A stretch of 64,000 nucleotides of DNA from an uncultured Verrucomicrobiae bacterium (GTDB taxonomy: Bacteria; Verrucomicrobiota; Verrucomicrobiia; Limisphaerales; Palsa-1400): positions 1,664,001-1,728,000 of the forward strand of contig OY969763.1 of NCBI GenBank assembly GCA_963702845.1, in the 5' to 3' direction. Positions within the stretch are counted from its first letter, which is position 1, and every line of letters begins with the position of its first letter. Positions 1 through 64,000 of the stretch are shown in pieces. The notes beneath the pieces were generated by a model. That model had not been told where the DNA came from. It worked only from the letters and a program-made list of their open reading frames with translations, and did no database searches. A program made the translations under genes and the position numbers.

Positions 1-999
1 ATATCCCTTCCGAGCGACGCCATTCTCACTCCGTCGGCTCGCGATTACATGCGCGAAATCGAGAACGGCAACGAACCTGCGCGTCCAACTTCTCGCAACG
101 GCAATAGCGAATCGTCGTCCAAGCCTGCGAAACCAGTGACGTCAAAAAGTTCACCGAAGGAGATTGAAGCATTTTTCAATTCGCCGGAAATTCACGCGCT
201 TAAGCTCCAAATTTGCGACGTCGGCCGCCGGCTCTGGCAACGCGCCTACGTCGATGGTAACGGTGGCAACATCGCCATCCGGGTCGGCGAAGATATCGCG
301 CTCTGCACGCCGACCCTCGTCTCCAAAGGTTTCATGAAACCCGAGGACTTGTGCCTGGTTGATCTGGAAGGAAAGCAACTCGCGGGAACCAAGAAGCGGA
401 CGAGCGAGATCCTCATGCATTTAGAGATCATGAAGCGGCAGCCGAAGGCTCTTGCGACTGCGCATTGCCATCCGCCGCACGCCACGGCGTTTGCTGTGGC
501 TGGTGTTGAGCCGCCGACCTGCATGATTCCTGAAATCGAAGTATTCATCGGCAAGGTCCCGCTCGCTCCATATCGCACGCCCGGCACTCCGGAAATGGGC
601 AAGCTCGTCGCCGATCTCGTGGACAAACACAACACGGTTTTGATGGGTAATCACGGGGCTGTTTCCTGGAGCCACGTCAGCGTTGAAGACGCCTATTTCA
701 AAATGGAAATTTTGGAGGCGTATTGTCGCACGGTTTGGGTCGCATCACAACTCGGTCAGCCGCTCAAAACGTTTACCGCGGAACAACTCAAAGATCTTTT
801 GCGCATTAAACAAGGCCTCGGTATTCCCGACCCGCGTATCGGTCTCAAAGAGTGCGAACTTTGCGATAACAATGAATGGCGCCCAGGCGTTAGTTGCGCA
901 GTGCAAAACGCCGAAGCACAAAACGGTGCTGCAGCTGACGCTGAAGCCGAGGCCTTGGTGCAGACAATCACCGACCAGATTTTGCAGCGCGCCAAATAG
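1..999 (+). CDS. Class II aldolase/adducin family protein, probably 5'-truncated by the window edge; C-terminal microcompartment encapsulation-like peptide
   Basis: GNGGNI, SEILMH, HCHPP, MGNHG class II aldolase motifs; frame open from base 1 (ISLPSDAILTPSARDYM); amphipathic tail AEALVQTITDQILQR. Confidence 0.85.
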   Translation: MSLPSDAILTPSARDYMREIENGNEPARPTSRNGNSESSSKPAKPVTSKSSPKEIEAFFNSPEIHALKLQICDVGRRLWQRAYVDGNGGNIAIRVGEDIALCTPTLVSKGFMKPEDLCLVDLEGKQLAGTKKRTSEILMHLEIMKRQPKALATAHCHPPHATAFAVAGVEPPTCMIPEIEVFIGKVPLAPYRTPGTPEMGKLVADLVDKHNTVLMGNHGAVSWSHVSVEDAYFKMEILEAYCRTVWVASQLGQPLKTFTAEQLKDLLRIKQGLGIPDPRIGLKECELCDNNEWRPGVSCAVQNAEAQNGAAADAEAEALVQTITDQILQRAK

Positions 1000-1002
1000 C
1001 GT

Positions 1003-1653
1003 ATGCCCCTGAGACATCTTTTCGAAAACAACCGCCAATGGTCACAGCAGATCACTGCTGAGGATCCCAGGTTTTTTGAAAAGCTCTCTAAACAACAATC
1101 GCCCGGATACTTGTGGATCGGATGCGCCGATAGCCGAGTGCCGGCGAACGAAATCGTCGGCCTGCTTCCTGGCGAGTTATTCGTCCACCGCAACGTGGCA
1201 AACGTTGTTGTCCATTCCGATTTGAATTGTTTGTCAGTCATGCAATACGCCGTTGACGTGTTGAAAGTGAAACACATCATCGTATGTGGTCACTACGGCT
1301 GCGGCGGTGTCCAGGCCGCCCTCCGCGACCAACGTCTCGGCCTTATCGACAATTGGCTTCGCCACGTTCAAGACGTCATTCTCAAATATCCAACGTTTAT
1401 CAGTTCCTGCGGAACCGAAACTGACGCTGTAAATCGCGCGTGCGAACTCAACGTCATTAGCCAAGTCCTTAACGTCGCACAAACAACCATCGTTCAAGCT
1501 GCCTGGGACCGCGGCCAAAACGTGACGATTCACGGATGGGTCTACGGCCTCAAAGATGGGCTGCTCAAAGATTTGAAAGCAACGGTCAATGATCCGAACA
1601 AACTCAAAGAGGCACAGGGTTGCGCGTTGGAAGGCCTGATCGAACCAAAGTAA
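1003..1653 (+). CDS. can: Beta-class carbonic anhydrase
   Basis: WIGCADSRVP, HRNVAN, HYGCGG zinc motifs. Confidence 0.95.
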   Translation: MPLRHLFENNRQWSQQITAEDPRFFEKLSKQQSPGYLWIGCADSRVPANEIVGLLPGELFVHRNVANVVVHSDLNCLSVMQYAVDVLKVKHIIVCGHYGCGGVQAALRDQRLGLIDNWLRHVQDVILKYPTFISSCGTETDAVNRACELNVISQVLNVAQTTIVQAAWDRGQNVTIHGWVYGLKDGLLKDLKATVNDPNKLKEAQGCALEGLIEPK

Positions 1654-1657
1654 GTAA

Positions 1658-2929
1658 ATGAAGTCGCTCGATAAAAAATTAGCGGAAGTAAAAGCGAACC
1701 GAGCCTCGCGGGCTTTCGTGATTGCTGATGCCAAAGACGCGGACATGGCGTTTGGTGTGCGTGCCCCCGGCCCGCGCAGTTACTTGTCAAAACACGGGGT
1801 GCGACATGCCGCTTTCTCGCCCGAAATCTGGAGTCGCGAAGAATACGGCTACCGCAACTTGCCTGAATTCCTGGACATCATCCGCGAAGTCACCCACCAG
1901 GGGCTAATCGACATCATGCTTATGTCGGCTTACGTGAATGAACAACTAACGATCAAAGAAGGTCTGTTCAAAAACTCCCACGTTACTCCTGCTGCGCGAG
2001 CTAATGATACGACAGACGTCTGGGCAGTTCGTCACGGCTGTTACACACGCGAGCCAGTCCAAACCTTTCGCTCGGCGTCCATCGACCACATTCAATGCGG
2101 AAAACTCGAATGTGAACTGGAGGGCGATGAAGTCCCTGGTGCAAACCTCGGATTATATTCCGTCACGTTCATTAACGATCTCGATCAAGACCGTGCTACG
2201 GTCCAGGCTTTTAAAGAATTTCGCGAAGAAGCGGAACGTAAAAAGTTCCGTTACTTCCTCGAGGTGTTCGATCCGAATGTCGACAGCGGAATTCCGGCAG
2301 AAAAATTGGGTGAGTTTATTAACGACAATATTATCCGCACGCTCGCCGGCGTTCCTGAATCCGGCAGACCTGTGTTTTTGAAGATTGTTTATCACGGTCC
2401 GCGCGCGATGGAAGAGTTGGCGCAATACGATCCCAACCTCGTCGTTGGCATTCTTGGAGGCAGCGCGGGCACAACCTACGACGCTTTCAAGCTAATCCAC
2501 GACGCGCAAAAGTACGGCGCTCGCGTCGCGCTTTTTGGTCGTAAAATTAATAACGCCGAGCACCAACTCGCATTCATCGAAATGCTGCGATTAATTACGG
2601 ACGGCAAAATCTCTCCTGAAGAAGCCGTGCATGCGTACCACGGTGTTCTTCAAGGCAAAGGCATCAAGCCTCGCTTGCCCTTGGAGAAGGACCTGGTGTT
2701 AACTGACCAGGCAATGAGCTACGGCGGCGGATCCTCGGGTCGAACAGTCGTTAATGTTCAAAACAATCCGTTGCGCACTGCGACTGCCAGCAACGGCGCA
2801 AGCAAGCCATCAAGCAACGGTCACGTTGACTGGCCGATAGGTTCCAACGGAAGACCGGATTTTGGTCGGATGAATTCAGAGCAACGCCGCGCCTACGACA
2901 ATCATCGACTCACGCGGAAGTTCGGCTGA
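1658..2929 (+). CDS. Hypothetical protein, possibly TIM-barrel/class I aldolase-like
   Basis: 423-aa ORF 4 bp after can; VGILGG and LFGRKI segments resemble class I aldolase phosphate-binding loops. Confidence 0.5.
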   Translation: MKSLDKKLAEVKANRASRAFVIADAKDADMAFGVRAPGPRSYLSKHGVRHAAFSPEIWSREEYGYRNLPEFLDIIREVTHQGLIDIMLMSAYVNEQLTIKEGLFKNSHVTPAARANDTTDVWAVRHGCYTREPVQTFRSASIDHIQCGKLECELEGDEVPGANLGLYSVTFINDLDQDRATVQAFKEFREEAERKKFRYFLEVFDPNVDSGIPAEKLGEFINDNIIRTLAGVPESGRPVFLKIVYHGPRAMEELAQYDPNLVVGILGGSAGTTYDAFKLIHDAQKYGARVALFGRKINNAEHQLAFIEMLRLITDGKISPEEAVHAYHGVLQGKGIKPRLPLEKDLVLTDQAMSYGGGSSGRTVVNVQNNPLRTATASNGASKPSSNGHVDWPIGSNGRPDFGRMNSEQRRAYDNHRLTRKFG

Positions 2930-3965
2930 TCCGATCGGCGATCTGCCGGTGCGCACTGCTAAACGCAAGTTTCTGCAATTCGGTTTTGGAAACCCATTTG
3001 CCAACCAAACCGGTTTTTGGAGTGGCATTGTATACATCCATCTGAATGCGGTAGCGCGTTATCGAATGCCTGATCGTGAACGCTGGCTTTCCGTCTGCTG
3101 AAAACGGCACCACCGGTGCGTTTGCAGCAACGGGGATTTCAACATTAGGGAACTCCCACAAGTGCGCATTAACGACTCCTGCAGGACGTTGCTGCACCAA
3201 CCAGCGCTGATTCTTTTCGACGATAAATGCCGCGAATTTTCGCTGAGTCGCTGCCTGACGCTTTTCAATTGCGGGCAATTCATCAACGCGCTTGGTGCGA
3301 AAGGCGACGCAATTCCGTTGCAATGGACAAATCGTGCACTGAGGCATGCGCGGCGTGCAGGTCAGCGCTCCCAGCTCCATTAGCGACTGATTGAAATGAC
3401 TGACGGCATTGGTGCCGGAAGACTTGGCCGACAATTGCACCAACTCTTCGGCTAGTTTCCACAGCTGAACGCTAACTGTCTTATCCTTGGGATTGCCTTC
3501 GATGCTGAAGACTCGCGCGAGAACTCGAATCACGTTGCCGTCCACAATGGGGGTCGGTTGATTGAACGCGATGCTACAGATTGCGCCTGCGGTGTATCGT
3601 CCGATTCCCGGCAATTCCAGCACGGCTTCGTGCGTTGTTGGGAATTGTCCTTTGTAATCCGTCACAACGACCTGTGCCGCTTTGTGCGCATTGTGAACTC
3701 GCGTGTAGTAACCAAGTCCTTCCCACAATTTGAGAAAACGTTCCGGCCTGGCTGTGGCAAAAGTTTCGATGGTTGGCAGCGTGCGCATCCAACGTTCCCA
3801 ATACGGAATCACCGTTTTCACCTGCGTCTGCTGCAGCATGATTTCGGAAATCCAAATTGCATAAGGATCGCGGGTGCGACGCCAGGGCAGGTCACGAGCG
3901 TTCTTGTCGAACCAGCGGAGCAGGGCGGTGACGATTGGGCGATTGGACTTTGAAGTATTCTTCAC
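2910..3965 (-). CDS. mutY: A/G-specific adenine glycosylase
   Basis: WISEIMLQQTQV, LPGIGRYTAGA HhH, VDGNV, C-x6-C-x2-C-x5-C Fe-S motif. Confidence 0.95.
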   Translation of the reverse strand: MKNTSKSNRPIVTALLRWFDKNARDLPWRRTRDPYAIWISEIMLQQTQVKTVIPYWERWMRTLPTIETFATARPERFLKLWEGLGYYTRVHNAHKAAQVVVTDYKGQFPTTHEAVLELPGIGRYTAGAICSIAFNQPTPIVDGNVIRVLARVFSIEGNPKDKTVSVQLWKLAEELVQLSAKSSGTNAVSHFNQSLMELGALTCTPRMPQCTICPLQRNCVAFRTKRVDELPAIEKRQAATQRKFAAFIVEKNQRWLVQQRPAGVVNAHLWEFPNVEIPVAANAPVVPFSADGKPAFTIRHSITRYRIQMDVYNATPKTGLVGKWVSKTELQKLAFSSAHRQIADRISRTSA

Positions 3966-4016
3966 GAACGTTATTTATTGCTGCAAAAATACGCCCAAAG
4001 CGCAAACCTATAACGA

Positions 4017-5000
4017 GTGAAACCGCTGACGATTTACACGACCAAGTTGACCGATGCGCAAGCGACCGCATTGGAGAATTATGTGCGCGAAGAGGATTTC
4101 ACATTCCGGGAAGTTCCTTACGCGAAATTCGCCGCGGAGAAGAACAAGACCAACGTCGTGTTTTACCAAAGCGGCAAGCTCGTGGTGCAAGGGAAAGGGA
4201 CGCAGGAGTTTGTTGAATTCGTGCTCGAGCCGCAAATCCTTCAAGAAGTAAAACTTGGCTACGAAACGATACTCAATCCGGAGTTGCTCGCTCCGCGAAT
4301 CGGGGTGGACGAAAGTGGCAAGGGCGATTTCTTTGGGCCGATGTGCATCGCTGGCGTTTACGTCAATGAATCCGTAATCGCAGCATGGAAAGAGGTGGGC
4401 ATTCGGGATTCTAAAAATATTTCCAGTGATCGACGGATGGCAGAACTGGCGGATGTCATTCGCAAAACACCCGGATGCGTTTACAGCGTCGTGCCGATTG
4501 GCAACGAAGCTTACAACCGGCTTTACCACACGATGGGCAGCGTCAATCTGGTGCTGGCGTGGGGTCATGCACGTGTCATTGAAAATTTAATGGGAAATGT
4601 TGCCCGAATGAATCCGCCGCCAGTTCGCGCTATCAGTGACCAATTTGCTTATGACAAAGCCACGGTTGGGAAAGCGCTGATGAAACTCGGTCGTGGGATT
4701 GAATTGGTGCAGCGTCATAAAGCTGAAGAAGACATTGCCGTCGCCGCTGCTTCCATTCTGGCGCGCAACGAATTTGTTACCCGCCTCGCCATGCTTTCGA
4801 AGCAATACGAGATGGTCTTGCCGAAAGGTGCATCGGCAGCCGTTGATGCGGCAGCGAAAGAATTCATCGCCAAGCACGGAGTCGATAACCTTGCGAAAGT
4901 CGCCAAAATGCATTTCCGGACGGCGTTGCGCGCCCAAGGTTTGCCTGAACCACCGAAAACGGAGTGGAAACGGCCAGCGAGAAAACCGGTCGACAATTAA
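4017..5000 (+). CDS. rnhC: Ribonuclease HIII
   Basis: N-terminal TBP-like domain (FYQSGKLVVQGK), IGVDESGKGDFFGP, DSK, VAAASILAR. Confidence 0.92.
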   Translation: MKPLTIYTTKLTDAQATALENYVREEDFTFREVPYAKFAAEKNKTNVVFYQSGKLVVQGKGTQEFVEFVLEPQILQEVKLGYETILNPELLAPRIGVDESGKGDFFGPMCIAGVYVNESVIAAWKEVGIRDSKNISSDRRMAELADVIRKTPGCVYSVVPIGNEAYNRLYHTMGSVNLVLAWGHARVIENLMGNVARMNPPPVRAISDQFAYDKATVGKALMKLGRGIELVQRHKAEEDIAVAAASILARNEFVTRLAMLSKQYEMVLPKGASAAVDAAAKEFIAKHGVDNLAKVAKMHFRTALRAQGLPEPPKTEWKRPARKPVDN

Positions 5001-5044
5001 TTGTTCCCCTTTATTTCGCGGGAGTCTGCTGTTAGATATTCAAG

Positions 5045-6427
5045 GTGATCTCTGTCCTGGAATACCTCGAAAAGAACAACAAACGGTTAATCGGCGAATT
5101 GTGCGACTACATTCGCTTTCCCAGCGTCTCGGCTCAGCCGCAACACGCAAAAGATCTAGCGGCTTGTGCCGACTGGGTCGTTGCTCATTGCAAAAAAATC
5201 GGCCTTGAGGCGCGACTGTGCAAAACAGCCGGCAATCCAATCGTGCTCGCCAAGACTCCTCGGAAGGCCGGCTCAAAAAAGCCGCATTACGTCGTGTATG
5301 GTCATTACGACGTTCAGCCACCGGAGCCATTTGAACTTTGGAAAACGCCGCCGTTTGAGCCGCGGATTGAAGGCGACTCGTTGTTCGCGCGCGGTTCCAG
5401 TGACAACAAAGGACAAAATTTTGCCCACCTTAGCGCGGTCGAAGCCTACCTGAAAACCGGCACTGAATTGCCATGTGACATTACTTTTTTGATCGAAGGA
5501 GAAGAAGAAGTTGGGAGTAAAAGTCTGGCAGCGTTCCTCAAAGATAATCGCAAGGAACTTCAGTGCGAAGCGTTCGTGATTTCCGACACTGGAATGCCGA
5601 GCTTGCGTCACCCCGCGCTGACGTATGCGTTGCGTGGAATTATTTCCGCGGAAGTTATTTTGCATGGACCATCGCGCGATCTGCATTCCGGGATCTATGG
5701 TGGAACGGTAGATAATCCGGCAATGGCTTTGAGCCAGATGCTCGCGCAGCTTCGTGATAAAAATGGCAAGATTGCGGTCCCGGGTTTCTACGACGACGTC
5801 GCGCCGCTTTCCGCCTATGAGCGCAAAGAAATGGCGAAGATGCCAATGACGGAGAAGCAGTATCAACAGTTTCTCGGGGTGCCCAAGTTGTTTGGGGAAA
5901 AAGGTTATACGTTTGTCGAACAACGCAGCGCCCGCCCGACAATTGAAATCAACGGTTTAACGAGCGGCTATCAAGGCGAAGGAAGCAAAACGATTGTGCC
6001 GGCCTGGGCTCGTGCAAAACTGACTTTCCGGTTGGTGCCAAATCAGAAGCCGGATAAGATCCGCAAGGCGGTTGTGAAGCGATTAGAAGAGCTTTGCCCG
6101 CCTACTTGCCGCATGGAATTGAAAGTTGGCCACGGTGGCGAGCCCTATATCGTCTCGCCGAAGAGCGAAATCGCTCAAGCGGCGTTGCGAACGTTGAAAG
6201 CTGCTTTCGGTTGTGAGCCGATGTTGATGCGCGAAGGTGGTTCGATTCCGATCGTGACTCAGTTCAAGAACGTGATTGGCGCGGACTCGCTGCTGCTTGG
6301 GCTGGCGTTGCCGGATGACAACGCACATTCACCGAACGAAAAATTTAGCCTCGACGCATTTGCAAAAGGGATGCGGATGGGGGCACTGCTTTGGCCGGAG
6401 TTGGCGAAGCTCAAAGGTGGGAAATAA
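5045..6427 (+). CDS. M20/M25/M40 family dipeptidase
   Basis: YGHYDVQP, ARGSSDNKGQ, EGEEEVGS, DLHSG, HSPNE motifs. Confidence 0.9.
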   Translation: MISVLEYLEKNNKRLIGELCDYIRFPSVSAQPQHAKDLAACADWVVAHCKKIGLEARLCKTAGNPIVLAKTPRKAGSKKPHYVVYGHYDVQPPEPFELWKTPPFEPRIEGDSLFARGSSDNKGQNFAHLSAVEAYLKTGTELPCDITFLIEGEEEVGSKSLAAFLKDNRKELQCEAFVISDTGMPSLRHPALTYALRGIISAEVILHGPSRDLHSGIYGGTVDNPAMALSQMLAQLRDKNGKIAVPGFYDDVAPLSAYERKEMAKMPMTEKQYQQFLGVPKLFGEKGYTFVEQRSARPTIEINGLTSGYQGEGSKTIVPAWARAKLTFRLVPNQKPDKIRKAVVKRLEELCPPTCRMELKVGHGGEPYIVSPKSEIAQAALRTLKAAFGCEPMLMREGGSIPIVTQFKNVIGADSLLLGLALPDDNAHSPNEKFSLDAFAKGMRMGALLWPELAKLKGGK

Positions 6428-6555
6428 GCGGCTGGAGTAGGCATACCCATACCCAGGGGTAAATAGCCGTCAGGGTGTCAATAATGTTTACGGTAAGGCA
6501 CTTACGTCCAAAATAAGCCGTCAGGCTGACGGTAACCAAACGTCAGGCGCTGATT

Positions 6556-7161
6556 TTAGCGGTCCGGAACTGCCTGCAAATCCTGCGCCGTCCAAGGTTG
6601 CGTGCGGGCTTTCTCTTTAGCACGAATCGCTTTGACCTGTTCTTCCGTGACTGCCGGAGCCTTGTTGTCCCAGTTATTGCGAATATAGGTCAGGACTGCG
6701 GCGATTTGATAGTCGTTGAACGAGGCTTTCCAGGAAGCCATGGCAAGATTCCATTCTGTGCCTTTGACGCTCACTGGTCCTTGAAAACCATCGAGGACGA
6801 CCCGAATAATGCGGTCGGGTTTGGGCGCAAGCACCCATTCGGAACCGGCGAGTGGCGGAGCCTTGCCTATTTCACCCATGCCGTGAGGTTGATGGCAAAG
6901 TGAGCAGGTGGAGTCGAAAACTTTTTTGCCATCTCTGGCAAGCATTGCGTTTGCGTCTTTAGGCTGCGCTTCGTCTACAGCGTAGAAGTTATCCCAGCCG
7001 TGGTAGACTTTCGGATTAAACCCGCCTGCGTTGCGATCGAGATAAACCATGCCCCAGTAGAAAAACAGACCCAGCAGCAAAATGAGCCACATCGGAACGC
7101 TGGAATAACCGGCGCTCGGTTCGTTATCGCGGCGAAGATTTTGTTTGTCGTTCGGGCTCAT
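6556..7161 (-). CDS. Membrane-anchored monohaem cytochrome c
   Basis: TM helix, CSLCH, APPLAGS, distal Met; last gene of the respiratory operon. Confidence 0.85.
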   Translation of the reverse strand: MSPNDKQNLRRDNEPSAGYSSVPMWLILLLGLFFYWGMVYLDRNAGGFNPKVYHGWDNFYAVDEAQPKDANAMLARDGKKVFDSTCSLCHQPHGMGEIGKAPPLAGSEWVLAPKPDRIIRVVLDGFQGPVSVKGTEWNLAMASWKASFNDYQIAAVLTYIRNNWDNKAPAVTEEQVKAIRAKEKARTQPWTAQDLQAVPDR

Positions 7162-7841
7162 TTGGCGGGCATGGGGGTGGCCGGGCTATTGGTTGCACGA
7201 CGCATCGTAATCGGCTTGTCCGCTGGTGGCGGCGGGACTTCAAAGATGTAAGAGGTTTGTTTCAGGCCGGCGACATACGTGGCTAATGCTTTGCCGTCGT
7301 CTGTCGGAATGATCTCGTATCCGTCATCGGTAGCAACGGGCAAGGCATCGGGTGACGGAGCGCGGTCGATCTTCTGCTTCTTGAATAAATATGGAAATGG
7401 CGGCATGACCGTTCCAGGCACACGAAGGCGTGGGTCGCGCGGATTGTAGAGATGCAGCAGAATCGTTTGTAGATCCAATCGGGTGCCGGCATTTGCTAAA
7501 TCCGGACCGACCCGCTGCGTTCCAAGCATCACCGGATAGTCGTACATGTAATCTTGCGCAACGCTGTAACGTTGGCGCATTCCCCAGCCACGCATCAAAT
7601 CCGGGCCGAGACCAGCGGGGCGAACCTGTTGGGTGTGACATGCCACGCAGTTGTTGGCGCGATAAACCTCCATGCCGCGCTTTTCAGCGCCTGTCCGATA
7701 GGAAGGATAATTATCGCCGTTAGGAATGGTGAGCGCTGGCTGGATGCCGCCGAGTTGCACTTGCGGGCCGAAAACGAAAGTCGCCCACGAAATGATCATC
7801 GTGCAAAAAACGCCAATGAATACGAATGGACCGAAGTTCAT
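7158..7841 (-). CDS. cbb3-type oxidase subunit II-like monohaem cytochrome c
   Basis: CVACHTQQVRP, GTQRVGPDL, VPGTVMPPF typical of CcoO/FixO. Confidence 0.85.
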   Translation of the reverse strand: MNFGPFVFIGVFCTMIISWATFVFGPQVQLGGIQPALTIPNGDNYPSYRTGAEKRGMEVYRANNCVACHTQQVRPAGLGPDLMRGWGMRQRYSVAQDYMYDYPVMLGTQRVGPDLANAGTRLDLQTILLHLYNPRDPRLRVPGTVMPPFPYLFKKQKIDRAPSPDALPVATDDGYEIIPTDDGKALATYVAGLKQTSYIFEVPPPPADKPITMRRATNSPATPMPAK

Positions 7842-9250
7842 GATTTAGTCATTCTGAGTTCACGTCCCGCCGCGCGAACCACGAGCAGCAAGAGATTCAA
7901 TAAACCTGCAATCTGGCCGACAACCAGCAACAGATCCCCAAGCGTGCTGACGCGAACAGCGGCCAAAGTTGTTTTCAGGACCACGAGAAAAGAATTTTGC
8001 GGATTCGTCAGCAGGTAACCTTCAGCAATGCCGCCAACCAACAATGCGATATAGCTCAGCACCACGCCAATGAACGTCAGCCAGAAATGGGCACTGATCA
8101 TTTTGGCTGATGGAAATTCGATACCCATCACGCGCGGAAGCAGGTGATACATCGCACCGAACATCGTGAGAGCAAAGAAGCCGTAGACCCAAAGATTTTT
8201 CTGCGCGACCGTGAACCAGGTAAAGTCGGTCAGAGAGCTGACGGCCGGGACTGCACCGACAATCAATTGAACGCTGGCGATCGCCCAGAACATGAGACCG
8301 ACATAAGTGAATTTGAGCGGCCAACTGCTGTCCAAGCGTTCGTGACTGCCGCGGACGGTTTGCCACATGTTCAATACGATTGCGATCACCGGAATTGCAG
8401 TAAGCACAATGCCGACGGTGCTCATCGCTGAAATCCAAGCGGGAAGTGGAGCACCGTTGGGAACCGCGCCCCACGAGCCAAATAGCGCGAGAGTCCAGAA
8501 CGCGAAGAGCGCGAGTTGGCGGCTGAATAAGGTCCGGCCAAGCAGTTTTGGAATGAAGTAGAAAATCGCGGCCAATCCAGTGAAGCCGAGCACAATGGTG
8601 TGCAGGTTGTGAACGTACCACCAATTGATTGAGCTTTGTACAACGCCGCGAACGGGGCGTTCGAGCAGGAGCAACAGTGCGGTGGCACAAATCCACGCGA
8701 ACCAGAACAAAGATGTTAAACCAAACCACTGCGAAGGATAGGTCTGTTGCTCGTCGCGATTTGAGTAAGTCAGCACGGCGATAACGCCCATCACGATGTA
8801 AGAAATCCACATCGGCCAGGCAGCATAGGCAGGGAACTCGAAGTTTTGGAATCCAGTGCTGTCGACGGCGAGAACGCCGATGACGCCAATTGTCACGGCG
8901 AAGTTATAGAACGACGCCGCAATCGTCATCATAATCGGGCTCGCCGCGGGCGTGCGGCCCAAGCGGACAAACAACCAAAGCACGAAGGCCATGCCTGCCT
9001 GAAGTGCGAAGCCGTATAACGCGCAATCCGCTTGCAACGCGACCACGCGTCCGTAGGTCAGACTTGGGATAGCCGCCAAAAAATGCGGCATGTGAAATTT
9101 GAGCGATGCGATTAGGCCGAATACAGTCGCTAACAGCAGCCAGCTGAGAGCACTGACGAACAGGGCCAACAACGGCAGCCGGCACGATGATTCCACGCCC
9201 GCGACGACGTCACTGCGCGGGTTGGAAGGATGTGTTGTGGTTGCGTTCAT
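7838..9250 (-). CDS. cbb3-type oxidase subunit I-like membrane protein lacking most metal ligands
   Basis: About 12 TM helices; WWYVHN..IFYFIPK and MYHLLPR match CcoN, but the HH and HxH ligand motifs are absent. Confidence 0.75.
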   Translation of the reverse strand: MNATTTHPSNPRSDVVAGVESSCRLPLLALFVSALSWLLLATVFGLIASLKFHMPHFLAAIPSLTYGRVVALQADCALYGFALQAGMAFVLWLFVRLGRTPAASPIMMTIAASFYNFAVTIGVIGVLAVDSTGFQNFEFPAYAAWPMWISYIVMGVIAVLTYSNRDEQQTYPSQWFGLTSLFWFAWICATALLLLLERPVRGVVQSSINWWYVHNLHTIVLGFTGLAAIFYFIPKLLGRTLFSRQLALFAFWTLALFGSWGAVPNGAPLPAWISAMSTVGIVLTAIPVIAIVLNMWQTVRGSHERLDSSWPLKFTYVGLMFWAIASVQLIVGAVPAVSSLTDFTWFTVAQKNLWVYGFFALTMFGAMYHLLPRVMGIEFPSAKMISAHFWLTFIGVVLSYIALLVGGIAEGYLLTNPQNSFLVVLKTTLAAVRVSTLGDLLLVVGQIAGLLNLLLLVVRAAGRELRMTKS

Positions 9251-9253
9251 CGT

Positions 9254-9628
9254 CTATTCGTATTGGCTCGGCTTCGCAGGCTGTGTCGGCGGAGGTGTAA
9301 AGGCTTTGGCGGCGCGCGCGAGCATCTCCTTGCGGGCTGCGGCCGGGTTCTGCCATTCCTGCGCGGTCAATTCTTTGGCGCGATCGATCGGAATGCGCAC
9401 GATTCCCTGATCTTTGTTGCGCCAGTCGTATTTCTCCAAAGTCGCAGCACCCGTAGCCTGGACCTCGGCCAGAGCCTTCGCGCGTTCGTCCGCGCGCACG
9501 TAACCAATCGGCTGCCCGTGAGTTTTGTGGCGCTCGCGATAGATCAGCCACGGCATTGCCAGGAATGCCGCCGTGATGCAAATCACGAAAACGACTGTGC
9601 GAAAATCTATGGGTCGATTGTCGTTCAT
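9254..9628 (-). CDS. Small single-TM subunit of the ACIII operon (ActG-like)
   Basis: One TM helix, YDW..GIVRIPIDRAKEL motif, coupled to actF. Confidence 0.6.
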   Translation of the reverse strand: MNDNRPIDFRTVVFVICITAAFLAMPWLIYRERHKTHGQPIGYVRADERAKALAEVQATGAATLEKYDWRNKDQGIVRIPIDRAKELTAQEWQNPAAARKEMLARAAKAFTPPPTQPAKPSQYE

Positions 9629-10878
9629 TTAGCGCGGTCTGGTGCGGTTGAAATAAAGCTGGTGGGCGGGACGTAAATGTCCAGACCTTCGGCGATGCGC
9701 GGATCCTTTTGCGGATACGGTGCGTGTTTGGTGTATGCGCGGACGAAATAGAGCGCGACGACGCCACCGATGAAAGCCATGCAGCCTACATCAAGAATTA
9801 AACCCAAGGGCGACATGCCATTTTTGTGCAGTGACGGCATGATTTGGAACTGCAGATCGAAGAAGTGCATGATCCAGGCCCAAACAGCCAAGCAGATCAT
9901 GTAGCCGGATTTGAGCTTCACATCGATACGCAGCAAAGCCAGGAACGGGACAAAGAAGTGGCCGAAGATGATGACGAAACGCCCGACGTATTTCCAGCCA
10001 CCCACTTCGCGCAGATTATACCAGAACACTTCTTCAGGCATATTCGCGTTCCAGATGATGAAATATTGCGCGAAGGTAATGTAGGCGTAGAACACCGTGA
10101 ACGCGAACAAAAGGGAACCGAGAAAATAATATTGTTTTTCGTGCATCACATAGCGCAATGGACCCGCGCGCTGTAGAAGCAAGCATATGACATAGAGCGT
10201 CGCGAGGGTTACCCAGACGCTACCGGCGAAATACCAGACGCCATACATGGTCGAGAACCATTCGTGCATCAACGCTTTGATCCACATGATGGCGGCGATC
10301 GTGAGAGTCGGAGCGAATAGGAAAATTCCAGTGCCGGTCAAGACGCGCATGCGATAGGTGCAACGAGCCGAGCCAGTTTCATCCTGAAGCAACGACCAAC
10401 GACGCAACTGCCAGGTCCAGACAATCCAGACAAGGAAGCAAAGGGCGGCAACGATGTAAAATCCAGGAATCGTCAACAACGGAAATTTTGAACTTAACGC
10501 GTGGTCGGGATTTTTTTGCAGTTCCGGTCCCATCCACGGGTAAATTTTGGTGGCAAGCAGACCAATGGGAATCCACAGGACGAGCATCCACGGCGCGACA
10601 GAGGCCAAAGTTTCCGTGACACGACGGATCGGCACCGACCACGAAGCATCGAACATATGATGGGCCAACGTCAGAAAGAACGACCCGAGGCACAGGCTCA
10701 AAAAGAACATGAAGGCCAGCAGCCAGGAATAGCCGAATTGGAGCACGCCCTTGTCGCCAGAGGCAAAAAAGCCCAGGACCATCAGGATCACGCCAACCAC
10801 TATCGCAACAATCGGTAGATTGCGATATGGCTTCAAATCCAGCGGCTCGACGTGTGCTGTGTCAGGATGAGAACTCAT
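9625..10878 (-). CDS. actF: Alternative complex III membrane subunit F
   Basis: About 10 TM helices, WFSTMYG, QYFIIWNANMPEE; operon position. Confidence 0.85.
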   Translation of the reverse strand: MSSHPDTAHVEPLDLKPYRNLPIVAIVVGVILMVLGFFASGDKGVLQFGYSWLLAFMFFLSLCLGSFFLTLAHHMFDASWSVPIRRVTETLASVAPWMLVLWIPIGLLATKIYPWMGPELQKNPDHALSSKFPLLTIPGFYIVAALCFLVWIVWTWQLRRWSLLQDETGSARCTYRMRVLTGTGIFLFAPTLTIAAIMWIKALMHEWFSTMYGVWYFAGSVWVTLATLYVICLLLQRAGPLRYVMHEKQYYFLGSLLFAFTVFYAYITFAQYFIIWNANMPEEVFWYNLREVGGWKYVGRFVIIFGHFFVPFLALLRIDVKLKSGYMICLAVWAWIMHFFDLQFQIMPSLHKNGMSPLGLILDVGCMAFIGGVVALYFVRAYTKHAPYPQKDPRIAEGLDIYVPPTSFISTAPDRAK

Positions 10879-10879
10879 A

Positions 10880-11551
10880 CTATTTATTCAGTGCGGCGCG
10901 GTCTGCTTCGGGCACGTCGGTTATTGTGGCCAACTGGCTGCGTTCCAGCGCGCGGACGTAAGACACGATTGCCCAACGATCTTCGACCGGGATCATTGGC
11001 CCATACGGCCCCATCAGTCCCGCTGGTGAGCCGTGAGTAATCGTGTAGAAAATCTGGCCGTCGGTCATTTCGACTACGCGACGCGAATGCAAATCGGCAA
11101 TGCCGCCAACGCCAAATTTAGACGTGACTCCTTGACCGTTGCCGGTCGGACTATGACAAGGTTGGCAATAGATGTTGTAACGTTCCTGCCCGCGATTGAG
11201 CAGCTTCACGGAGACCGGAACTGGAGACAATTCGATGAAGTTCGTCGTGCCAGTAATGCGACCGGTGGTCAGCGGTGTGTCTTCATACGGGAACACAGAC
11301 TTACCGTTAATTTTCACCGGTTCGCCGTCGATTACATACGGCTTGGTATTCGCCACTGTTCCGGAAGGATGCGGACGGGAACTCCAGCCATCTTGATAAA
11401 ACTCGCTGGGGGCTTGCGGACGTAATTTAGGCTGACGAACCATGTCAGGGAAAATTTCGAAGGGTGGCTTGCGCGATTTGGCTCCGCGAAATCCGAGCAA
11501 CCCGACGACTGTCACCACAGTGAGAATAAAGCCTAGATAGAAATAGCGCAT
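10880..11551 (-). CDS. actE: Alternative complex III monohaem cytochrome c subunit E
   Basis: PDMVRQPK, YNIYCQPCH, DRWAIVSYVRAL. Confidence 0.85.
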   Translation of the reverse strand: MRYFYLGFILTVVTVVGLLGFRGAKSRKPPFEIFPDMVRQPKLRPQAPSEFYQDGWSSRPHPSGTVANTKPYVIDGEPVKINGKSVFPYEDTPLTTGRITGTTNFIELSPVPVSVKLLNRGQERYNIYCQPCHSPTGNGQGVTSKFGVGGIADLHSRRVVEMTDGQIFYTITHGSPAGLMGPYGPMIPVEDRWAIVSYVRALERSQLATITDVPEADRAALNK

Positions 11552-12090
11552 TATTCCTCCACCAGTTCGATGTGCCGGCTGCCGAGCGTCTCGAGCAGCT
11601 TGCGGGTTTCGGTTTCTGAATAGTTCGCGTCGTCCGCTTCGATCACGAGGAAGTAGCGGTCGTGTGTTGCCAGGGCGAACCGTTTATTTTTGAGGAGAGG
11701 ATGATGCAAACGTGGCAAGCGATTGAGGAACAGCATTCCGAGCAGCGCGCCGAACGAACCGAACAAAATCGTTAGTTCATAAGACGGGGGGAATGCCGCG
11801 AATGGGCTGAACATCGGTTTACCACCAATGATGATCGGATAGTCAATCGCGTTCATCCACCAGATGATCAACATGCCGGTAGTATAACCAGTCACGCCAC
11901 CGATGAATGAGAACCAGCCGACTTTCGAATTGCGTATTCCCATTGCACGATCCATTCCGTGAATCGGGAATGGCGTGAAGACATCCCAATGTCGGAATCC
12001 CTGATTATTAACCTTCTCTGCCGCATGCAGAATATCTGCGGGCGTTTCAAATTCTGCCATGATGGCGTATGGACGTCGCGAGCCGTTCAT
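11551..12090 (-). CDS. actD: Alternative complex III subunit D (DUF3341)
   Basis: FTPFPIHGMD, IIGGKP, YELTILF motifs. Confidence 0.88.
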   Translation of the reverse strand: MNGSRRPYAIMAEFETPADILHAAEKVNNQGFRHWDVFTPFPIHGMDRAMGIRNSKVGWFSFIGGVTGYTTGMLIIWWMNAIDYPIIIGGKPMFSPFAAFPPSYELTILFGSFGALLGMLFLNRLPRLHHPLLKNKRFALATHDRYFLVIEADDANYSETETRKLLETLGSRHIELVEE

Positions 12091-13556
12091 CAGTGATGAC
12101 CTCCATGTTTGGCTCCGCCCAGCGGATGGTGCGGATCAGCTTGCGGCGTAACGCCTTTAACTTCCGCAATCGCAATCAGCGGGATGTAGCGTAGGAACAA
12201 CAGGAAGAAGGTGAAGAACAAACCAAACGTTCCGAGATATTGCAAAATGTCGACAATCGTTGGGCTGTAATAACCCCAGTTCGACGGAATGAAGTCGCGA
12301 TGCAGCGAGGTCACCACGATGACGAAGCGTTCAAACCACATGCCGATGTTCACGAAAATCGATAGAATGAATACGATAAACATACTCGTGCGGATTTTCT
12401 TGAACCAGAAAAGCTGCGGCACAATGCAGTTACACGTAATCATGATCCAGTAAGCCCACCAATAAGGTGCTGGGTTGCAATGGAACATTTTAGAAAGGAT
12501 GAACGGGTCTGCTGCACGGTTTTCCAGGAACAGGAATTTTTCGTAAGGGTTGCCGCTATACCAGGCGATGAAGAATTCCATGGCATAGGCGTAAGCGACA
12601 ATCGAACCAGTCGCCAAAGTGACTTTGCACATCAGTTCGACGTGGCGGATCGTGACGATTTCTTCCAGGCGCAGCAACTTGCGCAACGGAATCATCAAGG
12701 TGAGCACCATGCCGAAGCCGGAGAACACCGCGCCCGCGACAAAGTAAGGAGGGAAGATGGTCGTGTGCCAACCGGGGAGTTGAGACACGGCGAAGTCCAA
12801 AGACACGATTGAGTGCACGGACAGCACCAGCGGCGTTGAGAGGCCGGCCAGGATCAAATAAGCCTTTTCGTAATTGCTCCAGTGACGGTTCGAACCCGTC
12901 CAACCGAGCGAGAACAATCCATAACCAAATTTACGAATGGTTGATTTCGCACGATCGCGCATGACCGCGAGGTCGGGTATCAATCCCATGTACCAGAACA
13001 ACACCGACACAGTGAAGTAGGTCGACACCGCAAACACGTCCCACATCAGCGGAGAACGGAACTGCGGCCAGATGCTGTAGGTGTTCGGAATCGGGAACAA
13101 CCACCAACCGAGCCAGATACGGCCAATGTGAATCAGCGGGTAAATACCGGCGCACATAACCGCGAAAATCGTCATCGCTTCCGCGGTGCGATTGATCGAG
13201 GTGCGCCAGCGTTGGCGGAGCAAAAATAGAATCGCGGAAATCAGCGTGCCGGCGTGACCGATACCGATCCACCACACGAAGTTGATAATGGCCCATCCCC
13301 ACATGACGGGGTGTCCCAGACCCCAGACGCCAACGCCTGTCGACATCAGATAAACAATCATGGAGAAGCAAAGCGTCATGAACGTGACACTGATTACGAA
13401 CGAGACTTTCCACCACAACGGGGTCTTGCCTTCGGCCACGCCAGCGATGCGGTCAGAAAGCCAACCGATGCCGCGGTTGTTTAAAACCAATGGCTCACGC
13501 TGCAACTCCGGCGGGGGAGCGTGCAAAGAGACTGATTTATCCAGCGGTGCGCTCAT
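12090..13556 (-). CDS. actC: Alternative complex III quinol-binding subunit C (NrfD family)
   Basis: [40 protein letters not shown]. Confidence 0.92.
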
Positions 13557-16500
13557 TAATGCGCTCCTGTCTCACCGCCGCCGGGCGGTTGTGCGAACGT
13601 GTTCATTTTATGGCTTTCGGCGCCTTCACGTTCTCCAGCCTTCTTCAAGTAATCCTCAGTTGAGTACGGCTTCGCGTGCTCTTTGTAATCGGGCATTTCG
13701 GGATTTGGATTGCGCACCTTCGCGAGATAGGTCAGGCGAGGACGCGTATTCAAAAATTCCAACACTGTGTAATTGCGATCTTGCTTCTTCAGCTTCGAAA
13801 CGGTGCTTTCCTCGTCGCGTATATCGCCAAACACGATCGCTCCAGCAGGGCAGGCTTGCTGACACGCCGTCTTCGGCATCGTGCCGTCCTTCTCGGACAA
13901 GCGCACATATTCGGTGTCGCGCGCTTTGACCTTTTGCGCAATTTTCGCGCCTTCGAGACGTTGCACGCAGAAGCTGCACTTTTCCATGACGCCGCGCATA
14001 CGCACGGTGACGTCCGGATTCTTCACCATCTTGACCAAACGCCATTCGTCTTCCGGGAGATAACCGCGGTCCGGATTTTTGAGCCAGCGCGCGAAATCCC
14101 ATTCGCCGTCAGTTTGCGTGACGAGCGGGCTCGTGTAGAAGCTCTTGTGATCAAGCGTGTGCTTGTTGTAATCGAAGAAATTAAAGCGACGGACCTTATA
14201 CGGGCAGTTGTTCGAACAATAACGAGTGCCGACGCAACGGTTGTAAACCATCACGTTCAAGCCCTCTTCATCGTGCGTAGTTGCATTCACCGGGCAAACG
14301 CTTTCACACGGTGCAGCCTCGCAGTGCTGACAAAGCATCGGTTGCGTAACGGCCTGCGGATTTTCCGGCGGGCCCGCATAATAACGATCGATTCGCAGCC
14401 AGTGCATTTCACGGCTCTTGCCGACCATTTCTTTGCCGACAATCGGGACGTTGTTTTCGCTCTGGCAAGCGACCATGCAGGTCGAACAACCGACGCATGA
14501 ATTCAAATCAATGGACATGCCCCAGGCATGGAGCGCCTTGTTGTTGCGAACGGCATCTGCCTTTGCGACATCAAGAGGGTTCGTGTAATGAGATTGGCCG
14601 TCTGGCGGCATTTCCTCATCGAACCGTTTTACGAACGACGGGTTCTTTTGATACTCGTCGTAGTTCGCTTCGCGCACGACCGGACGGCCTTCCATTTGCC
14701 AGTGGCTCTGAGTCGTCGCTAAAACGTATGTGTCGGTCGTTGCTTTGACTTTCGCATTCGCGGCGTAGTAAAGGTTGTCGCTGGTGCGAATTGTGTAGGC
14801 GCTGAAACCGGTGTTGCGACCAATACGACCAGTGCGCGTGCGTCCATAACCCAGAGCAAGTGCCACTGTATAATCAGCCATGCCGGGCTGAACCCAAACT
14901 GGCCCGCGCAATTTGCGACCGTTCAATTCAATTTCAAGAACCGGGTTTGGATATTGCTGGGTCTGGTTGCCGCGTTCACGGACGACCCCAAGTTTTTCCG
15001 CCGTCAGCGGACTGACTAAAATCGCATTATCCCAAGTAAGCTTTGTAATGGGATCAGGTAATTCCTGCAACCAGCCGTTGTTGTTGTAGCGGCCATCGTC
15101 CATCTTGGAATCGCGATGGAACACAACATCCATAGAGAACGGTGAAACAGTCCATTTTGCGTCTGAAGGTTGCGACGCCCGCCGCACGGCAATGGGATCA
15201 ACTTGAACCGATGCCGGCTCGGAAGCGCTGTTCGCTAAAAATCCGTCGTGCAGGAACTTCTTCCAGTTTTCGGGATTGTTTCCCGCGATGCCACCGAACG
15301 TGGAGCGAACAATTTCGTAAGGAGAAGTTTGTGTTTCGCCAGCGATGGCTGCCAATACTTCCAATTCGGTCACACCATTGAACAGCGGCTCGATCAACGG
15401 CTGAACTGGAACCATCGTTCCATCCGCGGTACGCGCATCACCCCAAGATTCCAGGTAGTGCGCCATCGGCAGATCCCAATAGCTTACGTAATTGTATTGA
15501 TGCGTCTTGATCGCTTCTTCAGAAAGTGCTCCTGCCCAGCTCGACTCGTCTTCGTAATAACCGAGGCGGACGACATTCTTGGCCTTCGCTTGGGCAGCCG
15601 GCCAATTGAGTTCGGCGGGCGCATTGTAAACCGGGTTACCACCGAGAATAACTAAGGTTTCGATTTCGCCGGCGTTGAGTGCTTTCGCGAGATCTTGAAT
15701 CGTGCCTTCTTTGGCATCTTGCGCTGAACGATATTCAACGATCGGGCCATTGGCTCCAAGCGCTTCATTGATTGCGATTACCAACACTTGCGCGGAAACC
15801 GGCAATCGATGGCCTGCCATTACAAGAGCTTTGCCCTTGTTCGCCTTCAAATCCTGAATGCAGGGCGCGAGCCATTCTTCGATTTCTTTTGGCAGCGGGG
15901 CGGTTTCGCCAGCAGATCCTAAAACTTCCTTTGCCACGCGAGCGACAACCGCCGTCATCAAACTCGGAGCCACGCGCATGCGATGATCCGAATTCATGCC
16001 AGTCAACGTGAACAAGCTTTCCACCGTATACAGGCGGTTCATCTTGTCTTCTGGTCCGTTGATTTTGCGGTTCTTCGTGAACTTCCGAATGTTGCTGTAA
16101 GCGTTTTCTTCGTTGCCGATGAAATCGCAATCGAGCGACAAAATTGTCGTGGCCTGATCGAGCTTGTAATACGGGTCGTAAGCGCGACCCAACGCCGAAG
16201 TGGCTGCTTCGCGTCCGCTCAAGTCAACCGCTTCGTAGCTGAACCAGCGCGCTTCGGAAAGTTTCTCCGCGATGATCTGCTGCATGCGCGCCCGTGAAGG
16301 CGAGCTGCTGTGCTCGAGCAAAAATGCAATTCCTTTACCGCCATTACCGGCGATCTTGCGGATAGCCGCAAACGCCTGCTCACGAGAACGAACCAAGCCG
16401 TTCTCTTTGAAATCCATCGAGCGGTCAGGATCGTAAAGGTGCAACAGTGACGCTTGCGCAATCAGGTCTGTGCCGCCATTGCTGTCGGGATGGTCTGCAT

Positions 16501-16873
16501 TGCCCTCGATTTTGGTCGGGCGTCCATCGGTCGATTTTACAACGAGGGGAAGAGCGCTACGCCGACGCGGCATCGCGGTCGCGAAATACTGCGGAACACC
16601 GTGGATGTAATCTTCAGGCTGCTTCGCAAACGGATAAATCTTTTCAACCGGCCGACGGCAACCCGTCAACCCGAGGCCCGCCAACAAAAACGAGGCGGAC
16701 ATGATGCGCACGAAATTGCGTCGTGACACCGGATCACTGAACTCGCTGGCGCCAGATGGGAATTCACGTTCCACCCATTGGCGGAACTCCGGGTTATCGG
16801 CCAGTTGATCTAAACTGGACCAATATTTCCGGCCTGATTCCGGCTCTGGACAAACTGGTGGAATAGTTTTCAT
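13556..16873 (-). CDS. actB: Alternative complex III subunit B (TAT-exported molybdopterin-oxidoreductase-like + Fe-S domain)
   Basis: SRRNF twin-arginine signal, [35 protein letters not shown]; start at MKTIPP overlapping actA stop (ATGA). Confidence 0.92.
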
Positions 16874-17544
16874 CGATGACACGCCGAACAATTCTGCAGC
16901 GACTGCACCTTCCAATGATCAACCAATTCGGTGCCGATCTTACGGCGCTCTTCGGCAATCTTTTTTGGCTTGTTGCTGTCGGTTGGATTCCAACCTAAAT
17001 CGGTGATCTTGGAAAGTGGACGAACCTTGGCAGATGGGTCGCGGTGGCAATCCAAACAGAAGGTCATGCTCAACGGTTGCGCCTGATAAACTTCGTCCAT
17101 CTTGTCGACGCGGCCATGACACTCAACGCAGCTAACACCGCGGTTCACGTGGACTGAGTGATTAAAATAAGCGTAGTCAGGGAGCTTATGGATCTGCACC
17201 CACTTGATGGGAGTGTTGTTTGTAAAACTCTCACGCACCGGTGCCAAACGAGGGTCGTCCTTCAACACCTGGTTGTGGCAATTCATACAGGTGCCGGATG
17301 CTGGGATATTTGAATACCAGGATTTCTCCACACCATTATGACAATAGCGGCAATCCACGCCAAGTTGGCCCGCGTGGATGTTATGGGAAAACTGAATCGG
17401 CTGGGCCGGCTCATATCCAACACGCGAATACTTCGGCGTAAGATAATACGTCGAGCCGAGCACAACGCCCGTTCCTACCAACACAGCCCCGATAATCAGG
17501 TTGCGCGGTAAGTGGTTTGTCCACTTTGGAAAAATGTCAGACAT
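16870..17544 (-). CDS. actA: Alternative complex III pentahaem cytochrome c subunit A
   Basis: Five CxxCH motifs (CRYCH, CMNCH, CVECH, CLDCH, CSACH) after a TM anchor. Confidence 0.92.
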   Translation of the reverse strand: MSDIFPKWTNHLPRNLIIGAVLVGTGVVLGSTYYLTPKYSRVGYEPAQPIQFSHNIHAGQLGVDCRYCHNGVEKSWYSNIPASGTCMNCHNQVLKDDPRLAPVRESFTNNTPIKWVQIHKLPDYAYFNHSVHVNRGVSCVECHGRVDKMDEVYQAQPLSMTFCLDCHRDPSAKVRPLSKITDLGWNPTDSNKPKKIAEERRKIGTELVDHWKVQSLQNCSACHR

Positions 17545-17771
17545 CTAAAAACACTCTGCAAAAGCAGAGAAGCGGTGATTCTTTACATCCGCTTCAATCA
17601 GTCAATAATAATCCGGCGCTCGGCAACGACTCCGAAATACCGGCAAATCTGCGACAGCCCGTTGTCCCCGCCGAAAAACTTTCCTGTGACGCGACTTCAG
17701 TCGAAACACGACACCGCTTACTGCGGCATTGGCGGAAAACCGTAACTGCGAGAGTGTGTTTATGATAGAAT

Positions 17772-17785
17772 ATGACGCGCATCAA
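17772..17785. promoter_or_regulatory. Possible FNR/CRP-family box upstream of act operon
   Basis: Minus strand TTGAT-GCGC-GTCAT versus TTGAT-N4-ATCAA. Confidence 0.4.
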
Positions 17786-17791
17786 GAGACT

Positions 17792-17809
17792 TTGTGAAAT
17801 TTTTCACGA
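17792..17809. promoter_or_regulatory. Probable Rex operator upstream of act operon
   Basis: TTGTGAA-ATTT-TTCACGA, one mismatch to TTGTGAA-N4-TTCACAA. Confidence 0.6.
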
Positions 17810-17970
17810 ATTAGGTCTGTTTAATCATGTCTATTAGTTGTGCTTGCGGAAGTGGTAAACGCGTCAAATGGTATTCCTTGACTGTTGATGCGTCTTCGTT
17901 GAAACGCGCACTGGTATAAAACAGGTGTGCGTTGGCTTGTGCGTGGAATGGCGGTCGCTAATATAAATCC

Positions 17971-19377
17971 GTGATTCGACCCCTGTTCTTTGCTCTAACT
18001 TTGATCTCAGTTTTTGCAGCGAATGCCGCACAAAAGAAACCGAACGTCCTGATTATTGTCGCCGACCAGTGGCGAGCGCAGGCCTTTGGTTATGCTGGCG
18101 ACCCAAACGTCCACACCCCGAATCTCGACAAGCTCGCGCGCGCAAGCCTGAACGTGACCAACGCCATCTCAGGCTGTCCCGTGTGCAGTCCGTTTCGCGC
18201 GTCGTTATTGACCGGTCAACGCCCGCTCACTCACGGCGTCTTCGTCAACGACGTGCCGCTGCGCACGAACGCAATCACGATCGCAAAGGTTTTAAAGGAC
18301 GCCGGCTACGACACCGGCTGTATCGGAAAATGGCACGTGGACGGTCACGGGCGCGATTCATTTATTCCACGTGAACGGCGGCAAGGGTTCGATTATTGGA
18401 AAGTCCGCGAATGTTCGCACGATTACAATAATTCCACCTACTTCGCCGATACGCCGGATAAACTTACCTGGAACGGCTATGATGCGATTGCCCAGACGGA
18501 AGACGCGAAAAGTTATATTGAACAACACGCGCAAAACACGAAGCCATTCTTCCTCCTGCTCGCGTGGGGACCGCCGCACAACCCATATAACACTGCCCCC
18601 GAGGAATACAAACGTCTCTACCGTGATGAAGAAATCAAATTGCGCTCCAATGTTCCTTCGTCCGTTGCCGAAAAAACGCGCAATGATCTCGCCGGTTATT
18701 ACGCGCATTGCACTGCGCTCGATCGCTGCATCGGCGAACTTTGGCAAACGTTGAAAGACTCCGGGTTGGAGCAGGACACGATCGTTCTCTTCACCTCAGA
18801 CCATGGCGATATGCAGGGATCGCAGGGGAACATCCGGAAGCAACGGCCCTGGGATGAATCAATTCGTATTCCGTTGCTGATTCATTACCCGGCGGCATTC
18901 GGTGAAACCGGCAAACAATCTGGAGCATTGATAAACGCGCAGGACTTGATGCCGACATTACTTGGACTCAGCAGGGTGAAGATCCCCAAAACGGTGGAAG
19001 GCTTTGACTATAGTAACTTCCTTTTGCACTCGCGCGGAAATATACCCGATAGCGCTCTATTAACCTGCGTCGTTCCTTTCGGCGAATACACGAAACGAGT
19101 TGGTGGCCGCGAGTATCGAGGAATCCGAACCGACCGTTACACCTACGTTCGTGATCTTAAGGGGCCATGGCTTTTGTTCGACAACCAAACCGACCCATAT
19201 CAGATGACAAATTTATGCGGACGCACTGGCTCAACTGAAATCCAGGAAAACCTCGACCGAAAGTTAAACGGGCAGCTTCGAAAAAGCGGCGATCAATTTT
19301 TACCTGCGCAAGCGTATCTTGATAAGTGGAGCTACGTTATGAGCGAAAAGGGAAGCACGAAAGTGCGAGGTGAATAA
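17971..19377 (+). CDS. Secreted sulfatase (formylglycine-dependent)
   Basis: Signal peptide, ADQWR, CSPFRASLLTG, GKWH, FTSDHG. Confidence 0.93.
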   Translation: MIRPLFFALTLISVFAANAAQKKPNVLIIVADQWRAQAFGYAGDPNVHTPNLDKLARASLNVTNAISGCPVCSPFRASLLTGQRPLTHGVFVNDVPLRTNAITIAKVLKDAGYDTGCIGKWHVDGHGRDSFIPRERRQGFDYWKVRECSHDYNNSTYFADTPDKLTWNGYDAIAQTEDAKSYIEQHAQNTKPFFLLLAWGPPHNPYNTAPEEYKRLYRDEEIKLRSNVPSSVAEKTRNDLAGYYAHCTALDRCIGELWQTLKDSGLEQDTIVLFTSDHGDMQGSQGNIRKQRPWDESIRIPLLIHYPAAFGETGKQSGALINAQDLMPTLLGLSRVKIPKTVEGFDYSNFLLHSRGNIPDSALLTCVVPFGEYTKRVGGREYRGIRTDRYTYVRDLKGPWLLFDNQTDPYQMTNLCGRTGSTEIQENLDRKLNGQLRKSGDQFLPAQAYLDKWSYVMSEKGSTKVRGE

Positions 19378-19461
19378 TTGCTTTGATAGCAGCCGACGTC
19401 AGGAGACGCAAACTTCTCAGCGACGACGCGAAGACTAACCTCCGGGCGTCGGCTGCTACAA

Positions 19462-19668
19462 TTAAAACGCGCGGCGCCGATTAAGCCTGCGGTTGCTGGT
19501 AACGGGCTTCGTCTGATCACCGATCCAGTCGCCGAGCTTAATGTATTCTCTAATCTTACGGCGTTCGTATCGGTTCTTTTTGGGTTTTGCGGGATTATCT
19601 TCGACTTTGCGGAAGGGATGTTTGGTGTTGCGTATCGTCTCGGTAATCAAGGCTAACGTTTTGGTCAT
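19462..19668 (-). CDS. Small basic hypothetical protein (68 aa)
   Basis: GAAAGGA RBS before ATG at 19668; KNRYERRKIREYIK. Confidence 0.5.
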   Translation of the reverse strand: MTKTLALITETIRNTKHPFRKVEDNPAKPKKNRYERRKIREYIKLGDWIGDQTKPVTSNRRLNRRRAF

Positions 19669-19808
19669 ATTTGATTTCCTTTCTGCAGCCGTTTGGGAGA
19701 CAAACGTGCTGTTGTCACTGATGTGACATTCGCCGGAACGCTGTTGTTCAATCGTTCTCATGCGCTTTCGCAAAAACCTCTGATAACTCTGATGCTCCCT
19801 GCGGAGCT

Positions 19809-20663
19809 TCAGTCGGTCATCGACCCTGAGTGCCACTCATTATGCATTTTACTGTGCACCAGATTCAAGCCAAATCGTTCATAAGCCCGGCGAACTTGAG
19901 GGAATTGTTCGCGCAATATTCCGGCCAAAACCAATTTCCCGCCCGGCTTTAACCACGAGCAAATCCGTTTCGCCTCTTGCACGAGCATATCAAAAATGAG
20001 ATTCGCGCATATCAGGTCGCATTGTGGAAAATGGCGGATTTTCAGTTGCGTTAAGTCCCGATGTTCAAACCTGATTTTGTGCTCCACGCGATTTCGTTTT
20101 GCGTTTGCCCGCGCAATCCGAACCGCATCGGCATCATAGTCGATCGCGAAAATCGGCGAGTAACCCATTTTGGCGGCCGCAATTGCCAGAATTCCCGAAC
20201 CGGTGCCGATATCCAGAAAATGCTGCTCACGCTCACCATTGCGCAACCGAACAACCTCATTGAGGCAATAAGAAGTCGTCGCATGCTGCCCCGTGCCGAA
20301 ACTAAGTCCCGGATCCAGCACGATAACTTTTTGATTTTTGCGCGGCTGTCGCTTGCTCCAACTTGGTTTGATGAGCAGAGCATGACCGATGTCCATCGGT
20401 TTGAAATGCCGCTTCCATGATTCCTTCCAATTCGGATCAAGCTTGCGGACTCGGACCCTACCCGCTGGCGACGTCAAGCCCTCTGGACGGGCAGGGGAGT
20501 AAATCGTGATGGTGCGACGCCCCGTCCGTACATCAATGTAAACCGATGGGATTTGCTGGAAGGTCTGTTCAAACCAATTCGCCGCGCTGTCTTCGTCCTG
20601 TTCAGACGTGACGACAGAAATTTCCCAGAGTTGTTTATTTGAACCTGAAGGTCGGGTTTGCAA
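19809..20663 (-). CDS. prmA: Ribosomal protein L11 methyltransferase
   Basis: DPGLSFGTGQHATT, LDIGTGSGILAIAA, ANL, LAGIL. Confidence 0.9.
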   Translation of the reverse strand: MQTRPSGSNKQLWEISVVTSEQDEDSAANWFEQTFQQIPSVYIDVRTGRRTITIYSPARPEGLTSPAGRVRVRKLDPNWKESWKRHFKPMDIGHALLIKPSWSKRQPRKNQKVIVLDPGLSFGTGQHATTSYCLNEVVRLRNGEREQHFLDIGTGSGILAIAAAKMGYSPIFAIDYDADAVRIARANAKRNRVEHKIRFEHRDLTQLKIRHFPQCDLICANLIFDMLVQEAKRICSWLKPGGKLVLAGILREQFPQVRRAYERFGLNLVHSKMHNEWHSGSMTD

Positions 20664-21143
20664 TTAACCCAGCTTCTTCAAGGTTTCCTTCACCGCATTG
20701 AAATTCGGCAAATCTTTTGGCGTAGGCGTTTGTTCAGCGTATTGAACGACACCGTTCTTATCGATGACGAACGCGGCGCGAGCGGAAGTGTCGCCGACTC
20801 CGGCAAGCATCGGGAAGAGCACGTCATATTTTTTGGTGACTTCCTTATTCAGGTCGCTCGCGAGCTTGAGCGTAATTTTTTCCTTCTGCGCCCAGGCTTC
20901 CTGTGAAAATGGGGTATCAACGCTGATCGCGACGACATCTGCATTCAAATCGGCATACGCGCTCAAACCCGAGCTAATGTCGCACATTTCCTGAGTGCAA
21001 ACGCCGGTGAAAGCAGCGGGGAAAAACAACAGCACCGTGTTTTTCTTTCCGAAATTCTCGCTCAACTTCACATCCACCAGGCCGGTGGCAGTTTTGGATT
21101 TGAGAGTAAAATCGGGCGCTTGGGAGCCAACTTTAATAGGCAT
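20664..21143 (-). CDS. Peroxiredoxin (AhpC/TSA family)
   Basis: FFPAAFTGVCTQEMC, LASDLN, RAAFVIDK. Confidence 0.9.
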   Translation of the reverse strand: MPIKVGSQAPDFTLKSKTATGLVDVKLSENFGKKNTVLLFFPAAFTGVCTQEMCDISSGLSAYADLNADVVAISVDTPFSQEAWAQKEKITLKLASDLNKEVTKKYDVLFPMLAGVGDTSARAAFVIDKNGVVQYAEQTPTPKDLPNFNAVKETLKKLG

Positions 21144-21694
21144 AAAAATAATTAGTAAGTGTTAGAACAGTGCGCGTTGTTATATGGACAGCTTCGACTT
21201 GTGTCAACCGTAGGAAGCGGCACATCCGGTAAAGTATCACTATGATTCAGTGTTTAGGTGATAGGGACAGGCGCGTGCGGATGCTGTATACCCGTCAGTG
21301 AGAATCTTGAACGCATTCCAGCGCTGAAGATCTAAAGAAGAGCTCGAACCAAGAATTCAGGAACCCGCCTTCACTCGGAAAACGTCACGGCAACAAACAT
21401 CGTGCCTCTAACGCGTCAGCAATTATTAAACGACGGTTCGGTTCCTGATTAATTTTCTGTCAGTGGCCAACCTGTACGTATTACGTCCAATACTCCAGCG
21501 ACTTGACGACCTGGATCACCTCGACCATTGCGCTCAACGGCAACGGGACGTAAATGCAATGGATCGACATCGGTCCTTACACCACCGAATCCAAGCCCAC
21601 ACTGTCCCAAACCGCTCCTGCCGAGTCAGTCTCCCCATAGGGCGCTGAAGGGTCGGGCATTCATGCTGTTGGTTTCAAAACACTTCGGCACTGC

Positions 21695-21723
21695 TTGACG
21701 CAGCCCCTCCGGTCGGCGATACT
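21695..21723 (+). promoter_or_regulatory. Sigma70-type promoter of ssrA
   Basis: TTGACG-17 bp-GATACT just upstream of the tmRNA 5' end. Confidence 0.55.
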
Positions 21724-21737
21724 TTCTGTGCTTCCTT

Positions 21738-22089
21738 GGGGGCGTACTGGTTTCGACCTGAAAGTTACGCCAGAGGCGGCATGCCGAGGATGGTACGTTG
21801 GCCTCGTTAATCATCGAACCAAAAAATAGCTAACGAACAATTAGCACTCGCGGCCTAAATGTGCTGCGACGTTCGCCCTTGGACACCTGCTACGAGGGAC
21901 GAACGCCATAGCAGGTTAGGTGGAACACGGAGTCTGCGCGTGGTTCATCGAAGTAATTCCATGCGGGCTAAGCAGTCGGAATCGCGTTCGATCGTTATCC
22001 GGCAGTCTACAATATCTTTCGAACTAAGCATGTAGTCGCGGCTGGTTGATCAGTCAGGGACGCGGGTTCAACTCCCGCCGCCTCCACCA
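21738..22089 (+). ncRNA. ssrA: tmRNA; tag peptide (A)ANEQLALAA
   Basis: 5' GGGGGCGTACTGGTTTCGAC; tag frame 21829-21858; 3' T-arm GCGGGTTCAACTCCCGC and CGCCTCCACCA. Confidence 0.96.
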
Positions 22090-22152
22090 TATTTAACAGG
22101 GGTTTGGTGGATTTGTCTTGAGTCCTAACGGTTTTCCTAACAGAATGCCGTT

Positions 22153-23529
22153 ATGACAGCCGAGACGCGTACTCCAACTCCGCAAGTGTCAGCGCAAACC
22201 GATGCTGCGCCCTCTTTTCCGCTTCTGATTCAGACCGGCTCCGTTGTGGTGAAGATTTATAAGGTCACCAATAAGGGGCGGGATTCTTACACGATTTCTT
22301 ACATCACCCACGGCAAGCGGAAGCTCAAAATGTTTGCTGATTTGGAGAAGGCTATCGCCGCAGCGGAAGGCGTTGGCGACGCAATGGGTCGCGGCGAATT
22401 GGAGGTGCTCAATCTCCGCAGCAAGGAGCTGCTGAATTACCGGCTGGCGATGGATGCGCTCAAGCCGACCGGCGTTTCTCTTGAAGTTGCGGCGACGCAA
22501 TTCGCCCAGGCATTTGCAAAGCTGAACGGCAAAGCGACGCTGCTGGAGGCCGCTGAGTTTTATGTGAAGCGGAACCCGAACCAATCTCCAAAGTTGGTTT
22601 CGAAAGTGATAACGGATTTGCTGGAGGCCAAAGAAGCTGACGGAATGAGCGACGTTTATACCAAAGACCTGCGCAGCCGTTTGAAACGCGTTGGCAACTA
22701 TTTCAAGATGCCGATCGGGATGCTCACGGCGGCTGAGATTGAAAAGTTTTTGCGCGGACTGAAAACCGAGGGTGAATCGCCAAAGCCACTCACGGGCCGT
22801 TCACGAAACAATTACCGCCGCGCGATCGCGACGCTGCTCTATTTTGCTGAGAGTCGCGGGGACATCGTTAAGGGCACTGTTGATGTGGAGTCTATCGCAG
22901 TCGCGAAGCAGAATGACGGTGACATTGAGATTTTTACAGCGGATGAGCTCACGCGCATCTTTGCTACGGCTAGGCCGGTGCTGATCCCGTTCCTCGCCAT
23001 TGGCGCGTTTGCCGGACTACGCAGTGCGGAGATTGAGCGGCTGGATTGGTCCGAGGTTCGCATCGACGACGGGTTTATCGAGGTGAAGGCGAGCAAGGCG
23101 AAAACTGCGAGCCGACGTTTGGTGCCGATTTCCGAAAATTTGAAGTTGTGGCTTACGGATCACAAGAAGCCAAATGGCGCGGTCGTTCCATTTGCAAATA
23201 TGTCGAAACAACTTCTCTGGCTGGCGGAGGACGTGCACAAGGCCTGGCAAACGGAAAAGCCGGCGGGCGAGTTCAAGTGGAAGCATAATGCCCTACGGCA
23301 TTCGTTTATCAGCTACCGTGTGGCAACGGTGCAGAACGTGGCGCAGGTGGCGCTGGAAGCTGGTAACTCGCCAAAGATGGTGTTCTCGAACTACCGCGAG
23401 ATTGTCCGCCCCATAGATGCCGAGCGGTGGTTTGCGATCACGCCGGAAAGCGTCAGCGGCTTCAAAGTGAAAGTGGAACGTGAGCGAGCGGCGAAGATTG
23501 TGGCGCATCCGGTGGCGATGGCAGCGTAA
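22153..23529 (+). CDS. Tyrosine recombinase/phage integrase
   Basis: GLRSAEI (R), KAKT (K), HNALRHSF (HxxRH-type), NYRE (Y). Confidence 0.92.
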   Translation: MTAETRTPTPQVSAQTDAAPSFPLLIQTGSVVVKIYKVTNKGRDSYTISYITHGKRKLKMFADLEKAIAAAEGVGDAMGRGELEVLNLRSKELLNYRLAMDALKPTGVSLEVAATQFAQAFAKLNGKATLLEAAEFYVKRNPNQSPKLVSKVITDLLEAKEADGMSDVYTKDLRSRLKRVGNYFKMPIGMLTAAEIEKFLRGLKTEGESPKPLTGRSRNNYRRAIATLLYFAESRGDIVKGTVDVESIAVAKQNDGDIEIFTADELTRIFATARPVLIPFLAIGAFAGLRSAEIERLDWSEVRIDDGFIEVKASKAKTASRRLVPISENLKLWLTDHKKPNGAVVPFANMSKQLLWLAEDVHKAWQTEKPAGEFKWKHNALRHSFISYRVATVQNVAQVALEAGNSPKMVFSNYREIVRPIDAERWFAITPESVSGFKVKVERERAAKIVAHPVAMAA

Positions 23530-23624
23530 AGGGTGCGGAGGTGTGTTTACTGACGGCCGCTGACACGTGCGCCTTGTAGTCGGTGCTACGCTTCGACTTG
23601 AAACCCGAGGGGCAGCGCGGCAGG

Positions 23625-23677
23625 TGCGCTGCCGGCGCTGAAGGCTGGGTGCACGAAAAGGTAATACCCTAGCTGCG
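23625..23677 (+). repeat. 53-bp direct repeat, copy 1 of 3
   Basis: TGCGCTGCCGGCGCTG..GCACGAAAAGGTAATACCCTAGCTGCG; also at 23959 and 28431. Confidence 0.9.
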
Positions 23678-23724
23678 CGTTTTTTCACGGCCGCTGTATT
23701 CGCGCTGGACGCATTTAAACCGGG

Positions 23725-23865
23725 TTAGCCGAATGAAATGGGCATGCCCATGCGCGCGGCGGCATAGGCGGCTAAGACTGCGAGGCCAAGCAGGAGAAAG
23801 AGGCCGATTAAGCCAATGATAAACGCCCATGTTTCGGTCCAAAGGCTGAAGTCGTCGGAGTTCAT
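23725..23865 (-). CDS. 46-aa single-TM peptide (below ORF-track cutoff)
   Basis: AAGGAGG RBS; MNSDDFSLWTETWAFIIGLIGLFLLLGLAVLAAYAAARMGMPISFG. Confidence 0.6.
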   Translation of the reverse strand: MNSDDFSLWTETWAFIIGLIGLFLLLGLAVLAAYAAARMGMPISFG

Positions 23866-23958
23866 ACTACCTCCTTACTGGTACAATAAGGCAGAGAGGC
23901 GCCAATTCAAAATAAACGGCGGCATAAATGGTATCAATCGCAAGGACGCCAATGTCAT

Positions 23959-24009
23959 TGCGCTGCCGGCGCTGGAGGCTAGAGGCACGAAAAGGTAAAA
24001 CTCTAGGTG
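23959..24009 (+). repeat. 53-bp direct repeat, copy 2
   Basis: TGCGCTGCCGGCGCTGGAGGCTAGAGGCACGAAAAGGTAAAACTCTAGGTG. Confidence 0.85.
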
Positions 24010-24024
24010 TTGCCTTTCGGCTGT

Positions 24025-24285
24025 TCACATAGCAAAGGTTTGTCTAGAAATGCCGAAAGGCGCACTCGCGTGCGCCTTTCGTGTTAAAGGTTGAGGAGTT
24101 AGGTTTAAGCAGCCCAAGCCAGAATCATGAGAGGCTTTTTGAGCAGCACGAATGCGCTCTTTCCGTTCATTTTCAATGGCTTGTAGGAAGGCTTCTTTAT
24201 CCTTTAGGAATCTTTGGAACGATCCTGCTTCCTGTTCACAGAACGCGTCCATAGTGATGCGATTCATTGTTTTCTCGTTTTTCAT
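24025..24285 (-). CDS. Small hypothetical protein downstream of zeta-like gene
   Basis: ATG 2 bp after the upstream stop. Confidence 0.55.
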   Translation of the reverse strand: MKNEKTMNRITMDAFCEQEAGSFQRFLKDKEAFLQAIENERKERIRAAQKASHDSGLGCLNLTPQPLTRKAHASAPFGISRQTFAM

Positions 24286-24287
24286 AA

Positions 24288-25257
24288 TTATGCCTTTCTG
24301 GGCATAAATTGTGCCGAATTAAATATCTCTGCATTCAGCACCTCAAGTATATTCCCACTCTTTTTATTTGCAACTAATTCGATGTCGTTCGGAAGTCCCA
24401 TATTAGCAAACACTAAAACGGTGTCAAAGTAGTCAAAATACCCTCTGAGATGCTCAATGAAACCACTATGTGACTCAGGAAGCGCCTTAAAATGCGGGAA
24501 TCGGCGTGACTGCTTGGCACGTTCCATGGCTTGCCGGATAGCTTTATCCAACGGTGTCAGTATAGCGACCATCGTGAGTTCATAGCCGTGTCTCTTTGCC
24601 AGGTCGATGCGCTGCATAGTCTCGCCGTGGCTGGACATCGACGAATCCAAGATGAATGATTTTTCCGCCTCGATCAGGTCAGACACGACCTCTCTGGTAA
24701 GCTCGACGCACTCTTTCTGAACGGTCCAACTGGCACGACCGTCGGCGACCGCTTTAATTAAGCTGAATTCCGGGATCCAGCTGTTTAAAGATATCGGCGC
24801 CCACCATATTCTTTTTTTCGAGCGGTAGCTTTTCATTCTTTGCAAGGTAGTTGACTGCAGTTGTTTTTCCACTCCCATAGCCGCCGCCAGTGAACACGAG
24901 TTGTGGCTTGCCTGGGAGTTTTATTGCCGGGTTGCTTGCGATGCCCTTAATTGTTTTGCGAAAGCTGTCGCGAGTAATGGATGTTTGCCCAGGAATCAGG
25001 CCAGCTTCAATCAAGTTGAATAACTGTGAATCGAATAGGTGACTATAGGAACATAAGTCTACCGTCGGCTTGTAGCGAGTTTCCGTGAGGATCGGATCTT
25101 CGGGCGAGATGATTTCTGGACGCGAGATTTTGCCTGGTTCGTATTTTGTATCCCACCACCAATCCCAAAATTCGTACGTTTGATCAATATTGTCGACTAA
25201 TGTTGCAAAGTCGAATTTCTCACCATCTTTTAATTTCGATAAAATTGGCAGATTCAT
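24288..25257 (-). pseudogene. Zeta-toxin-like P-loop kinase split by a frameshift near 24778
   Basis: GGGYGSGKTT and ADIFKQL in 24754-25257 continue as IPEF..FILDSS..GYELTMVAI in 24288-24878. Confidence 0.7.
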
Positions 25258-25426
25258 CCCGTTAGTTGGTTGACCGATTAGCGGGCACCTTGCAGCGTCG
25301 GGTGACAGTTTTCAAGCCGTAATTACCGCGTTCACTGACGATGCTCCGGCGGCGCTGCCTCTAATTGTTTTCCGTTGGACTTGCGGCTGAAGCAGTTGCA
25401 GTATCGGATTTGGCTCCCAAACAACC

Positions 25427-26134
25427 ATGGATATTTTGGTCGACTTTGACAACATCGATAATGCAATGAGATCGAAGGGACTGCAGATGGTTTGCACCCG
25501 GATGGTTCATGCGATTGCTAATAAAAAAGCTACGATGCCCGCCATGCTACGGTTTCGACTATATGGTGGTTGGTTTGAAAATGAGTCGCTTACCCGGCGC
25601 GCCCAAAACTTGAGTTCGGAGATTCAGCGTGACTTTCCAAGTACAATTCGGTGGAGCGGGGGAACCAGAACGGGAACGTGCGTTGCGCAGGTCGAAATGG
25701 CCTACGCCTTGGAGATTGAACCCGCAAGGAAGTTAACTCATACGTTTCGCGTGCGACCATTCGATGCGAAGATTCGCTGTCGGCTGAATTTAATATCGAA
25801 ATGCACACAATCGCCCTGTCCGACTGCCGCGATTGCAGCGTTTTTCAATGACAAGAAGTGCATTACCCAACGCTGCTACATGACCCCGGGCGACTTCCTG
25901 GAAAAGGAAGATCAAAAACTGGCTGATACTATGCTGACGGCGGATTTAATTTATCTGGCCACCCACGGAAAAAGTGATTTGGCCGTCGTTTCTTCAGACG
26001 ATGACCTTTGGCCTGGCATCCAGACTGCGCTGTTATCTGGTGCGAGGGTAATGCACTTACACACGCACAAGGAGCGCCAAACGCGACAATCATACTCCAA
26101 CGGTCTGCTGCAATATAAGGAGACTGCCCTCTAA
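25427..26134 (+). CDS. NYN/PIN-like ribonuclease domain protein
   Basis: LVDFDNI, DQKLADTML, VSSDDDL acidic motifs; Cys-rich insert. Confidence 0.75.
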   Translation: MDILVDFDNIDNAMRSKGLQMVCTRMVHAIANKKATMPAMLRFRLYGGWFENESLTRRAQNLSSEIQRDFPSTIRWSGGTRTGTCVAQVEMAYALEIEPARKLTHTFRVRPFDAKIRCRLNLISKCTQSPCPTAAIAAFFNDKKCITQRCYMTPGDFLEKEDQKLADTMLTADLIYLATHGKSDLAVVSSDDDLWPGIQTALLSGARVMHLHTHKERQTRQSYSNGLLQYKETAL

Positions 26135-26138
26135 CCAT

Positions 26139-28412
26139 ATGGACAACACCACATTTAAACGAGTGCTGACGAGTTTTGCTGACACCCCGGGAAGCGTCGA
26201 TTTTTCGAAAGGCAAACTGGTATGCGAAATTCAAGACAAGATGATTGAAGCAACGCTTCAGTCTCGTGACGGAGAGCTTTGGGTTAATGAGCATGGGGAA
26301 GAGATGGCGGCGCATAAGTGGATTTTGCAACGTGTCGCACGTTTACCGATTCTGGCCGAGCGAATTTCTTCCGCATTTGAAGAGCCTGAAAATTTTATAA
26401 CGCCGAAAGCTGATTCCATGAGCAATTTGGATGAGCTTAGTGCCGGCAAATTCGAGCAATACGGGGATGCGACGACCCTGACGTTGGAACTTCTGGATCG
26501 TCGTCCTGGAGGATGTTCGAGTGTTGTGTATTTAACATCGGATGCAGGCGAAGGTAAAACGACGCTGATGCGTCATTTGGCCAGGCTACAGGCGGAGAGG
26601 TTTAAGGCCAAGCAGAGTGATTGGCTGCTAGTACCTATCGAGCTCGCCGGCAAGCCACTGCTGAGCTTTGATGATCTAGTGATCGGTTTTCTGAGCAATC
26701 GGCTCCGGTTCCCGCTGTTTTATTTCGATGCGTTCATGGAAATGGTGAAACTGGGGGTAATTGTTCCGGCCTTTGACGGGTTCGAAGAAATGTGGGTGCA
26801 AACGCCGCAAGGCGATGCTCTCTCCGCGATTGGAAGTCTGATGGGGACGATGGATTCAGCCGGAACAGTTTTGATTGCCGCCCGAAAAGCTTATTTCGAG
26901 TATCAAGACGTCAGGGCACAAGCCAGGTTGTTTGACTCAATCGGCAATAGTGCTGTGGTATTTTCCCGAGTCGCCATCCAGCGCTGGAACGAACCGCAGT
27001 TCCTACAATATTGTGAGAAACGCGGGATTAGTAATGGAAGAGAGATATTTAGCCGTGTAGCAGAGCGGCTAAAACCAGACCATCCCTTGCTCACGCGTGC
27101 TGTATTGATCAAGAGATTGCTGGACGTAGCGCAGGAATCCGGAAGTCTAGCCCAACTGCTGCAGGAAATTGGTAACTCGCCAGTAAATTACTTTGCGGTC
27201 TTTGTAAAAGCGATCGTCGAACGCGAGGCGCGGGAAAAATGGATAAATACGAAGCGAGACCCCCATGTCCCGCTATTAACAGTAGATGAGCATTTCGAGT
27301 TACTCGCTACGGTCGCACAGGAGATGTGGACGCTCTCGACGGACAACCTGAAAGGGGATGTCTTGGATTTGCTAACTGATCTGTTCTGCGAGGCTCGAAA
27401 GCTAGACGCGGACGTCACCTTCCAGATCAGAGAGCGAACGAAACAGCACGCCCTGATAGTGGGAGCCCCTGGCGCACGAAAGACGTTTTCGTTCGACCAC
27501 GAGGAGTTCAAAAACTTTTTCCTCGGAGAATCAGTAGGACAGATCTGCAGGAAGGCGGACCCTACCAAGAAGTTGGAACTTTTGGGCATATTGCGCAAAG
27601 CTACGCTGCCGAGCCAGGCGGTTGATGCGGCGCTCGCCACAATCCGAAAAAGTAAGAGCTTCAATAGCACTAAGGTCACCGCATTCCTGCAAGAGGTGGC
27701 GGGGTTGGATGGTCCAACGTCCTTCACCCGGGAGAATGTAGCGCGTTTGTTATTGAGGGTTCTGCATAGAAGCGCTTCGGATGGGATCACGTTCGTCGAC
27801 ATGTCTTTTGGAGTCGATGCGTTGCGCCACCTCGAACTCGATAACGTCACGTTCAATCAATGTTTATTCGCTCCAACTTCATTAGAAGATTCAATATTGA
27901 AGAACTGTAAATTTTCCAAGTGCCACTTCGACCAACTGATATTGCATTCATCCATGAAAATATTGAAGAGTGTGCTTGACTCCGACGAAGGAGAAATCGG
28001 AAGCATTTTACCAAGTGGTGCCCAAGATCCGGTGTACGATCCTTCGCGGTTTGGCCCACTGTTACAGAGGGCTGGCTTTGAAATTCCTAAAGTCGCCGGT
28101 CCAGTGACGACAAAGGTTGACGAGGATCAGTCCATGAAGATGTTCCGGCGGCTAATTCGACAATTCCAATACGGATCGCGTATTACCGAACCCGCCCTAG
28201 TCAAGCGACTGGGGCCCTTGGGAGGTTGTTTTGTGAAAGAAGTTGTGCCCCAGCTAGTGAAGGCCGGCGTTCTCGCTTTGGAATGGAGCACGGCTATAAA
28301 GCAGGAGCAGTATCGTCTTAACATTTCGATGGAGCGTATCTACGAAGCACTAAGAATCAGCTGGCCGTCAGTTGATCATTTAGTTGCCGAGATTACGCGC
28401 CCAACGGATTAG
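26139..28412 (+). CDS. NACHT/STAND-like NTPase with pentapeptide-like repeats
   Basis: SDAGEGKTT Walker A, AFDGFEE Walker B, FSFDHEEFKNFF winged-helix-type motif, NVTFNQCLF..NCKFSKCHF repeats. Confidence 0.75.
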   Translation: MDNTTFKRVLTSFADTPGSVDFSKGKLVCEIQDKMIEATLQSRDGELWVNEHGEEMAAHKWILQRVARLPILAERISSAFEEPENFITPKADSMSNLDELSAGKFEQYGDATTLTLELLDRRPGGCSSVVYLTSDAGEGKTTLMRHLARLQAERFKAKQSDWLLVPIELAGKPLLSFDDLVIGFLSNRLRFPLFYFDAFMEMVKLGVIVPAFDGFEEMWVQTPQGDALSAIGSLMGTMDSAGTVLIAARKAYFEYQDVRAQARLFDSIGNSAVVFSRVAIQRWNEPQFLQYCEKRGISNGREIFSRVAERLKPDHPLLTRAVLIKRLLDVAQESGSLAQLLQEIGNSPVNYFAVFVKAIVEREAREKWINTKRDPHVPLLTVDEHFELLATVAQEMWTLSTDNLKGDVLDLLTDLFCEARKLDADVTFQIRERTKQHALIVGAPGARKTFSFDHEEFKNFFLGESVGQICRKADPTKKLELLGILRKATLPSQAVDAALATIRKSKSFNSTKVTAFLQEVAGLDGPTSFTRENVARLLLRVLHRSASDGITFVDMSFGVDALRHLELDNVTFNQCLFAPTSLEDSILKNCKFSKCHFDQLILHSSMKILKSVLDSDEGEIGSILPSGAQDPVYDPSRFGPLLQRAGFEIPKVAGPVTTKVDEDQSMKMFRRLIRQFQYGSRITEPALVKRLGPLGGCFVKEVVPQLVKAGVLALEWSTAIKQEQYRLNISMERIYEALRISWPSVDHLVAEITRPTD

Positions 28413-28430
28413 CCCGGGAAAGATTGCAGT

Positions 28431-28483
28431 TGCGCTGCCGGCGCTGGAGGCCAGGTGCACGAAAAGGTAATACCCTAGCTGCG
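28431..28483 (+). repeat. 53-bp direct repeat, copy 3
   Basis: Three mismatches to copy 1. Confidence 0.9.
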
Positions 28484-28606
28484 GTCCCCTGCGGTTGGCG
28501 TTCAGAGTTGCTTGACTGCGCTGTTACACTTCCGAGCTGGGTGGGTGCGGGCAGATGAACGCTTGAAACGACTCACCAGTGCAGAAGTATCAGCTGAACA
28601 GTAAAT

Positions 28607-30166
28607 ATGGAATTGACCCACATCCTCACATTCTTGTGGGACATAATCAACAACTGGGCTGGCTACGCAACCGGCGGATTGATCATGGCCCTTGTTTTTC
28701 TTGGGCAAACCTTGAGCAAAAAGTGGCAACCGTCGAGAGGGTTATTAAAGTTTCTATGCATCACGTTTTTGGCGCTCGCGATTTTCAAATCGTGGGACGA
28801 TCAGTATACATCTACCCTCACAATTCAAAAGTTGCTGAACGATAAATCACCCAAGTTAGACGGATTCATCCACAGGACTCTCATCGCCGATGAGCCAGGC
28901 ACGACAAACTCACTGATCCTAGCGGAAGTTAGCATATGCAACGCCGGGGCAATTCCAAGCATTGCAGAAGAATTCAGAGTGACTGCCTTGTTGCCACAAA
29001 CCAAATCCACGAACGCCCAAGATATTAATTTTTCGGATAAATATATCCTGAATTTTATTCACAAAGAAAAACCGTGGTTGCTCGATTTGAAAAGACCGCA
29101 ATTGATTGCTGAAAAAACGATCAAAGCGATACCCGTAGGTGAATCTCGACGAGGCTGGGTAGCCTTCAGGCTTCTTGGGGTGCCTACAAGCCGTCTCCAG
29201 CAGACCAATGTGGTGGTGTCATTTCTGGACATCGCCGGCACACGAATCCACGTGACGAATGGATTTTGGAAAGGAAAGCCGGGTAATCCGCAACCGCTCG
29301 ACGACCTAACGGCGACTATCCCTGAAGCGGAAAACATTTTCTATCTGGTTGAACCACCGGCGCGAACCAATTGGCTTCCGCCTGAGTTGCCAGCGGGCTG
29401 TAGCAACGTAGTAGTATTCCTTGGTGCTCAAGTGCTCGAACTTCCCGTTAAAATGGCGGAGATCTCGAGTGTCGGGAAAAAGTTTTCAATTTCAGAACTA
29501 CCAGATTTCCTATCGAAAGATTTGGATAAATCCCCGGACTATTCACCCCGCCGTCGGACGGTGTGGTTTCGGTCAAGTCCTCCTAAGACTTCCATTGGCG
29601 GAAAATCGATCGACTATCCTATTCAGCCGGCGGTCATCAGTAATCGCCTCTATGTTGAAGTAGAAATTCCTTTCTCCAACGAACGACGCGAGCTTGTTAT
29701 GAGTGATGATTTCGGCTCTCAACTTCCAATCCCGCAGAATTGGGACATTAATTTTAGTACGAACTACGATGCGTATGGAAATGGAATCTATGCGTATGAG
29801 GTTGTGAACGAATTAACCAATCCGGTACTGCAAGTGGTTTATACCGCACCTAACGAAGTTCACGTTAACGGAATTTTTCAAGTTGATACAAACAGCATAC
29901 TGGCCGCATTTGGTGAACCTCCAGTACTTGGCACATTTTCGTACACAAATCTTTCCACAAATGAAGGCTTAATGAAAGCGGCGCTGCAGATAGAGACTTT
30001 TCACGAAAGTTTGGTCATTCGCTCAAACGAATCTATCGCATCATTTGGGCAACGATTTACAAACGAGTTTTTTAGACCCATTTTCAAGTATCAAAGACCC
30101 ATATTTAAGTACCCATCGAATAGAAATCTCGGTGTCTTTGCAAATCCTGCGGGAACCAAACCTTAG
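28607..30166 (+). CDS. Hypothetical membrane-anchored protein
   Basis: 519-aa ORF, two N-terminal TM segments. Confidence 0.65.
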   Translation: MELTHILTFLWDIINNWAGYATGGLIMALVFLGQTLSKKWQPSRGLLKFLCITFLALAIFKSWDDQYTSTLTIQKLLNDKSPKLDGFIHRTLIADEPGTTNSLILAEVSICNAGAIPSIAEEFRVTALLPQTKSTNAQDINFSDKYILNFIHKEKPWLLDLKRPQLIAEKTIKAIPVGESRRGWVAFRLLGVPTSRLQQTNVVVSFLDIAGTRIHVTNGFWKGKPGNPQPLDDLTATIPEAENIFYLVEPPARTNWLPPELPAGCSNVVVFLGAQVLELPVKMAEISSVGKKFSISELPDFLSKDLDKSPDYSPRRRTVWFRSSPPKTSIGGKSIDYPIQPAVISNRLYVEVEIPFSNERRELVMSDDFGSQLPIPQNWDINFSTNYDAYGNGIYAYEVVNELTNPVLQVVYTAPNEVHVNGIFQVDTNSILAAFGEPPVLGTFSYTNLSTNEGLMKAALQIETFHESLVIRSNESIASFGQRFTNEFFRPIFKYQRPIFKYPSNRNLGVFANPAGTKP

Positions 30167-30308
30167 CCCCTGTATTCTCGTTGAAAAACCGCTATGAACC
30201 GTCGGCGGCGCCGGCCCCGGCCCCTGGAGCGACCCGGACACCAAGATGGTGCCCGTATGGCACGCTTTTTATTTACAACGGGCTAAGCGGAGACTAGTTT
30301 TCGTAACC

Positions 30309-30551
30309 ATGAAAAATATATCACGGTGGGGAGGCTACTTTGCTTCGATCTTCGCTATCATATACTTTATCTCGGTTATTCTGTTTCGCGTACAGGTTAA
30401 CACCGTGCCTAGTTCGTTGTTAGCCTATACCAGATTTTGCTCCTTGGTGCTTGGAGCATTCTCCGGACTTGTTTGCATAGTATCAGCCATTTTATCAGCC
30501 ATTTTGCCGCCTGCCCTTCGTGCCGATCAAAAAGGCTTCGCCAATCAATAA
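30309..30551 (+). CDS. Small two-TM hypothetical protein
   Basis: Hydrophobic 80-aa ORF. Confidence 0.5.
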   Translation: MKNISRWGGYFASIFAIIYFISVILFRVQVNTVPSSLLAYTRFCSLVLGAFSGLVCIVSAILSAILPPALRADQKGFANQ

Positions 30552-30672
30552 TCATCTCACGCCGAGCATCGCATCAATCCAACTGAACGAGGCGAAAGAT
30601 CCGGAATATGGGTGCGCTGCTAGCGCTATCAGAAATTCGAAACCCTCGATGCGCTTTTATTTGTCTTCGCAT

Positions 30673-31395
30673 TCAAATGGTCACTCCGGAGCTAACGGTT
30701 ATGGGTGAACCGTCCGCCACAAATGCTGAGTCCGGAGTTGCGCTTAATGGACTTGAGAACTGCGCGCCGTAAATCGACGCGATGTCGCAGCGCAGAACTG
30801 CGTTTCGTACCTGCCAAACGTACCAAGGATCGTGCGCCACGTGGTATTCCTTGCACGTGCCATTTGGTTGGGTGGTGTAACCCCAGTGGTGCTTAGTGAT
30901 GAATTCTTCTTTGGAACTTTCAATCACCGGCTGCAGGGCGCCAACGGTCGTGGCGGAGATTGTGTTCCAGTTACCTCGATAACACCACGCGTACTCTACG
31001 GACCCGCCGCTGGGCAACTTGTCGTTCACCGTCTCAATGGAGTGGGTCATTGGCATCACGGTGTAGGGTTCGTTGTAGTAGGTTCGTGCGACGGTCGCGA
31101 TTAGACGGCGAGGTACGATTTCTTTGATAAAAACGACGCCACGTCGCCAGCCGTCCGCAGCCCGGTGTCGCACATAGAAACGAAGATTCACCTCTTCGAA
31201 ATTGGAGTGCAGCGGCACGGAAACACCAAACACTTTGGTGCGCAGGAACAGAAAGCCAACAACGCTGAGGTAATTCTCGCCGTTCCATGTATCGAGTTCG
31301 ACGCCAGGTGGAATGTTGGGGCGGAGTAGTTCTGGATCGACAGCATAGTTGAGCATCAATAAATACTGCCAGTTGGCTGTGAGGAAGGTGCGCAT
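30673..31395 (-). CDS. DUF2071/YqjF family protein
   Basis: FLTANW, LMLNYAVDP, FEEVNLRFYV, EEFITKHHWGY. Confidence 0.85.
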   Translation of the reverse strand: MRTFLTANWQYLLMLNYAVDPELLRPNIPPGVELDTWNGENYLSVVGFLFLRTKVFGVSVPLHSNFEEVNLRFYVRHRAADGWRRGVVFIKEIVPRRLIATVARTYYNEPYTVMPMTHSIETVNDKLPSGGSVEYAWCYRGNWNTISATTVGALQPVIESSKEEFITKHHWGYTTQPNGTCKEYHVAHDPWYVWQVRNAVLRCDIASIYGAQFSSPLSATPDSAFVADGSPITVSSGVTI

Positions 31396-31402
31396 CGAAC
31401 AT

Positions 31403-31816
31403 TCAAGATTTCTGCAACCCGCATTTACCTGAGATGCAATAACGGTTGTTTGCGAATGTGCGGTACCCTACATCGAATAGTTGCCTGAACACCGGGGTGA
31501 CGGAAAAAATATAAACTGGAAAGGCCCACCAGATCCGCCTCGTCACGTAACGATACACGTCCGCGCCCTGGATTTGCCGGCCGTCGCGGAGCAGCAAGCG
31601 TAAGTCTTTCAGAAGGTCTTCGCTGGACACGCTCAATTTTTCTTGAACCCAAGGGGCTTGCAGAGGCGCGATGTCGAAGCCTCGTTTGTGAAGCGTCATT
31701 CGCCAGAACGGAACCCAACGCCGACAAAACCCGCACGAAGCGTCGTAAAGAACCCATCCGTGGATTGTGCAGTCGTCAAACATCGAATCGACCGCAGTTG
31801 TTTGATGTTCGTGCAT
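31403..31816 (-). CDS. DCC1-like thiol-disulfide oxidoreductase (DUF393)
   Basis: VLYDASCGFC, YRTFANNRY; start uncertain. Confidence 0.85.
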   Translation of the reverse strand: MHEHQTTAVDSMFDDCTIHGWVLYDASCGFCRRWVPFWRMTLHKRGFDIAPLQAPWVQEKLSVSSEDLLKDLRLLLRDGRQIQGADVYRYVTRRIWWAFPVYIFSVTPVFRQLFDVGYRTFANNRYCISGKCGLQKS

Positions 31817-31965
31817 CTGCTTGTTCTCTTCCATATACCCCAGCGGTTTTGTGAGCACCATCCGCGAATGACCGCATGCGGGTGCGTTTTTTATCTGTGT
31901 GGTTATCATGGGATAAGCAATTGTATTGGAAAAGTGGAACGGGAAAAGTAACGTCGGTAAACCAA

Positions 31966-32379
31966 ATGTACGTCAAACTATCGCTCCCAATTTTGATTTG
32001 CTGGTGCTTTCTAGCCGGATGCATCGGTGGACCGAGCATGGATGAACGATCGTCTGCGATTTTTGGACGCATCATCGACGCCCAAACTCAAAAGCCCATT
32101 GAAGGTGTTCGCGTGCAGCTGCATGACCATCCAAGTCTTCATGCTACAACCGACATCTTGGGGGGATTCCACATCCGTGCGTCGCACAACATCCACCTCA
32201 TTTCCTTTTTGGGAATGTGCGGGTCAGATTTTCCGGAAGGAAAAACTTATAGCGCCGAATTAGACATACTTCATCCTGCCTACCAAAGTTTGAAAATCAA
32301 CGCAAGGGCTTATCTAAAGGCAACAAACATTACTTACCTCGAATTGCGTGATATTCCCCTCTATCCAATCTCGAAGTAG
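31966..32379 (+). CDS. Lipoprotein with carboxypeptidase-regulatory-like domain
   Basis: LAGC lipobox; GRIIDAQTQKPIEGVRV..TTD..G.F. Confidence 0.65.
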   Translation: MYVKLSLPILICWCFLAGCIGGPSMDERSSAIFGRIIDAQTQKPIEGVRVQLHDHPSLHATTDILGGFHIRASHNIHLISFLGMCGSDFPEGKTYSAELDILHPAYQSLKINARAYLKATNITYLELRDIPLYPISK

Positions 32380-32397
32380 TTGATTTTCCAAATTTGG

Positions 32398-32541
32398 GGC
32401 AACAGCGTCATCTGCACCACCTCCAAATACACATTGAAAGGATTGACCAGCGGGACCAAGCTCTGGCTCCGCGTCCGCGCCATCGGCGGCAACAACGCCC
32501 CCGGCGCCTGGAGCGATCCGGCGACCAAAACTGTTCCGTGA
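32398..32541 (+). pseudogene. 3' remnant of a fibronectin type III-like gene
   Basis: YTLKGLTSGTKLWLRVRAIGGNNAPGAWSDPATKTVP* without start; shorter related remnant at 30198-30254. Confidence 0.6.
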
Positions 32542-32852
32542 ACAAGCAAGACGAAATCAAGTTGCCCAGAAAAATAATTTTGGGTGTTGTAGTACCGCTC
32601 GGGTTGTTCCTCGGTGCTACGGCAATGCTATTCGAACTGCAAAGCTCGAAAGGACCAGACTCGGGTATAGCTGCAACCGTCAAATTATGGGTAGTATTGG
32701 CCCCAGGGCTTCCCTTATTCTTTTTGACCAATTGTTTGTTAATGGTTAGACGTTGGAAAACTGTCGAGGCTTTTTGTTTGGCCGCACTAATCGCTCCCGC
32801 TCTTCTTGTGCTAAAAGCAGTTAGCTCCTTCGTCGCGCCTTCGGCAAAGTGA
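32538..32852 (+). CDS. Small three-TM hypothetical protein
   Basis: GTG start overlapping the remnant stop; hydrophobic. Confidence 0.45.
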   Translation: MNKQDEIKLPRKIILGVVVPLGLFLGATAMLFELQSSKGPDSGIAATVKLWVVLAPGLPLFFLTNCLLMVRRWKTVEAFCLAALIAPALLVLKAVSSFVAPSAK

Positions 32853-32948
32853 ATCTGCGATTGAGGTGGGTTACCCAGGGTTGCGGCGCGGCCCCCAATC
32901 CGGCGCCTTCACCGCTGGGCTATAATTATGTCGCGCCTACGGGGCTTT
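32821..32948. repeat. REP/REPIN-like palindromic element
   Basis: TTAGCTCCTTCGTCGC start shared with 33343 and 42240; internal CCCAG..CTGGG arms. Confidence 0.55.
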
Positions 32949-33242
32949 GGAGTGGCTTCGATGAATGGCTGCCGCAATTTTCGCTACACCCCAACCTGTA
33001 GCTATTGCACAAAGAATCCATAGTGACGATGTGATGGTTATTAAAGCGGGGCCTCTTAGATCGTGGTCGCCAGATTTCCAGAGCCCAAACAGCGCCCGAA
33101 TGCCTTCGGCCGTCCAAAGAGCAAGGGGAGTGTCCTCGGCTTTAGTAAGTGGCATCTGAACGGCGAATCCAATTACGAAGAATGCAACGAGTGTTGCGAT
33201 AACAGCAATCCAGCGATTCGTTTTGGAAGTGCGCTTTTCCAC
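32937..33242 (-). CDS. Small two-TM hypothetical protein
   Basis: Two hydrophobic helices. Confidence 0.5.
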   Translation of the reverse strand: MEKRTSKTNRWIAVIATLVAFFVIGFAVQMPLTKAEDTPLALWTAEGIRALFGLWKSGDHDLRGPALITITSSLWILCAIATGWGVAKIAAAIHRSHSKAP

Positions 33243-33342
33243 AGGTCTCTTGCGACACGCTGCCGCTTAAATCTAAAGGGTGTCAAAACTTTTTTGTATA
33301 GAAAAATTTGCGGCGGGATACAGTCGGAGGGGTGCCAGATTT

Positions 33343-33449
33343 ATTAACTCCTTCGTCGCCGCTGCGCGAAAGTGAGACTCCGTTTTGGGTGGGTTGGTCC
33401 CGGCACTGAAGGTGCCGGGCTATAATCATGGCATCCCTATCGGGATTTT
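33343..33449. repeat. REP-like element; first about 70 bp duplicated at 42240-42309
   Basis: TTAACTCCTTCGTCGCCGCT..GGTCCCGGCAC; CCCGGCAC/GTGCCGGG hairpin. Confidence 0.7.
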
Positions 33450-33560
33450 GAAGTGTGCTTCGCAATTTCGTGATTCGTGGGTTGAATAGGGTCTGCGAAG
33501 ATTTGAAAAATGAAAACACAGGAGCGCCGCATTTGTTACCAGCTGGTTGCGGGCGTTCAT

Positions 33561-33986
33561 TCATTGATTTGTTGAGAGGAGCAGCGGGAATGTAGATGGT
33601 TGCCGTTGATTTGTTTTTATCTCCCGGTTGTCGATTACCGTTGTCACTGTCCCTGCCAAGATTGTCCATTTAGCGACGCAGTTGGTTTTGGATTCGGCGT
33701 TAAGTGCAAGGTTGGGATAATTGGTTAGCGCTATCGGGGCGGCATTCGTTTTCACGTAGATTGCAAATTCATCGGTGTTGGTCGGCCAGCGCCCCTGTGC
33801 AGCATAGAAATCCCGGACCCCCAACTGTAATGCTATCGAAGGGTTCGGATCGGTTATTTCGTTTAGCGCACGCAACTCCAACTTAACAAGTTCTCCCATT
33901 CCTTCTGCGACTGTGTTGCCCAGGCATCCAGAGCAAAGAGAAGCAATGGCGAGAGCGCAAATTGCTAGCTTTAAGATTTGTTTCAC
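33561..33986 (-). CDS. Hypothetical lipoprotein
   Basis: Signal peptide ending CSGC. Confidence 0.55.
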   Translation of the reverse strand: MKQILKLAICALAIASLCSGCLGNTVAEGMGELVKLELRALNEITDPNPSIALQLGVRDFYAAQGRWPTNTDEFAIYVKTNAAPIALTNYPNLALNAESKTNCVAKWTILAGTVTTVIDNREIKTNQRQPSTFPLLLSTNQ

Positions 33987-34096
33987 AAATTGATTTAAGG
34001 GGCACCCAAATACCCGCCCTTCGGGCCGATTTAGGCACTTTTGTCGTCCGTGGACAAGGATTTCCAGTGATCAAAGCCTCTGCAAAATATATTTTT

Positions 34097-34121
34097 CACT
34101 TGGACAGCTTTTGTCCAAGTG
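34097..34121. promoter_or_regulatory. Palindromic operator, probably for the adjacent WYL regulator
   Basis: CACTTGGACA-GCTTT-TGTCCAAGTG perfect 10-bp inverted repeat. Confidence 0.65.
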
Positions 34122-34134
34122 AGGTTGGTAGCAT

Positions 34135-35304
34135 TTGGGGATGAAAATGATAAAAAAGCTACAGATTGGTTCGGTTCAACGCGCAGATTCACTGTTCTCG
34201 GACATGGGCGTGGGGAGTCGAACAAACGAAACAAAACAAACGGTGCGGCTGGATGTCGGTAGAGCAGAGAAGGCGTTGCTGCGGCGTGCACGCAAACAGG
34301 ATGCGGAGCTGGAGCCGGAGCGGGTGCGGCGCGGGCCGCTGGAGCGGATGTTCAAGATTCACCAGGTGATTGCCGATGGCAGATGCGTTAACGCGATGCA
34401 GTTGGCGGCGGAGCTTGAGATCGGGCACAAAACGATTTGTCGGGACATTGATTACATGCGCGATCATTACGCGCTGCCGATCGAATATGATGCGGTGCGG
34501 CACGGGTATTATTATTCGAAGCAGGTGAATGGATTTCCCGGTGCGTCGGCTCTTACGGAGAAGGAGATGTTTGCATGGTTGGTGGCGAACAAAGCGATTG
34601 AGCAGTATCGCGGCACGCCGTTCCATCCGCTGTTGGCGACTGCGTTCAAGAAGATGTTGGCGCAGTTGGATAGCAAGGAGCGGTTTTCAGTTGAGGATTT
34701 TGCAGAGGCGTTGTCGTTTCGGCCGTTTGCGCCGGAGGACGCGGATCTGGAATTGTTCGAGATGGTGACGCGGGCGCGTCGGGAACGGAAGGTTTTGGAG
34801 TTTGTTTATCGGAACGCAGGCGAGAAGGATGCGATCGTGCGGCGGGTGCATCCGTATCATGTGATGTGTTCTGATAATCGGTGGTATTTCCTGGGACATG
34901 ATGAGTTGCGTGCGGATATTCGGACTTTCGCGCTGGCGCGCATGGGGAAGGCGCAGGTTTTAGCTGAGCGGTTCACGCGACCGAATAGATTCGATGCCGC
35001 AAACTATTTTCGCGACAGCCTCGGGATGATGAAGGGTGACGGTGATTATGAGGTGGTGATTGATTTCGACGCGTTTGCAACGGACCAGTTGCGCGGCCGG
35101 AAATGGCATTCAAGTCAGGAGATTACGGAAATGCCGGGCGGCGGATGTAGGCTGCGCATGCGATTGAGCGGGTTGGAAGAGGTCGAGCGATGGGTTTTGA
35201 GTTGGGGGATACGTGCGACAGTCGTGGGTCCGTCGGTGCTGATTGAGCGGATTGGAGAGATGGTTAGGCAATTAGCGTCGCGGTACGTATCGGAGGAACA
35301 TTGA
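34135..35304 (+). CDS. HTH-WYL-WCX transcriptional regulator (start uncertain)
   Basis: LAAELEIGHKTICRDIDYMRD HTH; RRVHPY, NRWYFLG, RTFALARM; WVLSWG..VVGP. Confidence 0.9.
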   Translation: MGMKMIKKLQIGSVQRADSLFSDMGVGSRTNETKQTVRLDVGRAEKALLRRARKQDAELEPERVRRGPLERMFKIHQVIADGRCVNAMQLAAELEIGHKTICRDIDYMRDHYALPIEYDAVRHGYYYSKQVNGFPGASALTEKEMFAWLVANKAIEQYRGTPFHPLLATAFKKMLAQLDSKERFSVEDFAEALSFRPFAPEDADLELFEMVTRARRERKVLEFVYRNAGEKDAIVRRVHPYHVMCSDNRWYFLGHDELRADIRTFALARMGKAQVLAERFTRPNRFDAANYFRDSLGMMKGDGDYEVVIDFDAFATDQLRGRKWHSSQEITEMPGGGCRLRMRLSGLEEVERWVLSWGIRATVVGPSVLIERIGEMVRQLASRYVSEEH

Positions 35305-35306
35305 CT

Positions 35307-35397
35307 GTTGAATATCGCTGCTCAGGCACGGCGCGTCGAGGGCTTCGCATGGAAAAGACAGCCAATCGCGCCGCTGCCTGAAGCAGCCTGGTTCGGC
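35307..35397 (-). repeat. attC site (R' degenerate)
   Basis: R'' GCCGAAC; arms CTTCAGGCAGCGGCGCG / CGCGCCGTGCCTGAG. Confidence 0.75.
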
Positions 35398-35418
35398 TCT
35401 GGCACGGTTATACCGGTG

Positions 35419-36003
35419 CTACCTTGATATTGAAATCCGGCCGCCTTCGTAAACATGGTGCTCTATGTTATGAGGAGGGAGCGCCCCCTCGAAGTCCGCC
35501 TCTTCTCGCTCAAATTGCGGCCTAGCCAAGTCGATGACGTATTTGTAGCGTCGCTCAAGGAAGGCCGCCTCGATGGTAAGTTTGTCACCGTCAACGCTCG
35601 CAACCCGCTCGAACCAGTTTGTCTCAGTGGCTCCAATGTTAGAACCGATATGGCTGTCATGAGCCGGGAAATCCTGGACCGTTCTCGTCGCGGTGTTCGC
35701 CAGGTGAACCATTGCCTGCCCACCGTCAAAATCCTTCCCCGTGACGAACAAAATCAAATGCTTGTTGGTAATCGCCAAATAGCAAGGATCAAGCCCCCTG
35801 ACATCTTTGAAATCGCGCCCCCAAATGGTCAGCACCTCAGTATCGGTAGAACCATGGACGTTGAATAGCTGGATGGTGCTGTGCTCGGTGATCTGAACGT
35901 GGTCATCGCGATACCGCTGGCGTGTGGAATGGGAGCAGCCGAACAACGTCACAGAAAGCGCCGCAGCTACGGTCGCTAGCAAATATCGAGGCGCGATGAT
36001 CAT
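35419..36003 (-). CDS. Cassette gene: hypothetical lipoprotein
   Basis: LFGC lipobox; bounded by GTTCGGC and GCCGAAC. Confidence 0.7.
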   Translation of the reverse strand: MIIAPRYLLATVAAALSVTLFGCSHSTRQRYRDDHVQITEHSTIQLFNVHGSTDTEVLTIWGRDFKDVRGLDPCYLAITNKHLILFVTGKDFDGGQAMVHLANTATRTVQDFPAHDSHIGSNIGATETNWFERVASVDGDKLTIEAAFLERRYKYVIDLARPQFEREEADFEGALPPHNIEHHVYEGGRISISR

Positions 36004-36009
36004 CTCGTT

Positions 36010-36072
36010 GCCGAACTATGATTATGCGACGGGGTGCAGCTATAATTTTGATATCCGAACGGTTGGTTCATA
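36010..36072 (-). other. attI-like site, type A
   Basis: TATGAAC-N5-GTTCGGATATCAAAATT..GTCGCATAATCATA-GTTCGGC. Confidence 0.7.
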
Positions 36073-36102
36073 TTGGTTGAGGAGACCTGGTTAGGCGACA
36101 TA

Positions 36103-36660
36103 TCAGTACACCAAGTTTGCGCCAAAACGGGGAATCTTCCCGTTCTTAACTTCATCTCTCCATCGGTCCAGTTCGACGTTGCCATCCTTCCAAAAGTTCC
36201 GACAGAGTTCAAAATATTCTAGAACTACGTCTCGCTCACCTTTATCGAGAAGGTCCTTGGCGAGAGTCATGTTCGGGCCAAAGCTGTCCATGGTCGGAGA
36301 ACCCGGGCTCTTTCCAGCCGCAAGTAAGTACTTTTTGGCTTCAGCTTTCTTACCGTCGCGCAATGCGAGGCGTCCAAGCACTAAATTTCCATCTTGGATA
36401 GCGTTTCCATAATTCCAGTCACTACGATAATTGGGAGCAGATGAAAGCAATTCTATCGCGTATTTGTTGGCATCTTCGAATTTCGCGTTGTTAAAGCTTT
36501 CTTTGGCAGCTTTATCCAACGCGTGGAATCTCTGTAGGTCCGTAGATGCCGAAGCCAGCTTCTTCGTCGCCGCATCGTATCTCTGTTGTGGTGTGGTCGC
36601 GGAACAGGCTCCGATGCCAATTAACAAGAAGCCCAAGAGGAATACTGTAAAGTATCGCAT
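36103..36660 (-). CDS. Cassette gene: TPR-like lipoprotein
   Basis: IGAC lipobox, helical repeats; bounded by GTTAGGC and GCCTAAC. Confidence 0.75.
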   Translation of the reverse strand: MRYFTVFLLGFLLIGIGACSATTPQQRYDAATKKLASASTDLQRFHALDKAAKESFNNAKFEDANKYAIELLSSAPNYRSDWNYGNAIQDGNLVLGRLALRDGKKAEAKKYLLAAGKSPGSPTMDSFGPNMTLAKDLLDKGERDVVLEYFELCRNFWKDGNVELDRWRDEVKNGKIPRFGANLVY

Positions 36661-36670
36661 AAGTGATGCC

Positions 36671-36733
36671 GCCTAACTATGAATATGCGACGGGGTGTCG
36701 CGGTAATTTTGATATACGAACGGCCGGTTCATA
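36671..36733 (-). other. attI-like site, type A
   Basis: 63-bp copy ending GTTAGGC; flank GGTGCAGACAAAAGCAAG shared with the 40841 copy. Confidence 0.7.
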
Positions 36734-36957
36734 CCTGATTTTCCGAATGATGTCGTAGGTGCAGACAAAAGCAAGCGGTGAGGGCGGTTCGAACTCTGGG
36801 CAGTGTTTTTTAGCTCCTTCCACGTTCGCTTATTGCCCCAAGCGATTGTGAATGATTTTTTTGGGGTGTCACCCCGTATGGCTGCGCGGTATTTTGTGGA
36901 GGGTGATTGTTGTCTTTGACAGAATATTGTCGGTAAGAATACCGTCCAACTTGTCAT

Positions 36958-37545
36958 ATGAAGCTGAACGCACTCAGCGCAGTGGGATTTCTTTTGGTGG
37001 GCTGCTTTTTTCAAGGCTGCACGAGTGAGTTGTGGGATCAAAAGTGTTGTAAACCGGCGCCCGAGGCAGAGTTGAAACTGTATCGCGTGGGAGATGACGT
37101 AATGGTGCAGTATAATGAGGTGCGGGAGAGGGACGACCATTTGTGGCGGCGGAACTTCTTGTTGAACGCAAACAAGGCAGCGTTGGCGGCACATCGGGCG
37201 CCGGTTTTCTTTGATGCGAAGAGAGAACAGATGGCCGAGCCGATTCCATTGTTTATTCCAGCGCGGACAAATGTGGTGGATCTGCCGATTTACGCGACGA
37301 GTAAGTTGGAGAATGGCGATCCGTTTTTTCTCGTGCGCAACGGGACCCGTTCCGGGCCGTATGGGTTGCCGGTTTATGACGACCCACATTCAGTCACGGC
37401 TGGGAAGATTTTATTAACACCGGTGGCAGTGGCGGGAGACGCGGCGGCAGCGGTGGTGTTGCGGGACTCCGTCGATTGGTCATCGGATGATGGTTTTCAC
37501 GATCATCTGTTTGCTCCGGCGGATTCGCCACGAGCGAGAAGATAG
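36958..37545 (+). CDS. Hypothetical lipoprotein
   Basis: FQGC lipobox; ILLTPVAVAGD motif. Confidence 0.6.
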   Translation: MKLNALSAVGFLLVGCFFQGCTSELWDQKCCKPAPEAELKLYRVGDDVMVQYNEVRERDDHLWRRNFLLNANKAALAAHRAPVFFDAKREQMAEPIPLFIPARTNVVDLPIYATSKLENGDPFFLVRNGTRSGPYGLPVYDDPHSVTAGKILLTPVAVAGDAAAAVVLRDSVDWSSDDGFHDHLFAPADSPRARR

Positions 37546-37617
37546 GGCGAATGAGCATTCGACCTTGAACGTCGAGCTTTGAGCTGCAAGTCTGTCAGTC
37601 TTTTCGCGCTGAGGCCC

Positions 37618-38283
37618 ATGAATAAATTATTTCTACTGCTGATGCTCGTTGCTGGTAGTTCGAAGGCTGATAGTGCAGCTCTCTTCGATCAGCTTTCTCC
37701 TAAGCTTCGGGGTTTTCTAACGGCGAACGTGGGAGCATCTAATGCGTTGAGTGATGTAGTCACAATACAGCAGACCGCACGTGCCATAACTGTTTTTTAC
37801 TTCTACGCCGGAGACAAAACACGGGCAAAGGCAGGTCATTATTGCACCGGCGAGACATCGGCGGTTATTAATCTGAACGCAGAACTGGAGCCGATCGATG
37901 AGTACACTTGCCTGCTTTTTGAATTAATCAACTTGAGCTGCCAGGAGCGATTTCAAGAGGTCTTCGTCAAAGCGATACAGAAGGAAATTTCCAGAAAAGC
38001 ATATCCAAGGGAAGTGTTGAAGATTGAATTTGAAGCGATGCAAAAGACGAAGGGGCTGCTCCGTAAGCTGAAGCCCTCAGCCAAAGAGGTTGATTCTTCA
38101 GATTCTTATAAAAAATTTTTAAAGTCGGCGGATACGTTTGACGCGTTTTATGCGGAGCTGAAAAAGCAAGCGGCAGATGGGCACTACGATCCTATCAAGA
38201 ACTACGAACGCCAATATGATCTGTACCTCGAGCAATACAAAAACAGCAAGGGGGCGGGTTACCTCAAAGGGGACGGCCCTTAG
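37618..38283 (+). CDS. Hypothetical secreted protein
   Basis: Signal peptide MNKLFLLLMLVAG. Confidence 0.6.
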   Translation: MNKLFLLLMLVAGSSKADSAALFDQLSPKLRGFLTANVGASNALSDVVTIQQTARAITVFYFYAGDKTRAKAGHYCTGETSAVINLNAELEPIDEYTCLLFELINLSCQERFQEVFVKAIQKEISRKAYPREVLKIEFEAMQKTKGLLRKLKPSAKEVDSSDSYKKFLKSADTFDAFYAELKKQAADGHYDPIKNYERQYDLYLEQYKNSKGAGYLKGDGP

Positions 38284-38423
38284 GCGTTGGATTTTCGACA
38301 CCGTCTGCGGGGTAATCCATGTACAACGGATACCAAAAGCCCACCACAGCGACGGCAATCGTTGCACCTGCAGTCGCTAACGCGCTGAGCCGTCGATCAT
38401 CTGAAAGCCACGCGTTCATTTAT

Positions 38424-38524
38424 TGCTAACGCAAAAACTCAGCACGGCGGGCCACTGACTCAATGATTGTAAAGGCAGCGTCAACCCGCTCCCGCAACGC
38501 GGGGCTGGAGCGCTCTGGTTAGAC
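38424..38524 (-). repeat. attC site (family shared with 40379, 53087, 63859)
   Basis: R'' GTCTAAC, R' GTTAGCA; conserved core CGGGCCACTGACTC..GTAAA.GCAGCGTC. Confidence 0.8.
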
Positions 38525-38531
38525 CACGTGC

Positions 38532-38858
38532 TCATGGCAAACTAATAGCCCATCCGATGGACCCCATGCAATGAACAGCTCCGTAGAGTGACACAAGTGA
38601 AACGAGGGCCGCAATCAATCGAGAGAACCCTCGCAGCCTGAACAGGAGCGACAGACCGCAGTATGAACCGCAAAGTGAGGCTATAAACACGGCGATGCCA
38701 CCGACGAGAAAAACTTTATACAACCAGTCGTATCCATCAAGAGGAGCGAAGCGGAAGAGCAAGATTTCTGCAAAGCCCATCGCCACAACGAAAACGGCGG
38801 CGCAAACGCCGACCTGGAGTTTTCGGGGAGGTGTAACAATAACTTCCGGGGTGTTCAT
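38532..38858 (-). CDS. Cassette gene: three-TM protein
   Basis: Bounded by complementary GTTAGAC / GTCTAAC. Confidence 0.7.
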   Translation of the reverse strand: MNTPEVIVTPPRKLQVGVCAAVFVVAMGFAEILLFRFAPLDGYDWLYKVFLVGGIAVFIASLCGSYCGLSLLFRLRGFSRLIAALVSLVSLYGAVHCMGSIGWAISLP

Positions 38859-38860
38859 CG

Positions 38861-38951
38861 GTCTAACCGTGACGCTCAGCCGCGCGGCGCCAACCGCGTA
38901 CGAAATGCGTGAGGGAAGCAATCGCCGCGTCGGCTGGAGTAAAAGTTAGAT
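38861..38951 (-). repeat. attC site
   Basis: R'' ATCTAAC, arms CTCCAGCCGACGCGGCG / CGCCGCGCGGCTGAG, R' GTTAGAC. Confidence 0.85.
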
Positions 38952-38982
38952 GGAGGAACTTGGAGCGGCATAGATGGGGCTT

Positions 38983-39300
38983 TCAATGCATTCCCTGAAA
39001 CAAGCCGTAATAGAGCAGCGCCTGAATAGGAAAGGTGGCGATGTCGAAGGGCACGCTGAGCGGCAGCAGAAGGTAGTACGCCGGATGATCGCCGTGACCA
39101 TCCGTCGCTAGTGCAGTGTCGGGGGCATTCGCACTCGGGGAAGCGCTCGGCTGCCCTTGAGCCTCGCTGCTAAACCTCTCGGGAGGTGGAGCAGGTTTTG
39201 CCATCTGAAGAACCCCCGAAGTTGTGCTCATGTTCCTGCAAACCTCGCACCCAGAGGCGAAAAACAGGCACGCGAGCAGTGGGGTCAAGAGACGTTTCAT
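38983..39300 (-). CDS. Cassette gene: small lipoprotein
   Basis: ASGC lipobox; LPLSVPFDIATFPIQ; bounded by GTTAGAT / ATCTAAC. Confidence 0.7.
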   Translation of the reverse strand: MKRLLTPLLACLFFASGCEVCRNMSTTSGVLQMAKPAPPPERFSSEAQGQPSASPSANAPDTALATDGHGDHPAYYLLLPLSVPFDIATFPIQALLYYGLFQGMH

Positions 39301-39307
39301 ACGTTGC

Positions 39308-39412
39308 ATCTAACGATCAAGATGACCGATGATGAGGGGCGCGCCACCGGCTCCGGATTGGAACACGCGGCTGCCCGCGCTCCTCCTCATACGGTCCATC
39401 GCAATGTTGGCC
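39308..39412 (-). repeat. attC site
   Basis: R'' GGCCAAC, arms GATGGACCGTATGAGG / CCTCATCATCGGTCATC, R' GTTAGAT. Confidence 0.8.
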
Positions 39413-39421
39413 ATTCGTGCT

Positions 39422-39892
39422 TTACTCCTCAAGCGAAAAGGCCCCAAACCCACCGCCACAAGGGCCAAGGCCAAATCCAACCGCGCCTCCAACCGTCTGG
39501 TGCCGGCTCTGCGTCGCGCTGACGACGCATCCATCGCGCAAAACAAAGGCCACTTTTTCCCTCCCAAGCGGCAAAGCGATTGGAATCGGAACCAGAACAA
39601 CAGGCATAACTCCCTGCCATATGGGGCTGAACTTATAGGTCCAAATCTCCTCCGAACCGGCGGCTCCAACATGGCCGACGCTCGACGGTTTGCCCCAGTG
39701 GGACTCCAGCCAGTCCGAGGTGTAAACGACGGTGTTCGTCCCTTCTGCCATGATTCGCGGATAAAGACTTGGACAGGCGGTATCTGGAACCACAGGGTCG
39801 CGAACAGCCTCCGTGCGCGATTTCAGAACGCCGGCACCCACACACCCTTGCATAAGTACGCAAAGAGCCAAAAGCGGAACCAGATTTCTCAT
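39422..39892 (-). CDS. Cassette gene: lipoprotein
   Basis: MQGC lipobox; bounded by GTTGGCC / GGCCAAC. Confidence 0.7.
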   Translation of the reverse strand: MRNLVPLLALCVLMQGCVGAGVLKSRTEAVRDPVVPDTACPSLYPRIMAEGTNTVVYTSDWLESHWGKPSSVGHVGAAGSEEIWTYKFSPIWQGVMPVVLVPIPIALPLGREKVAFVLRDGCVVSATQSRHQTVGGAVGFGLGPCGGGFGAFSLEE

Positions 39893-39908
39893 CGCGACTG
39901 TTATACAT

Positions 39909-39971
39909 GGCCAACTATGATTTTGCGACGGGGTGTCGGTATTATTTTGATAGACGAACAGTCGGTTCATA
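39909..39971 (-). other. attI-like site, type A
   Basis: 63-bp copy ending GTTGGCC. Confidence 0.65.
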
Positions 39972-40002
39972 AGCGCGTTTGCTCGATGACTGGGAAATGG
40001 GA

Positions 40003-40374
40003 TCATGTGGTCGGTTTGAGATTGAAAATGATTTCGATGTTCAACATGCCGAAGGCAGCCAGGATGTTGGGGCGGAGGTTCAACGCTCCTTCTGCTGCTG
40101 GAAACGCATAGAGCAACCAAAGCGCATAACTGCAGTCCTTGCTAAATGTGTCCAGCTCTTTCTCGTGGGCAAGAAGCACTCGCTTGACTGCTGCCAAGTG
40201 CTCATCGACGCGCTCGTGCTGGCCAACGCCAAGATCAAATGTGAGAATGTTTGCGTCAATTTTTGCATTTGGCGAAACCGCCTCGACCACCGGCCATGGG
40301 AATTCCTGGATCAAATATTCTGCCCCAATTCGCGAGGAACAGATACTAAACCGGGATTTTACGACGTGTGGCAT
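40003..40374 (-). CDS. Cassette gene: hypothetical (DUF4279-like)
   Basis: Starts 4 bp after the attC R' box; family call is weak. Confidence 0.55.
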   Translation of the reverse strand: MPHVVKSRFSICSSRIGAEYLIQEFPWPVVEAVSPNAKIDANILTFDLGVGQHERVDEHLAAVKRVLLAHEKELDTFSKDCSYALWLLYAFPAAEGALNLRPNILAAFGMLNIEIIFNLKPTT

Positions 40375-40378
40375 ATTC

Positions 40379-40482
40379 TCTTAACTCAATTCAGATCAGC
40401 GGCGACGGGCCACTGACTCAAGGAGTGTAAACGCAGCGTCAACCCGCTCCCGCAAAGCGGGGCTGGAGCGGCCTGGTTAGGT
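40379..40482 (-). repeat. attC site
   Basis: R'' ACCTAAC, R' GTTAAGA; closely similar to the 38424 site. Confidence 0.8.
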
Positions 40483-40830
40483 CGTGTGTTTCGATTGATC
40501 ATGACGGTCAATACACTGATCGCATACCCATCGACCATCGAGTTCGCATCCCGGCAATAAACCGTCGATGGCTTCGAGCTTCGTGCGGTCTGTCGCCCAG
40601 GCAGAACAATAGAAGCAACGTCGCGCATTGGTCCCGAGATCAGGTTTTTCCAAGTATCGGAAATTCGTGCACTGACGACTCCACTCGACTGACTCGGACG
40701 ACAGTGACTGCTGGATCGCTTGCTTCATTCGAGCAGCGATGCGGTCGCGCACCTCTCGCATTTCTGCGTCGTCGCGCGGTGCTTTCACGAGGATGCTCGT
40801 CGATATAAGGATGTCTTGATGCGCGCCCAT
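40477..40830 (-). CDS. Cassette gene: small protein with two CxxC pairs
   Basis: CFYC..CDQC; stop inside R''; bounded by GTTAGGT / ACCTAAC. Confidence 0.7.
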   Translation of the reverse strand: MGAHQDILISTSILVKAPRDDAEMREVRDRIAARMKQAIQQSLSSESVEWSRQCTNFRYLEKPDLGTNARRCFYCSAWATDRTKLEAIDGLLPGCELDGRWVCDQCIDRHDQSKHTT

Positions 40831-40840
40831 AGTACAGGTG

Positions 40841-40903
40841 ACCTAACAATGTTTATGCGACGGGGTGTCGCGGTCATTTTGATATACGAACAGTCGGTTC
40901 ATA
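40841..40903 (-). other. attI-like site, type A
   Basis: 63-bp copy ending GTTAGGT. Confidence 0.7.
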
Positions 40904-41059
40904 TCTGAGTTTCCAAAGGATGTCTCTGGTGCAGACAAAAGCAAGTGACAAGGGGAGCGGATTAGGGCAACGGTGAATCAGTTCACCGCGCGGTACGCGT
41001 CTACCAACAGTTATTGCGCTGTTGGCTTATCGCCTCCCCAACCTTACTGTGCTTTTACA

Positions 41060-41518
41060 ATGCTTAAACACCTTGTCTCTCTGGTCGCTGTTCTCACCAC
41101 AGCGTTCGTTGTGCTGACCGGGTGCGTAAAACCAACCTATGCGCCGTTGAAGTTTTATATTGTCAGCGAACAGCCATTGCAGGGCGGCAATCTGATAGAC
41201 ACTGCGACGCTTCCCAAGGTGGGGTACATTTCCGCAACGCCAGACATGATTGTAACGAATATCCTCGATGTCTACCGGGATGATCACTCCTCATCAACGT
41301 TGACAGTGGTGTTGCATCCTGCGGATGCTATTCTTTTCGGCGCGTTGACCGGAAGGGCAATCTACAAGCGGCTGCTCGTTTCGGTGGGCGATACACCAGT
41401 GACCGCTCCTCGGGTGATGTCAGCGATCCCAATCGGCCGATTTGTCATTGAATTTGCAAGCGAGTCGGACAGGAAGAAAATCCAACCACAACTCGAGAAT
41501 CTTGTTTCCGCTAAGTAA
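41060..41518 (+). CDS. Lipoprotein with SecDF P1-head-like domain
   Basis: LTGC lipobox; FGALT..KRLLVSVGD..TAPRVMSAI. Confidence 0.6.
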   Translation: MLKHLVSLVAVLTTAFVVLTGCVKPTYAPLKFYIVSEQPLQGGNLIDTATLPKVGYISATPDMIVTNILDVYRDDHSSSTLTVVLHPADAILFGALTGRAIYKRLLVSVGDTPVTAPRVMSAIPIGRFVIEFASESDRKKIQPQLENLVSAK

Positions 41519-41598
41519 AATGACCGTTTCGTTGTTAATGAGCTGAGGCGCATGCGGCGGAATTGATGCGCAGGCGTGAACATTAAAGGTGTTGAACA

Positions 41599-41889
41599 TT
41601 GAAGTTTGAACTGCGAGGCTCGGAGTTTGGAATGATTGTTGCGCGGCGAATCAATTGGTTGCTTACGATTGTCGTTGTTGTGATGTGTTTTGCCGTAAAT
41701 CTTAATGGCGAAGTTTTTGGCTTGAGTGCGCCTACTTCATATTGGTTTGCGACGGCATGTGTCACTACTGGTTTAGTTTGCGTGGGATTCTTGATGGCAA
41801 AGAGAGATTCGTCACTATTGGTTTTTTCCAGCGCAACGATTTACCTTGGGGTTCTTTTTACACTGATCTGCAATCGACTGGGTATATGA
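41599..41889 (+). CDS. Small three-TM hypothetical protein
   Basis: Hydrophobic ORF coupled (ATGA) to the next gene. Confidence 0.45.
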   Translation: MKFELRGSEFGMIVARRINWLLTIVVVVMCFAVNLNGEVFGLSAPTSYWFATACVTTGLVCVGFLMAKRDSSLLVFSSATIYLGVLFTLICNRLGI

Positions 41890-42227
41890 GCCGTCTTCGA
41901 AAAATATTGTTGCTGGGCGCAGTTGCGGTAGCGGTCGGCGTCGCCGCCCAAGCTCCGGGCCAGACCAATGTTTATTTCGTGGCACCGTATTCCGGAGGAA
42001 CTTCTTACAGACAACTTTGTTCGTTTGAACTCCCATTCCCGCCATACCACTACAAGTTTACACAGCGAAGTCGCTACGAGGACGCGGACGGTTTGGTTAT
42101 CATCGACGTCGGGCATGAAAAGGAACGAGGCGGCGTTCTACGTCGATATCTGGATGTCGAATGCGGCACAGAGTCATTTACCCTGCCACTGGACCGCCCG
42201 CAACCGCTGCGCCAAACGGTTCGGTGA
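41886..42227 (+). CDS. Small secreted hypothetical protein
   Basis: Signal peptide MSRLRKILLLGAVAVAVGVAAQA. Confidence 0.55.
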   Translation: MSRLRKILLLGAVAVAVGVAAQAPGQTNVYFVAPYSGGTSYRQLCSFELPFPPYHYKFTQRSRYEDADGLVIIDVGHEKERGGVLRRYLDVECGTESFTLPLDRPQPLRQTVR

Positions 42228-42239
42228 TATTCGAACGAG

Positions 42240-42466
42240 TTAACTCCTTCGTCGCCGCTCCGCGAAAGTGACACTCCGTTTTGGGTGGTTTGGTCCCGGC
42301 ACCGAAGGGCGTGTTGCCGAATCTGGAATTGGTGACGATGGACGCAACCCCAATTGGGGTAGAGGTGTTTTTTGGTCGTGTTACCCAGGGTAGCCCAGCA
42401 CTTTGCCGTGCGCCTTCAAAGTATTGGGCAACCTTGGGCTAAGTGATGGAACCGCGTTGCGGTTCT
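42240..42466. repeat. REP/REPIN-like cluster
   Basis: Copy of 33343 element plus ACCCCAATTGGGGT, CCCAGGGT..ACCTTGGG and AACCGCGTTGCGGTT palindromes. Confidence 0.65.
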
Positions 42467-42984
42467 GGTGGGCGAAGAAGTGGAAAATGGGATCCCCTGT
42501 GCATTTGACCGCAAATTGACCAGGTCAAAACGCGTGTTTCTTCTTTGTTTTCAACGGGTTGTCGCGTACGGGGTGTTTACATTTTGACCGCTGTTCCCGG
42601 GCTTGGGTTTCCTCTTTAACGTGGGATTGTGAATAATTTTACCGAAAAATCTTGGGGCGACACCCCGTAACTGTCCAACCCCCCTCTGTAAAATGGACGG
42701 CATGAAAACAAATGTCTCACGACAACCAGAGTGGTGGGCGGCACTGCCCGAATCGGAAAAAGCAGTCCTGCGGAATGTAGTTAACGCAATTCGAACACTA
42801 AGAAGAAGCAGGTCCCCGCAGATAGCCGGCGCGGCTCAGAAATGGGATGCGAGCATCTGCTGCTTTATCAAGACGCGGTTAGTAAATCGGCGCGGCAAAC
42901 GCTCATTTGACTCGTCGGCGCCCGCCTCCTCGGCCGGTCCGGCTTCTGCCTCCGGCAAACTCCTTTCGCCGGTTCCCAACCGGC

Positions 42985-43425
42985 TCAAGTCCCACGCAAC
43001 AATCGGGCGTAACCAACAAGGTGGCGCTGGAGCTCGGCATTAACTGGACATTGACTGCGTAACCACTCTATCGCGTCCTCAACATCTTTTGTAAGACGGA
43101 CACCATCATGTCGGCCAACTTTTCCAGCTTCTTCAGCGGTGCCGTGAATTTTTATCTCTACCAGATTAGCGCCGAGGATGTTGGCGGCTCTCGCTGGATG
43201 AAGCGCGTCGGTGCAGCGGGCGGCGATGATCTCAGCCTGGGCCTTGGAGTCGGCGGCGAAGACTTTGAGTATGGCGACGAAATGCTGATTGCTGAAATCC
43301 TGGGATTCGCCGCTCAACACGCGGCTGATGTAGCTGCGGGAGACTCCGGACTGGCGGGAAATGTCGGAATGGGTAATGCCGCGTTCGTCGCTGATGCGTT
43401 GCAGGGTGGTTCCGAGAAAGCTCAT
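42985..43425 (-). CDS. XRE-family HTH repressor
   Basis: ITHSDISRQSGVSRSYISRVLSGE; divergent from early operon. Confidence 0.8.
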   Translation of the reverse strand: MSFLGTTLQRISDERGITHSDISRQSGVSRSYISRVLSGESQDFSNQHFVAILKVFAADSKAQAEIIAARCTDALHPARAANILGANLVEIKIHGTAEEAGKVGRHDGVRLTKDVEDAIEWLRSQCPVNAELQRHLVGYARLLRGT

Positions 43426-43768
43426 TTAGAAGTTGAGGGTTTTTGGTTGAGTGTTGAGTGCCGATCGGCGGCGACATTTTTTTGCATTGCGATGCGCAGT
43501 TTATGCGCCTGTGACGCAATTGCAACGCTTGGGCTGACAACAATTTGCGCGCAAACGGAAGCAACGAGCCGCAAATCACAAAAAATTCGCGTCAACATTT
43601 TTTCAAAACTTTTTTCATGCGCGAAAAGTGTAGCGCCTTTCGCTTACTTGCGCGTCTTTTCGCGAATCTTCGCAAGGGGTTTTCAGCAGCAAAAAAGAAA
43701 ATTCAAAACGTGCGCTATAACTGGCTCGTTCGCCAAAACAGTAGCGCGATAGGTGAAGCAATTTAATT

Positions 43769-44005
43769 ATGAAAACGGAAAGTCAAACACAAGTGGATAA
43801 CGGGACCGCTCCTGCTGAGCCTTATATCAATAAGCAGGAACTCGCCAAACGAATGAACAAAAAGCTGCGCACGGTGGATAACTGGATGCGGCGCGGAATG
43901 ATTCCCTACTACAAGATCGGCCATTCCGTGCTCTTCAAGTGGAGCGAAGTGGATTCGCACCTCGGATCTACCTGCCGGAAAACGGGGTTTTCATCCACCT
44001 GTTGA
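43769..44005 (+). CDS. Excisionase-like HTH protein
   Basis: YINKQELAKRM..RTVDNWMRRGMIPYYKIGHSVLF. Confidence 0.85.
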   Translation: MKTESQTQVDNGTAPAEPYINKQELAKRMNKKLRTVDNWMRRGMIPYYKIGHSVLFKWSEVDSHLGSTCRKTGFSSTC

Positions 44006-44016
44006 AAACAAAGCAG

Positions 44017-44457
44017 ATGAACTCAAGAAACAAAGGCAAACGCGGAGAGCGATTGTGGCGCGATGAATTGCGCGCCAACGGTTACACGGCGCGGCGCGGC
44101 CAGCAATTCTCCGGCTCGCCTGATTCGCCCGATGTGATTTGCGATGCCTTGCCGTGGATTCACTTCGAAGTCAAAGCGGTTGAGAAGTTGAACATCGAAG
44201 ACGCGATGGATCAAGCGCGGCGGGACGCGGTGGCACCGAAAGCCCAATCAAAAACTCCAATCGTCGCGCACAAGCGCAGCTTCCGCGCGTGGCTCGTCAC
44301 GATGGATTCCGAAACATTTTTCAAATTTCTGCGCGGCGAGCTTCCGCTCGACGGCACGGCGCTTCGCGCAAAAAGCGACGCGTCGGAACCCCGCGCAGAT
44401 CAACAAACCCCAAATCCTGAAAGGAAAGATAATACCAATGAAGATCAAACAGTCTGA
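44017..44457 (+). CDS. Phage Holliday-junction-resolvase-like PD-(D/E)XK nuclease
   Basis: NSRNKGKRGER, SPDV, HFEVK. Confidence 0.7.
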   Translation: MNSRNKGKRGERLWRDELRANGYTARRGQQFSGSPDSPDVICDALPWIHFEVKAVEKLNIEDAMDQARRDAVAPKAQSKTPIVAHKRSFRAWLVTMDSETFFKFLRGELPLDGTALRAKSDASEPRADQQTPNPERKDNTNEDQTV

Positions 44458-45199
44458 AAATTACGAACCGTGCCCCGAATTTACGGGTCGCGCGGTTTGT
44501 GTAGATGTAACCCCGCTGCGCAAGCAGCAAAGCGAATTCGGCGAACGCAACGTGTTCAAGGTCGTTTTCGAGGTCGACAAGGAGCGCGAGGACAAAACGC
44601 GCTTCGCGGTCTGGTCCAAGAATTTCACGCCGACGCTGAATGAGAAGGCGAACTTCCGCAAATTCCTGCGCGGCTGGTTCGGTCGCGATCTCACGCAAGC
44701 TGAGTTGAGCGATTTCGATACGGAAACGCTGATTGGCAAGACCGCGAACCTCGTCGTCCTGCATGAGCACAAGGACGGCAAGGTTTACTCGAACATAATC
44801 GCCTGCACTCCTGATAAGAGCGGCAATCCGCTGCAACCCTCCGGGACGTTCGTCCGCAGGAAGGACCGCACTGATGAACCCGAGCAATCGGAGCCTGCTA
44901 GCAATGGCGCGAACGGTAGCAGCGCTGGCGGCGCGTATCGCCGTTCCCAGCAACCTGCGAACAACGGTGCGTCCGTTGATCACTCTTCGGTAAAGGTACA
45001 CGTCGGGCGCTGCGCCGGTTTGGAGTTGCGCGACTTGAGCGCTGAACAAGTGAGCGCGCTCGCTGATAAATGGCTGCCGGGCGCGAAAGCGGCACCGAAG
45101 CAAACCGCCGATGACAAGCGGCTGATTGCTGCACTCGCATGGTTCGTTGATCAAATCGAGGCCGCGACGGTCGCTGCCAAGGACGACCTCACCTATTAA
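44438..45199 (+). CDS. Phage replication/ssDNA-binding-like protein
   Basis: FTPTLNEKANFRKFLRGW, FDTETLIGK, YSNI; position in early operon. Confidence 0.55.
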   Translation: MKIKQSENYEPCPEFTGRAVCVDVTPLRKQQSEFGERNVFKVVFEVDKEREDKTRFAVWSKNFTPTLNEKANFRKFLRGWFGRDLTQAELSDFDTETLIGKTANLVVLHEHKDGKVYSNIIACTPDKSGNPLQPSGTFVRRKDRTDEPEQSEPASNGANGSSAGGAYRRSQQPANNGASVDHSSVKVHVGRCAGLELRDLSAEQVSALADKWLPGAKAAPKQTADDKRLIAALAWFVDQIEAATVAAKDDLTY

Positions 45200-45266
45200 C
45201 CCATGACGCCAAGGTCATGCGGGGTCAGTCACACGACTGGCCCCGCGTTCTTGGGGAGGAATTTTT

Positions 45267-46103
45267 ATGACACTTATTGAACGACAAGCGCCGAGCCACT
45301 GGTATTTGCAGGATGGCCGGCCATTCCATCAAATCGCAAAGAAGGACGGCAGCGGCAACCGCGCCGTCACGCTCGCCGATGCACGCAAGGTGCTCGCGCT
45401 TCCGAGCGTCACAAATATTTTGGGCGTGCTCGCCAAACCTGGGCTCGATGCTTGGAAGATCGAGCAAGGCATCATGGCGGCGCTGACGCTGCCGCGTAAT
45501 GCAGACGAACCGCTCGATACGTTTGCTCGTCGTGTCGTCACTGACATGAGCGAGCAGGTTGAGAAGGCGGCTGATTTTGGCACGGCGATTCATGCGGCGT
45601 GCGAGGCTTACGCAATCAACAAGGAACTTCCCACCGACCAAGCGGTGCTTGGATTCATCCGGGATTGGGTGCGGTGGTTCGATGAGAATGTGGAGCGCAT
45701 TGATTGCGTTGAGCAAGTCGTGGTGCATCCAACGGCGCTTTATGCCGGTCGCGTCGATATGATCGCCAAGATCAAGGATCTCGGCTGGTGTGTTGTTGAT
45801 TTCAAAACGCAGAAGGTGAAACGCTCGGCCAAGGGCGAGCCAAAGGCTGCGTTCTACGAAGCTTGGCCGCTCCAGCTCGCGGCATATCGGCAAGCGGCGC
45901 TTGCATCCAGTGGAAAGTACCTCACGGGACTAGTCTCAGTTGTAATCGACAGCGTCGAACCGGGTCCGGTTCACGTCAAAGTCTGGGCCGACAACATCGA
46001 CTACATGAAGGTGTTCAGCGCGGCGTATATGGCGTGGAGATACATCAAGTGTTACTCGCCGAACGAGACGGCGTTCAACTCGCCGAATCCTGAACTCAAT
46101 TAA
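45267..46103 (+). CDS. Phage PD-(D/E)XK exonuclease
   Basis: PSVTNIL, FGTAIH, YAGRVD, VDFKT, QLAAY. Confidence 0.8.
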   Translation: MTLIERQAPSHWYLQDGRPFHQIAKKDGSGNRAVTLADARKVLALPSVTNILGVLAKPGLDAWKIEQGIMAALTLPRNADEPLDTFARRVVTDMSEQVEKAADFGTAIHAACEAYAINKELPTDQAVLGFIRDWVRWFDENVERIDCVEQVVVHPTALYAGRVDMIAKIKDLGWCVVDFKTQKVKRSAKGEPKAAFYEAWPLQLAAYRQAALASSGKYLTGLVSVVIDSVEPGPVHVKVWADNIDYMKVFSAAYMAWRYIKCYSPNETAFNSPNPELN

Positions 46104-46504
46104 CGACGTAAAAACGTTGAGAGGAATCTGCGAATGCAACTGACCTTTTTATCTGATGCACCGAGTGCGTCGTACAAACGTCGGCCCGGCGCCAGCAATG
46201 GCGTCAGGTCGTCGTCTGGAAGTTCTTTGATCAATGGTTCCTCGGAAATCGTGCGCCACGGAAGCGTTGTCATCGCATCGTGGAAAGATTCTGACGCAGC
46301 ACGCTGCTCCGGGGTGAGTGCCGCAATCGCTTCTGAGTCACGCAAACAGTCGAACAAATCCCAAAGCCGGAAAAAAATGGCCGAATCTTTCGTGCCTGCG
46401 GGCCACCCCCTCCGATTCACGTCACGCGGGTGTAGCTCAAGAAGAAAGCTTAACGGAAGCCGCGGTGCGTGCATGACCGCTTCTTTTTGTTCCTTTGAGA
46501 GCAT
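46100..46504 (-). CDS. Hypothetical protein inserted antisense in the early operon
   Basis: Fills the gap between exonuclease and helicase. Confidence 0.5.
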   Translation of the reverse strand: MLSKEQKEAVMHAPRLPLSFLLELHPRDVNRRGWPAGTKDSAIFFRLWDLFDCLRDSEAIAALTPEQRAASESFHDAMTTLPWRTISEEPLIKELPDDDLTPLLAPGRRLYDALGASDKKVSCIRRFLSTFLRR

Positions 46505-46572
46505 ACCTGCGGGAAGTATTCGCGTTGGATTGCCGCGCGCAACAACAAACCTTTCGGCCCTCTCCTGACTTT

Positions 46573-47883
46573 ATGAATACTTGGCACAACTTCGACGCAG
46601 ACGTGGAGGCCGCCGTCACTGAGGAAAAACGTTTTCTCGGCGCGGCGCACGGCGGGCGCAACGTGTTCCTTACCGGCATGGCCGGCACGGGCAAAAGCAC
46701 GTTGCTCCGAAAGTTCATTCAGGAATGCGCGCGCAAAGTCGATGTCACCGCGCCAACGGGTGTCGCGGCGCTGAACGTGTCGGGTATGACGATTCACCGG
46801 TTTTGCGGGATGATGCTCGGGCCGCAACTTGGGCAATCGAACGAAGATTACTACGGCGTGCTTCGTCGCGATCCGCGCAAGTCGATCCTCGCCGGGTTTA
46901 ATCGGGTGAAGCGATGCGAGATCCTCGTCATCGACGAAATCTCGATGCTGCCAGGTCGGCAGTTGGATTTTATCGAATATCTGTTCCGGCGATTGCGTGG
47001 AAGCGACGAGCCGTTTGGTGGCGTGCAGGTCATCGTGATTGGTGACTTTCTCCAACTGCCACCCGTGCGCACACTAGCGTGTGGGCCACATGGCGAAGAG
47101 CTCCCTTACGATTGGGCGTTTCAATCGCAATCGTGGGAACGCGCAGAGTTCAAAACGATCATTCTCGAAAAAGTGCGGCGGCAAGATGAGCCGAGCTTTG
47201 TTCGCGCATTGGGGAATTTCCGCGTCGGCAATGTTTGGGGAGAAACGGCGCGGATTCTGCAATCGCGCATTCGCAATTTTCCGCCCGCGAATTTGACGCG
47301 GCTCTACACGCACAACGTGCAAGTGGACAAGTGGAACGAGTTTCAGCTTTCCGAATTGCCTGGCGTTGAAACGGTCTTGGTTGCGGAGCAAAGCGGCCCT
47401 GAGCAGCAACGGGAGTTTCTGAAAAAGAATTTGCTCACACCTGAAACGCTGCGGTTGAAGCTCGGCGCAATGGTGATGTTCACCATCAACCGGCAAGCGG
47501 GGCTTGCATCCAATAAGCCCCTGTTCGTTAACGGTCAGATTGGGATTGTTGAGAAGGTTGGACAGTCCGTCGTCACGGTGCGCACTGCGAACGGTGACGA
47601 AATCGAGGTTGAGCCGTTCACGTGGCGTTATGCGCAAGATGATCCTGAGTCGGGCTCATTCACGCAATTTCCGCTGCGGCTGGCGTGGGCGATGACGATT
47701 CATAAATCACAAGGTCTGACGTTGGACGCCGCGTATTTGGATATCCGCGCGGCGCGCGACCCTGGGCAAGCCTACGTCGCGGTGTCGCGGGTGCGATCAC
47801 TGGCCGGCTTGCATTTCAAAGATTGGTTTAAAGGAGTCCACGTGTCGCCCGAGGCGATTCGTTTTTACAAGGAGAGTTTATGA
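46573..47883 (+). CDS. PIF1/RecD-like SF1B DNA helicase
   Basis: TGMAGTGKS, IDEISM, GDFLQLPPV, AMTIHKSQG, YVAVSR. Confidence 0.92.
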   Translation: MNTWHNFDADVEAAVTEEKRFLGAAHGGRNVFLTGMAGTGKSTLLRKFIQECARKVDVTAPTGVAALNVSGMTIHRFCGMMLGPQLGQSNEDYYGVLRRDPRKSILAGFNRVKRCEILVIDEISMLPGRQLDFIEYLFRRLRGSDEPFGGVQVIVIGDFLQLPPVRTLACGPHGEELPYDWAFQSQSWERAEFKTIILEKVRRQDEPSFVRALGNFRVGNVWGETARILQSRIRNFPPANLTRLYTHNVQVDKWNEFQLSELPGVETVLVAEQSGPEQQREFLKKNLLTPETLRLKLGAMVMFTINRQAGLASNKPLFVNGQIGIVEKVGQSVVTVRTANGDEIEVEPFTWRYAQDDPESGSFTQFPLRLAWAMTIHKSQGLTLDAAYLDIRAARDPGQAYVAVSRVRSLAGLHFKDWFKGVHVSPEAIRFYKESL

Positions 47884-48230
47884 TTACAGCGAAGAACAAA
47901 GATATAAAATGGTTCAGGAGTTTGCAGTCCGACGAGCAGGGACGGCCAAAATGGGTGTTCGTGGGCATCGGTCCAAACGGTGAGTTTTGGGTAAAGCAGT
48001 GTGAGGTTCCTTATCTCGGAGATGATGTCTGGGACCAAGCGGAAGATCACTCGCAGCCACTGGTGCTGATTCAGCGCGGGAATGTTTACGTGAATGTGGC
48101 GTTCGCAGCCGAGCTCACGACGAGCGAGTTCACCAGAGGGGAAATAACAGGTTTTATCGCGACGATGATGAAAGTTCTGCAACCGGAGCGTGATTCACAT
48201 GAGGCGATTCGGTTTTACGAGAGGAACTGA
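47880..48230 (+). CDS. Hypothetical phage protein
   Basis: ATGA-coupled to helicase. Confidence 0.55.
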   Translation: MITAKNKDIKWFRSLQSDEQGRPKWVFVGIGPNGEFWVKQCEVPYLGDDVWDQAEDHSQPLVLIQRGNVYVNVAFAAELTTSEFTRGEITGFIATMMKVLQPERDSHEAIRFYERN

Positions 48231-48484
48231 CCGAATGAACCACGAGGTGAAAACTCGGTTACGCGATTACAGCCATGCATCGAACGCTGTGCGCGTTTGT
48301 TTCATACGCGGAAATAATAATTCGATTGATTTGATTGTCGCGGTTGCGACGGAGCTTATGAAACACCGACGGCGAACAACGCGTCGACAGGGTAAACGAG
48401 ATGACACGGTTCGGTTCGTCAAAGTCGACGTCCTGAACTTCGCAAACGAAGTTTTCATTACTGTCAAACAGTGAGTAGTCGGCC

Positions 48485-50473
48485 ATGAACGCAATATCAA
48501 ATACAGATGCCGAGTCGGCGAGGCAACCTGATTCCAGAAGTTTGGCACAGGTGACGGCGCTTCTCGGCGAAGATGTTTTCTTCGTGCCATGCGAATGGGG
48601 AACAAAGCGGCCGCTGGTCACGTACGTGGCGCGACCGTTCGAAGCGACGAAGACGGATGCGTATCGCGCTATCTTTTCGGCGCGAGAAACAAACATTGCC
48701 GTTTACCTTGGGAAGATTTCGGGCGGGCTGTGTGCGATTGATTTTGATTCGGACGCAGACCTTGCGACGTTTCTCGCGCTCAATCCGAAACTGGAAACAA
48801 CGACGCGATCGCGCGGCAGTCGCGGCGCGATGTTGTGGATCCGCATTCAAGGTGATTTTCCAAAGAGCTGCAATCCTGAGCACAAGCATTTCGAGTGGCG
48901 AGCGGATGGGCGGCTTTCAACTATTTACGGCCGGCATCCGGCAGGCATGGATTACCAGCTTGTCGTTGATGCCGTGCCTGTGTCTTTGCCTTTCGCCGAG
49001 ATCGTGTGGCCGAAGGAATGGGAACTGCCCTGGCTGAATGGGAGCGATGAGAAACTACGCGAGCGGCACGGTGAACCGTTTTACACGAATGACAAGGGTG
49101 CACTGACGGGAATCAACGAGGAGTATTGGGCGGGATTGCACGCGGCGGAGCATGAGATTCTTTTCGAGCCTGAAGAGTTGGAGTTCTACGACTACAAGTC
49201 GGAGACCGGGCTGTACGAAGTGGAATCCATAGACGCGGTGCGAAACAAGATTTCCAGTCGCATGCTGGAAGCGTCGCGGCAAGCGAAGGTGTTTGATCTG
49301 CAAAAGAAACGCACGGCTAAGACGCTCAATTCTATCATTTCGCATCTGCGCGGGATTGCGGAAAAGCGCGATGCGTTCAAGGAGAAGCGAAAAACGATTC
49401 ACCTGGCGAACGGCGTTGTTGTGTTCAATGGCACCGACGCGGAACTGCGGCCGTTCTCTCCTGACTTCCGGTCGCGCAACCGCTCGCCGATTGCGTTCGA
49501 TGAGAACGCAAAGTGCGATCGGTTTCTGAATGAACTGGTCTTGCCTGCGGTGCATCCCGAGGACGTCGGTCTATTGCAGCGATTTGCCGGCCTGATGCTG
49601 CTCGGGCACAACCGAGCGCAGCGGTTTTTGATTTTAGACGGTGAAGCCGGGCGCGGCAAAACGCAGTTTGCGAACGTCATGCAAGGCTTGGTCGGGATGG
49701 CGAACGCGACGCAACTCCGAACGAAATACCTGGGCGAACGTTTCGAGCTGTATCGGTATCTGAAAAGGACGCTGCTGGTCGGCGTCGACGTGGAAGCGGA
49801 TTTTTTGAGCACGAAAGGTGCGGCGATTCTGAAAGGGTTGGTTGGCGGCGATTGGTTCGACGCCGAACAGAAAGGCGGCACGGGTTCTTTTCAGGTGCAA
49901 GGCACGTTCAACGTGTTGATCACGTCGAACGCGCGGCTGCGCGTTCGTTTACAGGGGGACGTGGGCGCTTGGCGTCGTCGTTTGAACATCGTGCGCTACG
50001 AAGCGCCTCCGCCTCCGCGTAAGATTCCAGACTTTGGCGGTTATCTGGTCCGCACGGAAGGCAGCGGCATTTTGAATTGGGCACTGGAAGGCGCGCAAAA
50101 GGTTCTCACCGAAATTCCCGATGAAGGGGGCGACTTTGTTCTGACTGCGCGTCAGCGCGGCATTGTGGATTCGTTGCTCGCGGAGAGCGACAGTTTGCGG
50201 TGCTTCCTCCAGGACCGGCTTATCGCCGACACTTACGGGGATCTGACGGTAAGCGAGATTGTTGAGGCTTATGCTGCGTATTGCCCAGAACGGCATTGGC
50301 ATCCGATGCCGATCACGGAAGTGCAGAGCAAGCTCGAAGGGTTAATGCTTGAAATGTTCGGCGTTACCAAACGGCACGACGTCACGCGCGATGATAAGAA
50401 CCAGCGCGGATTTAGCGGCGTGAAGTTCGTTGCACAAGCGGACAGCGCGGAAGCGGAAAGGCTCGCGATATGA
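48485..50473 (+). CDS. Primase-helicase (prim-pol-like N-terminus, D5/P4-type SF3 helicase)
   Basis: CAIDFD, IHLANG, GEAGRGKT, LKGLVGGD, AWRRRL. Confidence 0.88.
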   Translation: MNAISNTDAESARQPDSRSLAQVTALLGEDVFFVPCEWGTKRPLVTYVARPFEATKTDAYRAIFSARETNIAVYLGKISGGLCAIDFDSDADLATFLALNPKLETTTRSRGSRGAMLWIRIQGDFPKSCNPEHKHFEWRADGRLSTIYGRHPAGMDYQLVVDAVPVSLPFAEIVWPKEWELPWLNGSDEKLRERHGEPFYTNDKGALTGINEEYWAGLHAAEHEILFEPEELEFYDYKSETGLYEVESIDAVRNKISSRMLEASRQAKVFDLQKKRTAKTLNSIISHLRGIAEKRDAFKEKRKTIHLANGVVVFNGTDAELRPFSPDFRSRNRSPIAFDENAKCDRFLNELVLPAVHPEDVGLLQRFAGLMLLGHNRAQRFLILDGEAGRGKTQFANVMQGLVGMANATQLRTKYLGERFELYRYLKRTLLVGVDVEADFLSTKGAAILKGLVGGDWFDAEQKGGTGSFQVQGTFNVLITSNARLRVRLQGDVGAWRRRLNIVRYEAPPPPRKIPDFGGYLVRTEGSGILNWALEGAQKVLTEIPDEGGDFVLTARQRGIVDSLLAESDSLRCFLQDRLIADTYGDLTVSEIVEAYAAYCPERHWHPMPITEVQSKLEGLMLEMFGVTKRHDVTRDDKNQRGFSGVKFVAQADSAEAERLAI

Positions 50474-51072
50474 GTCTGGACGTTTCGAAGCTGGAGAAGG
50501 TTGTCGATCTGGCGAACGGCATGAAGCGCGCGCGTTGTCCGGCCTGTGCTGAAACAGGCAGCGACAAAACCGGTGTGCATCTTCGCGTCTATCCCGATGG
50601 CCGATTCGGTTGCTGCGTGCACCCACAAGACAAGGAGCATCGGAAGCGAATCTTTGCCCTGGCCGGCGAGCGGACGACTGCGCAACGGCGCGGGATCGTC
50701 GTCAAGGTGGCGGCGGTCAAAATCAGTCAGCCGGTAAAGTTGCGAATTCTTGTGCAAGTTGGGCAGTCGTTTGCGGCGGACGCTTCGGACGCCTCTTTGC
50801 AAGTCGAAATGACTTCGGAAAATTGTCGGACGGCTCGGACGGGTGAAACGAAGTCCAACGGCGAAACTGTTGAAGAATCTCGGACGCTACGGACGGGTTC
50901 TCTTTACTCTTTTAACGGGGCAGAAAAAACAGAAGAAAATAATAGTAATACGCTAAAAGACTTTCGCCCCCCCGTCCGTAGCGTCCGAGAGTGTCAAACG
51001 GATGGAACTGTGGTGGACGAAACAGACGCCGAAATTTTAGAAAGGATGGAAAGCGATGCCTCTCCCTTTTGA
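50470..51072 (+). CDS. Zinc-finger protein whose 3' half carries repeat motifs
   Basis: RARCPAC..FGCC; coupled to primase. Confidence 0.6.
   Translation: MSLDVSKLEKVVDLANGMKRARCPACAETGSDKTGVHLRVYPDGRFGCCVHPQDKEHRKRIFALAGERTTAQRRGIVVKVAAVKISQPVKLRILVQVGQSFAADASDASLQVEMTSENCRTARTGETKSNGETVEESRTLRTGSLYSFNGAEKTEENNSNTLKDFRPPVRSVRECQTDGTVVDETDAEILERMESDASPF
50776..50990. repeat. Candidate replication origin: paired CGGACG iterons around an AT-rich core
   Basis: Pairs at 50776, 50826, 50880; perfect 20-bp inverted repeat 50878-50897 / 50971-50990. Confidence 0.7.
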
Positions 51073-51661
51073 ACAGCAACCCCGTGAGTCGGATAAAGCG
51101 TTTGCGGCGTTCAGTTTGTATCTGAGCGATGGTCCGCAACGGTCCGCCGAGTCGGTAGCAAAGAAGTTAGCAAAGAGTGCACACCTTGTGCGGAGGTGGG
51201 CGAGCAAGTTCGATTGGGTGGCGCGGGTGAAGGCGCATGCGGCGCATTTGGCGATTGTCGAACGGGAAGCGACGGAGGCTTTGACTCGCGGCAAGGCGGC
51301 GGAATGGGTCAGCCGACAAGAGGCGCATCGCGAGGAGGAATGGAAGATGCGCGGGGAGTTGATCGAGCTCGCGCGTGAGGCCATTGCGCGATGGAAGAAA
51401 GCGCCGCAACGGTGTGGCACGCTGGAAGGCATCGCGCGACTGCTGGATTTGGCGAGCAAGCTGGGGCGGTTGTCGTCGGGCATGGCGACGGATCGAACGG
51501 AAGTGAGCGGCGAACTGACGGCGACGCTGAAGCTCGAGTTCGTCCAGGCACTGGATGAGGTCTACGGGACGGCAGTGCCGTCGGCCATTCTGTCCCCTGC
51601 TCCCGCGATCGACGCCGAAGTTGTTACGGAACCGAAAGCGTTGCCGGAGGCGAAGAAATGA
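51056..51661 (+). CDS. Probable terminase small subunit
   Basis: ESDKAFAAFSLYL..HTH..RWASKFDW; coupled to large terminase. Confidence 0.65.
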   Translation: MPLPFEQQPRESDKAFAAFSLYLSDGPQRSAESVAKKLAKSAHLVRRWASKFDWVARVKAHAAHLAIVEREATEALTRGKAAEWVSRQEAHREEEWKMRGELIELAREAIARWKKAPQRCGTLEGIARLLDLASKLGRLSSGMATDRTEVSGELTATLKLEFVQALDEVYGTAVPSAILSPAPAIDAEVVTEPKALPEAKK

Positions 51662-53052
51662 GTTCGGTTAAGGCGTATCTGATGGATGGGCGCAAGGCTG
51701 GGTGTCCGCGCGACCAGATGGAGAATTTTCTGAGGGCAGAGATTCACCTGCAAGCGCGGCAGTTGGCGGCGTCAGCGGCCGCGCGGTTTTGTGACCGGCG
51801 AGACGGGCCGACGGCGATCGGCTACGGCGGTGCGCGTGGCGGCGGCAAGTCGCATTGGTTGCTCGCGCAAATGGGCGCTGACGACTGTCAACGCGTGCCT
51901 GGGCTGAAGTGTTTGCTTCTGCGCAAGGTCGGTAAGGCAAACGTGGAGCATTTCGAAGATCTACGGCAACGGCTGTTTTCAAAACTGCCGCATGAATTTT
52001 CGGCGTATCGAGGCGTGCTCACGTTCGCGAATGGTTCGCGCATCATCGCCGGGCACTTTCAAAACGAGAAGGACATCGACGCGTATCTCGGTCTCGAATA
52101 CGACGTGATTGGGATCGAAGAAGCGACGACGTTGTCGTCGCGAAAGTATCAGGACATTTCGACGTGCTGCCGCACGAGCAAGCCGAACTGGCGGCCGAGG
52201 ATTTATTCGACGACGAATCCCGGAGGCGTCGGGCATCAATGGTATAAGGCAAAATACATCGTTCCGTTTCGCGACGGAAAGGAAACGGAGACGCGATTCA
52301 TTGCGGCGCGCGTGGCGGACAATCGTTACAACAATCCTGAGTATGTGCGGGTTTTGGAAGGGCTGCCAGCATGGCAACGGCGGCTTTGGTTGGATGGCGA
52401 TTGGGATGTGGCGGCGGGACAGTTCTTCACGACGTTCCGGCGCGAGGTGCATGTCATTGACGATTTCGATGATAAGCGGGCGCGGGAATGGTTCTGTGCG
52501 CTGGATTATGGTTTTAACCATTACACGGTCGTTTATCTCGGCTGCACGGATGGCGACGGGAATATGTTCGTTGTGGATGAACATGCGGAACGGCTTTGGT
52601 TGCCGCAACGGCATGCACTTGCGATCAAGGCGATGGTGCAACGGCGGACAATCGGAAATCGCAAATTGGAGGTTTCAGATTTGAAACGGTTCGTCGCCGG
52701 CGCGGATGTGTTCGGTCGACAGAGCGACGGCACCACGGTCGCGGCGCAGTATGCGCGCGAAGGAATCACGCTGCGTTGTGCGAACACGGATCGTGTGAAT
52801 GGTTGGGCTGAGATTTTGCATCGTCTGGGGGATGCCGACGCGAAGATCAAGCCGACTCTTTTTATTCATCGGCGATGCGCGCGGCTGATTGATTGTCTGC
52901 CGGCGCTGCAACGCGATCCGAATCGGCCGGAGGATGTGATGAAGGTGGATGCGGATGAAGGAGTCGGAGGCGATGACACCGCCGATGCGTTGCGTTACCT
53001 GGTCGCGACGAAGTCGCGCGTGGTTGTTCAACGGAAGTTGAGGGGGCTCTGA
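51658..53052 (+). CDS. Phage terminase large subunit
   Basis: YGGARGGGKS, IGIEEA, TTNPGG, LDYG, DDTADALRY. Confidence 0.92.
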   Translation: MSSVKAYLMDGRKAGCPRDQMENFLRAEIHLQARQLAASAAARFCDRRDGPTAIGYGGARGGGKSHWLLAQMGADDCQRVPGLKCLLLRKVGKANVEHFEDLRQRLFSKLPHEFSAYRGVLTFANGSRIIAGHFQNEKDIDAYLGLEYDVIGIEEATTLSSRKYQDISTCCRTSKPNWRPRIYSTTNPGGVGHQWYKAKYIVPFRDGKETETRFIAARVADNRYNNPEYVRVLEGLPAWQRRLWLDGDWDVAAGQFFTTFRREVHVIDDFDDKRAREWFCALDYGFNHYTVVYLGCTDGDGNMFVVDEHAERLWLPQRHALAIKAMVQRRTIGNRKLEVSDLKRFVAGADVFGRQSDGTTVAAQYAREGITLRCANTDRVNGWAEILHRLGDADAKIKPTLFIHRRCARLIDCLPALQRDPNRPEDVMKVDADEGVGGDDTADALRYLVATKSRVVVQRKLRGL

Positions 53053-53086
53053 AGAAAAAACTGAAGACTGAGGGACTGAGGACGGA

Positions 53087-53143
53087 GCGGCGGCGGGCCA
53101 CTGACTCGTGGATTGTAAACGCAGTCCCGACTCCTAGTTAGCT
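53087..53143 (-). repeat. Partial attC site
   Basis: GCGGCGGCGGGCCACTGACTCG.GGATTGTAAACGCAG as at 63878; R'' AGCTAAC. Confidence 0.65.
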
Positions 53144-53416
53144 AACTTTGTCATGAAATTTATGGCGCACGATATGGATAATGCCGCACGACACCAAGCA
53201 AAGTGTCCATGCGAAACACAATCCGGATGCTCCAAGGCATACGTAAGCAAACCCATTTACTCGCCACTCGGCAGCACGCCGCTGAGCCTCGGTTCTTTCG
53301 ACGACCTTACCGTCAGGCGTAATATATCTTTTCGCGGGGGAGTATGGCGCAAGCGCCATGGTCGCAAAAAAGAACAGCCCGATCGAAAGAACCAACCATC
53401 TTAATGGGCGTTTCAT
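53138..53416 (-). CDS. Cassette gene: two-TM protein
   Basis: Stop inside R''; follows attI-like site. Confidence 0.65.
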   Translation of the reverse strand: MKRPLRWLVLSIGLFFFATMALAPYSPAKRYITPDGKVVERTEAQRRAAEWRVNGFAYVCLGASGLCFAWTLCLVSCGIIHIVRHKFHDKVS

Positions 53417-53428
53417 CGCGTTTTGTGT

Positions 53429-53480
53429 GGCTAGCGGTTAATATACGACGATTGTTCGCATAATTCTGATAGGCGGACAA
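53429..53480 (-). other. attI-like site, type B
   Basis: TTGTCCGCCTATCAGAATTATGCGAACAATCGTCGTATATTAACC-GCTAGCC. Confidence 0.55.
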
Positions 53481-53509
53481 GACTGTTGTGCTGAGGCAGG
53501 CGCGAAAGT

Positions 53510-53570
53510 GCGGAGTCCAGAGGTTGCAAATCTCTGGCGTGGATGCGAGCCTCACTGGCCCCTGGAGGCG
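53510..53570 (+). repeat. Repeat X copy 1 (copy 2 at 54206-54269)
   Basis: GCGGAGTCCAGAGGTTGCAAATCTCTGGCGTGGA..TGCGAGCC.CAC.GGCC.CTGGAGGCG. Confidence 0.85.
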
Positions 53571-53656
53571 GCGAAGATGATGTAGCGGATGCGTTGCGGT
53601 ATTTGGTCGCGACGAAGTCGCGGGTGGTGGTTCAACGGAAGTTGAGGGGGTTGTGA
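53564..53656 (+). pseudogene. Diverged duplicate of the terminase 3' end
   Basis: GGGEDDVADALRYLVATKSRVVVQRKLRGL* versus GVGGDDTADALRYLVATKSRVVVQRKLRGL*. Confidence 0.9.
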
Positions 53657-53707
53657 CCGACAAGGTTGAAGGATGAAGGCCAAAGGATGAAGTTTTGGAA
53701 TCGAGGC

Positions 53708-53758
53708 TTGTTCTCGTATCGAAAATGTGCGAACGGTTGTCAGATATAAACGTTAGGC
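53708..53758 (+). other. attI-like site, type B, on + strand
   Basis: TTGTTCTCGTATCGAAAATGTGCGAACGGTTGTCAGATATAAAC-GTTAGGC, ending 12 bp before an ATG. Confidence 0.6.
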
Positions 53759-53770
53759 GTCTGCGACACC

Positions 53771-54142
53771 ATGAAAACATACGGAACACTACTCGCGATC
53801 TGCTGCGCCTCGGTGCTCACTCTGGTATCTGGTTGTGGGCAGAAGCCGAAAGATGCACTAGTGATGCAGCAGCAACAGGCCCAAGAAAGTATTGCGCAGT
53901 TTCGGCGAACTTTTGCAGAAAAGGATGCCACCGTCAAAGTGGGCACTACACTATCAAACGCTATAGTAGTCTTTGGGAAACCTATTGCCTTCACCAATGA
54001 TGACAGATCGGTGGAGGCGCACTTCGCGTTCATGCCTTACGGTTTATCCTATGTAAAATACGGCACTTTGACCAATGGGTTTACACTGCTTGTCTCAAAC
54101 GGCATTATCGTGCGAAAGGCTTATTCGTTCACAACGGACTGA
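53771..54142 (+). CDS. Cassette-type gene: lipoprotein
   Basis: VSGC lipobox. Confidence 0.7.
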   Translation: MKTYGTLLAICCASVLTLVSGCGQKPKDALVMQQQQAQESIAQFRRTFAEKDATVKVGTTLSNAIVVFGKPIAFTNDDRSVEAHFAFMPYGLSYVKYGTLTNGFTLLVSNGIIVRKAYSFTTD

Positions 54143-54324
54143 GTGCCGACTGATTGTGCACTACAGCAAATGACGGCGGGTTGTCGTTGAGTTTGGGTCG
54201 TTAAGGCGGAGTCCAGAGGTTGCAAATCTCTGGCGTGGAGGGTGCGAGCCGCACCGGCCACTGGAGGCGACGTGAGTCTCCAAAACGGATGGCTCGCGCC
54301 ACGGCGGACGCGAGGCAAAATGGG

Positions 54325-54714
54325 CTATCCGCGACTGGCCGCGCAGGTTTGCGGCTTGGCGTCGCGATCGGCGGTGTAGATGAGGGGTTGGCCGCAGGCG
54401 TGGCAGGTCTTCCAATAGGTGCCGGCGTCGCGATCTTTCTGACTGCGGCAATACCAACGGATGCCGCATTGGGCGTGTTCGTCTGGACTGCGGTATTTGT
54501 GCGCGCTGGCACGCTGGAAGCGGCGGTGGTTCTTGGCGATTTCTTCCTCTGCGTTGCGTTTCTCGCGCTGGATGTTGACGAGGATCTTCGCGGCCTGCTT
54601 GGCTTCGGTGCGAGCCGCACGTGCCTGCTGTTCGGCGGCGCGTTGGGCTTCGCACTTCGCGGCTTCGGCCGCAACGGCGACGGCTTCGAACGGCATGAGG
54701 GATTGTTGAGTCAT
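54325..54714 (-). CDS. Hypothetical protein with coiled coil and C-x5-C..CxxC
   Basis: CGIRWYC..CHACG. Confidence 0.6.
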   Translation of the reverse strand: MTQQSLMPFEAVAVAAEAAKCEAQRAAEQQARAARTEAKQAAKILVNIQREKRNAEEEIAKNHRRFQRASAHKYRSPDEHAQCGIRWYCRSQKDRDAGTYWKTCHACGQPLIYTADRDAKPQTCAASRG

Positions 54715-54759
54715 ACGCTGGAATGGCTCGCGCCCTGGGCGGACGCGAGCCAGGTGGGA

Positions 54760-55071
54760 CTATGCTGCTGCGGCTTCTACTTCGATGGGCGGATGTGCCT
54801 CATTAATGAGCTCAAGCTTTCGCTCGGCAGACATGACACGCGCGAGAGAGGAAGCGCGGCGGAAGTCGTAGACACCGTAAACGGTGTTGATTGGCTGGCC
54901 GTTATCGTCTCCGACATAGACTGACCAACGCTGCACGGCTGTGCCGGTTTTGTCTTTGGTTTGTTCCGGTCCGCGAAAGAAGACTGCTCTGAATGTCTGA
55001 CTACCTTGCTGTGCGATCCGGTTCATGAGCCCTGGCGTTTCTGTGTTTTGATTTTGTGTATTTGTTTTCAT
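54760..55071 (-). CDS. Hypothetical protein
   Basis: A-rich leader before ATG 55071; co-oriented with 54325-54714. Confidence 0.6.
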   Translation of the reverse strand: MKTNTQNQNTETPGLMNRIAQQGSQTFRAVFFRGPEQTKDKTGTAVQRWSVYVGDDNGQPINTVYGVYDFRRASSLARVMSAERKLELINEAHPPIEVEAAAA

Positions 55072-55361
55072 GTTCTTTTTTTTGACTGCTCTGCTGTGCG
55101 CTCTCGGACTGTCGCCCTTCATCCGAAAGAGGCCGCGCGGGCAGGCGGGCAGTGGAAGTAGTCTTCAGAAGGCGCCACGTTGTCCCCTGACGAAAAGCGG
55201 CCCGGTGAGGGCGATGGTCGAGTGGCTAGCAGAGGGTTAAAAGGAACCAGACGGTGTCTGGACTCACTTTTTCTGGACTTAATTAGGGCTCAGGGGAATG
55301 CCAAGCGGCAACTGAGCGTGGCAACAAATCGCAGAAAGAGTGCGCAGCGAGGGCGGATTTC

Positions 55362-55643
55362 TTATCGTCCGGAAGCGATGGTGATCGCAGAGGCGACAAT
55401 CGCCGTGACGGCGAAGGCGAGAAAACACCATCCAATTACTCTAATCCGAGGGCCAACCAGCATTTGTTTGGGTTCGTGTTTGAGGCTGAACCAAAAGCAG
55501 ATGGGACCAAGCAAAGCAGGAACGAGTCTGTACCATCCGCCGACTGAAGTACAAACGAGGAAAAGGACAATTAGGACTAAGCTAAGAAGCGTCCATCGCT
55601 TGTTGGTCAGAGTCACAGGAACAGAATATCGTAACTGTTTCAA
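55362..55643 (-). CDS. Small three-TM protein
   Basis: Hydrophobic ORF between fold-back elements; start uncertain. Confidence 0.45.
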   Translation of the reverse strand: MKQLRYSVPVTLTNKRWTLLSLVLIVLFLVCTSVGGWYRLVPALLGPICFWFSLKHEPKQMLVGPRIRVIGWCFLAFAVTAIVASAITIASGR

Positions 55644-55688
55644 AGGTGAAAGCGTGAAAGCGGAGCGAGCGACTGCAGCTGAGTCTTA

Positions 55689-56073
55689 GCGACCCCGCCT
55701 GTTTGCGTTCACGCTGCGGAGTGAGGGCGTGGCGTGAAGAATGCAAAACGGATTGGCGCGCGCACTGCAGGCCGATGGCGGGGAAGATCGGCCGGCCGCA
55801 TGTGAGCGTGCCAAGCCGTTTTCCCTGCGTGGCATAAGGCAATATTGTGCGACAAATCCGGTTCGCATCAGTGGGTCTCGCGGGTCCCGCTGGTGCGATG
55901 CGTTATTTCGCAACGGATTTTCGTCACAATGTTTCTTATGTCTTAGCAGTGGTTCGCAAGGCAGACGCCCAGACGCGCAGGTGCGAGCCGCACCGGCCAA
56001 GCCGAGTATCGTAGCGTCTGCCGGTTTCTTCATGCCACGCTAGAACGGAGCTTAGCAATTCTCGCGGGGTCGC
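55689..56073 (+). other. Large multibranch fold-back element (structured RNA or ssDNA signal)
   Basis: At least six nested helices with G-T wobbles on the + strand. Confidence 0.75.
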
Positions 56074-56546
56074 ATCGTGCGGTCTCGCGGTGGTCGCGAT
56101 CTCTGACGTGTGCGCGGAAGTCGAGGATGTCGCCGGCGTTCGATGGGTGTTAGCACACGGCCACTTGGGCGAACGGTAAGGCGATACCGCAGGCTTTTGC
56201 GCAGAGGTCAGACCAAATTTGGGAGCGTGCGCATGACTGCGACGCGGCGGAGGCCAGCGAGCTTGCGAGCGTTTCCGAAGCTAGTTGCAGTGATGCGTGA
56301 GCTCTTGGGAAATGCTTTGCCAGTCTCCATAAATTTGAAACGTCGGAACGGAGCGGCAACGGAAGAGCTGATCGGCGGAGTTGTTCGTCGATTGGCTCTG
56401 GAGTGTTAGCGGAGTGGAGCGTTTTTAATTTGTGGAGTCTGGCTCTTCGGGGCTGCGCAAGGGTGAGGACAACGACGGTGCTTGCACGATGGAGCGACAT
56501 CGGCAGCGACAGTCGAGTCGATGGCGTCACTCTTGTGCGGCAGGGG

Positions 56547-57104
56547 CTACTTGTGAAAGGCAGGGTTTTTTAGTTTGATTCGGCCAAGAACATTGGACCG
56601 GGCCATATTGTTCTCATTGTAAAATGACATTTCCAATGTCTCTTCGTTCGTTGGGCATTCTGGCCAGGTGATGGCAACGATGCCCGGATGGTTCAGCCAT
56701 CGCCAAGCATGCAATTTCCAAGCGGCCATTATTGTGTAGGGCTCCCCGGGATCCTGGACGGCACACCATGTCCGGCGAGAGCGATCGGGCTCGTATGGAT
56801 TTTCGCTGAACCAAAACACTGCCTCACCCGGGCCCGTATGGAATGGAATCGTATTCGTTTGCATGAAGAGTCGTGGGAAAACTTTCGAGCTCAAGAGGCT
56901 CAGCTTTTGCAAGGCGCGCTTTGCTGGGTTTTGGTTCAGCCACATTTGACTGCGGACGTCGTATGTCGCCTCTATTAGTTTGAGCGTCGGTCCGTTAGGG
57001 ATCGTGATCGTTACCTGGTTAAGTTGAGTTAACCACAACAGAGCAGCGATTCCCACGGCGAGGGCGCAAATAGCCACCAGAGTAAATTGGGTTTTGCGCC
57101 GCAT
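56547..57104 (-). CDS. Hypothetical membrane-anchored protein
   Basis: N-terminal TM; 185 aa. Confidence 0.6.
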   Translation of the reverse strand: MRRKTQFTLVAICALAVGIAALLWLTQLNQVTITIPNGPTLKLIEATYDVRSQMWLNQNPAKRALQKLSLLSSKVFPRLFMQTNTIPFHTGPGEAVFWFSENPYEPDRSRRTWCAVQDPGEPYTIMAAWKLHAWRWLNHPGIVAITWPECPTNEETLEMSFYNENNMARSNVLGRIKLKNPAFHK

Positions 57105-57718
57105 GAAAGGAGGTTGGCAGAACAGGGAAAGAGTTCAAGCCGGTGACTAGGTTTAGTCGGAGAACTGAGATTTGAAACGGCTAAGCAGTGAATCGCCTTA
57201 GCGATTCGACTGCGTGCCAGAGTAACCCAGCGTCGGGGTTGGTGGTGTCTTTGGGCGTCTTTGTCTTTGGGGCGAGCCGGTAGGCGAGGCGGTTGTCTTT
57301 ACGGGTTCGCGTTGGCGCGCGTTCCCTAGCGGGGGAGGGGGCGAAGTGTTGCTAGCTATTCCGAGCGCGCCTGCCCCCTCCCCCAGCAGCCCGCGTCGAC
57401 CGCGATTAGCGGAACTGCGACGTGGTCTGGGGGAGGGGGCGCGGGGGCGGGAGCGGGGAGCGCGCGAGGGGGGCAATGCGCTGGTGCGCGAGGGGGAAAA
57501 TGGGCGGGTGCCGCCGGCGTGCGGCGGGGAAATCAAGGCGGCGAGAGACGCTGGATTATATGAGCAAAGCGAACCGATGTTGTCTTTGGTGGCGCTGTCG
57601 GACGGTTGAGGCGTTTGGTTTGGGTGGAGGGCTAACTGATGCCGAAGGTTCGTACCAGCTTGAGCGACTGGCGGCTGCGCTGCTCTGTGCGCGCGAGTCG
57701 CGCCTCCCTATGTGGAAA

Positions 57719-57752
57719 GCAGCGCAGATGACAGGCGCGCAACTGACTTTGT
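57719..57752. repeat. Identical 34-bp repeat (also 59670-59703, 62296-62329)
   Basis: GCAGCGCAGATGACAGGCGCGCAACTGACTTTGT. Confidence 0.9.
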
Positions 57753-57812
57753 CTTTGTGGGTCGTCGAGCTGCCAATAAGCGTTCGAATCACCGAGAGCG
57801 GACGCGAACGAT

Positions 57813-58382
57813 TCAGCTCACCGATGGTGGCGGCAAGATGTGCTCACGAGTTGTGCGCCAGAGCTGGCGAAGCACTGGCCACGCACCGCAGGCGACAATG
57901 GCAATACCCGACACTAGGATTACACCGGCCATGTGCAGCCGCCCCGGCTCCAAGGTGCGTCCGGCTGTGTCAAAGCCTCTATAAGCGATCAGACTGCCGG
58001 CCAGGATAGCTATCCGCTGAAAGAAAGCGAATCGACAGAGCACGAGGGCTATCAATGGGACGCAGGTGAAAATGAGAATGCTGGATATTTCCCAATAGGA
58101 TGGAACCCAGCAGGCGTCCATGTAGCCGCAAATAAGATAGGTCGTAAATAGAAACAGAAGAATCGATATTGCCCTCCGAGCAATACCCATGCGGGGAAGA
58201 TCACGCCATCCCAAGGCGAATGCTACAAAATAGGCGATTCCCCCGGAAACCATCTCAATCGATGCGAAGTCCTCCATACCGCGGTAAGCGGCACGAAAGA
58301 AGAGAGCCTGCGACCAAGTCCCAGCGGCAAAGACGAAAAGCGTGGTTGAGTGCCAGAGCCGCTGTTGTGCTTTAGATTGCAT
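57813..58382 (-). CDS. Cassette gene: multi-TM protein
   Basis: Follows attC R' GTTAAAT; runs into an attC right arm. Confidence 0.65.
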   Translation of the reverse strand: MQSKAQQRLWHSTTLFVFAAGTWSQALFFRAAYRGMEDFASIEMVSGGIAYFVAFALGWRDLPRMGIARRAISILLFLFTTYLICGYMDACWVPSYWEISSILIFTCVPLIALVLCRFAFFQRIAILAGSLIAYRGFDTAGRTLEPGRLHMAGVILVSGIAIVACGAWPVLRQLWRTTREHILPPPSVS

Positions 58383-58392
58383 TCGTGTCCGC

Positions 58393-58488
58393 ATTTAACG
58401 ACAAGCTGAGCCGCGCCGGACCAAACACCGTGAACCGCGAAGCGGAACTGTCGGCGCAACCGGCGTTGGCTCCAGTGCTGTGTTAGGG
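58393..58488 (-). repeat. attC site
   Basis: R'' CCCTAAC, arms CTGGAGCCAACGCCGG / CCGGCGCGGCTCAG, R' GTTAAAT. Confidence 0.88.
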
Positions 58489-58495
58489 CGCTTGG

Positions 58496-58909
58496 TCATT
58501 GTGGTGGCATCCTCTCAAGGATCTCGACACTCTTAACAATCCGACAAGCATCGTCAGAGTATGAAATTCTTGCTCGGTAATTCTGATAGCCACAACGTCG
58601 CGACGAGCCTTGCAGCCGATAAATCTTACCGCGTGGCTCATCGGATGCCTGCAAAGGTCCGACAATGTTGGAAAACATGATGTGACCGCAATTGTCGCCA
58701 TGCGCTTTCTCGTAATCCCTCATCGCCCGCTTGTAAAATTCCACGTTCTTCTGAAACTGCCTCTCCGCATCGTCCAAACTCGCAATCGCCTGTCCTGCCT
58801 CTGAATTGCGGGAAACTCCAATCTTGGTGACGCCCGACTGGCAGCCAGTGATAACAACTGCGGCGGCGCAAAATGAAAGTAAGATGAACTTGTGGTGCGT
58901 GTTTGACAT
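58496..58909 (-). CDS. Cassette gene: lipoprotein
   Basis: ITGC lipobox; ATG 2 bp after GTTAGGC. Confidence 0.7.
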   Translation of the reverse strand: MSNTHHKFILLSFCAAAVVITGCQSGVTKIGVSRNSEAGQAIASLDDAERQFQKNVEFYKRAMRDYEKAHGDNCGHIMFSNIVGPLQASDEPRGKIYRLQGSSRRCGYQNYRARISYSDDACRIVKSVEILERMPPQ

Positions 58910-58911
58910 CG

Positions 58912-59161
58912 GCCTAACTCTGATTATGCGACACGCTGTCGCGGTCATTTTGATATACGAACGGTTGGTTCATATTGGTTGAGGAGATTATTGTTATGCT
59001 GGCGCTGCGAATCAAGCGCAACACAACGCGCTCGCGAGCACGGCGACGACATGCCGGAGATCCGCGATTGGAAGTGGAGTGCGTAGCGGCAGACCAACGA
59101 GGCGCTATTTATCAATTTAGCTCGGGAGGTTTCACACAGGCTCGCGACTTGTTAGGCGTCA
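58912..59161 (-). repeat. About 250-bp composite spacer ending in a type A attI-like site (58912-58974)
   Basis: Closely similar to 63131-63380; begins TGACGCCTAACAAGTCGCGAGCCTGTGTGAAACC. Confidence 0.85.
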
Positions 59162-59566
59162 TTGGAATTGGCCCGGTCCAAGCAGATAACGATAAAAGCC
59201 TGGATACTCACTGCGCAGCAGCGGAATGACGACAGCCGGAGCGTGAGTCCCACAATTAAACCTCTTCCTTTTCACGTAAACAATGGCGGAACGTGAATCT
59301 GACGAATCCAACTCAATGCGACCGCCCGAGTCGCGCATGTCCTGACTCAAATGCTCTGGTTCGTAGTCCAACATCACGAGCACTCTGCCGTCAGCCAACG
59401 TAAGGCGATTGCTCGACACAGACGTAATGGCAATCGAATTGGTGAGCGGATCGTTGTTGAGCGGGATGGGACGATAAAAACTGACGCCGACCGTGACTGC
59501 GAGGAAGGTGAAGAGAGTTACGATACCGACTGCGCCCCAAACCGTAACTCTGACGATGTGTTTCAT
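59159..59566 (-). CDS. Cassette gene: membrane-anchored protein
   Basis: N-terminal TM; stop abuts GCCTAAC. Confidence 0.65.
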   Translation of the reverse strand: MKHIVRVTVWGAVGIVTLFTFLAVTVGVSFYRPIPLNNDPLTNSIAITSVSSNRLTLADGRVLVMLDYEPEHLSQDMRDSGGRIELDSSDSRSAIVYVKRKRFNCGTHAPAVVIPLLRSEYPGFYRYLLGPGQFQ

Positions 59567-59569
59567 TAC

Positions 59570-59621
59570 GCGTAAGAATTAATCCGCGACAACAGTTCGC
59601 ATAGTTTTAATCCGCGAACAA
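59570..59621 (-). other. attI-like site, type B
   Basis: TTGTTCGCGGATTAAAACTATGCGAACTGTTGTCGCGGATTAATT-CTTACGC. Confidence 0.55.
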
Positions 59622-59729
59622 GGGTTTTTAGGGTCGAGGTTCAAAGTTCCGACGTTTCGTGTGGATAACGCAGCGCAGATGACAGGCGCGCAACTGACTT
59701 TGTTATTTAACCACTAACGGTGTTTGTGG

Positions 59730-60371
59730 TTATTTCGCAAGGAGCGGTTTCAGTGCGGCCTCGATTACGGCAAGGTCACGAGGGGTGGCTTCAATATACA
59801 AGGAGTTGATACCGTCAGCATAAAAGTGCGTTGCTGAGGACCAATCGATGTTTATGGTTTTCAGCCATTTGTTCAGATTGTCGTTGAAAGCAACATCGCG
59901 ATGTTTGCCGCCTTCCGGGAGCGAAAACCTTTGCAACAGGTACCTGACCTGTCGAGTCGAAATTCTTTCCACTGCAGTTCGCCGCTACTCGCGCTGTTTC
60001 GTTGTGTGCGCATTGCAAGCCACTTTCCGGTCGCAGCTGATTTCGGGGGGTCCGTCGGTAAGATATCTTCAGGGGCGGAGTAATTTTTTATACTCGCGTT
60101 CTTCACGAGCTGCGGCCCTGTTTCTGTAGTTAGCTTCTTTCACCAAATCCAGATAATACCCGGCGGCTTTGTTCTTTGGGTCAAGTTTCAACGCGAGTTT
60201 AAGGGATTCCGCAGCATCCGCTAACTTGCCCATCTCGTATTGCTGTTTACCTTTTAGGACCAGCGCTCGAAGGGGTTTGTCTTGAATCGGATTAGCAATG
60301 GCATTGGTGATTTCGGCCCGTGCAAAAATCGAAGTGAGGAAGAAAATGACCGCGAAACTCCACGTTTTCAT
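59730..60371 (-). pseudogene. Probable frameshifted secreted TPR protein
   Basis: Signal peptide + TPR to 60069; overlapping frames 59873-60106 and 59730-59972 appear to continue it. Confidence 0.4.
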
Positions 60372-60465
60372 TTTTCCAAGGGTGCCTGTCGCCGGCCGAA
60401 GAGTCAACGAGGCGGTTTGTTGGTGTGTCGCTGTCAGGTGCGCTTGTCGTCGATGTTGTTTTGTG

Positions 60466-60873
60466 TTAACGCAGCGTAGATGACCTCATAGGAAAAAGCC
60501 GCAACAATGCTAGCGAGCCGATTATGCTCGCTGCGACGCCCGCAGATGCGAACGCAACGAAGGGTAACGCCTCCCCGATTGAAAGACCGGCAAATAGGGG
60601 CAGAGCTACAACGACGGCGTAAGTCCCAATCACCGAGGGCAGCAAGTCAGACAGAGCCTCGGCGCTAAACCCCCTGCGCCCGATGAAACCTCCGCAAAAG
60701 AACATCACCAGAACGGTAAGCATAAAGGCTTCGGGAGCATGGTTACGGCCGTCCCTGATATTTCCCAGCGGTACGAAGGCCACAAAAATTAACCCTGCAG
60801 CGACAGCCGCCAGAATGGCGCCCGTAATGAATCCGAGCGCGTTTCTAAAGAATGATGGTTCGCGGATGTTCAC
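60466..60873 (-). CDS. Cassette gene: four-TM protein
   Basis: Follows R' GTTAAGC; stop inside an R''-like CGTTAAC, rest of attC missing. Confidence 0.65.
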   Translation of the reverse strand: MNIREPSFFRNALGFITGAILAAVAAGLIFVAFVPLGNIRDGRNHAPEAFMLTVLVMFFCGGFIGRRGFSAEALSDLLPSVIGTYAVVVALPLFAGLSIGEALPFVAFASAGVAASIIGSLALLRLFPMRSSTLR

Positions 60874-60879
60874 TGAATG

Positions 60880-60973
60880 GCTTAACGGCCCGGCTCAGGC
60901 AGGCCGGGACAACGGTGTGGGATTGCTAACAGACGCCCGATCCCGGCCTTGCCTGCAGCCCGGCTGGTTTTAC
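60880..60973 (-). repeat. attC site
   Basis: R'' GTAAAAC, arms GCTGCAGGCAAGGCCGGGA / TCCCGGCCTGCCTGAGC, R' GTTAAGC. Confidence 0.85.
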
Positions 60974-61318
60974 CTGTTTCTTGAACTCATGGCTGCTCGC
61001 TCGCGACACTGCCTCATATAGTTCACCGACCGTAAACTCTCTAACTCGGCCAGAACAAAGGCCCAAGAAATCCAAACCTTCCGGGTGAAACAAAAACTCG
61101 TCCGGTGCCAAGCCGAAGGTATCTCGGAATCCGCGCTCCTCAGAGGATAGCACTACATCGAACCGTGACTGGACCTCCTTTAAGATATCCACGCCGTCAT
61201 CCCCGGTAACACCCAAGTCCTTCTCGAACTTTGTCGATGGTACGATCGGAGTCTTGTCCGACAAGCCAGTGAACTCGCGGACGAACTTGACGAACTTTTC
61301 AAAGCTTGGTGCGCCCAT
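60926..61318 (-). CDS. Cassette gene: DUF1493/ACP-like protein
   Basis: TKFEKDLGVTGDDG..FHPEG..FTVGEL; reads into attC. Confidence 0.65.
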   Translation of the reverse strand: MGAPSFEKFVKFVREFTGLSDKTPIVPSTKFEKDLGVTGDDGVDILKEVQSRFDVVLSSEERGFRDTFGLAPDEFLFHPEGLDFLGLCSGRVREFTVGELYEAVSRASSHEFKKQVKPAGLQARPGSGVC

Positions 61319-61335
61319 CGATTCCTTTTCCTTCG

Positions 61336-61508
61336 GTATAACTATGATTATGCGACGAGGTGTCGCGGTAATTTTGATATACGAACGGTTGGTTCATATT
61401 GGTTGAGGAGACTATTGTTCTGCTGCCGCTGGGAATCAAGTTTAACACAACGCGCTCGCGAGCACGGCGACGACATGCCGGAGATCCGCGATTGGAAATG
61501 GAGCGGGT
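61336..61508 (-). repeat. Truncated composite spacer with type A attI-like site (61336-61398)
   Basis: Matches 63131 onward for about 170 bp. Confidence 0.85.
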
Positions 61509-61516
61509 GACCGCTT

Positions 61517-62203
61517 TTATGGGTAGCGCTTGAACACCGGATTGGTAGTCATGCCAAACTGGTTTATGATCGGGGGAATTTTTCCGCCGACGTGTTCCTG
61601 CGAGGCGATTTCATCCACCACAATATTTTGCACCGACGTGTTGGTATTCCCTTTTAGACATTCAAACACTTCCTTACGCTGTGTGTCTCCGCGAATCGAG
61701 AGGTAGATGATCGGTGCTATGTTATCTCGTTGGGCTGGCGAGTTTATCACACGTATCCACACGAAAGGATACTCGTCGTTAACTATTCTCTCAAAGGGAG
61801 ATGGCCCCATCCAGGCTCTTGGCACCAGAATATCCTTTTCGTGCAACCACGTTGGATGGTTCAGAAGCTCAGCAATGTTGCCCAGCGTCATTCCACTGTG
61901 GAAGTGACGAGCAAACATCTGTAGAACTGCGCGACTACGATGATCCACACTATATTGAGGATTGTTAGCGATGTCGTTCCAAAACTTCGGCGGCTCGTTT
62001 GTCAAACCAGAGTCCCGAAGCAATCCCAAAGCCGAAAGCAAGTTATTCGTACTCGCATGGACGTCTGCGATCTTCTTTAGAGCGGTGTGAAATTGCCGTT
62101 CCTGAATATGGGAGTTGGTGGTCGATTGTGCTTCTTGCGGTGTAACGCACCCGCCGAGCAGCAGCAATGCACCCGATAGCAGAACCTTAAGCGCGACTTT
62201 CAT
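61517..62203 (-). CDS. Cassette-type gene: lipoprotein
   Basis: LGGC lipobox. Confidence 0.7.
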   Translation of the reverse strand: MKVALKVLLSGALLLLGGCVTPQEAQSTTNSHIQERQFHTALKKIADVHASTNNLLSALGLLRDSGLTNEPPKFWNDIANNPQYSVDHRSRAVLQMFARHFHSGMTLGNIAELLNHPTWLHEKDILVPRAWMGPSPFERIVNDEYPFVWIRVINSPAQRDNIAPIIYLSIRGDTQRKEVFECLKGNTNTSVQNIVVDEIASQEHVGGKIPPIINQFGMTTNPVFKRYP

Positions 62204-62210
62204 TAACTTG

Positions 62211-62245
62211 CGCCAACAGTTCGCATAGTTTTAATCCGCGAACAA
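62211..62245 (-). other. attI-like site, type B (short form)
   Basis: Identical to the 59570 site up to the internal GTTG, then diverges as GTTGGCG. Confidence 0.55.
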
Positions 62246-62361
62246 GGGGTTTTTGAGGTTCAAGGTTCAAACTTCCGGCGCTTCGTGTGGATAACGCAGC
62301 GCAGATGACAGGCGCGCAACTGACTTTGTCTTTAAGCAGCGTTGGAATTACCAAGAGCGGA

Positions 62362-62457
62362 CGCGAACGCTCAGCTCGCCGATGGCGGCCCCTGCTCGGC
62401 GCCCGATTTGTCGGACGGCGCCGTTGGGCAGCCACCCGGTGAAGCACCGGCTTCGAC
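62362..62457 (-). repeat. attC site (degenerate R'')
   Basis: Arms CTTCACCGGGTGGCTGCCC / GGGCCGCCATCGGCGAG, R' GTTCGCG. Confidence 0.65.
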
Positions 62458-62811
62458 ATCCTGTGAGGAAATTACACGTGGGGTGAAGGGCTTCCTCACC
62501 CACAACTCTCGCTCGGTAAAGGTAAACCTGTACTCAACCTTATCTCTGTCAACAATGCGCAGCCAGTTGTGGCCTGTCCGGCCCGTTGAGGGCATGTGGG
62601 AGACGAATCTGATCGACTCACCATCGTAGCCAACGTCGTAGATTATGAACTGCTCCCCATCGAAGGGGTCAATTCCCGTGACACGAAACTGTCCATCGGC
62701 GACTGAAATCGTGTATTCGGTGCGGGGATAATCGCAGGAATCGTCTGGGCACATGGCAACCCACGTCCCACAAAGCGGATGATCGGGCGTAACTGGATAA
62801 ACGTATGACAT
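62371..62811 (-). CDS. Cassette gene: hypothetical protein
   Basis: ATG 8 bp after R' GTTCGGC. Confidence 0.65.
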   Translation of the reverse strand: MSYVYPVTPDHPLCGTWVAMCPDDSCDYPRTEYTISVADGQFRVTGIDPFDGEQFIIYDVGYDGESIRFVSHMPSTGRTGHNWLRIVDRDKVEYRFTFTERELWVRKPFTPRVISSQDVEAGASPGGCPTAPSDKSGAEQGPPSAS

Positions 62812-62819
62812 GGGACTAT

Positions 62820-62918
62820 GCCGAACGCTGGAACTCACACACGTCGGACCAAACGACGCTGACCGCGAAGCGGAACTGAGAGTGCCATCCGGCGTTGTGT
62901 GCAGTGATTTTGTTAGAC
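62820..62918 (-). repeat. attC site
   Basis: R'' GTCTAAC, arms CTGCACACAACGCCGGA / TCCGACGTGTGTGAG, R' GTTCGGC; related to 58393 site. Confidence 0.88.
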
Positions 62919-63119
62919 ATCGTTTTTCTTTCGTCCAAGCAGTGCATGAACAATGGTGAAAATTATCCAGGCACACGCAATAGTAATGGCTGGTCCGTAA
63001 AACATTTCGGATGTCGAAAGGCCATTAACCAAATCCAGAGAGCGCAACAGTGCGAGCATCCCGACGCCAACAGCGTAAAGAACAAGCGAAAGCGGTAAAG
63101 CGATCTTCAAAAGTTTCAT
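62913..63119 (-). CDS. Cassette gene: two-TM protein
   Basis: Stop inside R''. Confidence 0.65.
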   Translation of the reverse strand: MKLLKIALPLSLVLYAVGVGMLALLRSLDLVNGLSTSEMFYGPAITIACAWIIFTIVHALLGRKKNDV

Positions 63120-63130
63120 ACGCTCACGAG

Positions 63131-63380
63131 GGCTAACAATGATTATGCGACGGGGTGTCGCGGTAATTTTGATATACGAACGGTTGGTTCATATTGGTTG
63201 AGCAGACTATTGTTCTGCTTCCGCTGCGAATCAAGCGTAACAGAACGCGCTCGCGAGCACGGCGACGACATGCCGGAGATCCGCGATTGGAAGTGGAGCG
63301 GGTAGCTCCACACGAACAAGGCGCAATCTATCAATTTAGCTCGGGAGGTTTCACACAGGCTCGCGACTTGTTAGGCGTCA
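63131..63380 (-). repeat. About 250-bp composite spacer ending in a type A attI-like site (63131-63193)
   Basis: Second full copy of 58912-59161. Confidence 0.85.
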
Positions 63381-63399
63381 AAGCACCAGACATAAGTTC

Positions 63400-63849
63400 T
63401 TACTCATCTACACAGCGAACTGCTTCAACGACCTCTATTCGGAAACAGCGAAATGACATCCTTACACCCGCACCTGGCTCAAAACTCACAATAAGATATG
63501 GAGGCAATCTCTCACCGTTTGTGAACGTGCCGCGCTCTTGAGTGTTGATGGACAACTCAACTATCTGGTTGATGTGGTCAAAGCGATCCATCTTAAAATC
63601 ATCTACATCGTGAAAGCGCAATGTGACCAGAACATCGTGGCCAGAATGTGTAGCTCCTCGTTGCGTGGCTCCCAATACTCGAAGCTTCGCTGTCACGACA
63701 GGAAAGACATTGCGGTCATCCCAATCGCCCGGCTTCACGTCGCCGCGCCACAAGTGCAAGTCAAAAATCTCCGCATCATGGAATGACGGCCATTCGCCAA
63801 AAAACGCCGTCAGCTTTTGGCTATCTTGAACAACTGATTGGACGTGCAT
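63400..63849 (-). CDS. Cassette gene: Imm50-like immunity protein
   Basis: FGEWPSFHDAEI..VTLRF.DV..FDHINQI..FRCFRIEV. Confidence 0.75.
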   Translation of the reverse strand: MHVQSVVQDSQKLTAFFGEWPSFHDAEIFDLHLWRGDVKPGDWDDRNVFPVVTAKLRVLGATQRGATHSGHDVLVTLRFHDVDDFKMDRFDHINQIVELSINTQERGTFTNGERLPPYLIVSFEPGAGVRMSFRCFRIEVVEAVRCVDE

Positions 63850-63858
63850 GGGATTGGT

Positions 63859-63951
63859 GCTTAACAACTCAGCTCAGCGGCGGCGGGCCACTGACTCGAG
63901 GATTGTAAACGCAGCGTCCTCCCGCCGTCGGCTGGGGCGCTCTGGTTAGGC
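63859..63951 (-). repeat. attC site
   Basis: R'' GCCTAAC, arms CAGCCGACGGCGGG / CCCGCCGCCGCTG, R' GTTAAGC. Confidence 0.88.
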
Positions 63952-64000
63952 TGCGGTGGTCGTATGTTTTTCATCTGATGTCTTCTGTCTCTTTCTGCGC

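Follow-up and report, generated by a model that had tools for sequence, protein, structure and literature searches.

Probable attI-family docking sites multiplied into mini-integrons in a Verrucomicrobiae genome without an integron integrase gene

The attI site is the docking point at which an integron receives new gene cassettes, and a genome usually has one. Analysis of a 64,000-nucleotide stretch (the window) of the 6.03-Mb genome of an uncultured Verrucomicrobiae bacterium, and of the genome itself, revealed about 77 copies of a repeat family, which are probably attI-family docking sites multiplied into mini-integrons; a recurrent 63-mer in the window would be one subfamily (U) of this attI-derived family. 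The initial annotation had proposed about 11 attI-type sites, each heading its own cassettes. The genome-wide crossover, the fold and the homology to true attI support that proposal, and the multiplication stood, but the family is far larger than the number given.

The U repeat and its crossover point

BLAST and nhmmer placed all seven minus-strand copies of the 63-mer that had been reported in the window (nhmmer on the window, E 1e-21 to 2e-23). The 63-mer is the right part of a unit of about 107 nt (GTTACGC...), found at 63129..63244 (core match 63129-63195), 61334..61449 (61334-61400) and 58910..59025 (58910-58976). The copies at 40840..40954 (40840-40905) and 36669..36784 (36669-36734) have another, f-type left half, common to them and to genome position 4306663. 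At 39908..39972 the core stands alone, directly behind a cassette gene, the attC between them missing, and the copy at 36008..36086 (36008-36074) is left-truncated, U being fused at ...GTCTCCTCAACC to the R'' box (GCCTAAC) of the cassette before it. Genome-wide, 30 strong nhmmer matches to U were found at about 10 loci; a 44-nt core of the 63-mer, with up to 3 mismatches allowed, gave 4 copies versus 0 in 100 shuffles.

Similarity between the copies stops at G|TT, as had been noticed, and does so in all seven window copies. The crossover G lies at 63137 (followed by TTAGCC), 61342 (TTATAC), 58918 (TTAGGC), 40847 (TTAGGT), 39915 (TTGGCC), 36677 (TTAGGC) and 36016 (TTCGGC). A gene was said to start soon after it, and start codons were indeed found at +1 to +24 from the G in the window and 1-25 nt past it in all but one of the 29 genome copies having a crossover. 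In five U copies the sole ORF called by script overlaps the crossover 7-mer; for the window copy at 39913 the true start was read as later, at 39893.

In 14/29 U copies (2000 label shuffles: mean 2.55, maximum 7), the 7-mer at the crossover is an exact complement of the R'' box found at the first ORF's stop, and in 18/29 there is at most one mismatch. The match covaries over 17 different 7-mers, and blastp at 1e-5 found no similarity among the 29 first ORFs. All seven pairs quoted for the window are present, four of them exact (GTTCGGC/GCCGAAC, GTTAGGC/GCCTAAC, GTTGGCC/GGCCAAC and GTTAGGT/ACCTAAC) and three matching at 6/7 (GTTAGGC/CCCTAAC, GTTATAC/GTAAAAC and GTTAGCC/GTCTAAC). Comparison of loci revealed cassette exchange at the same point: 2198124, 5448982 and 5709529 share their sequence up to +8/+9 nt and again from a TTAGAC-xfp flank but enclose different cassettes; 178366 and 4310814 agree at 96% over -743 to +2 and are unrelated beyond; and between 1722976 and 4833676 homology returns at +1157. 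By sequence reading, a run behind a site holds 1 to 4 genes, some without a clear attC, so that the earlier figure of 1-3 cassettes was roughly right.

We propose that the copies are integron docking sites of the double-stranded type, to whose G|TT an integron integrase would have joined the folded attC of circular cassettes. Joining at this position would leave each copy followed by a cassette with a match between its first 6 bases and its own R''. The reported absence of intI from the window holds and extends to the genome: no intI or fragment of one was found in the 6.03-Mb contig. A search of the genome with TIGR02249 gave nothing above the cut-off, its top matches being two Xer-like genes, and tblastn with the IntI of a related genome (G015) found Xer-like matches only (27-28%). 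The initial annotation had an integrase serve the sites in trans; the IntI responsible may now be lost, or may reside on an unsequenced or visiting element.

Comparison with attC and with the attI of related genomes

Minus-strand attC sites of the window include canonical ones at 63308..63373 (short; GCCTAAC ... GTTCGTG; bottom strand folding end to end), 60880..60973 (GTAAAAC ... GTTAAGC; end-to-end hairpin, z -3.1), 39307..39412 (GGCCAAC ... GTTAGAT; long hairpin) and 38861..38951 (ATCTAAC ... GTTAGAC; end-to-end hairpin, z -2.8). Others are at 58393..58488 (CCCTAAC ... GTTAAAT) and, recognised by its boxes, at 62820..62917 (GTCTAAC ... GTTCGGC; predicted fold not end to end, z -1.3). A repeated type, D5, at 38420..38524 (GTCTAAC ... 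GTTAGCA; predicted fold not end to end) has further copies at 40378-40483 and 63859-63951 and a partial one at 53086-53124. The last attC of the array (35293..35397; R'' GCCGAAC, R' degenerate) adjoins the 3' end of a convergent WYL-domain gene, 34135-35304. Five U segments, taken from four of the window copies and folded as bottom strand, formed local hairpins only (z +0.1 to -1.9), whereas four canonical attCs in this array folded end to end (z -2.1 to -3.1), in agreement with the earlier remark that the site does not fold like attC. U nevertheless shares with attC (59-be) the crossover G|TTRRRY and a left-end pair xxxxAAC-N5-GTTCxxx, and its bottom strand differs in having no imperfect-palindrome fold.

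The left end of U carries attC-like boxes (TATGAAC-N5-GTTCGTA). Near the crossover is a simple site, GCATAA-TCATAG-TTAGGC, made up of an inverted L box and an R box with a 6-bp spacer between, and upstream of it are a small GC hairpin and an AAC-N5-GTTCG pair. The hairpin, GCGA(A)C...GTCGC, has two compensatory variants (GGGAAC/GTCCC and GTGCAC/GTCAC), and the antisense strand of U contains a terminator-like hairpin with a T-run. The AT-rich, -10-like part (TCAAAA...CATAAT in U, TTGTAA-N18-TATATT in the relatives' attI) may act as a cassette promoter.

Four weaker relatives of the 63-mer had also been listed. They are real and form part of another subfamily, U', of which the genome has about 47 copies; the 63-mer profile reaches just one of the four (53429-53479, E 0.071). 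A profile made from four U' copies at other genome positions matched all four relatives, at 53481, 53707+, 59624 and 62248 (E 1e-6 to 5e-12). A recognisable crossover 7-mer was found at the end of 53707+ (GTTAGGC) and 53481 (GCTAGCC) and not of the other two. The former (53700..53765, plus strand) ends ...ATATAAAC GTTAGGC and heads a plus-strand gene, 53771-54142; the latter (53429..53488, minus strand) is followed by a 92-aa gene with an R''-like AGCTAAC. On the minus strand too, 62202..62253 has a degraded 3' end overlapped by the ATG of the next gene, and 59566..59629 is a further U' copy. Exact R'' matches were found for 5/25 parsed U' copies (shuffles: mean 0.5, maximum 4). Genes without an evident attC stand behind many U' copies, and many U and U' copies are solitary and outside arrays.

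In contig C220 of G015, the U' profile matched 50 nt from the ATG of intI to the contig end (E 2e-5); the IntI scored 281 bits against a cut-off of 265, and the site ends TATATTAATT GTTAGGC. Among seven further loci fetched from relatives, six showed the intI 5' end followed by the same attI sequence, and in all six the next cassette has a matching R''. When the relatives' intI platform was searched back against this genome, the attI part alone matched, on U' copies. The sequence ATTAATTGTTRRRY occurs in 1-2 copies in 15/30 other family genomes versus 8 here (reversed-pattern control, 0-1). U' is thus a homologue of what lies next to the start codon of intI in relatives, the family's true attI. 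U and U' align over about 60 nt, and the U' profile cross-matches five U copies (E 9e-4 to 8e-3); this alignment and these weak cross-matches, at E about 1e-3, suggest homology of U to the relatives' attI, the relation being clearest for U'. The initial annotation had proposed checking whether one copy abuts intI: none of the U or U' copies does so in this genome, but the homologous site in relatives does.

The same-family attI sites (G015, G013, G016, G014, G017 and G011) are homologous up to the crossover, ...CGAACA-N-TGTYGTATATTAATT G|TTAGGC, and the R'' of their next cassettes complements the 7-mer. They differ in having 1-2 copies, by the intI 5' end, against about 77 here, none by intI; here, moreover, there are two diverged subfamilies and many copies have fragments of unrelated genes on their left.

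Flanking gene fragments and spread

Beyond what the initial annotation described, copies have carried along pieces of the genes that lie next to array ends. The reverse-complemented 3' end of a phosphoketolase gene, xfp (PF09363), precedes U in 20/30 copies; the full gene (808 aa) lies at 2198.7-2201.1 kb, with one cassette between it and a U copy. As the gene adjoins one array end, these fragments (xfp') point to amplification from one locus. In the window, xfp' was found on the plus strand at about 63250..63305 (antisense to the cassettes, between the preceding attC and U), 61456..61510 (joined straight to the stop of gene 61517-62203, without attC) and 59033..59090. Some U' copies likewise have with them a piece of the 3' end of a terminase-like gene: at 53564..53656 (plus strand) it is 83% identical to the last 93 nt of that gene (52960-53052) and stands ahead of U' at 53481, in the layout of xfp'-U.

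The copies would have arisen by duplication of [site - cassettes - flank of array end], which would explain why most U carry a dead phosphoketolase 3' fragment. The xfp'-U junctions are not at one nucleotide but of at least 5 (about 6) types, only 2 of them at a GTT, and a constant G|TTAGAC... flank is preceded by different attCs in five copies. Spread to about 10 loci may have occurred by excised [TTAGAC-xfp'-U] circles re-inserting at attC sites. U and the xfp' alongside are equally conserved (both about 90-99%), so conservation alone is no sign of selection. U had no match in the genomes of 40 relatives, its core pattern had none in a metagenome scan, and a GTDB scan gave singletons at chance level only (14 found versus about 17 expected by our own arithmetic), which suggests that the U subfamily is young or private.

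Alternative readings and known systems

That the repeats are an ordinary lineage-specific promoter or terminator repeat of small accessory genes, used as an off-site insertion hotspot (attG) and not descended from attI, seems unlikely. Their number and frequent solitary position would suit it, as would one U' with an orthologous counterpart in a same-genus genome, before an apparently orthologous gene (first three codons the same), and the antisense terminator-like hairpin, placed where xfp termination is possible; genome hotspots with recombination almost on a par with that of attI are described in the consulted part of Loot et al. (bioRxiv 10.1101/2022.09.11.507474). However, the regions downstream of xfp in five relatives are unrelated to U, the repeats match the attI beside intI in seven relatives' loci to the same crossover, and the attG sites described in that part are unique genomic sequences and form no repeat family. 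We also regard as quite improbable that U and U' are non-canonical attCs, the folded single-stranded sites of a left-hand unit (e.g. TTAGAC-xfp'-U) moving as an ORF-less cassette. The left end is laid out as an attC left-hand site (xxxxAAC-N4/5-GTTCG), the hairpin has compensatory variants, U occupies the expected place of the previous cassette's attC at 39913 and 36014, and the constant TTAGAC... behind different attCs is expected of an inserted unit. Short attCs have a length range that takes in the 63-67 nt of U. Yet U has neither an end-to-end fold nor L''/L' pairing, its R''-like TATGAAC is not complementary to the start of the left unit (GTTAGAC or GTTCGTG), and the relatives' homologous site lies beside intI, the proper place of attI. 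Use by another tyrosine recombinase, such as XerC/XerD on a dif-like core, is very improbable. Xer sites have an arm-6 bp-arm layout, which the core GTCGCATAA-TCATAG-TTAGGC shares; the sole IntI relatives in the genome are the two Xer-like genes, and at 2,229,179, close to where GC skew peaks, is a candidate sequence of loose similarity. Against this, the attCs of the cassettes are canonical integron sites with RYYYAAC/GTTRRRY boxes, as in the IntI-bearing relatives, in which the same site stands beside intI.

Read as multiplied attI-family docking sites, the repeats resemble several described systems. According to the sections consulted of PMC9892861, the Shewanella prophage M16-3 has an integron and a CALIN, each beginning with its own attI, so that an array of cassettes lacking an integrase of its own begins with a second copy of attI; terminase genes are close by in the prophage, and the site combines a GC palindrome, an AT-rich stretch and GTT. 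It differs in having two copies and an intact intI in the prophage, against dozens here in a genome without intI. The portion consulted of bioRxiv 10.1101/2022.09.11.507474 describes cassettes outside a complete integron at G|WT of attG sites used as double-stranded DNA, with SALINs and small CALINs as single cassettes and short arrays without integrase; those sites are unrelated unique sequences, whereas one repeat family of attI descent is proposed here. In the Delta-attI-type cassettes, as far as the excerpts of PMC12901181 describe them, attI-derived sites within arrays bound units that IntI1 excises and inserts, a model for the proposed spread of [TTAGAC-xfp'-U]; they belong to class 1/2 resistance integrons with one or two sites, and here the unit is only presumed to be mobile.

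If the repeats are indeed of the attI family, this genome, without an integron integrase gene, would hold dozens of docking-site copies, each with its own short cassette run.

Repeat family in the window and the genome

The genome searched is a single 6.03-Mb contig, of which the window spans 1,664,001–1,728,000. BLAST with one copy of the 63-mer reported by the initial annotation recovered all seven copies in the window, each on the minus strand (nhmmer E 1e-21 to 2e-23), and the 44-nt core with at most 3 mismatches was found 4 times in the window versus 0 in 100 shuffles. A profile built from these seven copies revealed 30 strong copies in the genome, in about ten loci. In this subfamily, here called U, the conserved unit is mostly longer than the 63-mer, about 107 nt, and starts GTTGCGCTTG. 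The four sequences annotated as relatives of the 63-mer proved real (E 1e-6 to 5e-12), but all four belong to a second subfamily, U′, whose profile found them. Built from four U′ copies elsewhere in the genome, this profile gave 51 genome matches at E ≤ 0.01, 47 of them outside the 30 U copies. An alignment of U with U′ extends over some 60 nt, in which the blocks GTTCG, AAAA, GCGA and GTCG are kept, and the small hairpin of the sites has two compensatory variants, seen by eye. The genes behind the U′ copies are small (61–308 aa), and many of the encoded proteins look, from their first residues, like membrane or secreted proteins.

No copy of U turned up in the 40 genomes of relatives searched, nor did its pattern in a metagenome scan; the 14 singletons from a GTDB-wide scan with the U pattern are at chance level (by our own estimate, about 17 would be expected). 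One clear counterpart of U′ was present in a same-genus genome, upstream of an apparently orthologous gene. Rfam searching of the whole window found the tmRNA only and no match inside the repeats.

Other repeats lie close to the U′ copies. A module beginning AAAGTCAGTTGCGCGCCTGTCATCTGCGCTGCGTTATCC (repeat families D4 and D11; window 57716–57756, 59622–59707 and 62248–62333), which may be a type of attC, precedes two U′ copies and also follows two genes with a common conserved 3′ tail. The hairpin CCAGAGATTTGCAACCTCTGG, or a variant of it, is located upstream of U′ at genome positions 136438, 397444, 1717481, 2361547, 2817177, 2853025 and 3664872; at several of these U′ copies, DNA resembling the 3′ end of a terminase-like gene lies before the hairpin in turn.

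Crossover point and fold of the site

In every copy the similarity stops at a G; TT and four variable bases come next, and a gene begins close behind, as the initial annotation had noted, with the start codon 1–25 nt past the G in 28 of 29 genome copies. The seven pairs that it quoted, each of a 7-mer (the bases from the crossover G) and the R″ box near the stop of the first gene, are all present, four exact and three at 6/7; all window copies thus match at 6/7 or 7/7. Genome-wide, counting as a match an xxxxAAC box from −12 to +35 nt around the stop of the first ORF, the 7-mer was the exact complement of R″ in 14 of 29 U copies and had at most one mismatch in 18 of 29, whereas 7-mers shuffled among loci (2000 trials) gave a mean of 2.55 exact matches and a maximum of 7. 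The U crossovers carry 17 distinct 7-mers, and no pair of the 29 first ORFs was similar at blastp 1e-5. Exact matches were also found in 5 of 25 parsed U′ copies, versus a shuffle mean of 0.5 and a maximum of 4.

Comparison of loci revealed exchange at the same point. Genome loci 2198124, 5448982 and 5709529 share the left flank and U up to +8/+9, and the right flank from TTAGAC as well; between these common flanks each holds one cassette, and all three differ. Loci 178366 and 4310814 show 96% identity over −743 to +2 and no relationship beyond it, and loci 1722976 and 4833676 differ past the crossover, with homology returning at +1157. As at an attI, a conserved G|TT is the joining point for cassettes, whose bases after it complement their own R″; the G|TT of U is a real integron-type crossover.

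The site had been described as not folding like an attC, and this was upheld: the bottom strand of five U segments (four copies) formed small local hairpins, with z from +0.1 to −1.9. End-to-end folding of the bottom strand (z −2.1 to −3.1) was obtained for four of the seven array attCs tested, located at 38861–38951, 39307–39412, 60880–60973 and 63308–63373, and failed in the minimum-energy structure for two attCs of repeat family D5 and for 62820–62917. The fold test is therefore not perfectly discriminating, since these three box-defined attCs also lack the end-to-end fold. U has no long imperfect bottom-strand hairpin pairing R″ with R′ and L″ with L′, and its R″-like box TATGAAC is not complementary to the first bases of the units on its left, as the R″ of an attC is to those of the cassette it closes (the left units start GTTAGAC, GTTGGTC and GTTCGTG). 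What can be read in U is a simple-site layout as in attI, GCATAA-TCATAG-TTAGGC, with inverted L and R boxes around the crossover, the boxes being those by which a simple attI site is defined. Judged by its boxes and predicted fold, U is not an attC.

Integrase and the attI sites of relatives

The absence of intI noted for the window extends to the whole genome, remnants included. The TIGR02249 profile gave nothing over its cut-off, the best matches being two Xer-like genes of 306 and 327 aa, and tblastn with the IntI of G015, a relative of the same bacterial family, found just these two genes at 27–28% identity. Relatives do carry IntI: of 41 genomes searched, a set that includes the present one, 7 scored over the cut-off.

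In G015, where intI (316 aa) is on contig C220, 50 nt separate its start codon from the contig end, with the sequence TTGGCCATTGTAATACACGAACAACCTGTTGTATATTAATT GTTAGGC. This attI stretch is matched by the U′ profile (E 2e-5), and its alignment with U′ and with U runs as far as the crossover. Of 30 other family genomes, 15 contain the motif ATTAATTGTTRRRY once or twice, compared with 8 occurrences in the present genome and 0–1 for a reversed-pattern control. When the G015 platform was searched back on the present genome by reciprocal blastn, the attI part alone matched, to U′ copies. Searching U against the intI-flanking DNA of relatives by blastn-short gave noise only, and the link was seen only with the U′ profile. 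Six of seven further loci fetched from relatives (G016, G014, G017, G013:C192, G015:C218 and G011) carry the same attI sequence directly past the intI 5′ end, and in all six the cassette next to it has an R″ that matches the 7-mer; the intI end is missing from the G008 locus. The expectation that one copy would abut intI, as an attI does, thus failed in the present genome and was borne out in relatives, by the homologous site in G015:C220 and at the six intI 5′ ends. Homology to an attI linked to an intact intI is found for U′, and for U only via the U/U′ alignment. On these alignments, the repeat family is homologous to the true attI of the bacterial family.

At loci L107–L113 (relatives G016, G014, G017, G011 and G015:C218), several relatives with no IntI found at E ≤ 1e-30 nevertheless retain cassettes together with the attI and the intI 5′ end. 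G015:C218 is a second intI-5′-end locus in a genome with its sole IntI match on C220. In G013:C192, an intact intI lies 2.4 kb from a second intI 5′ end, which has the attI as well. From loci L107–L113, integrase decay and platform duplication seem common in the family.

Two other readings of the sites were weighed. Cassettes can also be inserted outside integrons at genomic attG sites, giving single cassettes and small arrays (bioRxiv 10.1101/2022.09.11.507474). As the available part of that preprint describes them, attG sites are unique sequences; an attG would be a unique GWT-carrying sequence unrelated to attI or attC, whereas the sites here form an attI-homologous repeat family. The core could also be a dif-like site of XerC/XerD. 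One loose candidate is located at genome position 2,229,179, no proteobacterial-type dif was found in the search, and we keep this reading as a rival of low probability. The initial reading, that attI-type sites are multiplied and each heads its own cassettes, is supported by the crossover, the fold and the homology to the attI of relatives. The closest described case in the portion of the literature available is a Shewanella prophage that carries both an integron and a CALIN (an attC array without integrase), each starting with its own attI (PMC9892861). No description of a multi-copy attI family was found in the literature searched.

Array surroundings and route of multiplication

By hand, at least 10 attCs were annotated in window 35293–63951, with no intI nearby, and the architecture is that of a CALIN, which needs two or more attCs in such an array. 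The attCs were identified by reading the sequence, as our own automatic finder gave either 5 sites (too strict) or 65 (too loose, many inside ordinary genes). A consensus promoter scan of 58000–64000 gave 5 matches versus 4.3 expected, none in the 63-mer core and one (59015–58987) within the left portion of U copy 58910–59025. U has predicted terminator-like hairpins on its antisense strand. A search for sequencing runs matching window 58400–62300 listed no RNA run, and two soil-metagenome DNA runs contained small shares of it (0.07 and 0.05).

Several features surround the array. A phage-like block at 40973–53052 encodes an excisionase-like HTH protein, a PD-(D/E)XK nuclease, a PIF1-type helicase, a primase and the terminase-like gene (51658–53052), and a portal gene (DUF4055) lies just past the window (genome 1732453–1734069). 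Terminase and portal flank the array segment from 53100 to about 67400, as though a prophage moron site had been filled with cassettes; another U copy (genome 2185545) adjoins Mu gp27-like and terminase genes. Two plus-strand genes at 36958–38283 (195 and 234 aa, no Pfam match) stand in reverse orientation in the array and lack attCs. They lie immediately upstream of an f-type U (one with a different left half), and a similar divergent gene (40973–41518) is upstream of another f-type U. At 21738–23529, a tmRNA gene (156.6 bits) is directly followed by a gene for a 458-aa tyrosine recombinase, with a zeta-toxin-like gene and an AAA/pentapeptide protein downstream; such an arrangement usually marks a genomic island that has integrated at ssrA, here about 12 kb before the array end.

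An IS110-family element (383-aa transposase, PF02371) has six genome copies, at 1729138–1730821, 2185912–2187604 and 4306977–4308826, all outside the window, and three more. Three copies lie 313–352 nt behind a U crossover. The one at U 4306663 clearly splits a D5-type attC just past CGCTCCAGC; the other two have the same left junction and only part of the attC on the far side. The arrangement resembles that of the attC-targeting IS1111 group. Cumulative GC skew is lowest near 4.75 Mb and highest near 2.21 Mb, and dnaA, at 3.40 Mb, is away from the minimum. By this polarity the cassettes of 29 of the 30 U copies (9 of about 10 loci) point against replication, so that attC bottom strands would sit on the lagging-strand template.

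In 20 of the 30 U copies, the DNA directly to the left is the reverse complement of a phosphoketolase (xfp) 3′ end (PF09363, E 1.7e-11 for the longest frame). The intact gene (808 aa) is located at about 2,198.7–2,201.1 kb of the genome, roughly 15 kb from the GC-skew maximum, with 15 nt between its stop and the R′ box of a lone U-headed cassette. The dead fragments, xfp′, always include the stop, have variable inner ends (reference positions 1012–1015, 1032, 1089/1090 and 1120) and are joined at slightly different points left of U. A constant TTAGAC-TGCTTCGC sequence is kept in five copies, behind different attCs. The U′ at 53481 has the same layout as xfp′-U, with a copy, 83% identical, of the final 93 nt of the terminase-like gene in front of it, and the real end of that gene (53052) abuts the cassette behind this U′. 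About 160 nt left of the phosphoketolase-locus U is a tandem repeat of 8.5 copies of a 21-nt unit, CAGAGCCGCTGAACAACAGTA (60% matches; genome 2197739–2197919, positions 17739–17919 of the fetched locus L081), and the upstream region is duplicated at 5448982 and 5709529.

Three further ideas on U were considered. An antitoxin encoded antisense to U was rejected, the 70-aa frame being the C-terminal end of phosphoketolase, and derivation of the left part of U from xfp coding sequence was rejected by direct comparison. That U is the native 3′ flank and terminator of xfp was not supported, the DNA downstream of xfp in five relatives being unrelated to U; the adjoining xfp 3′ coding DNA is 80–87% identical to theirs (79–87% at the protein level), and at such coding identity the unrelated downstream DNA may be plain intergenic divergence.

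The U copies are about as diverged as the adjoining dead xfp′ fragments; the amplification is therefore recent, and the conservation of U by itself does not prove function. Multiplication would have begun with duplication of a segment comprising site, cassettes and array-end flank, continued with trimming of the duplicated segment by deletions, and ended in spread, probably in the form of excised circles delimited by two crossover points. In mobile integrons, IntI1 likewise moves units bounded by attI-derived sites, as the accessible part of one study reports (PMC12901181). It is possible, if rather doubtful, that attI is here a mobile, self-multiplying module, with circles of a site and the DNA back to the previous crossover being excised and re-inserted at attC, perhaps also at other GTT sites, thereby seeding entry points chromosome-wide and in prophages, each with its own promoter. 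If so, the genome would amount to a "distributed integron", in readiness for whichever integrase might arrive in trans, and many CALINs and single cassettes elsewhere may hide unrecognised attI copies.

The textbook integron has one integrase, one attI and one array, and CALINs are usually read as debris. Standard annotation, which considers attC and intI only, misses multiplied attI sites, and the finding raises the question whether cassette arrays inside prophages arise by attI multiplication. U and U′ provide a concrete sequence family for asking whether attI-bearing units move like cassettes, and if each copy drives its short array, the limit that only the first cassettes are expressed would be removed. 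A docking site copied dozens of times, with different cassettes at each copy, implies that attI can multiply and that a genome can keep many independent entry points without a resident integrase.

Follow-up and report, generated by a model that had tools for sequence, protein, structure and literature searches.

Introduction

To our knowledge, few RNAs of bacteria or phages are as large and complex as the element described here. RNase P, tmRNA, group II introns, OLE, GOLLD and ROOL have each opened new biology. GOLLD and ROOL are large ornate RNAs, often found in prophages and often neighbouring tRNAs. The pRNA of phage phi29, a structured RNA of ~120-174 nt, belongs to the packaging machinery and works with the phi29-type ATPase. 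At the DNA level, the known single-stranded DNA (ssDNA) promoters and ssi sites are small, with one or three hairpins in 70-330 nt. GOLLD and ROOL are reported to form homo-oligomeric RNA-only complexes (PMC12286853), and cabRNA is reported as a structured staphylococcal phage RNA that arises at the terminase genes (PMC10686824).

The window analysed here is a stretch of 64,000 nucleotides from an uncultured Verrucomicrobiae bacterium (contig OY969763.1, positions 1,664,001 to 1,728,000). Within a prophage, it carries a conserved non-coding block of ~0.86-0.9 kb at 55689-~56546, of which 55689-56073 is the 5' core. Like GOLLD and ROOL, the element is a several-hundred-nucleotide, multi-domain, covariation-supported structure carried by phages and prophages. 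It differs from both in showing no sequence or structure match by cmscan and in its much longer and more regular helices, and no tRNA is found in the 64-kb window. The likeness to cabRNA is that of a structured phage RNA at terminase genes, whereas cabRNA is transcribed within terminase coding genes and defined by its function, the activation of a CBASS cyclase (PMC10686824); by comparison the element is intergenic, larger and from another phylum. With phi29 pRNA the likeness is one of position only, the element lying between terminase and portal genes, and Rfam reveals no similarity. Frpo, ssi and sso signals are likewise strand-specific non-coding folds, flanked on one side by genes that have the folded strand as their template, but their context and promoter features are not those of the element. 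By the tests run, none of GOLLD, ROOL and cabRNA is related to it.

Results

Structure of the core domain

The + strand of 55689-56073 folds with a minimum free energy (MFE) of -209.3 kcal/mol, compared with a mean of -158.2 (sd 6.5) for 100 dinucleotide shuffles, none of which folds as well (z -7.88). The predicted fold contains 142 base pairs, 12 of them G-U. The - strand reaches -172.7 kcal/mol (z -6.0), so that both strands exceed their shuffles and the + strand is ~37 kcal/mol more stable than the - strand. With DNA energy parameters the values are -119.8 (z -9.6) for the + strand and -103.4 (z -7.0) for the - strand. Since both strands also beat the shuffles under DNA parameters, folding energies confirm the structure and do not, by themselves, discriminate a folded RNA from folded ssDNA.

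The large fold-back proposed here by the first-pass annotation is thus real, and every pairing it had listed, including two small hairpins, lies within the + strand MFE fold. Its extent of 385 nt describes the structured core correctly and falls short of the whole, as the conserved structured block runs on to ~56546 and has a leader hairpin upstream. The helices and neighbouring features are collected in Table 1.

Table 1. Features of the element and its surroundings, in positions of the window.
Feature	Position	Strand	Evidence or remark
Small terminase subunit gene (terS)	51056-51661	+	Upstream anchor
Large terminase subunit gene (terL)	51658-53052	+	Upstream anchor
Two small genes, 129 aa and 120 aa	54325-55122	-	No family match; between terL and element
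Leader hairpin, 6-bp stem, G-rich loop	55288-55317	+	Copies c2 and c4 and homologue G002 have it no more than ~25 nt before P1
370-bp insertion with 93-aa minus-strand ORF (55362-55643)	55319-55688		Only in the window copy; splits leader from P1
5' core domain	55689-56073	+	Fold, helix coordinates, covariation on 34 homologues
P1, closing helix, 10 bp	55689-98/56064-73	+	MFE fold, covariation
P2	55711-18/56046-53	+	Helix coordinates
P3	55726-44/56023-41	+	MFE fold
P4, hairpin	55746-68/55798-822	+	MFE fold
P5, long hairpin with inner arms and apical hairpin	55823-50/55924-51	+	MFE fold
P6, optional hairpin	55960-68/56014-22	+	MFE fold
20-nt mini-palindrome	55980-55999		Small repeated element, in the P6 loop
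3' extension, hairpin chain	56074-56546	+	Conserved in five own-genome copies and in G002 and G003; covariation
Ha, hairpin	56085-99	+	3' extension
Hb, hairpin	56102-22/56192-212	+	3' extension
Hc, hairpin	56223-48/56280-305	+	3' extension
Hd, hairpin	56319-44/56419-43	+	3' extension
He, hairpin	56452-76/56517-41	+	3' extension
185-aa ORF	56547-57104	-	No family match; after element, in copies c1 and c2 only
G-rich, ORF-poor conserved block	57190-57650	+	Directly abuts He in copy c5; five prophage copies

Across the family the core measures 310-415 nt and is closed by P1. Its internal loops hold conserved unpaired, near-invariant nucleotides, and the element contains helices of 20-36 bp with few mismatches. 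A search for pseudoknots, in the form of extra covarying column pairs in the 34-sequence alignment, returned noise arising from the two sub-families.

Covariation, folded strand and coding potential

The structure is selectively maintained. Covariation was assessed on a MAFFT alignment of 34 cores (alignment A2) that had not been fitted to any structure. RNAalifold predicted 60 pairs in this alignment, 44 of them with compensatory changes. Over the 59 pairs that were counted, 96.7% of 1989 cells can pair, compared with 77.6% in shuffled alignments and 30-46% in controls whose partners were slid 1-3 columns. Both sides have changed in 43 of the 59 pairs, as against 28.8 in shuffles (0 of 500 reach 43) and 17-20 in slid controls, and the covariation score is 0.509, as against 0.161 for shuffles and at most 0.099 for slid controls. 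Because the aligned sequences are related, the shuffle statistics overstate independence; the slid controls keep the relatedness and are fairer, and their outcome is just as clear. For P1, ten or more sequence versions are seen, all of which stay complementary. The alignment of homologues thus yields compensatory changes well above both controls, the generic mark of a structured RNA.

Comparable support extends beyond the core. At full length, seven sequences give 260 pairs, 74 with double changes (slid 15-20), with good support in the 3' hairpins, and in the 3' extension of the second sub-family, 91.6% of the cells of its 184 pairs can pair and double changes number 62 (slid 12-18).

The + strand is the folded strand. 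In the 1989 cells of the 59 pairs, G-T and T-G combinations occur 139 times and A-C and C-A combinations, which would be the wobbles of the other strand, 9 times; several G-U pairs are themselves conserved in the 34-core alignment. The + strand-specific wobbles first noticed in the single sequence therefore hold across homologues. The element is also non-coding, in agreement with the earlier observation that no credible ORF covers it. Four ORFs of 99-126 aa overlap it in the window, without a Pfam or PHROG match, and none is conserved: no frame stays open in more than 2 of the 7 aligned copies, and each is interrupted or frame-shifted in at least 5 of the 6 other copies.

Extension, leader and local insertions

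Downstream of the core, members of the family carry 0.5-0.9 kb of long hairpins, giving a family total of 0.9-1.3 kb. The 3' half of the window copy folds at -230.5 kcal/mol on the + strand (z -7.2) and at -156.0 kcal/mol on the - strand (z -3.8), and covariation in the 3' extension involves helices 19, 25, 30 and 33. In the second sub-family the 3' extension has a different sequence and includes a tandem array of ~38-nt hairpin units. About 3.5-4 such units lie at 12165-12316 of locus L034, and the array occupies the same place in L029, L072, L098, L100, L108 and L110; it bears a superficial resemblance to the repeat arrays of type III antitoxin RNAs.

A short leader hairpin stands ahead of the core in most cases. 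Upstream of the core, 19 loci of the larger sub-family share a covarying leader hairpin with a conserved GGGGAYGG loop, a CGAGCA motif and four G-tracts, which in L045, L046 and L048 begins right at the terL stop codon. The window lineage carries a different small hairpin in the equivalent place, within a segment (55189-55318) that is common to other own-genome copies and adjoins P1 in c2, c4 and the G002 homologue. As this leader lies upstream of the core, the transcript, if one exists, probably starts at least 60-80 nt before P1.

The window copy has been altered locally. With its leader split off by the 370-bp insertion and an ORF following its 3' end, it may be impaired. The mini-palindrome in the P6 loop has 100% identical copies at 54241-54260 and at three other sites of the genome, is missing from copy c2, and is inserted in the element leaders of L040 and L093. 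Its behaviour across these sites, five in this genome and the leaders in two others, is that of a very small mobile hairpin. A 6-bp GC-rich hairpin with T-runs on both strands, resembling a bidirectional terminator, stands at 55247-55261 between the 120-aa minus-strand gene and the element leader.

The G-rich block further downstream folds at -230 (z -3.4) on the + strand and -150.8 (z -1.3) on the - strand, and contains long G5AG5/C5TC5 helices for which alternative pairings are possible. It may belong to the same transcript. Its profile gave no match in 159 terL loci and it was seen in its own genome only, so it was left out of the family.

Prophage setting and copies in the same genome

The genome of 6.03 Mb contains five full copies of the element, the window copy included, and one fragment of 105 nt. 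Two of the copies beyond the window are full-length matches of 89% and 87% identity, and two own-genome copies keep both ends with a different middle. All five full copies lie between terL and portal of related prophages, and the fragmentary sixth is found beside a terL remnant. The five prophages, identified by tblastn searches using L046 portal, scaffold and capsid proteins, share the order terS-terL-[variable stretch with element]-portal-scaffold-capsid. They occupy ~134-145, 1712-1738 (window), 2237-2251, 4281-4300 and 4828-4841 kb of the genome, each with a variable island of 4-15 kb between terL and portal.

In the window prophage the portal gene follows terL by 15.4 kb, beyond the window end, and small minus-strand genes fill the space between the two. 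The + strand genes upstream encode a RusA-like resolvase, an exonuclease, a Dda/PIF1-type helicase and a prim-pol/D5 primase-helicase. A more compact arrangement is seen in L046, where the element starts 58 nt after the terL stop codon and the portal, scaffold and major head protein genes follow 3.6 kb later.

Relatives and distribution

Relatives were collected through terL, using the best 80 of 139 loci from species-representative genomes and 79 of 188 from IMG/VR; nearly all of them are labelled as MAGs of Verrucomicrobia (subdivision 3, Pedosphaera, Limisphaerales and the like). With the 34 aligned cores as a profile, the element was detected at 46 of 80 terL loci from genomes and 9 of 79 from viruses, and many of the terL loci without it either end too soon after terL or encode terminases only 28-35% identical. 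All 58 profile matches lie on the terL strand, downstream of terL. A first profile search gave 40 loci, at which the 5' domain begins between 51 nt and ~4 kb after the terL stop codon. This variable distance and the intervening antisense genes mean that simple co-transcription with terL cannot apply to every locus. The shortest spacing, 51-58 nt, is found in L045, L046 and L048.

A second survey was independent of terL. A covariance model of one P3 strand plus P4 (R1) was run on evenly drawn genomes and found the element in 22 of 151 genomes of the order sample at E <= 1e-4, while a phylum-wide sample of equal size gave 4 of 151 at E <= 1e-3, with weak matches in three; both counts include the window's genome. 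The loci found in this way and not chosen through terL number 27, in 21 other genomes, and every one of them contains the whole core. Within their 1.5-kb flanks, a co-oriented terL lies upstream in 6, divergent small genes in 17 and neither in 4, so that 23 of the 27 have terL or divergent small genes within 1.5 kb upstream. A 15-mer scan of IMG/VR gave at least 119 loci; among the matches listed, six were true by profile search. In the samples searched, the family is confined to one order of Verrucomicrobia.

Comparison with known RNA families

A cmscan of the whole window against Rfam 15 (4227 families, among them GOLLD, ROOL, OLE, HEARO, group I and II introns, RNase P and tmRNA) returned only the tmRNA at 21738-22089. 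When 55300-56600 was searched with E values up to 10, two chance-level matches appeared, one scoring 16.4 bits (threshold 56) and the other 13.6 bits (threshold 36); no covariance model reaches its gathering threshold on the element. Eight homologous loci gave nothing in Rfam 15 except one tRNA, ~10 kb upstream of the element in L034, and positions 9300-11300 of L046 gave sub-threshold matches to miRNA precursors on both strands, as generic long hairpins do. No description of this RNA was found in the literature searched. A 2023 catalogue that lists 10,006 candidate RNAs of viruses (PMC10690425) names neither Verrucomicrobia nor portal in its text passages, and six of its supplementary files contain none of six IMG/VR sample numbers belonging to element-bearing contigs; a prior listing there is possible.

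Small neighbouring genes on the opposite strand

At other loci, the position held in the window by the 129-aa and 120-aa genes is occupied by a gene for a ~140-aa protein and a DUF6573 gene (Pfam E 1e-21 and 2e-19), also on the opposite strand and to the left of the element. The ~140-aa protein and the two window proteins have no match in Pfam, PHROG or NCBIfam, the neighbouring small proteins fall only in viral hypothetical clusters of the Atlas, and no mention of DUF6573 was found in the literature searched. The small-gene pair is present where the element does not directly follow terL. In 34 of 39 loci the small minus-strand genes start to the left of P1, at a median of 259 nt; in 3 of 39 they lie on the other side and in 2 of 39 on both sides. 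The first-pass annotation had pointed out that the adjacent minus-strand genes of the window are templated by the folded + strand, and this arrangement proves to be general. Two readings suit it: a divergent promoter region that also serves an RNA gene, and a leftward ssDNA promoter.

Discussion

Interpretation and competing explanations

The element is likely to represent a new family of large structured non-coding RNA of tailed prophages of this Verrucomicrobia order, transcribed from the late strand and acting in trans in the lytic programme, as an analogue of GOLLD and ROOL. We infer an RNA because the fold beats shuffles, its pairs covary, the wobble bias singles out one strand, the element is non-coding and lies on the terL strand, and Rfam holds no match. 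Certain features point the other way. A search for sequencing runs containing the sequence listed eight, all of DNA or unknown type and sharing 5-7% of its words, and no RNA run. Helices of 20-36 bp are longer than usual in known ornate RNAs and would be substrates of RNase III, the fold is equally significant with DNA parameters, and a scan of 53000-57800 found no consensus promoter and no clean intrinsic terminator at the edges of the element.

The DNA-parameter fold bears on the alternative left standing by the first-pass annotation, which had offered a non-coding RNA or an ssDNA signal. In the latter case the + strand, transiently single-stranded during rolling-circle or recombination-dependent replication, would fold into an Frpo-, ssi- or sso-like promoter or priming site directed toward the minus-strand genes on the left. 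The strand-specific wobble asymmetry, the DNA-parameter fold (z -9.6) and the long, nearly perfect stems would all suit such a signal, as would the phage's prim-pol/D5-type primase-helicase and exonuclease. As in Frpo, genes next to the fold are templated by the folded strand: the small minus-strand genes in the window, and the ~140-aa and DUF6573 genes at 34 of 39 loci (median 259 nt left of P1). The setting speaks against it: Frpo belongs to a conjugative leading region near oriT with anti-defence, ssb and psiB genes, whereas the element is surrounded by phage genes, its carrier, which encodes terminase, portal and capsid, belongs to the tailed dsDNA prophages, and the ORFs scanned include no relaxase or transfer genes. 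The fold also lacks, on either strand, the -35/-10 hexamers that Frpo presents in its stem. The consensus scan of 53000-57800 gave three promoter-like sites, none of them in 55689-56546, which is weak evidence as the consensus used may not be the host's. In 3 to 5 loci, moreover, the small genes are found beyond the element and directed toward it, and a multi-domain build of ~1 kb with invariant loop nucleotides far exceeds the known ssDNA signals. An ssDNA signal is accordingly an unlikely explanation that fits the phage context poorly, and of the two original possibilities the non-coding RNA is favoured by covariation, the lack of a conserved ORF and the lack of an Rfam match.

An RNA could also act in cis, as a module of the late mRNA for processing, stability or anti-termination, by providing RNase III sites, by protecting the 3' end of terS-terL, or by a put-like crossing of the antisense cargo island toward the portal and head genes. 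Such a role would agree with the strand and position of the element within the late gene order, with its start 51-58 nt after the terL stop codon in three loci, with the chains of long hairpins and with a variable island full of opposite-strand genes. We nevertheless assign it a low probability. Known processing sites and put RNAs need far less than 0.9-1.3 kb, and a conserved multi-helix junction goes far beyond that need. Antisense genes often intervene between terL and the element, and together with the terminator-like hairpin before the window copy they favour a separate transcription unit. A role in head assembly or DNA packaging, in which the element would be an RNA component made with terminase and portal, a second independent packaging RNA or a self-assembling scaffold, appears quite improbable; there the core would dock on the motor or the portal, with the variable hairpin chain acting in oligomerisation or as a spacer. 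Most doubtful of all is a DNA-level repeat without RNA function, whether a MITE-like palindrome or a site of recombination, packaging (pac/cos) or replication origin. The terminal inverted repeats of 9-19 bp, the several copies per genome, the small palindromes inserted into the element and the adjoining packaging genes recall such repeats. The ends, however, differ between lineages yet stay complementary, unlike ends recognised by a transposase; conserved terminal repeats, target-site duplication and dispersed copies, the marks of MITEs, are not seen, with no target duplication at the edges and all copies syntenic in prophages (5 of 5 full copies, and the fragment beside a terL remnant); and a 139:9 excess of G-T over A-C would be meaningless for duplex DNA.

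Proposed role and significance

As a trans-acting RNA, the element would be read from the strand of the late genes (terS-terL ... portal), starting either ~50 nt after the terL stop codon or within the region shared with the divergent small-gene pair, and would act as a folded RNA in the lytic (late) programme. The conserved core may form the recognition unit for a partner, either a protein or the RNA itself, and the variable hairpin chain may provide a stabilising, nuclease-processed scaffold. The element would then be a functional analogue of GOLLD and ROOL, and not a cis regulator of one gene.

The element is well defined, with a covarying core of 310-415 nt, a fixed place in the phage between packaging and head genes, and multiple copies in single genomes. 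It offers a concrete target for structural work by cryo-EM and chemical probing and for the study of large RNA roles in phages, in a host order that belongs to a poorly studied phylum.

Further features of the prophage

The tmRNA gene is directly followed by an ORF with a sub-threshold match to tyrosine integrases (24.9 bits, cut-off 27.1 bits), so the window prophage probably sits at ssrA. The left arm also carries an ORF for a zeta-toxin-like kinase and a WYL/WCX regulator; the regions listed for this arm, tmRNA gene and integrase-like ORF included, are 21738-23529, 24288-24878 and 34135-35304.

A conserved repeat of ~65 nt, in which a 5-bp palindrome separates a -35-like from a -10-like box, has ~30 copies in the genome, clustered in the variable regions of prophages. 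In the window it occurs at 35990-36100, 36650-36790, 39890-39990, 40820-40960, 58880-59170, 61310-61530 and 63100-63390, just upstream of many small minus-strand cargo genes. Integron attC sites were considered for the repeats before cargo genes and dropped, as the repeats resemble a promoter/operator. The ~65-nt repeat looks like a shared promoter/operator that may define a regulon of prophage cargo genes.

Follow-up and report, generated by a model that had tools for sequence, protein, structure and literature searches.

A repeat, probably a mosaic of three modules, at the junctions of an integron-type cassette array

Introduction

Integron arrays are defined, and are found by software, through their hairpin-forming attC sites. 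The length of these sites ranges from about 57 to 141 bp. In the cited part of PMC2727003 an attC is defined by complementary arms and by the stem, bearing R and L boxes, that its bottom strand forms. It is established that the crossover, in attI and attC alike, falls between the G and the TT of GTTRRRY (PMC8876359, section cited).

Here we describe an array whose commonest junction module ends at a genuine crossover point yet has no hairpin partner. Should this module be active, there is a class of sites that present definitions and detection software overlook, and the oversight would matter most in uncultivated lineages, which hold most cassettes.

Results

Extent of the repeat family

A first-pass annotation of the window (the whole stretch of DNA analysed, 64,000 nt) had described a repeated 250-bp composite in which the start of an attC switches into an IS-like end and finishes at an attI-like GTT. 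The repeat itself is real: a repeat search of the window recovered both full copies (58912-59161 and 63131-63380, 91% identical) and the truncated copy from 61336, in which homology ends at about 61508 (repeat-finder span 61335-61585), and the short derivative of 87 nt at 36010-36096 was found both by this search and by blastn of the modules against the window. Read on the minus strand, the two full copies run as had been stated, from TGAC-GCCTAAC-AAGTCGC into GAGCCTGTGTGAAACC and on to the final GTT. Their flanks have nothing in common except TGAC on the left. The genes flanking the copies do differ, with no pair at E<0.01 in an all-against-all blastp of the 41 array ORFs. The first-pass annotation missed three further right-hand cores of 60-63 nt (36671-36733, 39909-39971 and 40841-40904), which brings the total to seven.

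All seven cores lie inside the minus-strand cassette array, and a pattern scan of the window confined all copies to one stretch of 28 kb. Two degenerate patterns derived from the core each recovered exactly these seven copies, the first matching in addition one unrelated site with two mismatches at 14630; the matches expected from dinucleotide shuffles were 0.53 and 0.27, and the observed count was reached in none of 100 shuffles. By blastn of the modules against the window, the left-hand module L is present in two copies, the middle module M in three and the right-hand module R in seven, and both ends of the repeat are common to only two of the seven. Across 185,579 species-representative reference genomes no true copy was found elsewhere, the search giving two chance matches only and so no comparison copy from another genome. 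On our reading the repeat is a mosaic of three modules, and the places that it occupies are junctions in an integron-type array of minus-strand cassettes.

A MITE-like element targeting attC had been the first-pass suggestion, and a MITE, an IS end (IS1182-like or IS1111-attC-like) or a remnant of a group IIC-attC intron that targets attC would fit the position of the repeat at attC-type junctions. Targeting of palindromes is attributed to some members of the IS1182 family (PMC5678879, part cited), and the cited parts of PMC11187229 and PMC8876359 describe attC targeting by IS1111-family members and by group IIC introns, respectively. However, no terminal inverted repeats were present beyond a 12-nt core/inverse-core pair, which any attC has, and this pair was all that a check for a second inverted end returned. 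The flanks examined held no target duplication, none of the 96 ORFs scanned in the window matched a transposase family, and the 11-13-bp subterminal inverted repeats by which the cited part of PMC11187229 defines IS1111 elements were missing. A search of Rfam over 58800-63500 (E up to 10) gave three weak matches, none on a copy and none to an intron family, group II families included. Neither L nor R was among the matches listed from blastn against 72,556 plasmid records (E up to 1), those listed covering query positions 86-138 only. With the sharing of both ends by just two of seven copies and the lack of a true copy in other genomes also against it, a transposable-element or intron origin is close to refuted.

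Module R ends at an integron-type crossover

Module R is the commonest junction module of the array, with copies of 60-77 nt:

63131..63207, minus strand: R copy 1, a left extension of 13-14 nt, the 60-nt core and the 7-nt core site GTTAGCC; crossover G at 63137
61336..61412, minus strand: R copy 2, terminal GTTATAC
58912..58987, minus strand: R copy 3, terminal GTTAGGC; a start codon lies 2 nt beyond
36010..36096, minus strand: short form of 87 nt, GCCTAAC followed by CAG and module R
36671..36784, minus strand: R core (36671-36733) with another left module, M', common to the 40841 copy; the pair makes up family D2 (85% identity)
40841..40954, minus strand: R core (40841-40904) with M', from the repeat search and blastn
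39909..39971, minus strand: R core alone, 35 nt past the stop codon of the upstream ORF

The seven cores align without gaps at 78-97% identity over 60 nt, and in three contexts unrelated to one another the left border falls abruptly at TATGAAC. On the other side conservation stops exactly at G|TT in all seven copies. When the four bases past this point are compared with the inverse core of the downstream cassette itself, 19 of 24 positions agree, a score reached in 8 of 720 permutations (mean 14.5), and in one pair a rare change is matched on both sides, the junction TTATAC occurring with the inverse core GTAAAAC. As in an attC, then, the crossover is G|TT and the bases that follow belong to the next cassette. 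Two parts of the first-pass reading stand, the start at an attC-type inverse core, GCCTAAC, and the finish at a G|TT whose behaviour is that of a genuine integron crossover point; the IS-like end placed between them is not supported. An imperfect inverted repeat, GCATAA-6 nt-TTAGGC, brackets the crossover of R.

Neither R nor the short form has the arm-to-arm complementarity of a classical attC, and the short form gave no hairpin in folding, with energies of -6.1 and -3.8 kcal/mol and z values of +0.49 and +0.90. An inverse core RYYYAAC on the left combined with a core GTTRRRY on the right was seen in three of the seven copies (63131, 58912 and 36010); upstream of the remaining four there was no recognisable inverse core. 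If R is a cassette-borne site it is not a classical one. No ORF is conserved through R, the start codon in the frame concerned being missing from two of the seven copies, and none of 13 pairs in the R stem-loops showed compensatory changes.

No intI gene was found within the 64,000-nt window, in which the sole recombinase (22153-23529) scored 19 bits against the 265-bit cut-off of the integron-integrase model; the head of the array lies past position 64000. Rather than a single site beside intI at the array head, which would characterise an attI, R is present as seven copies within the array in a window without intI.

Module L is an attC-like hairpin

The left-hand module is 66 nt long, begins at the inverse core GCCTAAC and finishes at an internal GTT:

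63315..63380, minus strand: L copy 1, from the TGAC-GCCTAAC start to the CTT-GTT end (blastn of modules)
59096..59161, minus strand: L copy 2, 95% identical to copy 1 (blastn)

The two copies differ at 3 of 66 positions. Copy 1 contains an inverted repeat (arms 63315-63324 and 63363-63372, 10 nt, 90% complementary, 38 nt between them), and in DNA folding the ends were paired in both copy 1 (-9.5 kcal/mol, z -1.87) and copy 2 (-9.6 kcal/mol, z -2.29), in a test that discriminates poorly, with z below -2 in just one of six other attC-like sites of the array. The supposed switch at GAGCC into an IS-like end was not borne out: GCCTAAC...CTTGTT closes on itself, and GAGCCTGTGTGAAACC is the middle of a small, complete attC-like element. 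Taken by itself, L has the compact imperfect inverted repeat of about 60 nt, running from inverse core to core, that is expected of an attC, with a loose fit at the core site, the two copies reading GTTCGTG and GTTGGTC against GTTRRRY. We tentatively regard L as the upstream cassette's own attC, complete and small (about 60 nt).

A different partition would make the whole 250 bp one oversized attC, with GCCTAAC as its inverse core and GTTAGGC or GTTAGCC as its core. The 87-nt form would then be the uninterrupted site, into which about 165 bp, including the gene relic described below, was inserted before the interrupted site was propagated to unrelated cassettes. An outer inverted repeat (12-nt arms, 83% complementary, 228 nt apart) and a plus-strand fold that pairs both ends (-48.8 kcal/mol, z -3.36) are consistent with such a site, the stem top of an attC can be long and branched (PMC2727003, part cited), and the short form joins GCCTAAC, which matches its own cassette start at four of four positions, to R. 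A deletion could be accounted for by the short AGTC repeats seen at either end of the additional 165 bp. Against this, no fold was seen for the short form (z +0.5 and +0.9), the composite fold pairs the end stem only, with no second helix stacked at the expected L box, L closes on itself at the internal GTT, and the inverse core is absent from four of the seven R copies. Taken together, these points leave a single oversized site unlikely.

Module M carries the end of a phosphoketolase gene

Between L and R lies module M, about 100 nt, which holds on its opposite strand the last 16 codons and the stop codon of a phosphoketolase gene:

63208..63314, minus strand: M copy 1 (sequence alignment and blastn)
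58989..59094, minus strand: M copy 2, 90.6% identical to copy 1 over 106 nt (blastn)
61413..61508, minus strand: M copy 3, without L; homology begins just inside the stop/terminator region of the relic
63249..63305, plus strand: phosphoketolase 3'-end relic copy 1, AREHGDDMPEIRDWKWSG and a stop codon
59030..59086, plus strand: relic copy 2 (translation, Pfam, NCBIfam, tblastn)
61454..61510, plus strand: relic copy 3 (translation, Pfam, NCBIfam, tblastn)
63206..63234, minus strand: sigma-70-like motif TTGATT-17 nt-AATAGT at the M/R border
61411-61439, minus strand: the same motif at the M/R border of M copy 3
58987-59015, minus strand: variant TTGATT-17-AATAAT, the only copy to pass the 9-of-12 scan threshold

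The relic aligns to the very end of Pfam XFP_C (positions 182-202 of 202) and to positions 774-792 of 801 of the NCBIfam phosphoketolase model, with a tblastn E of 1e-5. Plasmid records with a blastn match to it numbered 38, the best of them reaching 91% over 45 nt with an E of 7e-8, and 18 nt separate the match from the stop codon of an annotated phosphoketolase CDS. Direct reading of the sequence after relic copy 3 revealed a hairpin and then a TTTTAT run, an arrangement resembling an intrinsic terminator. The promoter-like motif was found in all three copies of M and is weak (9/12 in one and 8/12 in two), promoter-like matches across the region numbering 5 against 3.7 expected. The stretch most divergent between copies is the first ~17 nt of M, right after the GTT of L, where about 6-7 of 17 positions differ. 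We read M as captured chromosomal DNA in which the last 16 phosphoketolase codons, their stop and a terminator lie antisense to the array, with a sigma-70-like promoter motif after them.

Discussion

The reading that we prefer, tentatively and at slightly less than an even chance, is that L is the upstream attC and that site-specific recombination moved M+R, an ORF-less unit with an integron-type crossover point on either side. L is counted as a separate unit because it closes on itself with its ends paired in the fold, because the 17 nt after its GTT are the most divergent, and because the third copy starts just after this point. M+R has no conserved ORF, a GTT at both borders and a 3' site without the classical attC fold; it would be a unit of about 185 bp wedged between the G|TT that ends L and the G|TT that ends R, with R supplying the left side of the crossover for whichever cassette is downstream. 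Its spread would be due to integrase-mediated recombination at GTT sites rather than to transposition or block duplication. R may work as a recombination end of non-canonical kind, laid out like a simple site with GCATAA-6 nt-TTAGGC around the crossover, and M+R would set before the next cassette a hairpin resembling a terminator, a promoter and about 75 nt of conserved leader.

Several observations stand against the movement of M+R as such a unit. The window holds no integron integrase, the fold test was negative for R and the short form, and the inverse core is missing from four R copies. The short form joins GCCTAAC almost directly to R, which suggests that these two make one unit into which the rest of L and M was inserted, and the start of M differs more between copies than expected for copies of one cassette. 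The core site of L fits GTTRRRY poorly and the promoter motif is weak. The reading is further limited by the R stem-loops, which are without compensatory changes, and by the poor discrimination of the folding test.

The copies could instead be inert leftovers, an old junction sequence that homologous recombination, gene conversion or slippage copied from cassette to cassette and that now has no role in recombination or regulation. Their confinement to one 28-kb array, their absence from 185,579 other genomes, the pseudogene scrap in M and the similar divergence of L, M and R among the three long copies (blastn) are all in keeping with this. However, the flanks are unrelated up to sharp borders, which weighs against homologous exchange because that would need flanking homology, and the R cores have remained gap-free and 78-97% identical while their surroundings all differ. 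We consider inert leftovers quite unlikely; should the module be inert, it would be a neat case of mosaic decay within a sedentary array.

R might also, in line with the first-pass idea once its IS part is dropped, be a double-stranded attI-type entry site carried on a mobile ORF-less unit, such that M+R, placed at an attC crossover, would create a preferred insertion point and a promoter. The left side of R is conserved and its right side variable, as in attI, an imperfect inverted repeat of simple-site type surrounds G|TT, no hairpin partner is needed, and seven different cassettes follow R, those tested obeying the inverse-core rule; attI is the canonical double-stranded partner of attC in the cited part of PMC2727003. 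Against an attI-type role, no intI is adjacent within the window, R also terminates ordinary ORF-bearing cassettes (39909 and 36010) and there resembles a cassette-borne site, and a narrow literature search found no precedent. Judged on sequence features, this role is very unlikely. It would make R a cassette-borne attI-type site and M+R a portable entry point and promoter that could be dropped at any attC crossover, a proposal that we regard as a long shot. Were it true, silent positions deep in a long array would become new capture-and-expression sites, and the phosphoketolase scrap would be a natural barcode of one unit copied to at least three junctions.

The scrap, present in three copies, is a rare marker of history: ordinary chromosomal DNA entered a junction element and was afterwards passed on to cassettes that are unrelated. 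It has a bearing on the formation and copying of cassettes and their sites, a problem still unsolved.

In comparison with known systems, the junctions resemble attC sites in lying at cassette 3' ends, in running from an RYYYAAC-type inverse core (three of seven copies here) to GTTRRRY, in crossing over at G|TT and in being followed by bases of the next cassette. They differ from attC sites in that R and the short form lack the arm complementarity that enables bottom-strand folding (PMC2727003, part cited), and four of seven copies lack the inverse core. The full repeat, at 250 bp, also exceeds the usual attC range. With attI sites R shares conservation to the left of G|TT, variable cassettes to the right, independence of a hairpin and an imperfect inverted repeat at the crossover, whereas its seven copies lie inside the array, as opposed to one at the head, and have no intI beside them. 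Like IS1111-attC elements and group IIC-attC introns, the repeat is found in or beside attC (parts cited of PMC8876359 and PMC11187229), but subterminal inverted repeats, a DEDD transposase among the window ORFs and an intron RNA match were absent here. The ORF-less, promoter-bearing cassettes described in the cited part of PMC8876359 resemble M+R, which is likewise non-coding, lies between two crossover points and has a promoter-like motif; the ones described there end in a classical attC, whereas M+R ends in R, which is not one, and carries the scrap of a housekeeping gene. A precedent for a shared non-coding, promoter-bearing piece is the qacE 5'-UTR segment fused to several unrelated cassettes (PMC8876359, part cited). 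That segment is inside the downstream cassette, whereas the piece shared here lies outside it, because the repeat ends exactly at the crossover.

Modular structure of the repeat

The four stretches that the first-pass annotation had listed as copies of a 250-bp repeat are real and lie at the coordinates it gave, and three further copies of their right-hand part (R), which it had overlooked, were found in the minus-strand cassette array.

58912-59161, minus strand, full copy of the repeat
63131-63380, minus strand, full copy of the repeat
61336-61508, minus strand, shorter copy
36010-36096, minus strand, 87-nt short form
36671-36733, minus strand, R core next to an alternative left module (M')
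39909-39971, minus strand, R core
40841-40904, minus strand, R core next to M'

An alignment of the copies, and searches of the window with their individual parts, defined three modules, an attC-like inverted repeat (L), a middle part (M) and R. R has a discrete core of 60 nt, present seven times, whose right border falls exactly at a GTT and whose left border is sharp at TATGAAC in three unrelated contexts; an extra 13-14 nt on the left is common to four copies, and M' is common to two. Just upstream, each R copy that carries M' adjoins a gene oriented against the array (36958-38283 and 40993-41518, plus strand), so R with M' lies between divergent genes at its two places. The seven cores align without gaps at 78-97% identity over the 60 nt. 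When two degenerate patterns derived from the core were scanned over the window, each recovered exactly the seven copies, where 0.53 and 0.27 were expected, and none of 100 shuffles for each matched the observed count; the first pattern additionally picked up one unrelated site (14630, two mismatches). The earlier statement that different genes flank the copies was borne out, the neighbouring ORFs being unrelated (0 pairs at E<0.01 among 41 ORFs).

L is 66 nt long, occurs twice and runs from TGAC-GCCTAAC through CTT-GTT. It is self-closing, with 10-nt arms that are 90% complementary and 38 nt between them, and its fold pairs the two ends (z -1.87 and -2.29). The annotation had taken GAGCCTGTGTGAAACC for an IS-like end to which an attC stub switched, but this stretch proved to be the middle of the small hairpin element L; within the window no other attC begins like L and then continues otherwise, and therefore nothing indicates a switch at that point. 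M (96-107 nt, three copies) starts directly after the GTT of L, and nowhere else in the repeat do the copies differ as much as in its first ~17 nt. The copy at 61336-61508 is without L, and its homology begins just past these divergent nucleotides.

Two other repeat families were recorded in the array:

57537-57812, minus strand, type B junction repeat
59567-59729, minus strand, type B junction repeat
62204-62370, minus strand, type B junction repeat
38426-38526, type A attC-like repeat
40376-40480, type A attC-like repeat
63856-63954, type A attC-like repeat
~53060-53140, partial type A repeat

The three type B copies have a 45-nt block in common, sit directly upstream of minus-strand ORF starts and alternate with the 250-bp repeat along the array; two of them, 91% identical over ~140 nt, terminate in an inverted repeat of 6 bp whose loop is 13 nt. 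GTT as a module border in this family was given no support by the alignment, and nothing meaningful matched M' or type B among plasmids. The type A repeats (~95 nt, 64-91% identical) have TAAC...GTTA ends and did no better than shuffles in a simple fold test.

Genomic setting

From ~35.4 kb to the end of the window, small minus-strand ORFs follow each other in series, spaced by repeats with ...TAAC at one end and GTTA... at the other, a run broken at 42.7-53.05 kb by a plus-strand phage- or satellite-like block. The surrounding features were as follows:

21738-22089, tmRNA gene
22153-23529, tyrosine recombinase gene
24288-24878, zeta-toxin-like kinase ORF, between recombinase and array
26139-28412, large STAND/AAA-type NTPase with a pentapeptide-repeat match, between recombinase and array
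34135-35304, plus strand, HTH-WYL-WCX regulator gene, convergent with the cassette run at its low-coordinate end
42693-53052, plus strand, block encoding an HTH protein, a PD-(D/E)XK nuclease, a PIF1-type helicase, a primase-polymerase/D5-like protein and a large terminase

Several array junctions are attC-like in appearance, and the one at 60876-60978 gives a long hairpin when folded (-24.5 kcal/mol, z -2.09), although 2 of 200 shuffles did equally well. The 64-kb window contains no intI, and the array head lies past position 64000; for these reasons we regard the region as a cassette array of integron type with an unseen integrase. The tyrosine recombinase was ruled out as the integron integrase, since it scored 19 bits against the NCBIfam integron-integrase model, which has a cut-off of 265 bits. 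A recombinase gene directly after a tmRNA gene, as here, usually marks an island that has integrated at ssrA. No second copy of the tmRNA 3' end is present in the window, and the idea that this end forms the island att repeat was dropped. Outside the studied region the island carries a 58-nt repeat family (23620-23677, 23954-24011 and 28426-28483) and a 69-nt one (32821-32889, 33344-33412 and 42240-42308).

One type A copy, truncated or variant, abuts the end of the phage-like block, and the terminase gene's final 93 nt recur at 53564-53656 with 83% identity, which suggests a second, decayed element beside the block. The cassette at 63400-63867 encodes an Imm50-family immunity protein, and lipoprotein-type signal peptides start several array ORFs (e.g. 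58909 downward, 39890 downward, the 228-aa ORF at 61517-62203 and, on the plus strand, 36958 and ~40993); thus the array may be a store of cell-envelope and immunity functions.

A phosphoketolase relic in M

A blastn search of the repeat against plasmids matched 38 records, the best at 91% over 45 nt (E 7e-8). Among the 20 matches listed, all span query positions 86-138 only and seven are annotated as phosphoketolase, the remainder having no listed gene in a gene table that is incomplete. In the one record inspected, 18 nt separate the match from the annotated phosphoketolase stop codon, and the gene runs in the direction of the window's plus strand. Translated on that strand, all three M copies read AREHGDDMPEIRDWKWS(G/A) followed by a stop, and the C-terminal end of the Shinella phosphoketolase, used for comparison, reads ...VREHGEDMPEIRDWKWPYPRQ. 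For all three translations the sole Pfam match was XFP_C (profile positions 182-202 of 202; E 0.04-0.06, under the curated cut-off, as expected with a query of ~20 residues), and NCBIfam returned phosphoketolase models only (positions 774-792 of 801, best E 4e-4). When the window was searched by tblastn with the Shinella enzyme (C-terminal 520 residues), the only credible matches were the three M copies (E 1e-5 to 4e-5); the 20-residue relic itself, too short a query for the plasmid database, gave no tblastn match there at E up to 1e-3. Taken together, these searches and translations show that M, on the strand opposite to the cassettes, retains the stop and the final ~16 codons of a phosphoketolase gene. 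Beyond the relic stop, the 61336 copy continues with a short hairpin and TTTTAT, which look like the gene's own terminator. A further plus-strand frame over M is open in all three copies because the relic occupies another frame; as a gene it was rejected, its changes being mostly non-synonymous and its start not conserved.

R ends at a probable recombination junction

Crossover in integrons is described as falling between the G and TT of GTTRRRY in attI and attC alike (PMC8876359). The bases after the crossover are part of the downstream cassette, and therefore should complement the inverse core of that cassette. In six junction/cassette pairs, a small set picked by eye of which five are R junctions, the downstream inverse core agreed at 19 of 24 variable positions, against a permutation mean of 14.5, and 8 of 720 permutations reached 19. 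One pair showed a rare matched change: TTATAC follows R at 61336, and the attC at 60975 has GTAAAAC for its inverse core. Conservation ends exactly at the GTT in all seven R copies, which, with the inverse-core agreement, supports the view that R ends at a true recombination junction. Beyond the 7-nt core site, 2 to 17 nt precede the start codon of the following ORF.

In a classical attC, as set out in PMC2727003, it is the bottom strand that recombines, folded so as to present R and L boxes, extrahelical bases and an unpaired spacer; this folded architecture was not seen in R. GCCTAAC lies upstream of R in three of the seven copies (at ~230 nt in both full copies and at 73 nt in the short form) and is absent in the other four. 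The short form, which joins GCCTAAC and R, argues for a different reading, namely that these two are one site into which M and the remainder of L were inserted. The fold of the short form was no better than shuffles (z +0.49 and +0.90), in a test that is weak, as three type A sites and one of two type C sites likewise fail it; in the fold of the full repeat only the two ends pair, with no second helix stacking on them.

An imperfect inverted repeat, GCATAA-6 nt-TTAGGC, spans the R crossover, and because this general layout is like that of a double-stranded tyrosine-recombinase core site, R may be called attI-like in form, by resemblance. That R is an attI-type site seems to us improbable.

Other roles for R were considered. 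It can form two short stem-loops (94.5% paired) in which 6 of 10 loop columns and 6 of 26 stem columns vary; a structured RNA or DNA, which has this contrast as its sole support, was rejected, with compensatory changes in none of 13 pairs and a shuffle control that cannot separate structure from chance, and no copy matched an Rfam family at E up to 10. A small protein was likewise discarded: the frame ...YEPTVRISK... is open in all seven cores, but two of the seven lack a start codon and the stops differ. As a DriD-like palindromic operator for the WYL regulator R fared no better, the published site being different and no R-like palindrome lying near the 34135 gene. We know of no LexA motif that matches the GAAC-5 nt-GTTC palindrome. 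A consensus scan found no promoter inside R on either strand.

The proposal that the repeat is a transposable element

The first-pass annotation had proposed a MITE-like element with an IS1182-like end that targets attC. The sole end-to-end inverted repeat is the core/inverse-core pair; target duplications are absent from the flanks of the copies, and none of the 96 window ORFs matches any transposase family. Scanning an R pattern with 20 specified bases across 185,579 species-representative genomes, a set outside which the window's own genome falls, gave only two loci, neither similar beyond the pattern. Some IS1182-family members are described as targeting palindromes (PMC5678879). IS1111-family elements target attC, and what defines them is a pair of features, subterminal repeats of 11-13 bp and a transposase of the DEDD type (PMC11187229); neither of these two hallmarks was found with the repeat. 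As far as these tools show, the repeat appears not to be a transposable element.

A working model and comparison with known cassettes

Most likely, L would be the upstream cassette's own attC, and M+R an ORF-less unit flanked by two crossover points, moved or copied through integrase-mediated recombination at both GTTs. A minus-strand hairpin with a T-rich run was flagged in all three M copies, and TTGATT-17 nt-AATA(G/A)T stands at the M/R border in all three, one alone passing the scan threshold. A transcript initiated at this border would have R as a ~75-nt leader for the next cassette, and from these weak consensus matches we infer that the border may have a regulatory role; that the copies are inert decay is a possible alternative. 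Neither attI-like sites borne by cassettes nor an integron containing a piece of a phosphoketolase gene came up in a narrow literature search, although published descriptions may exist. Promoter-supplying cassettes with no ORF have been described, and in the account of PMC8876359 their 3' end is a classical attC; the putative M+R unit differs from them in that it does not end in one.
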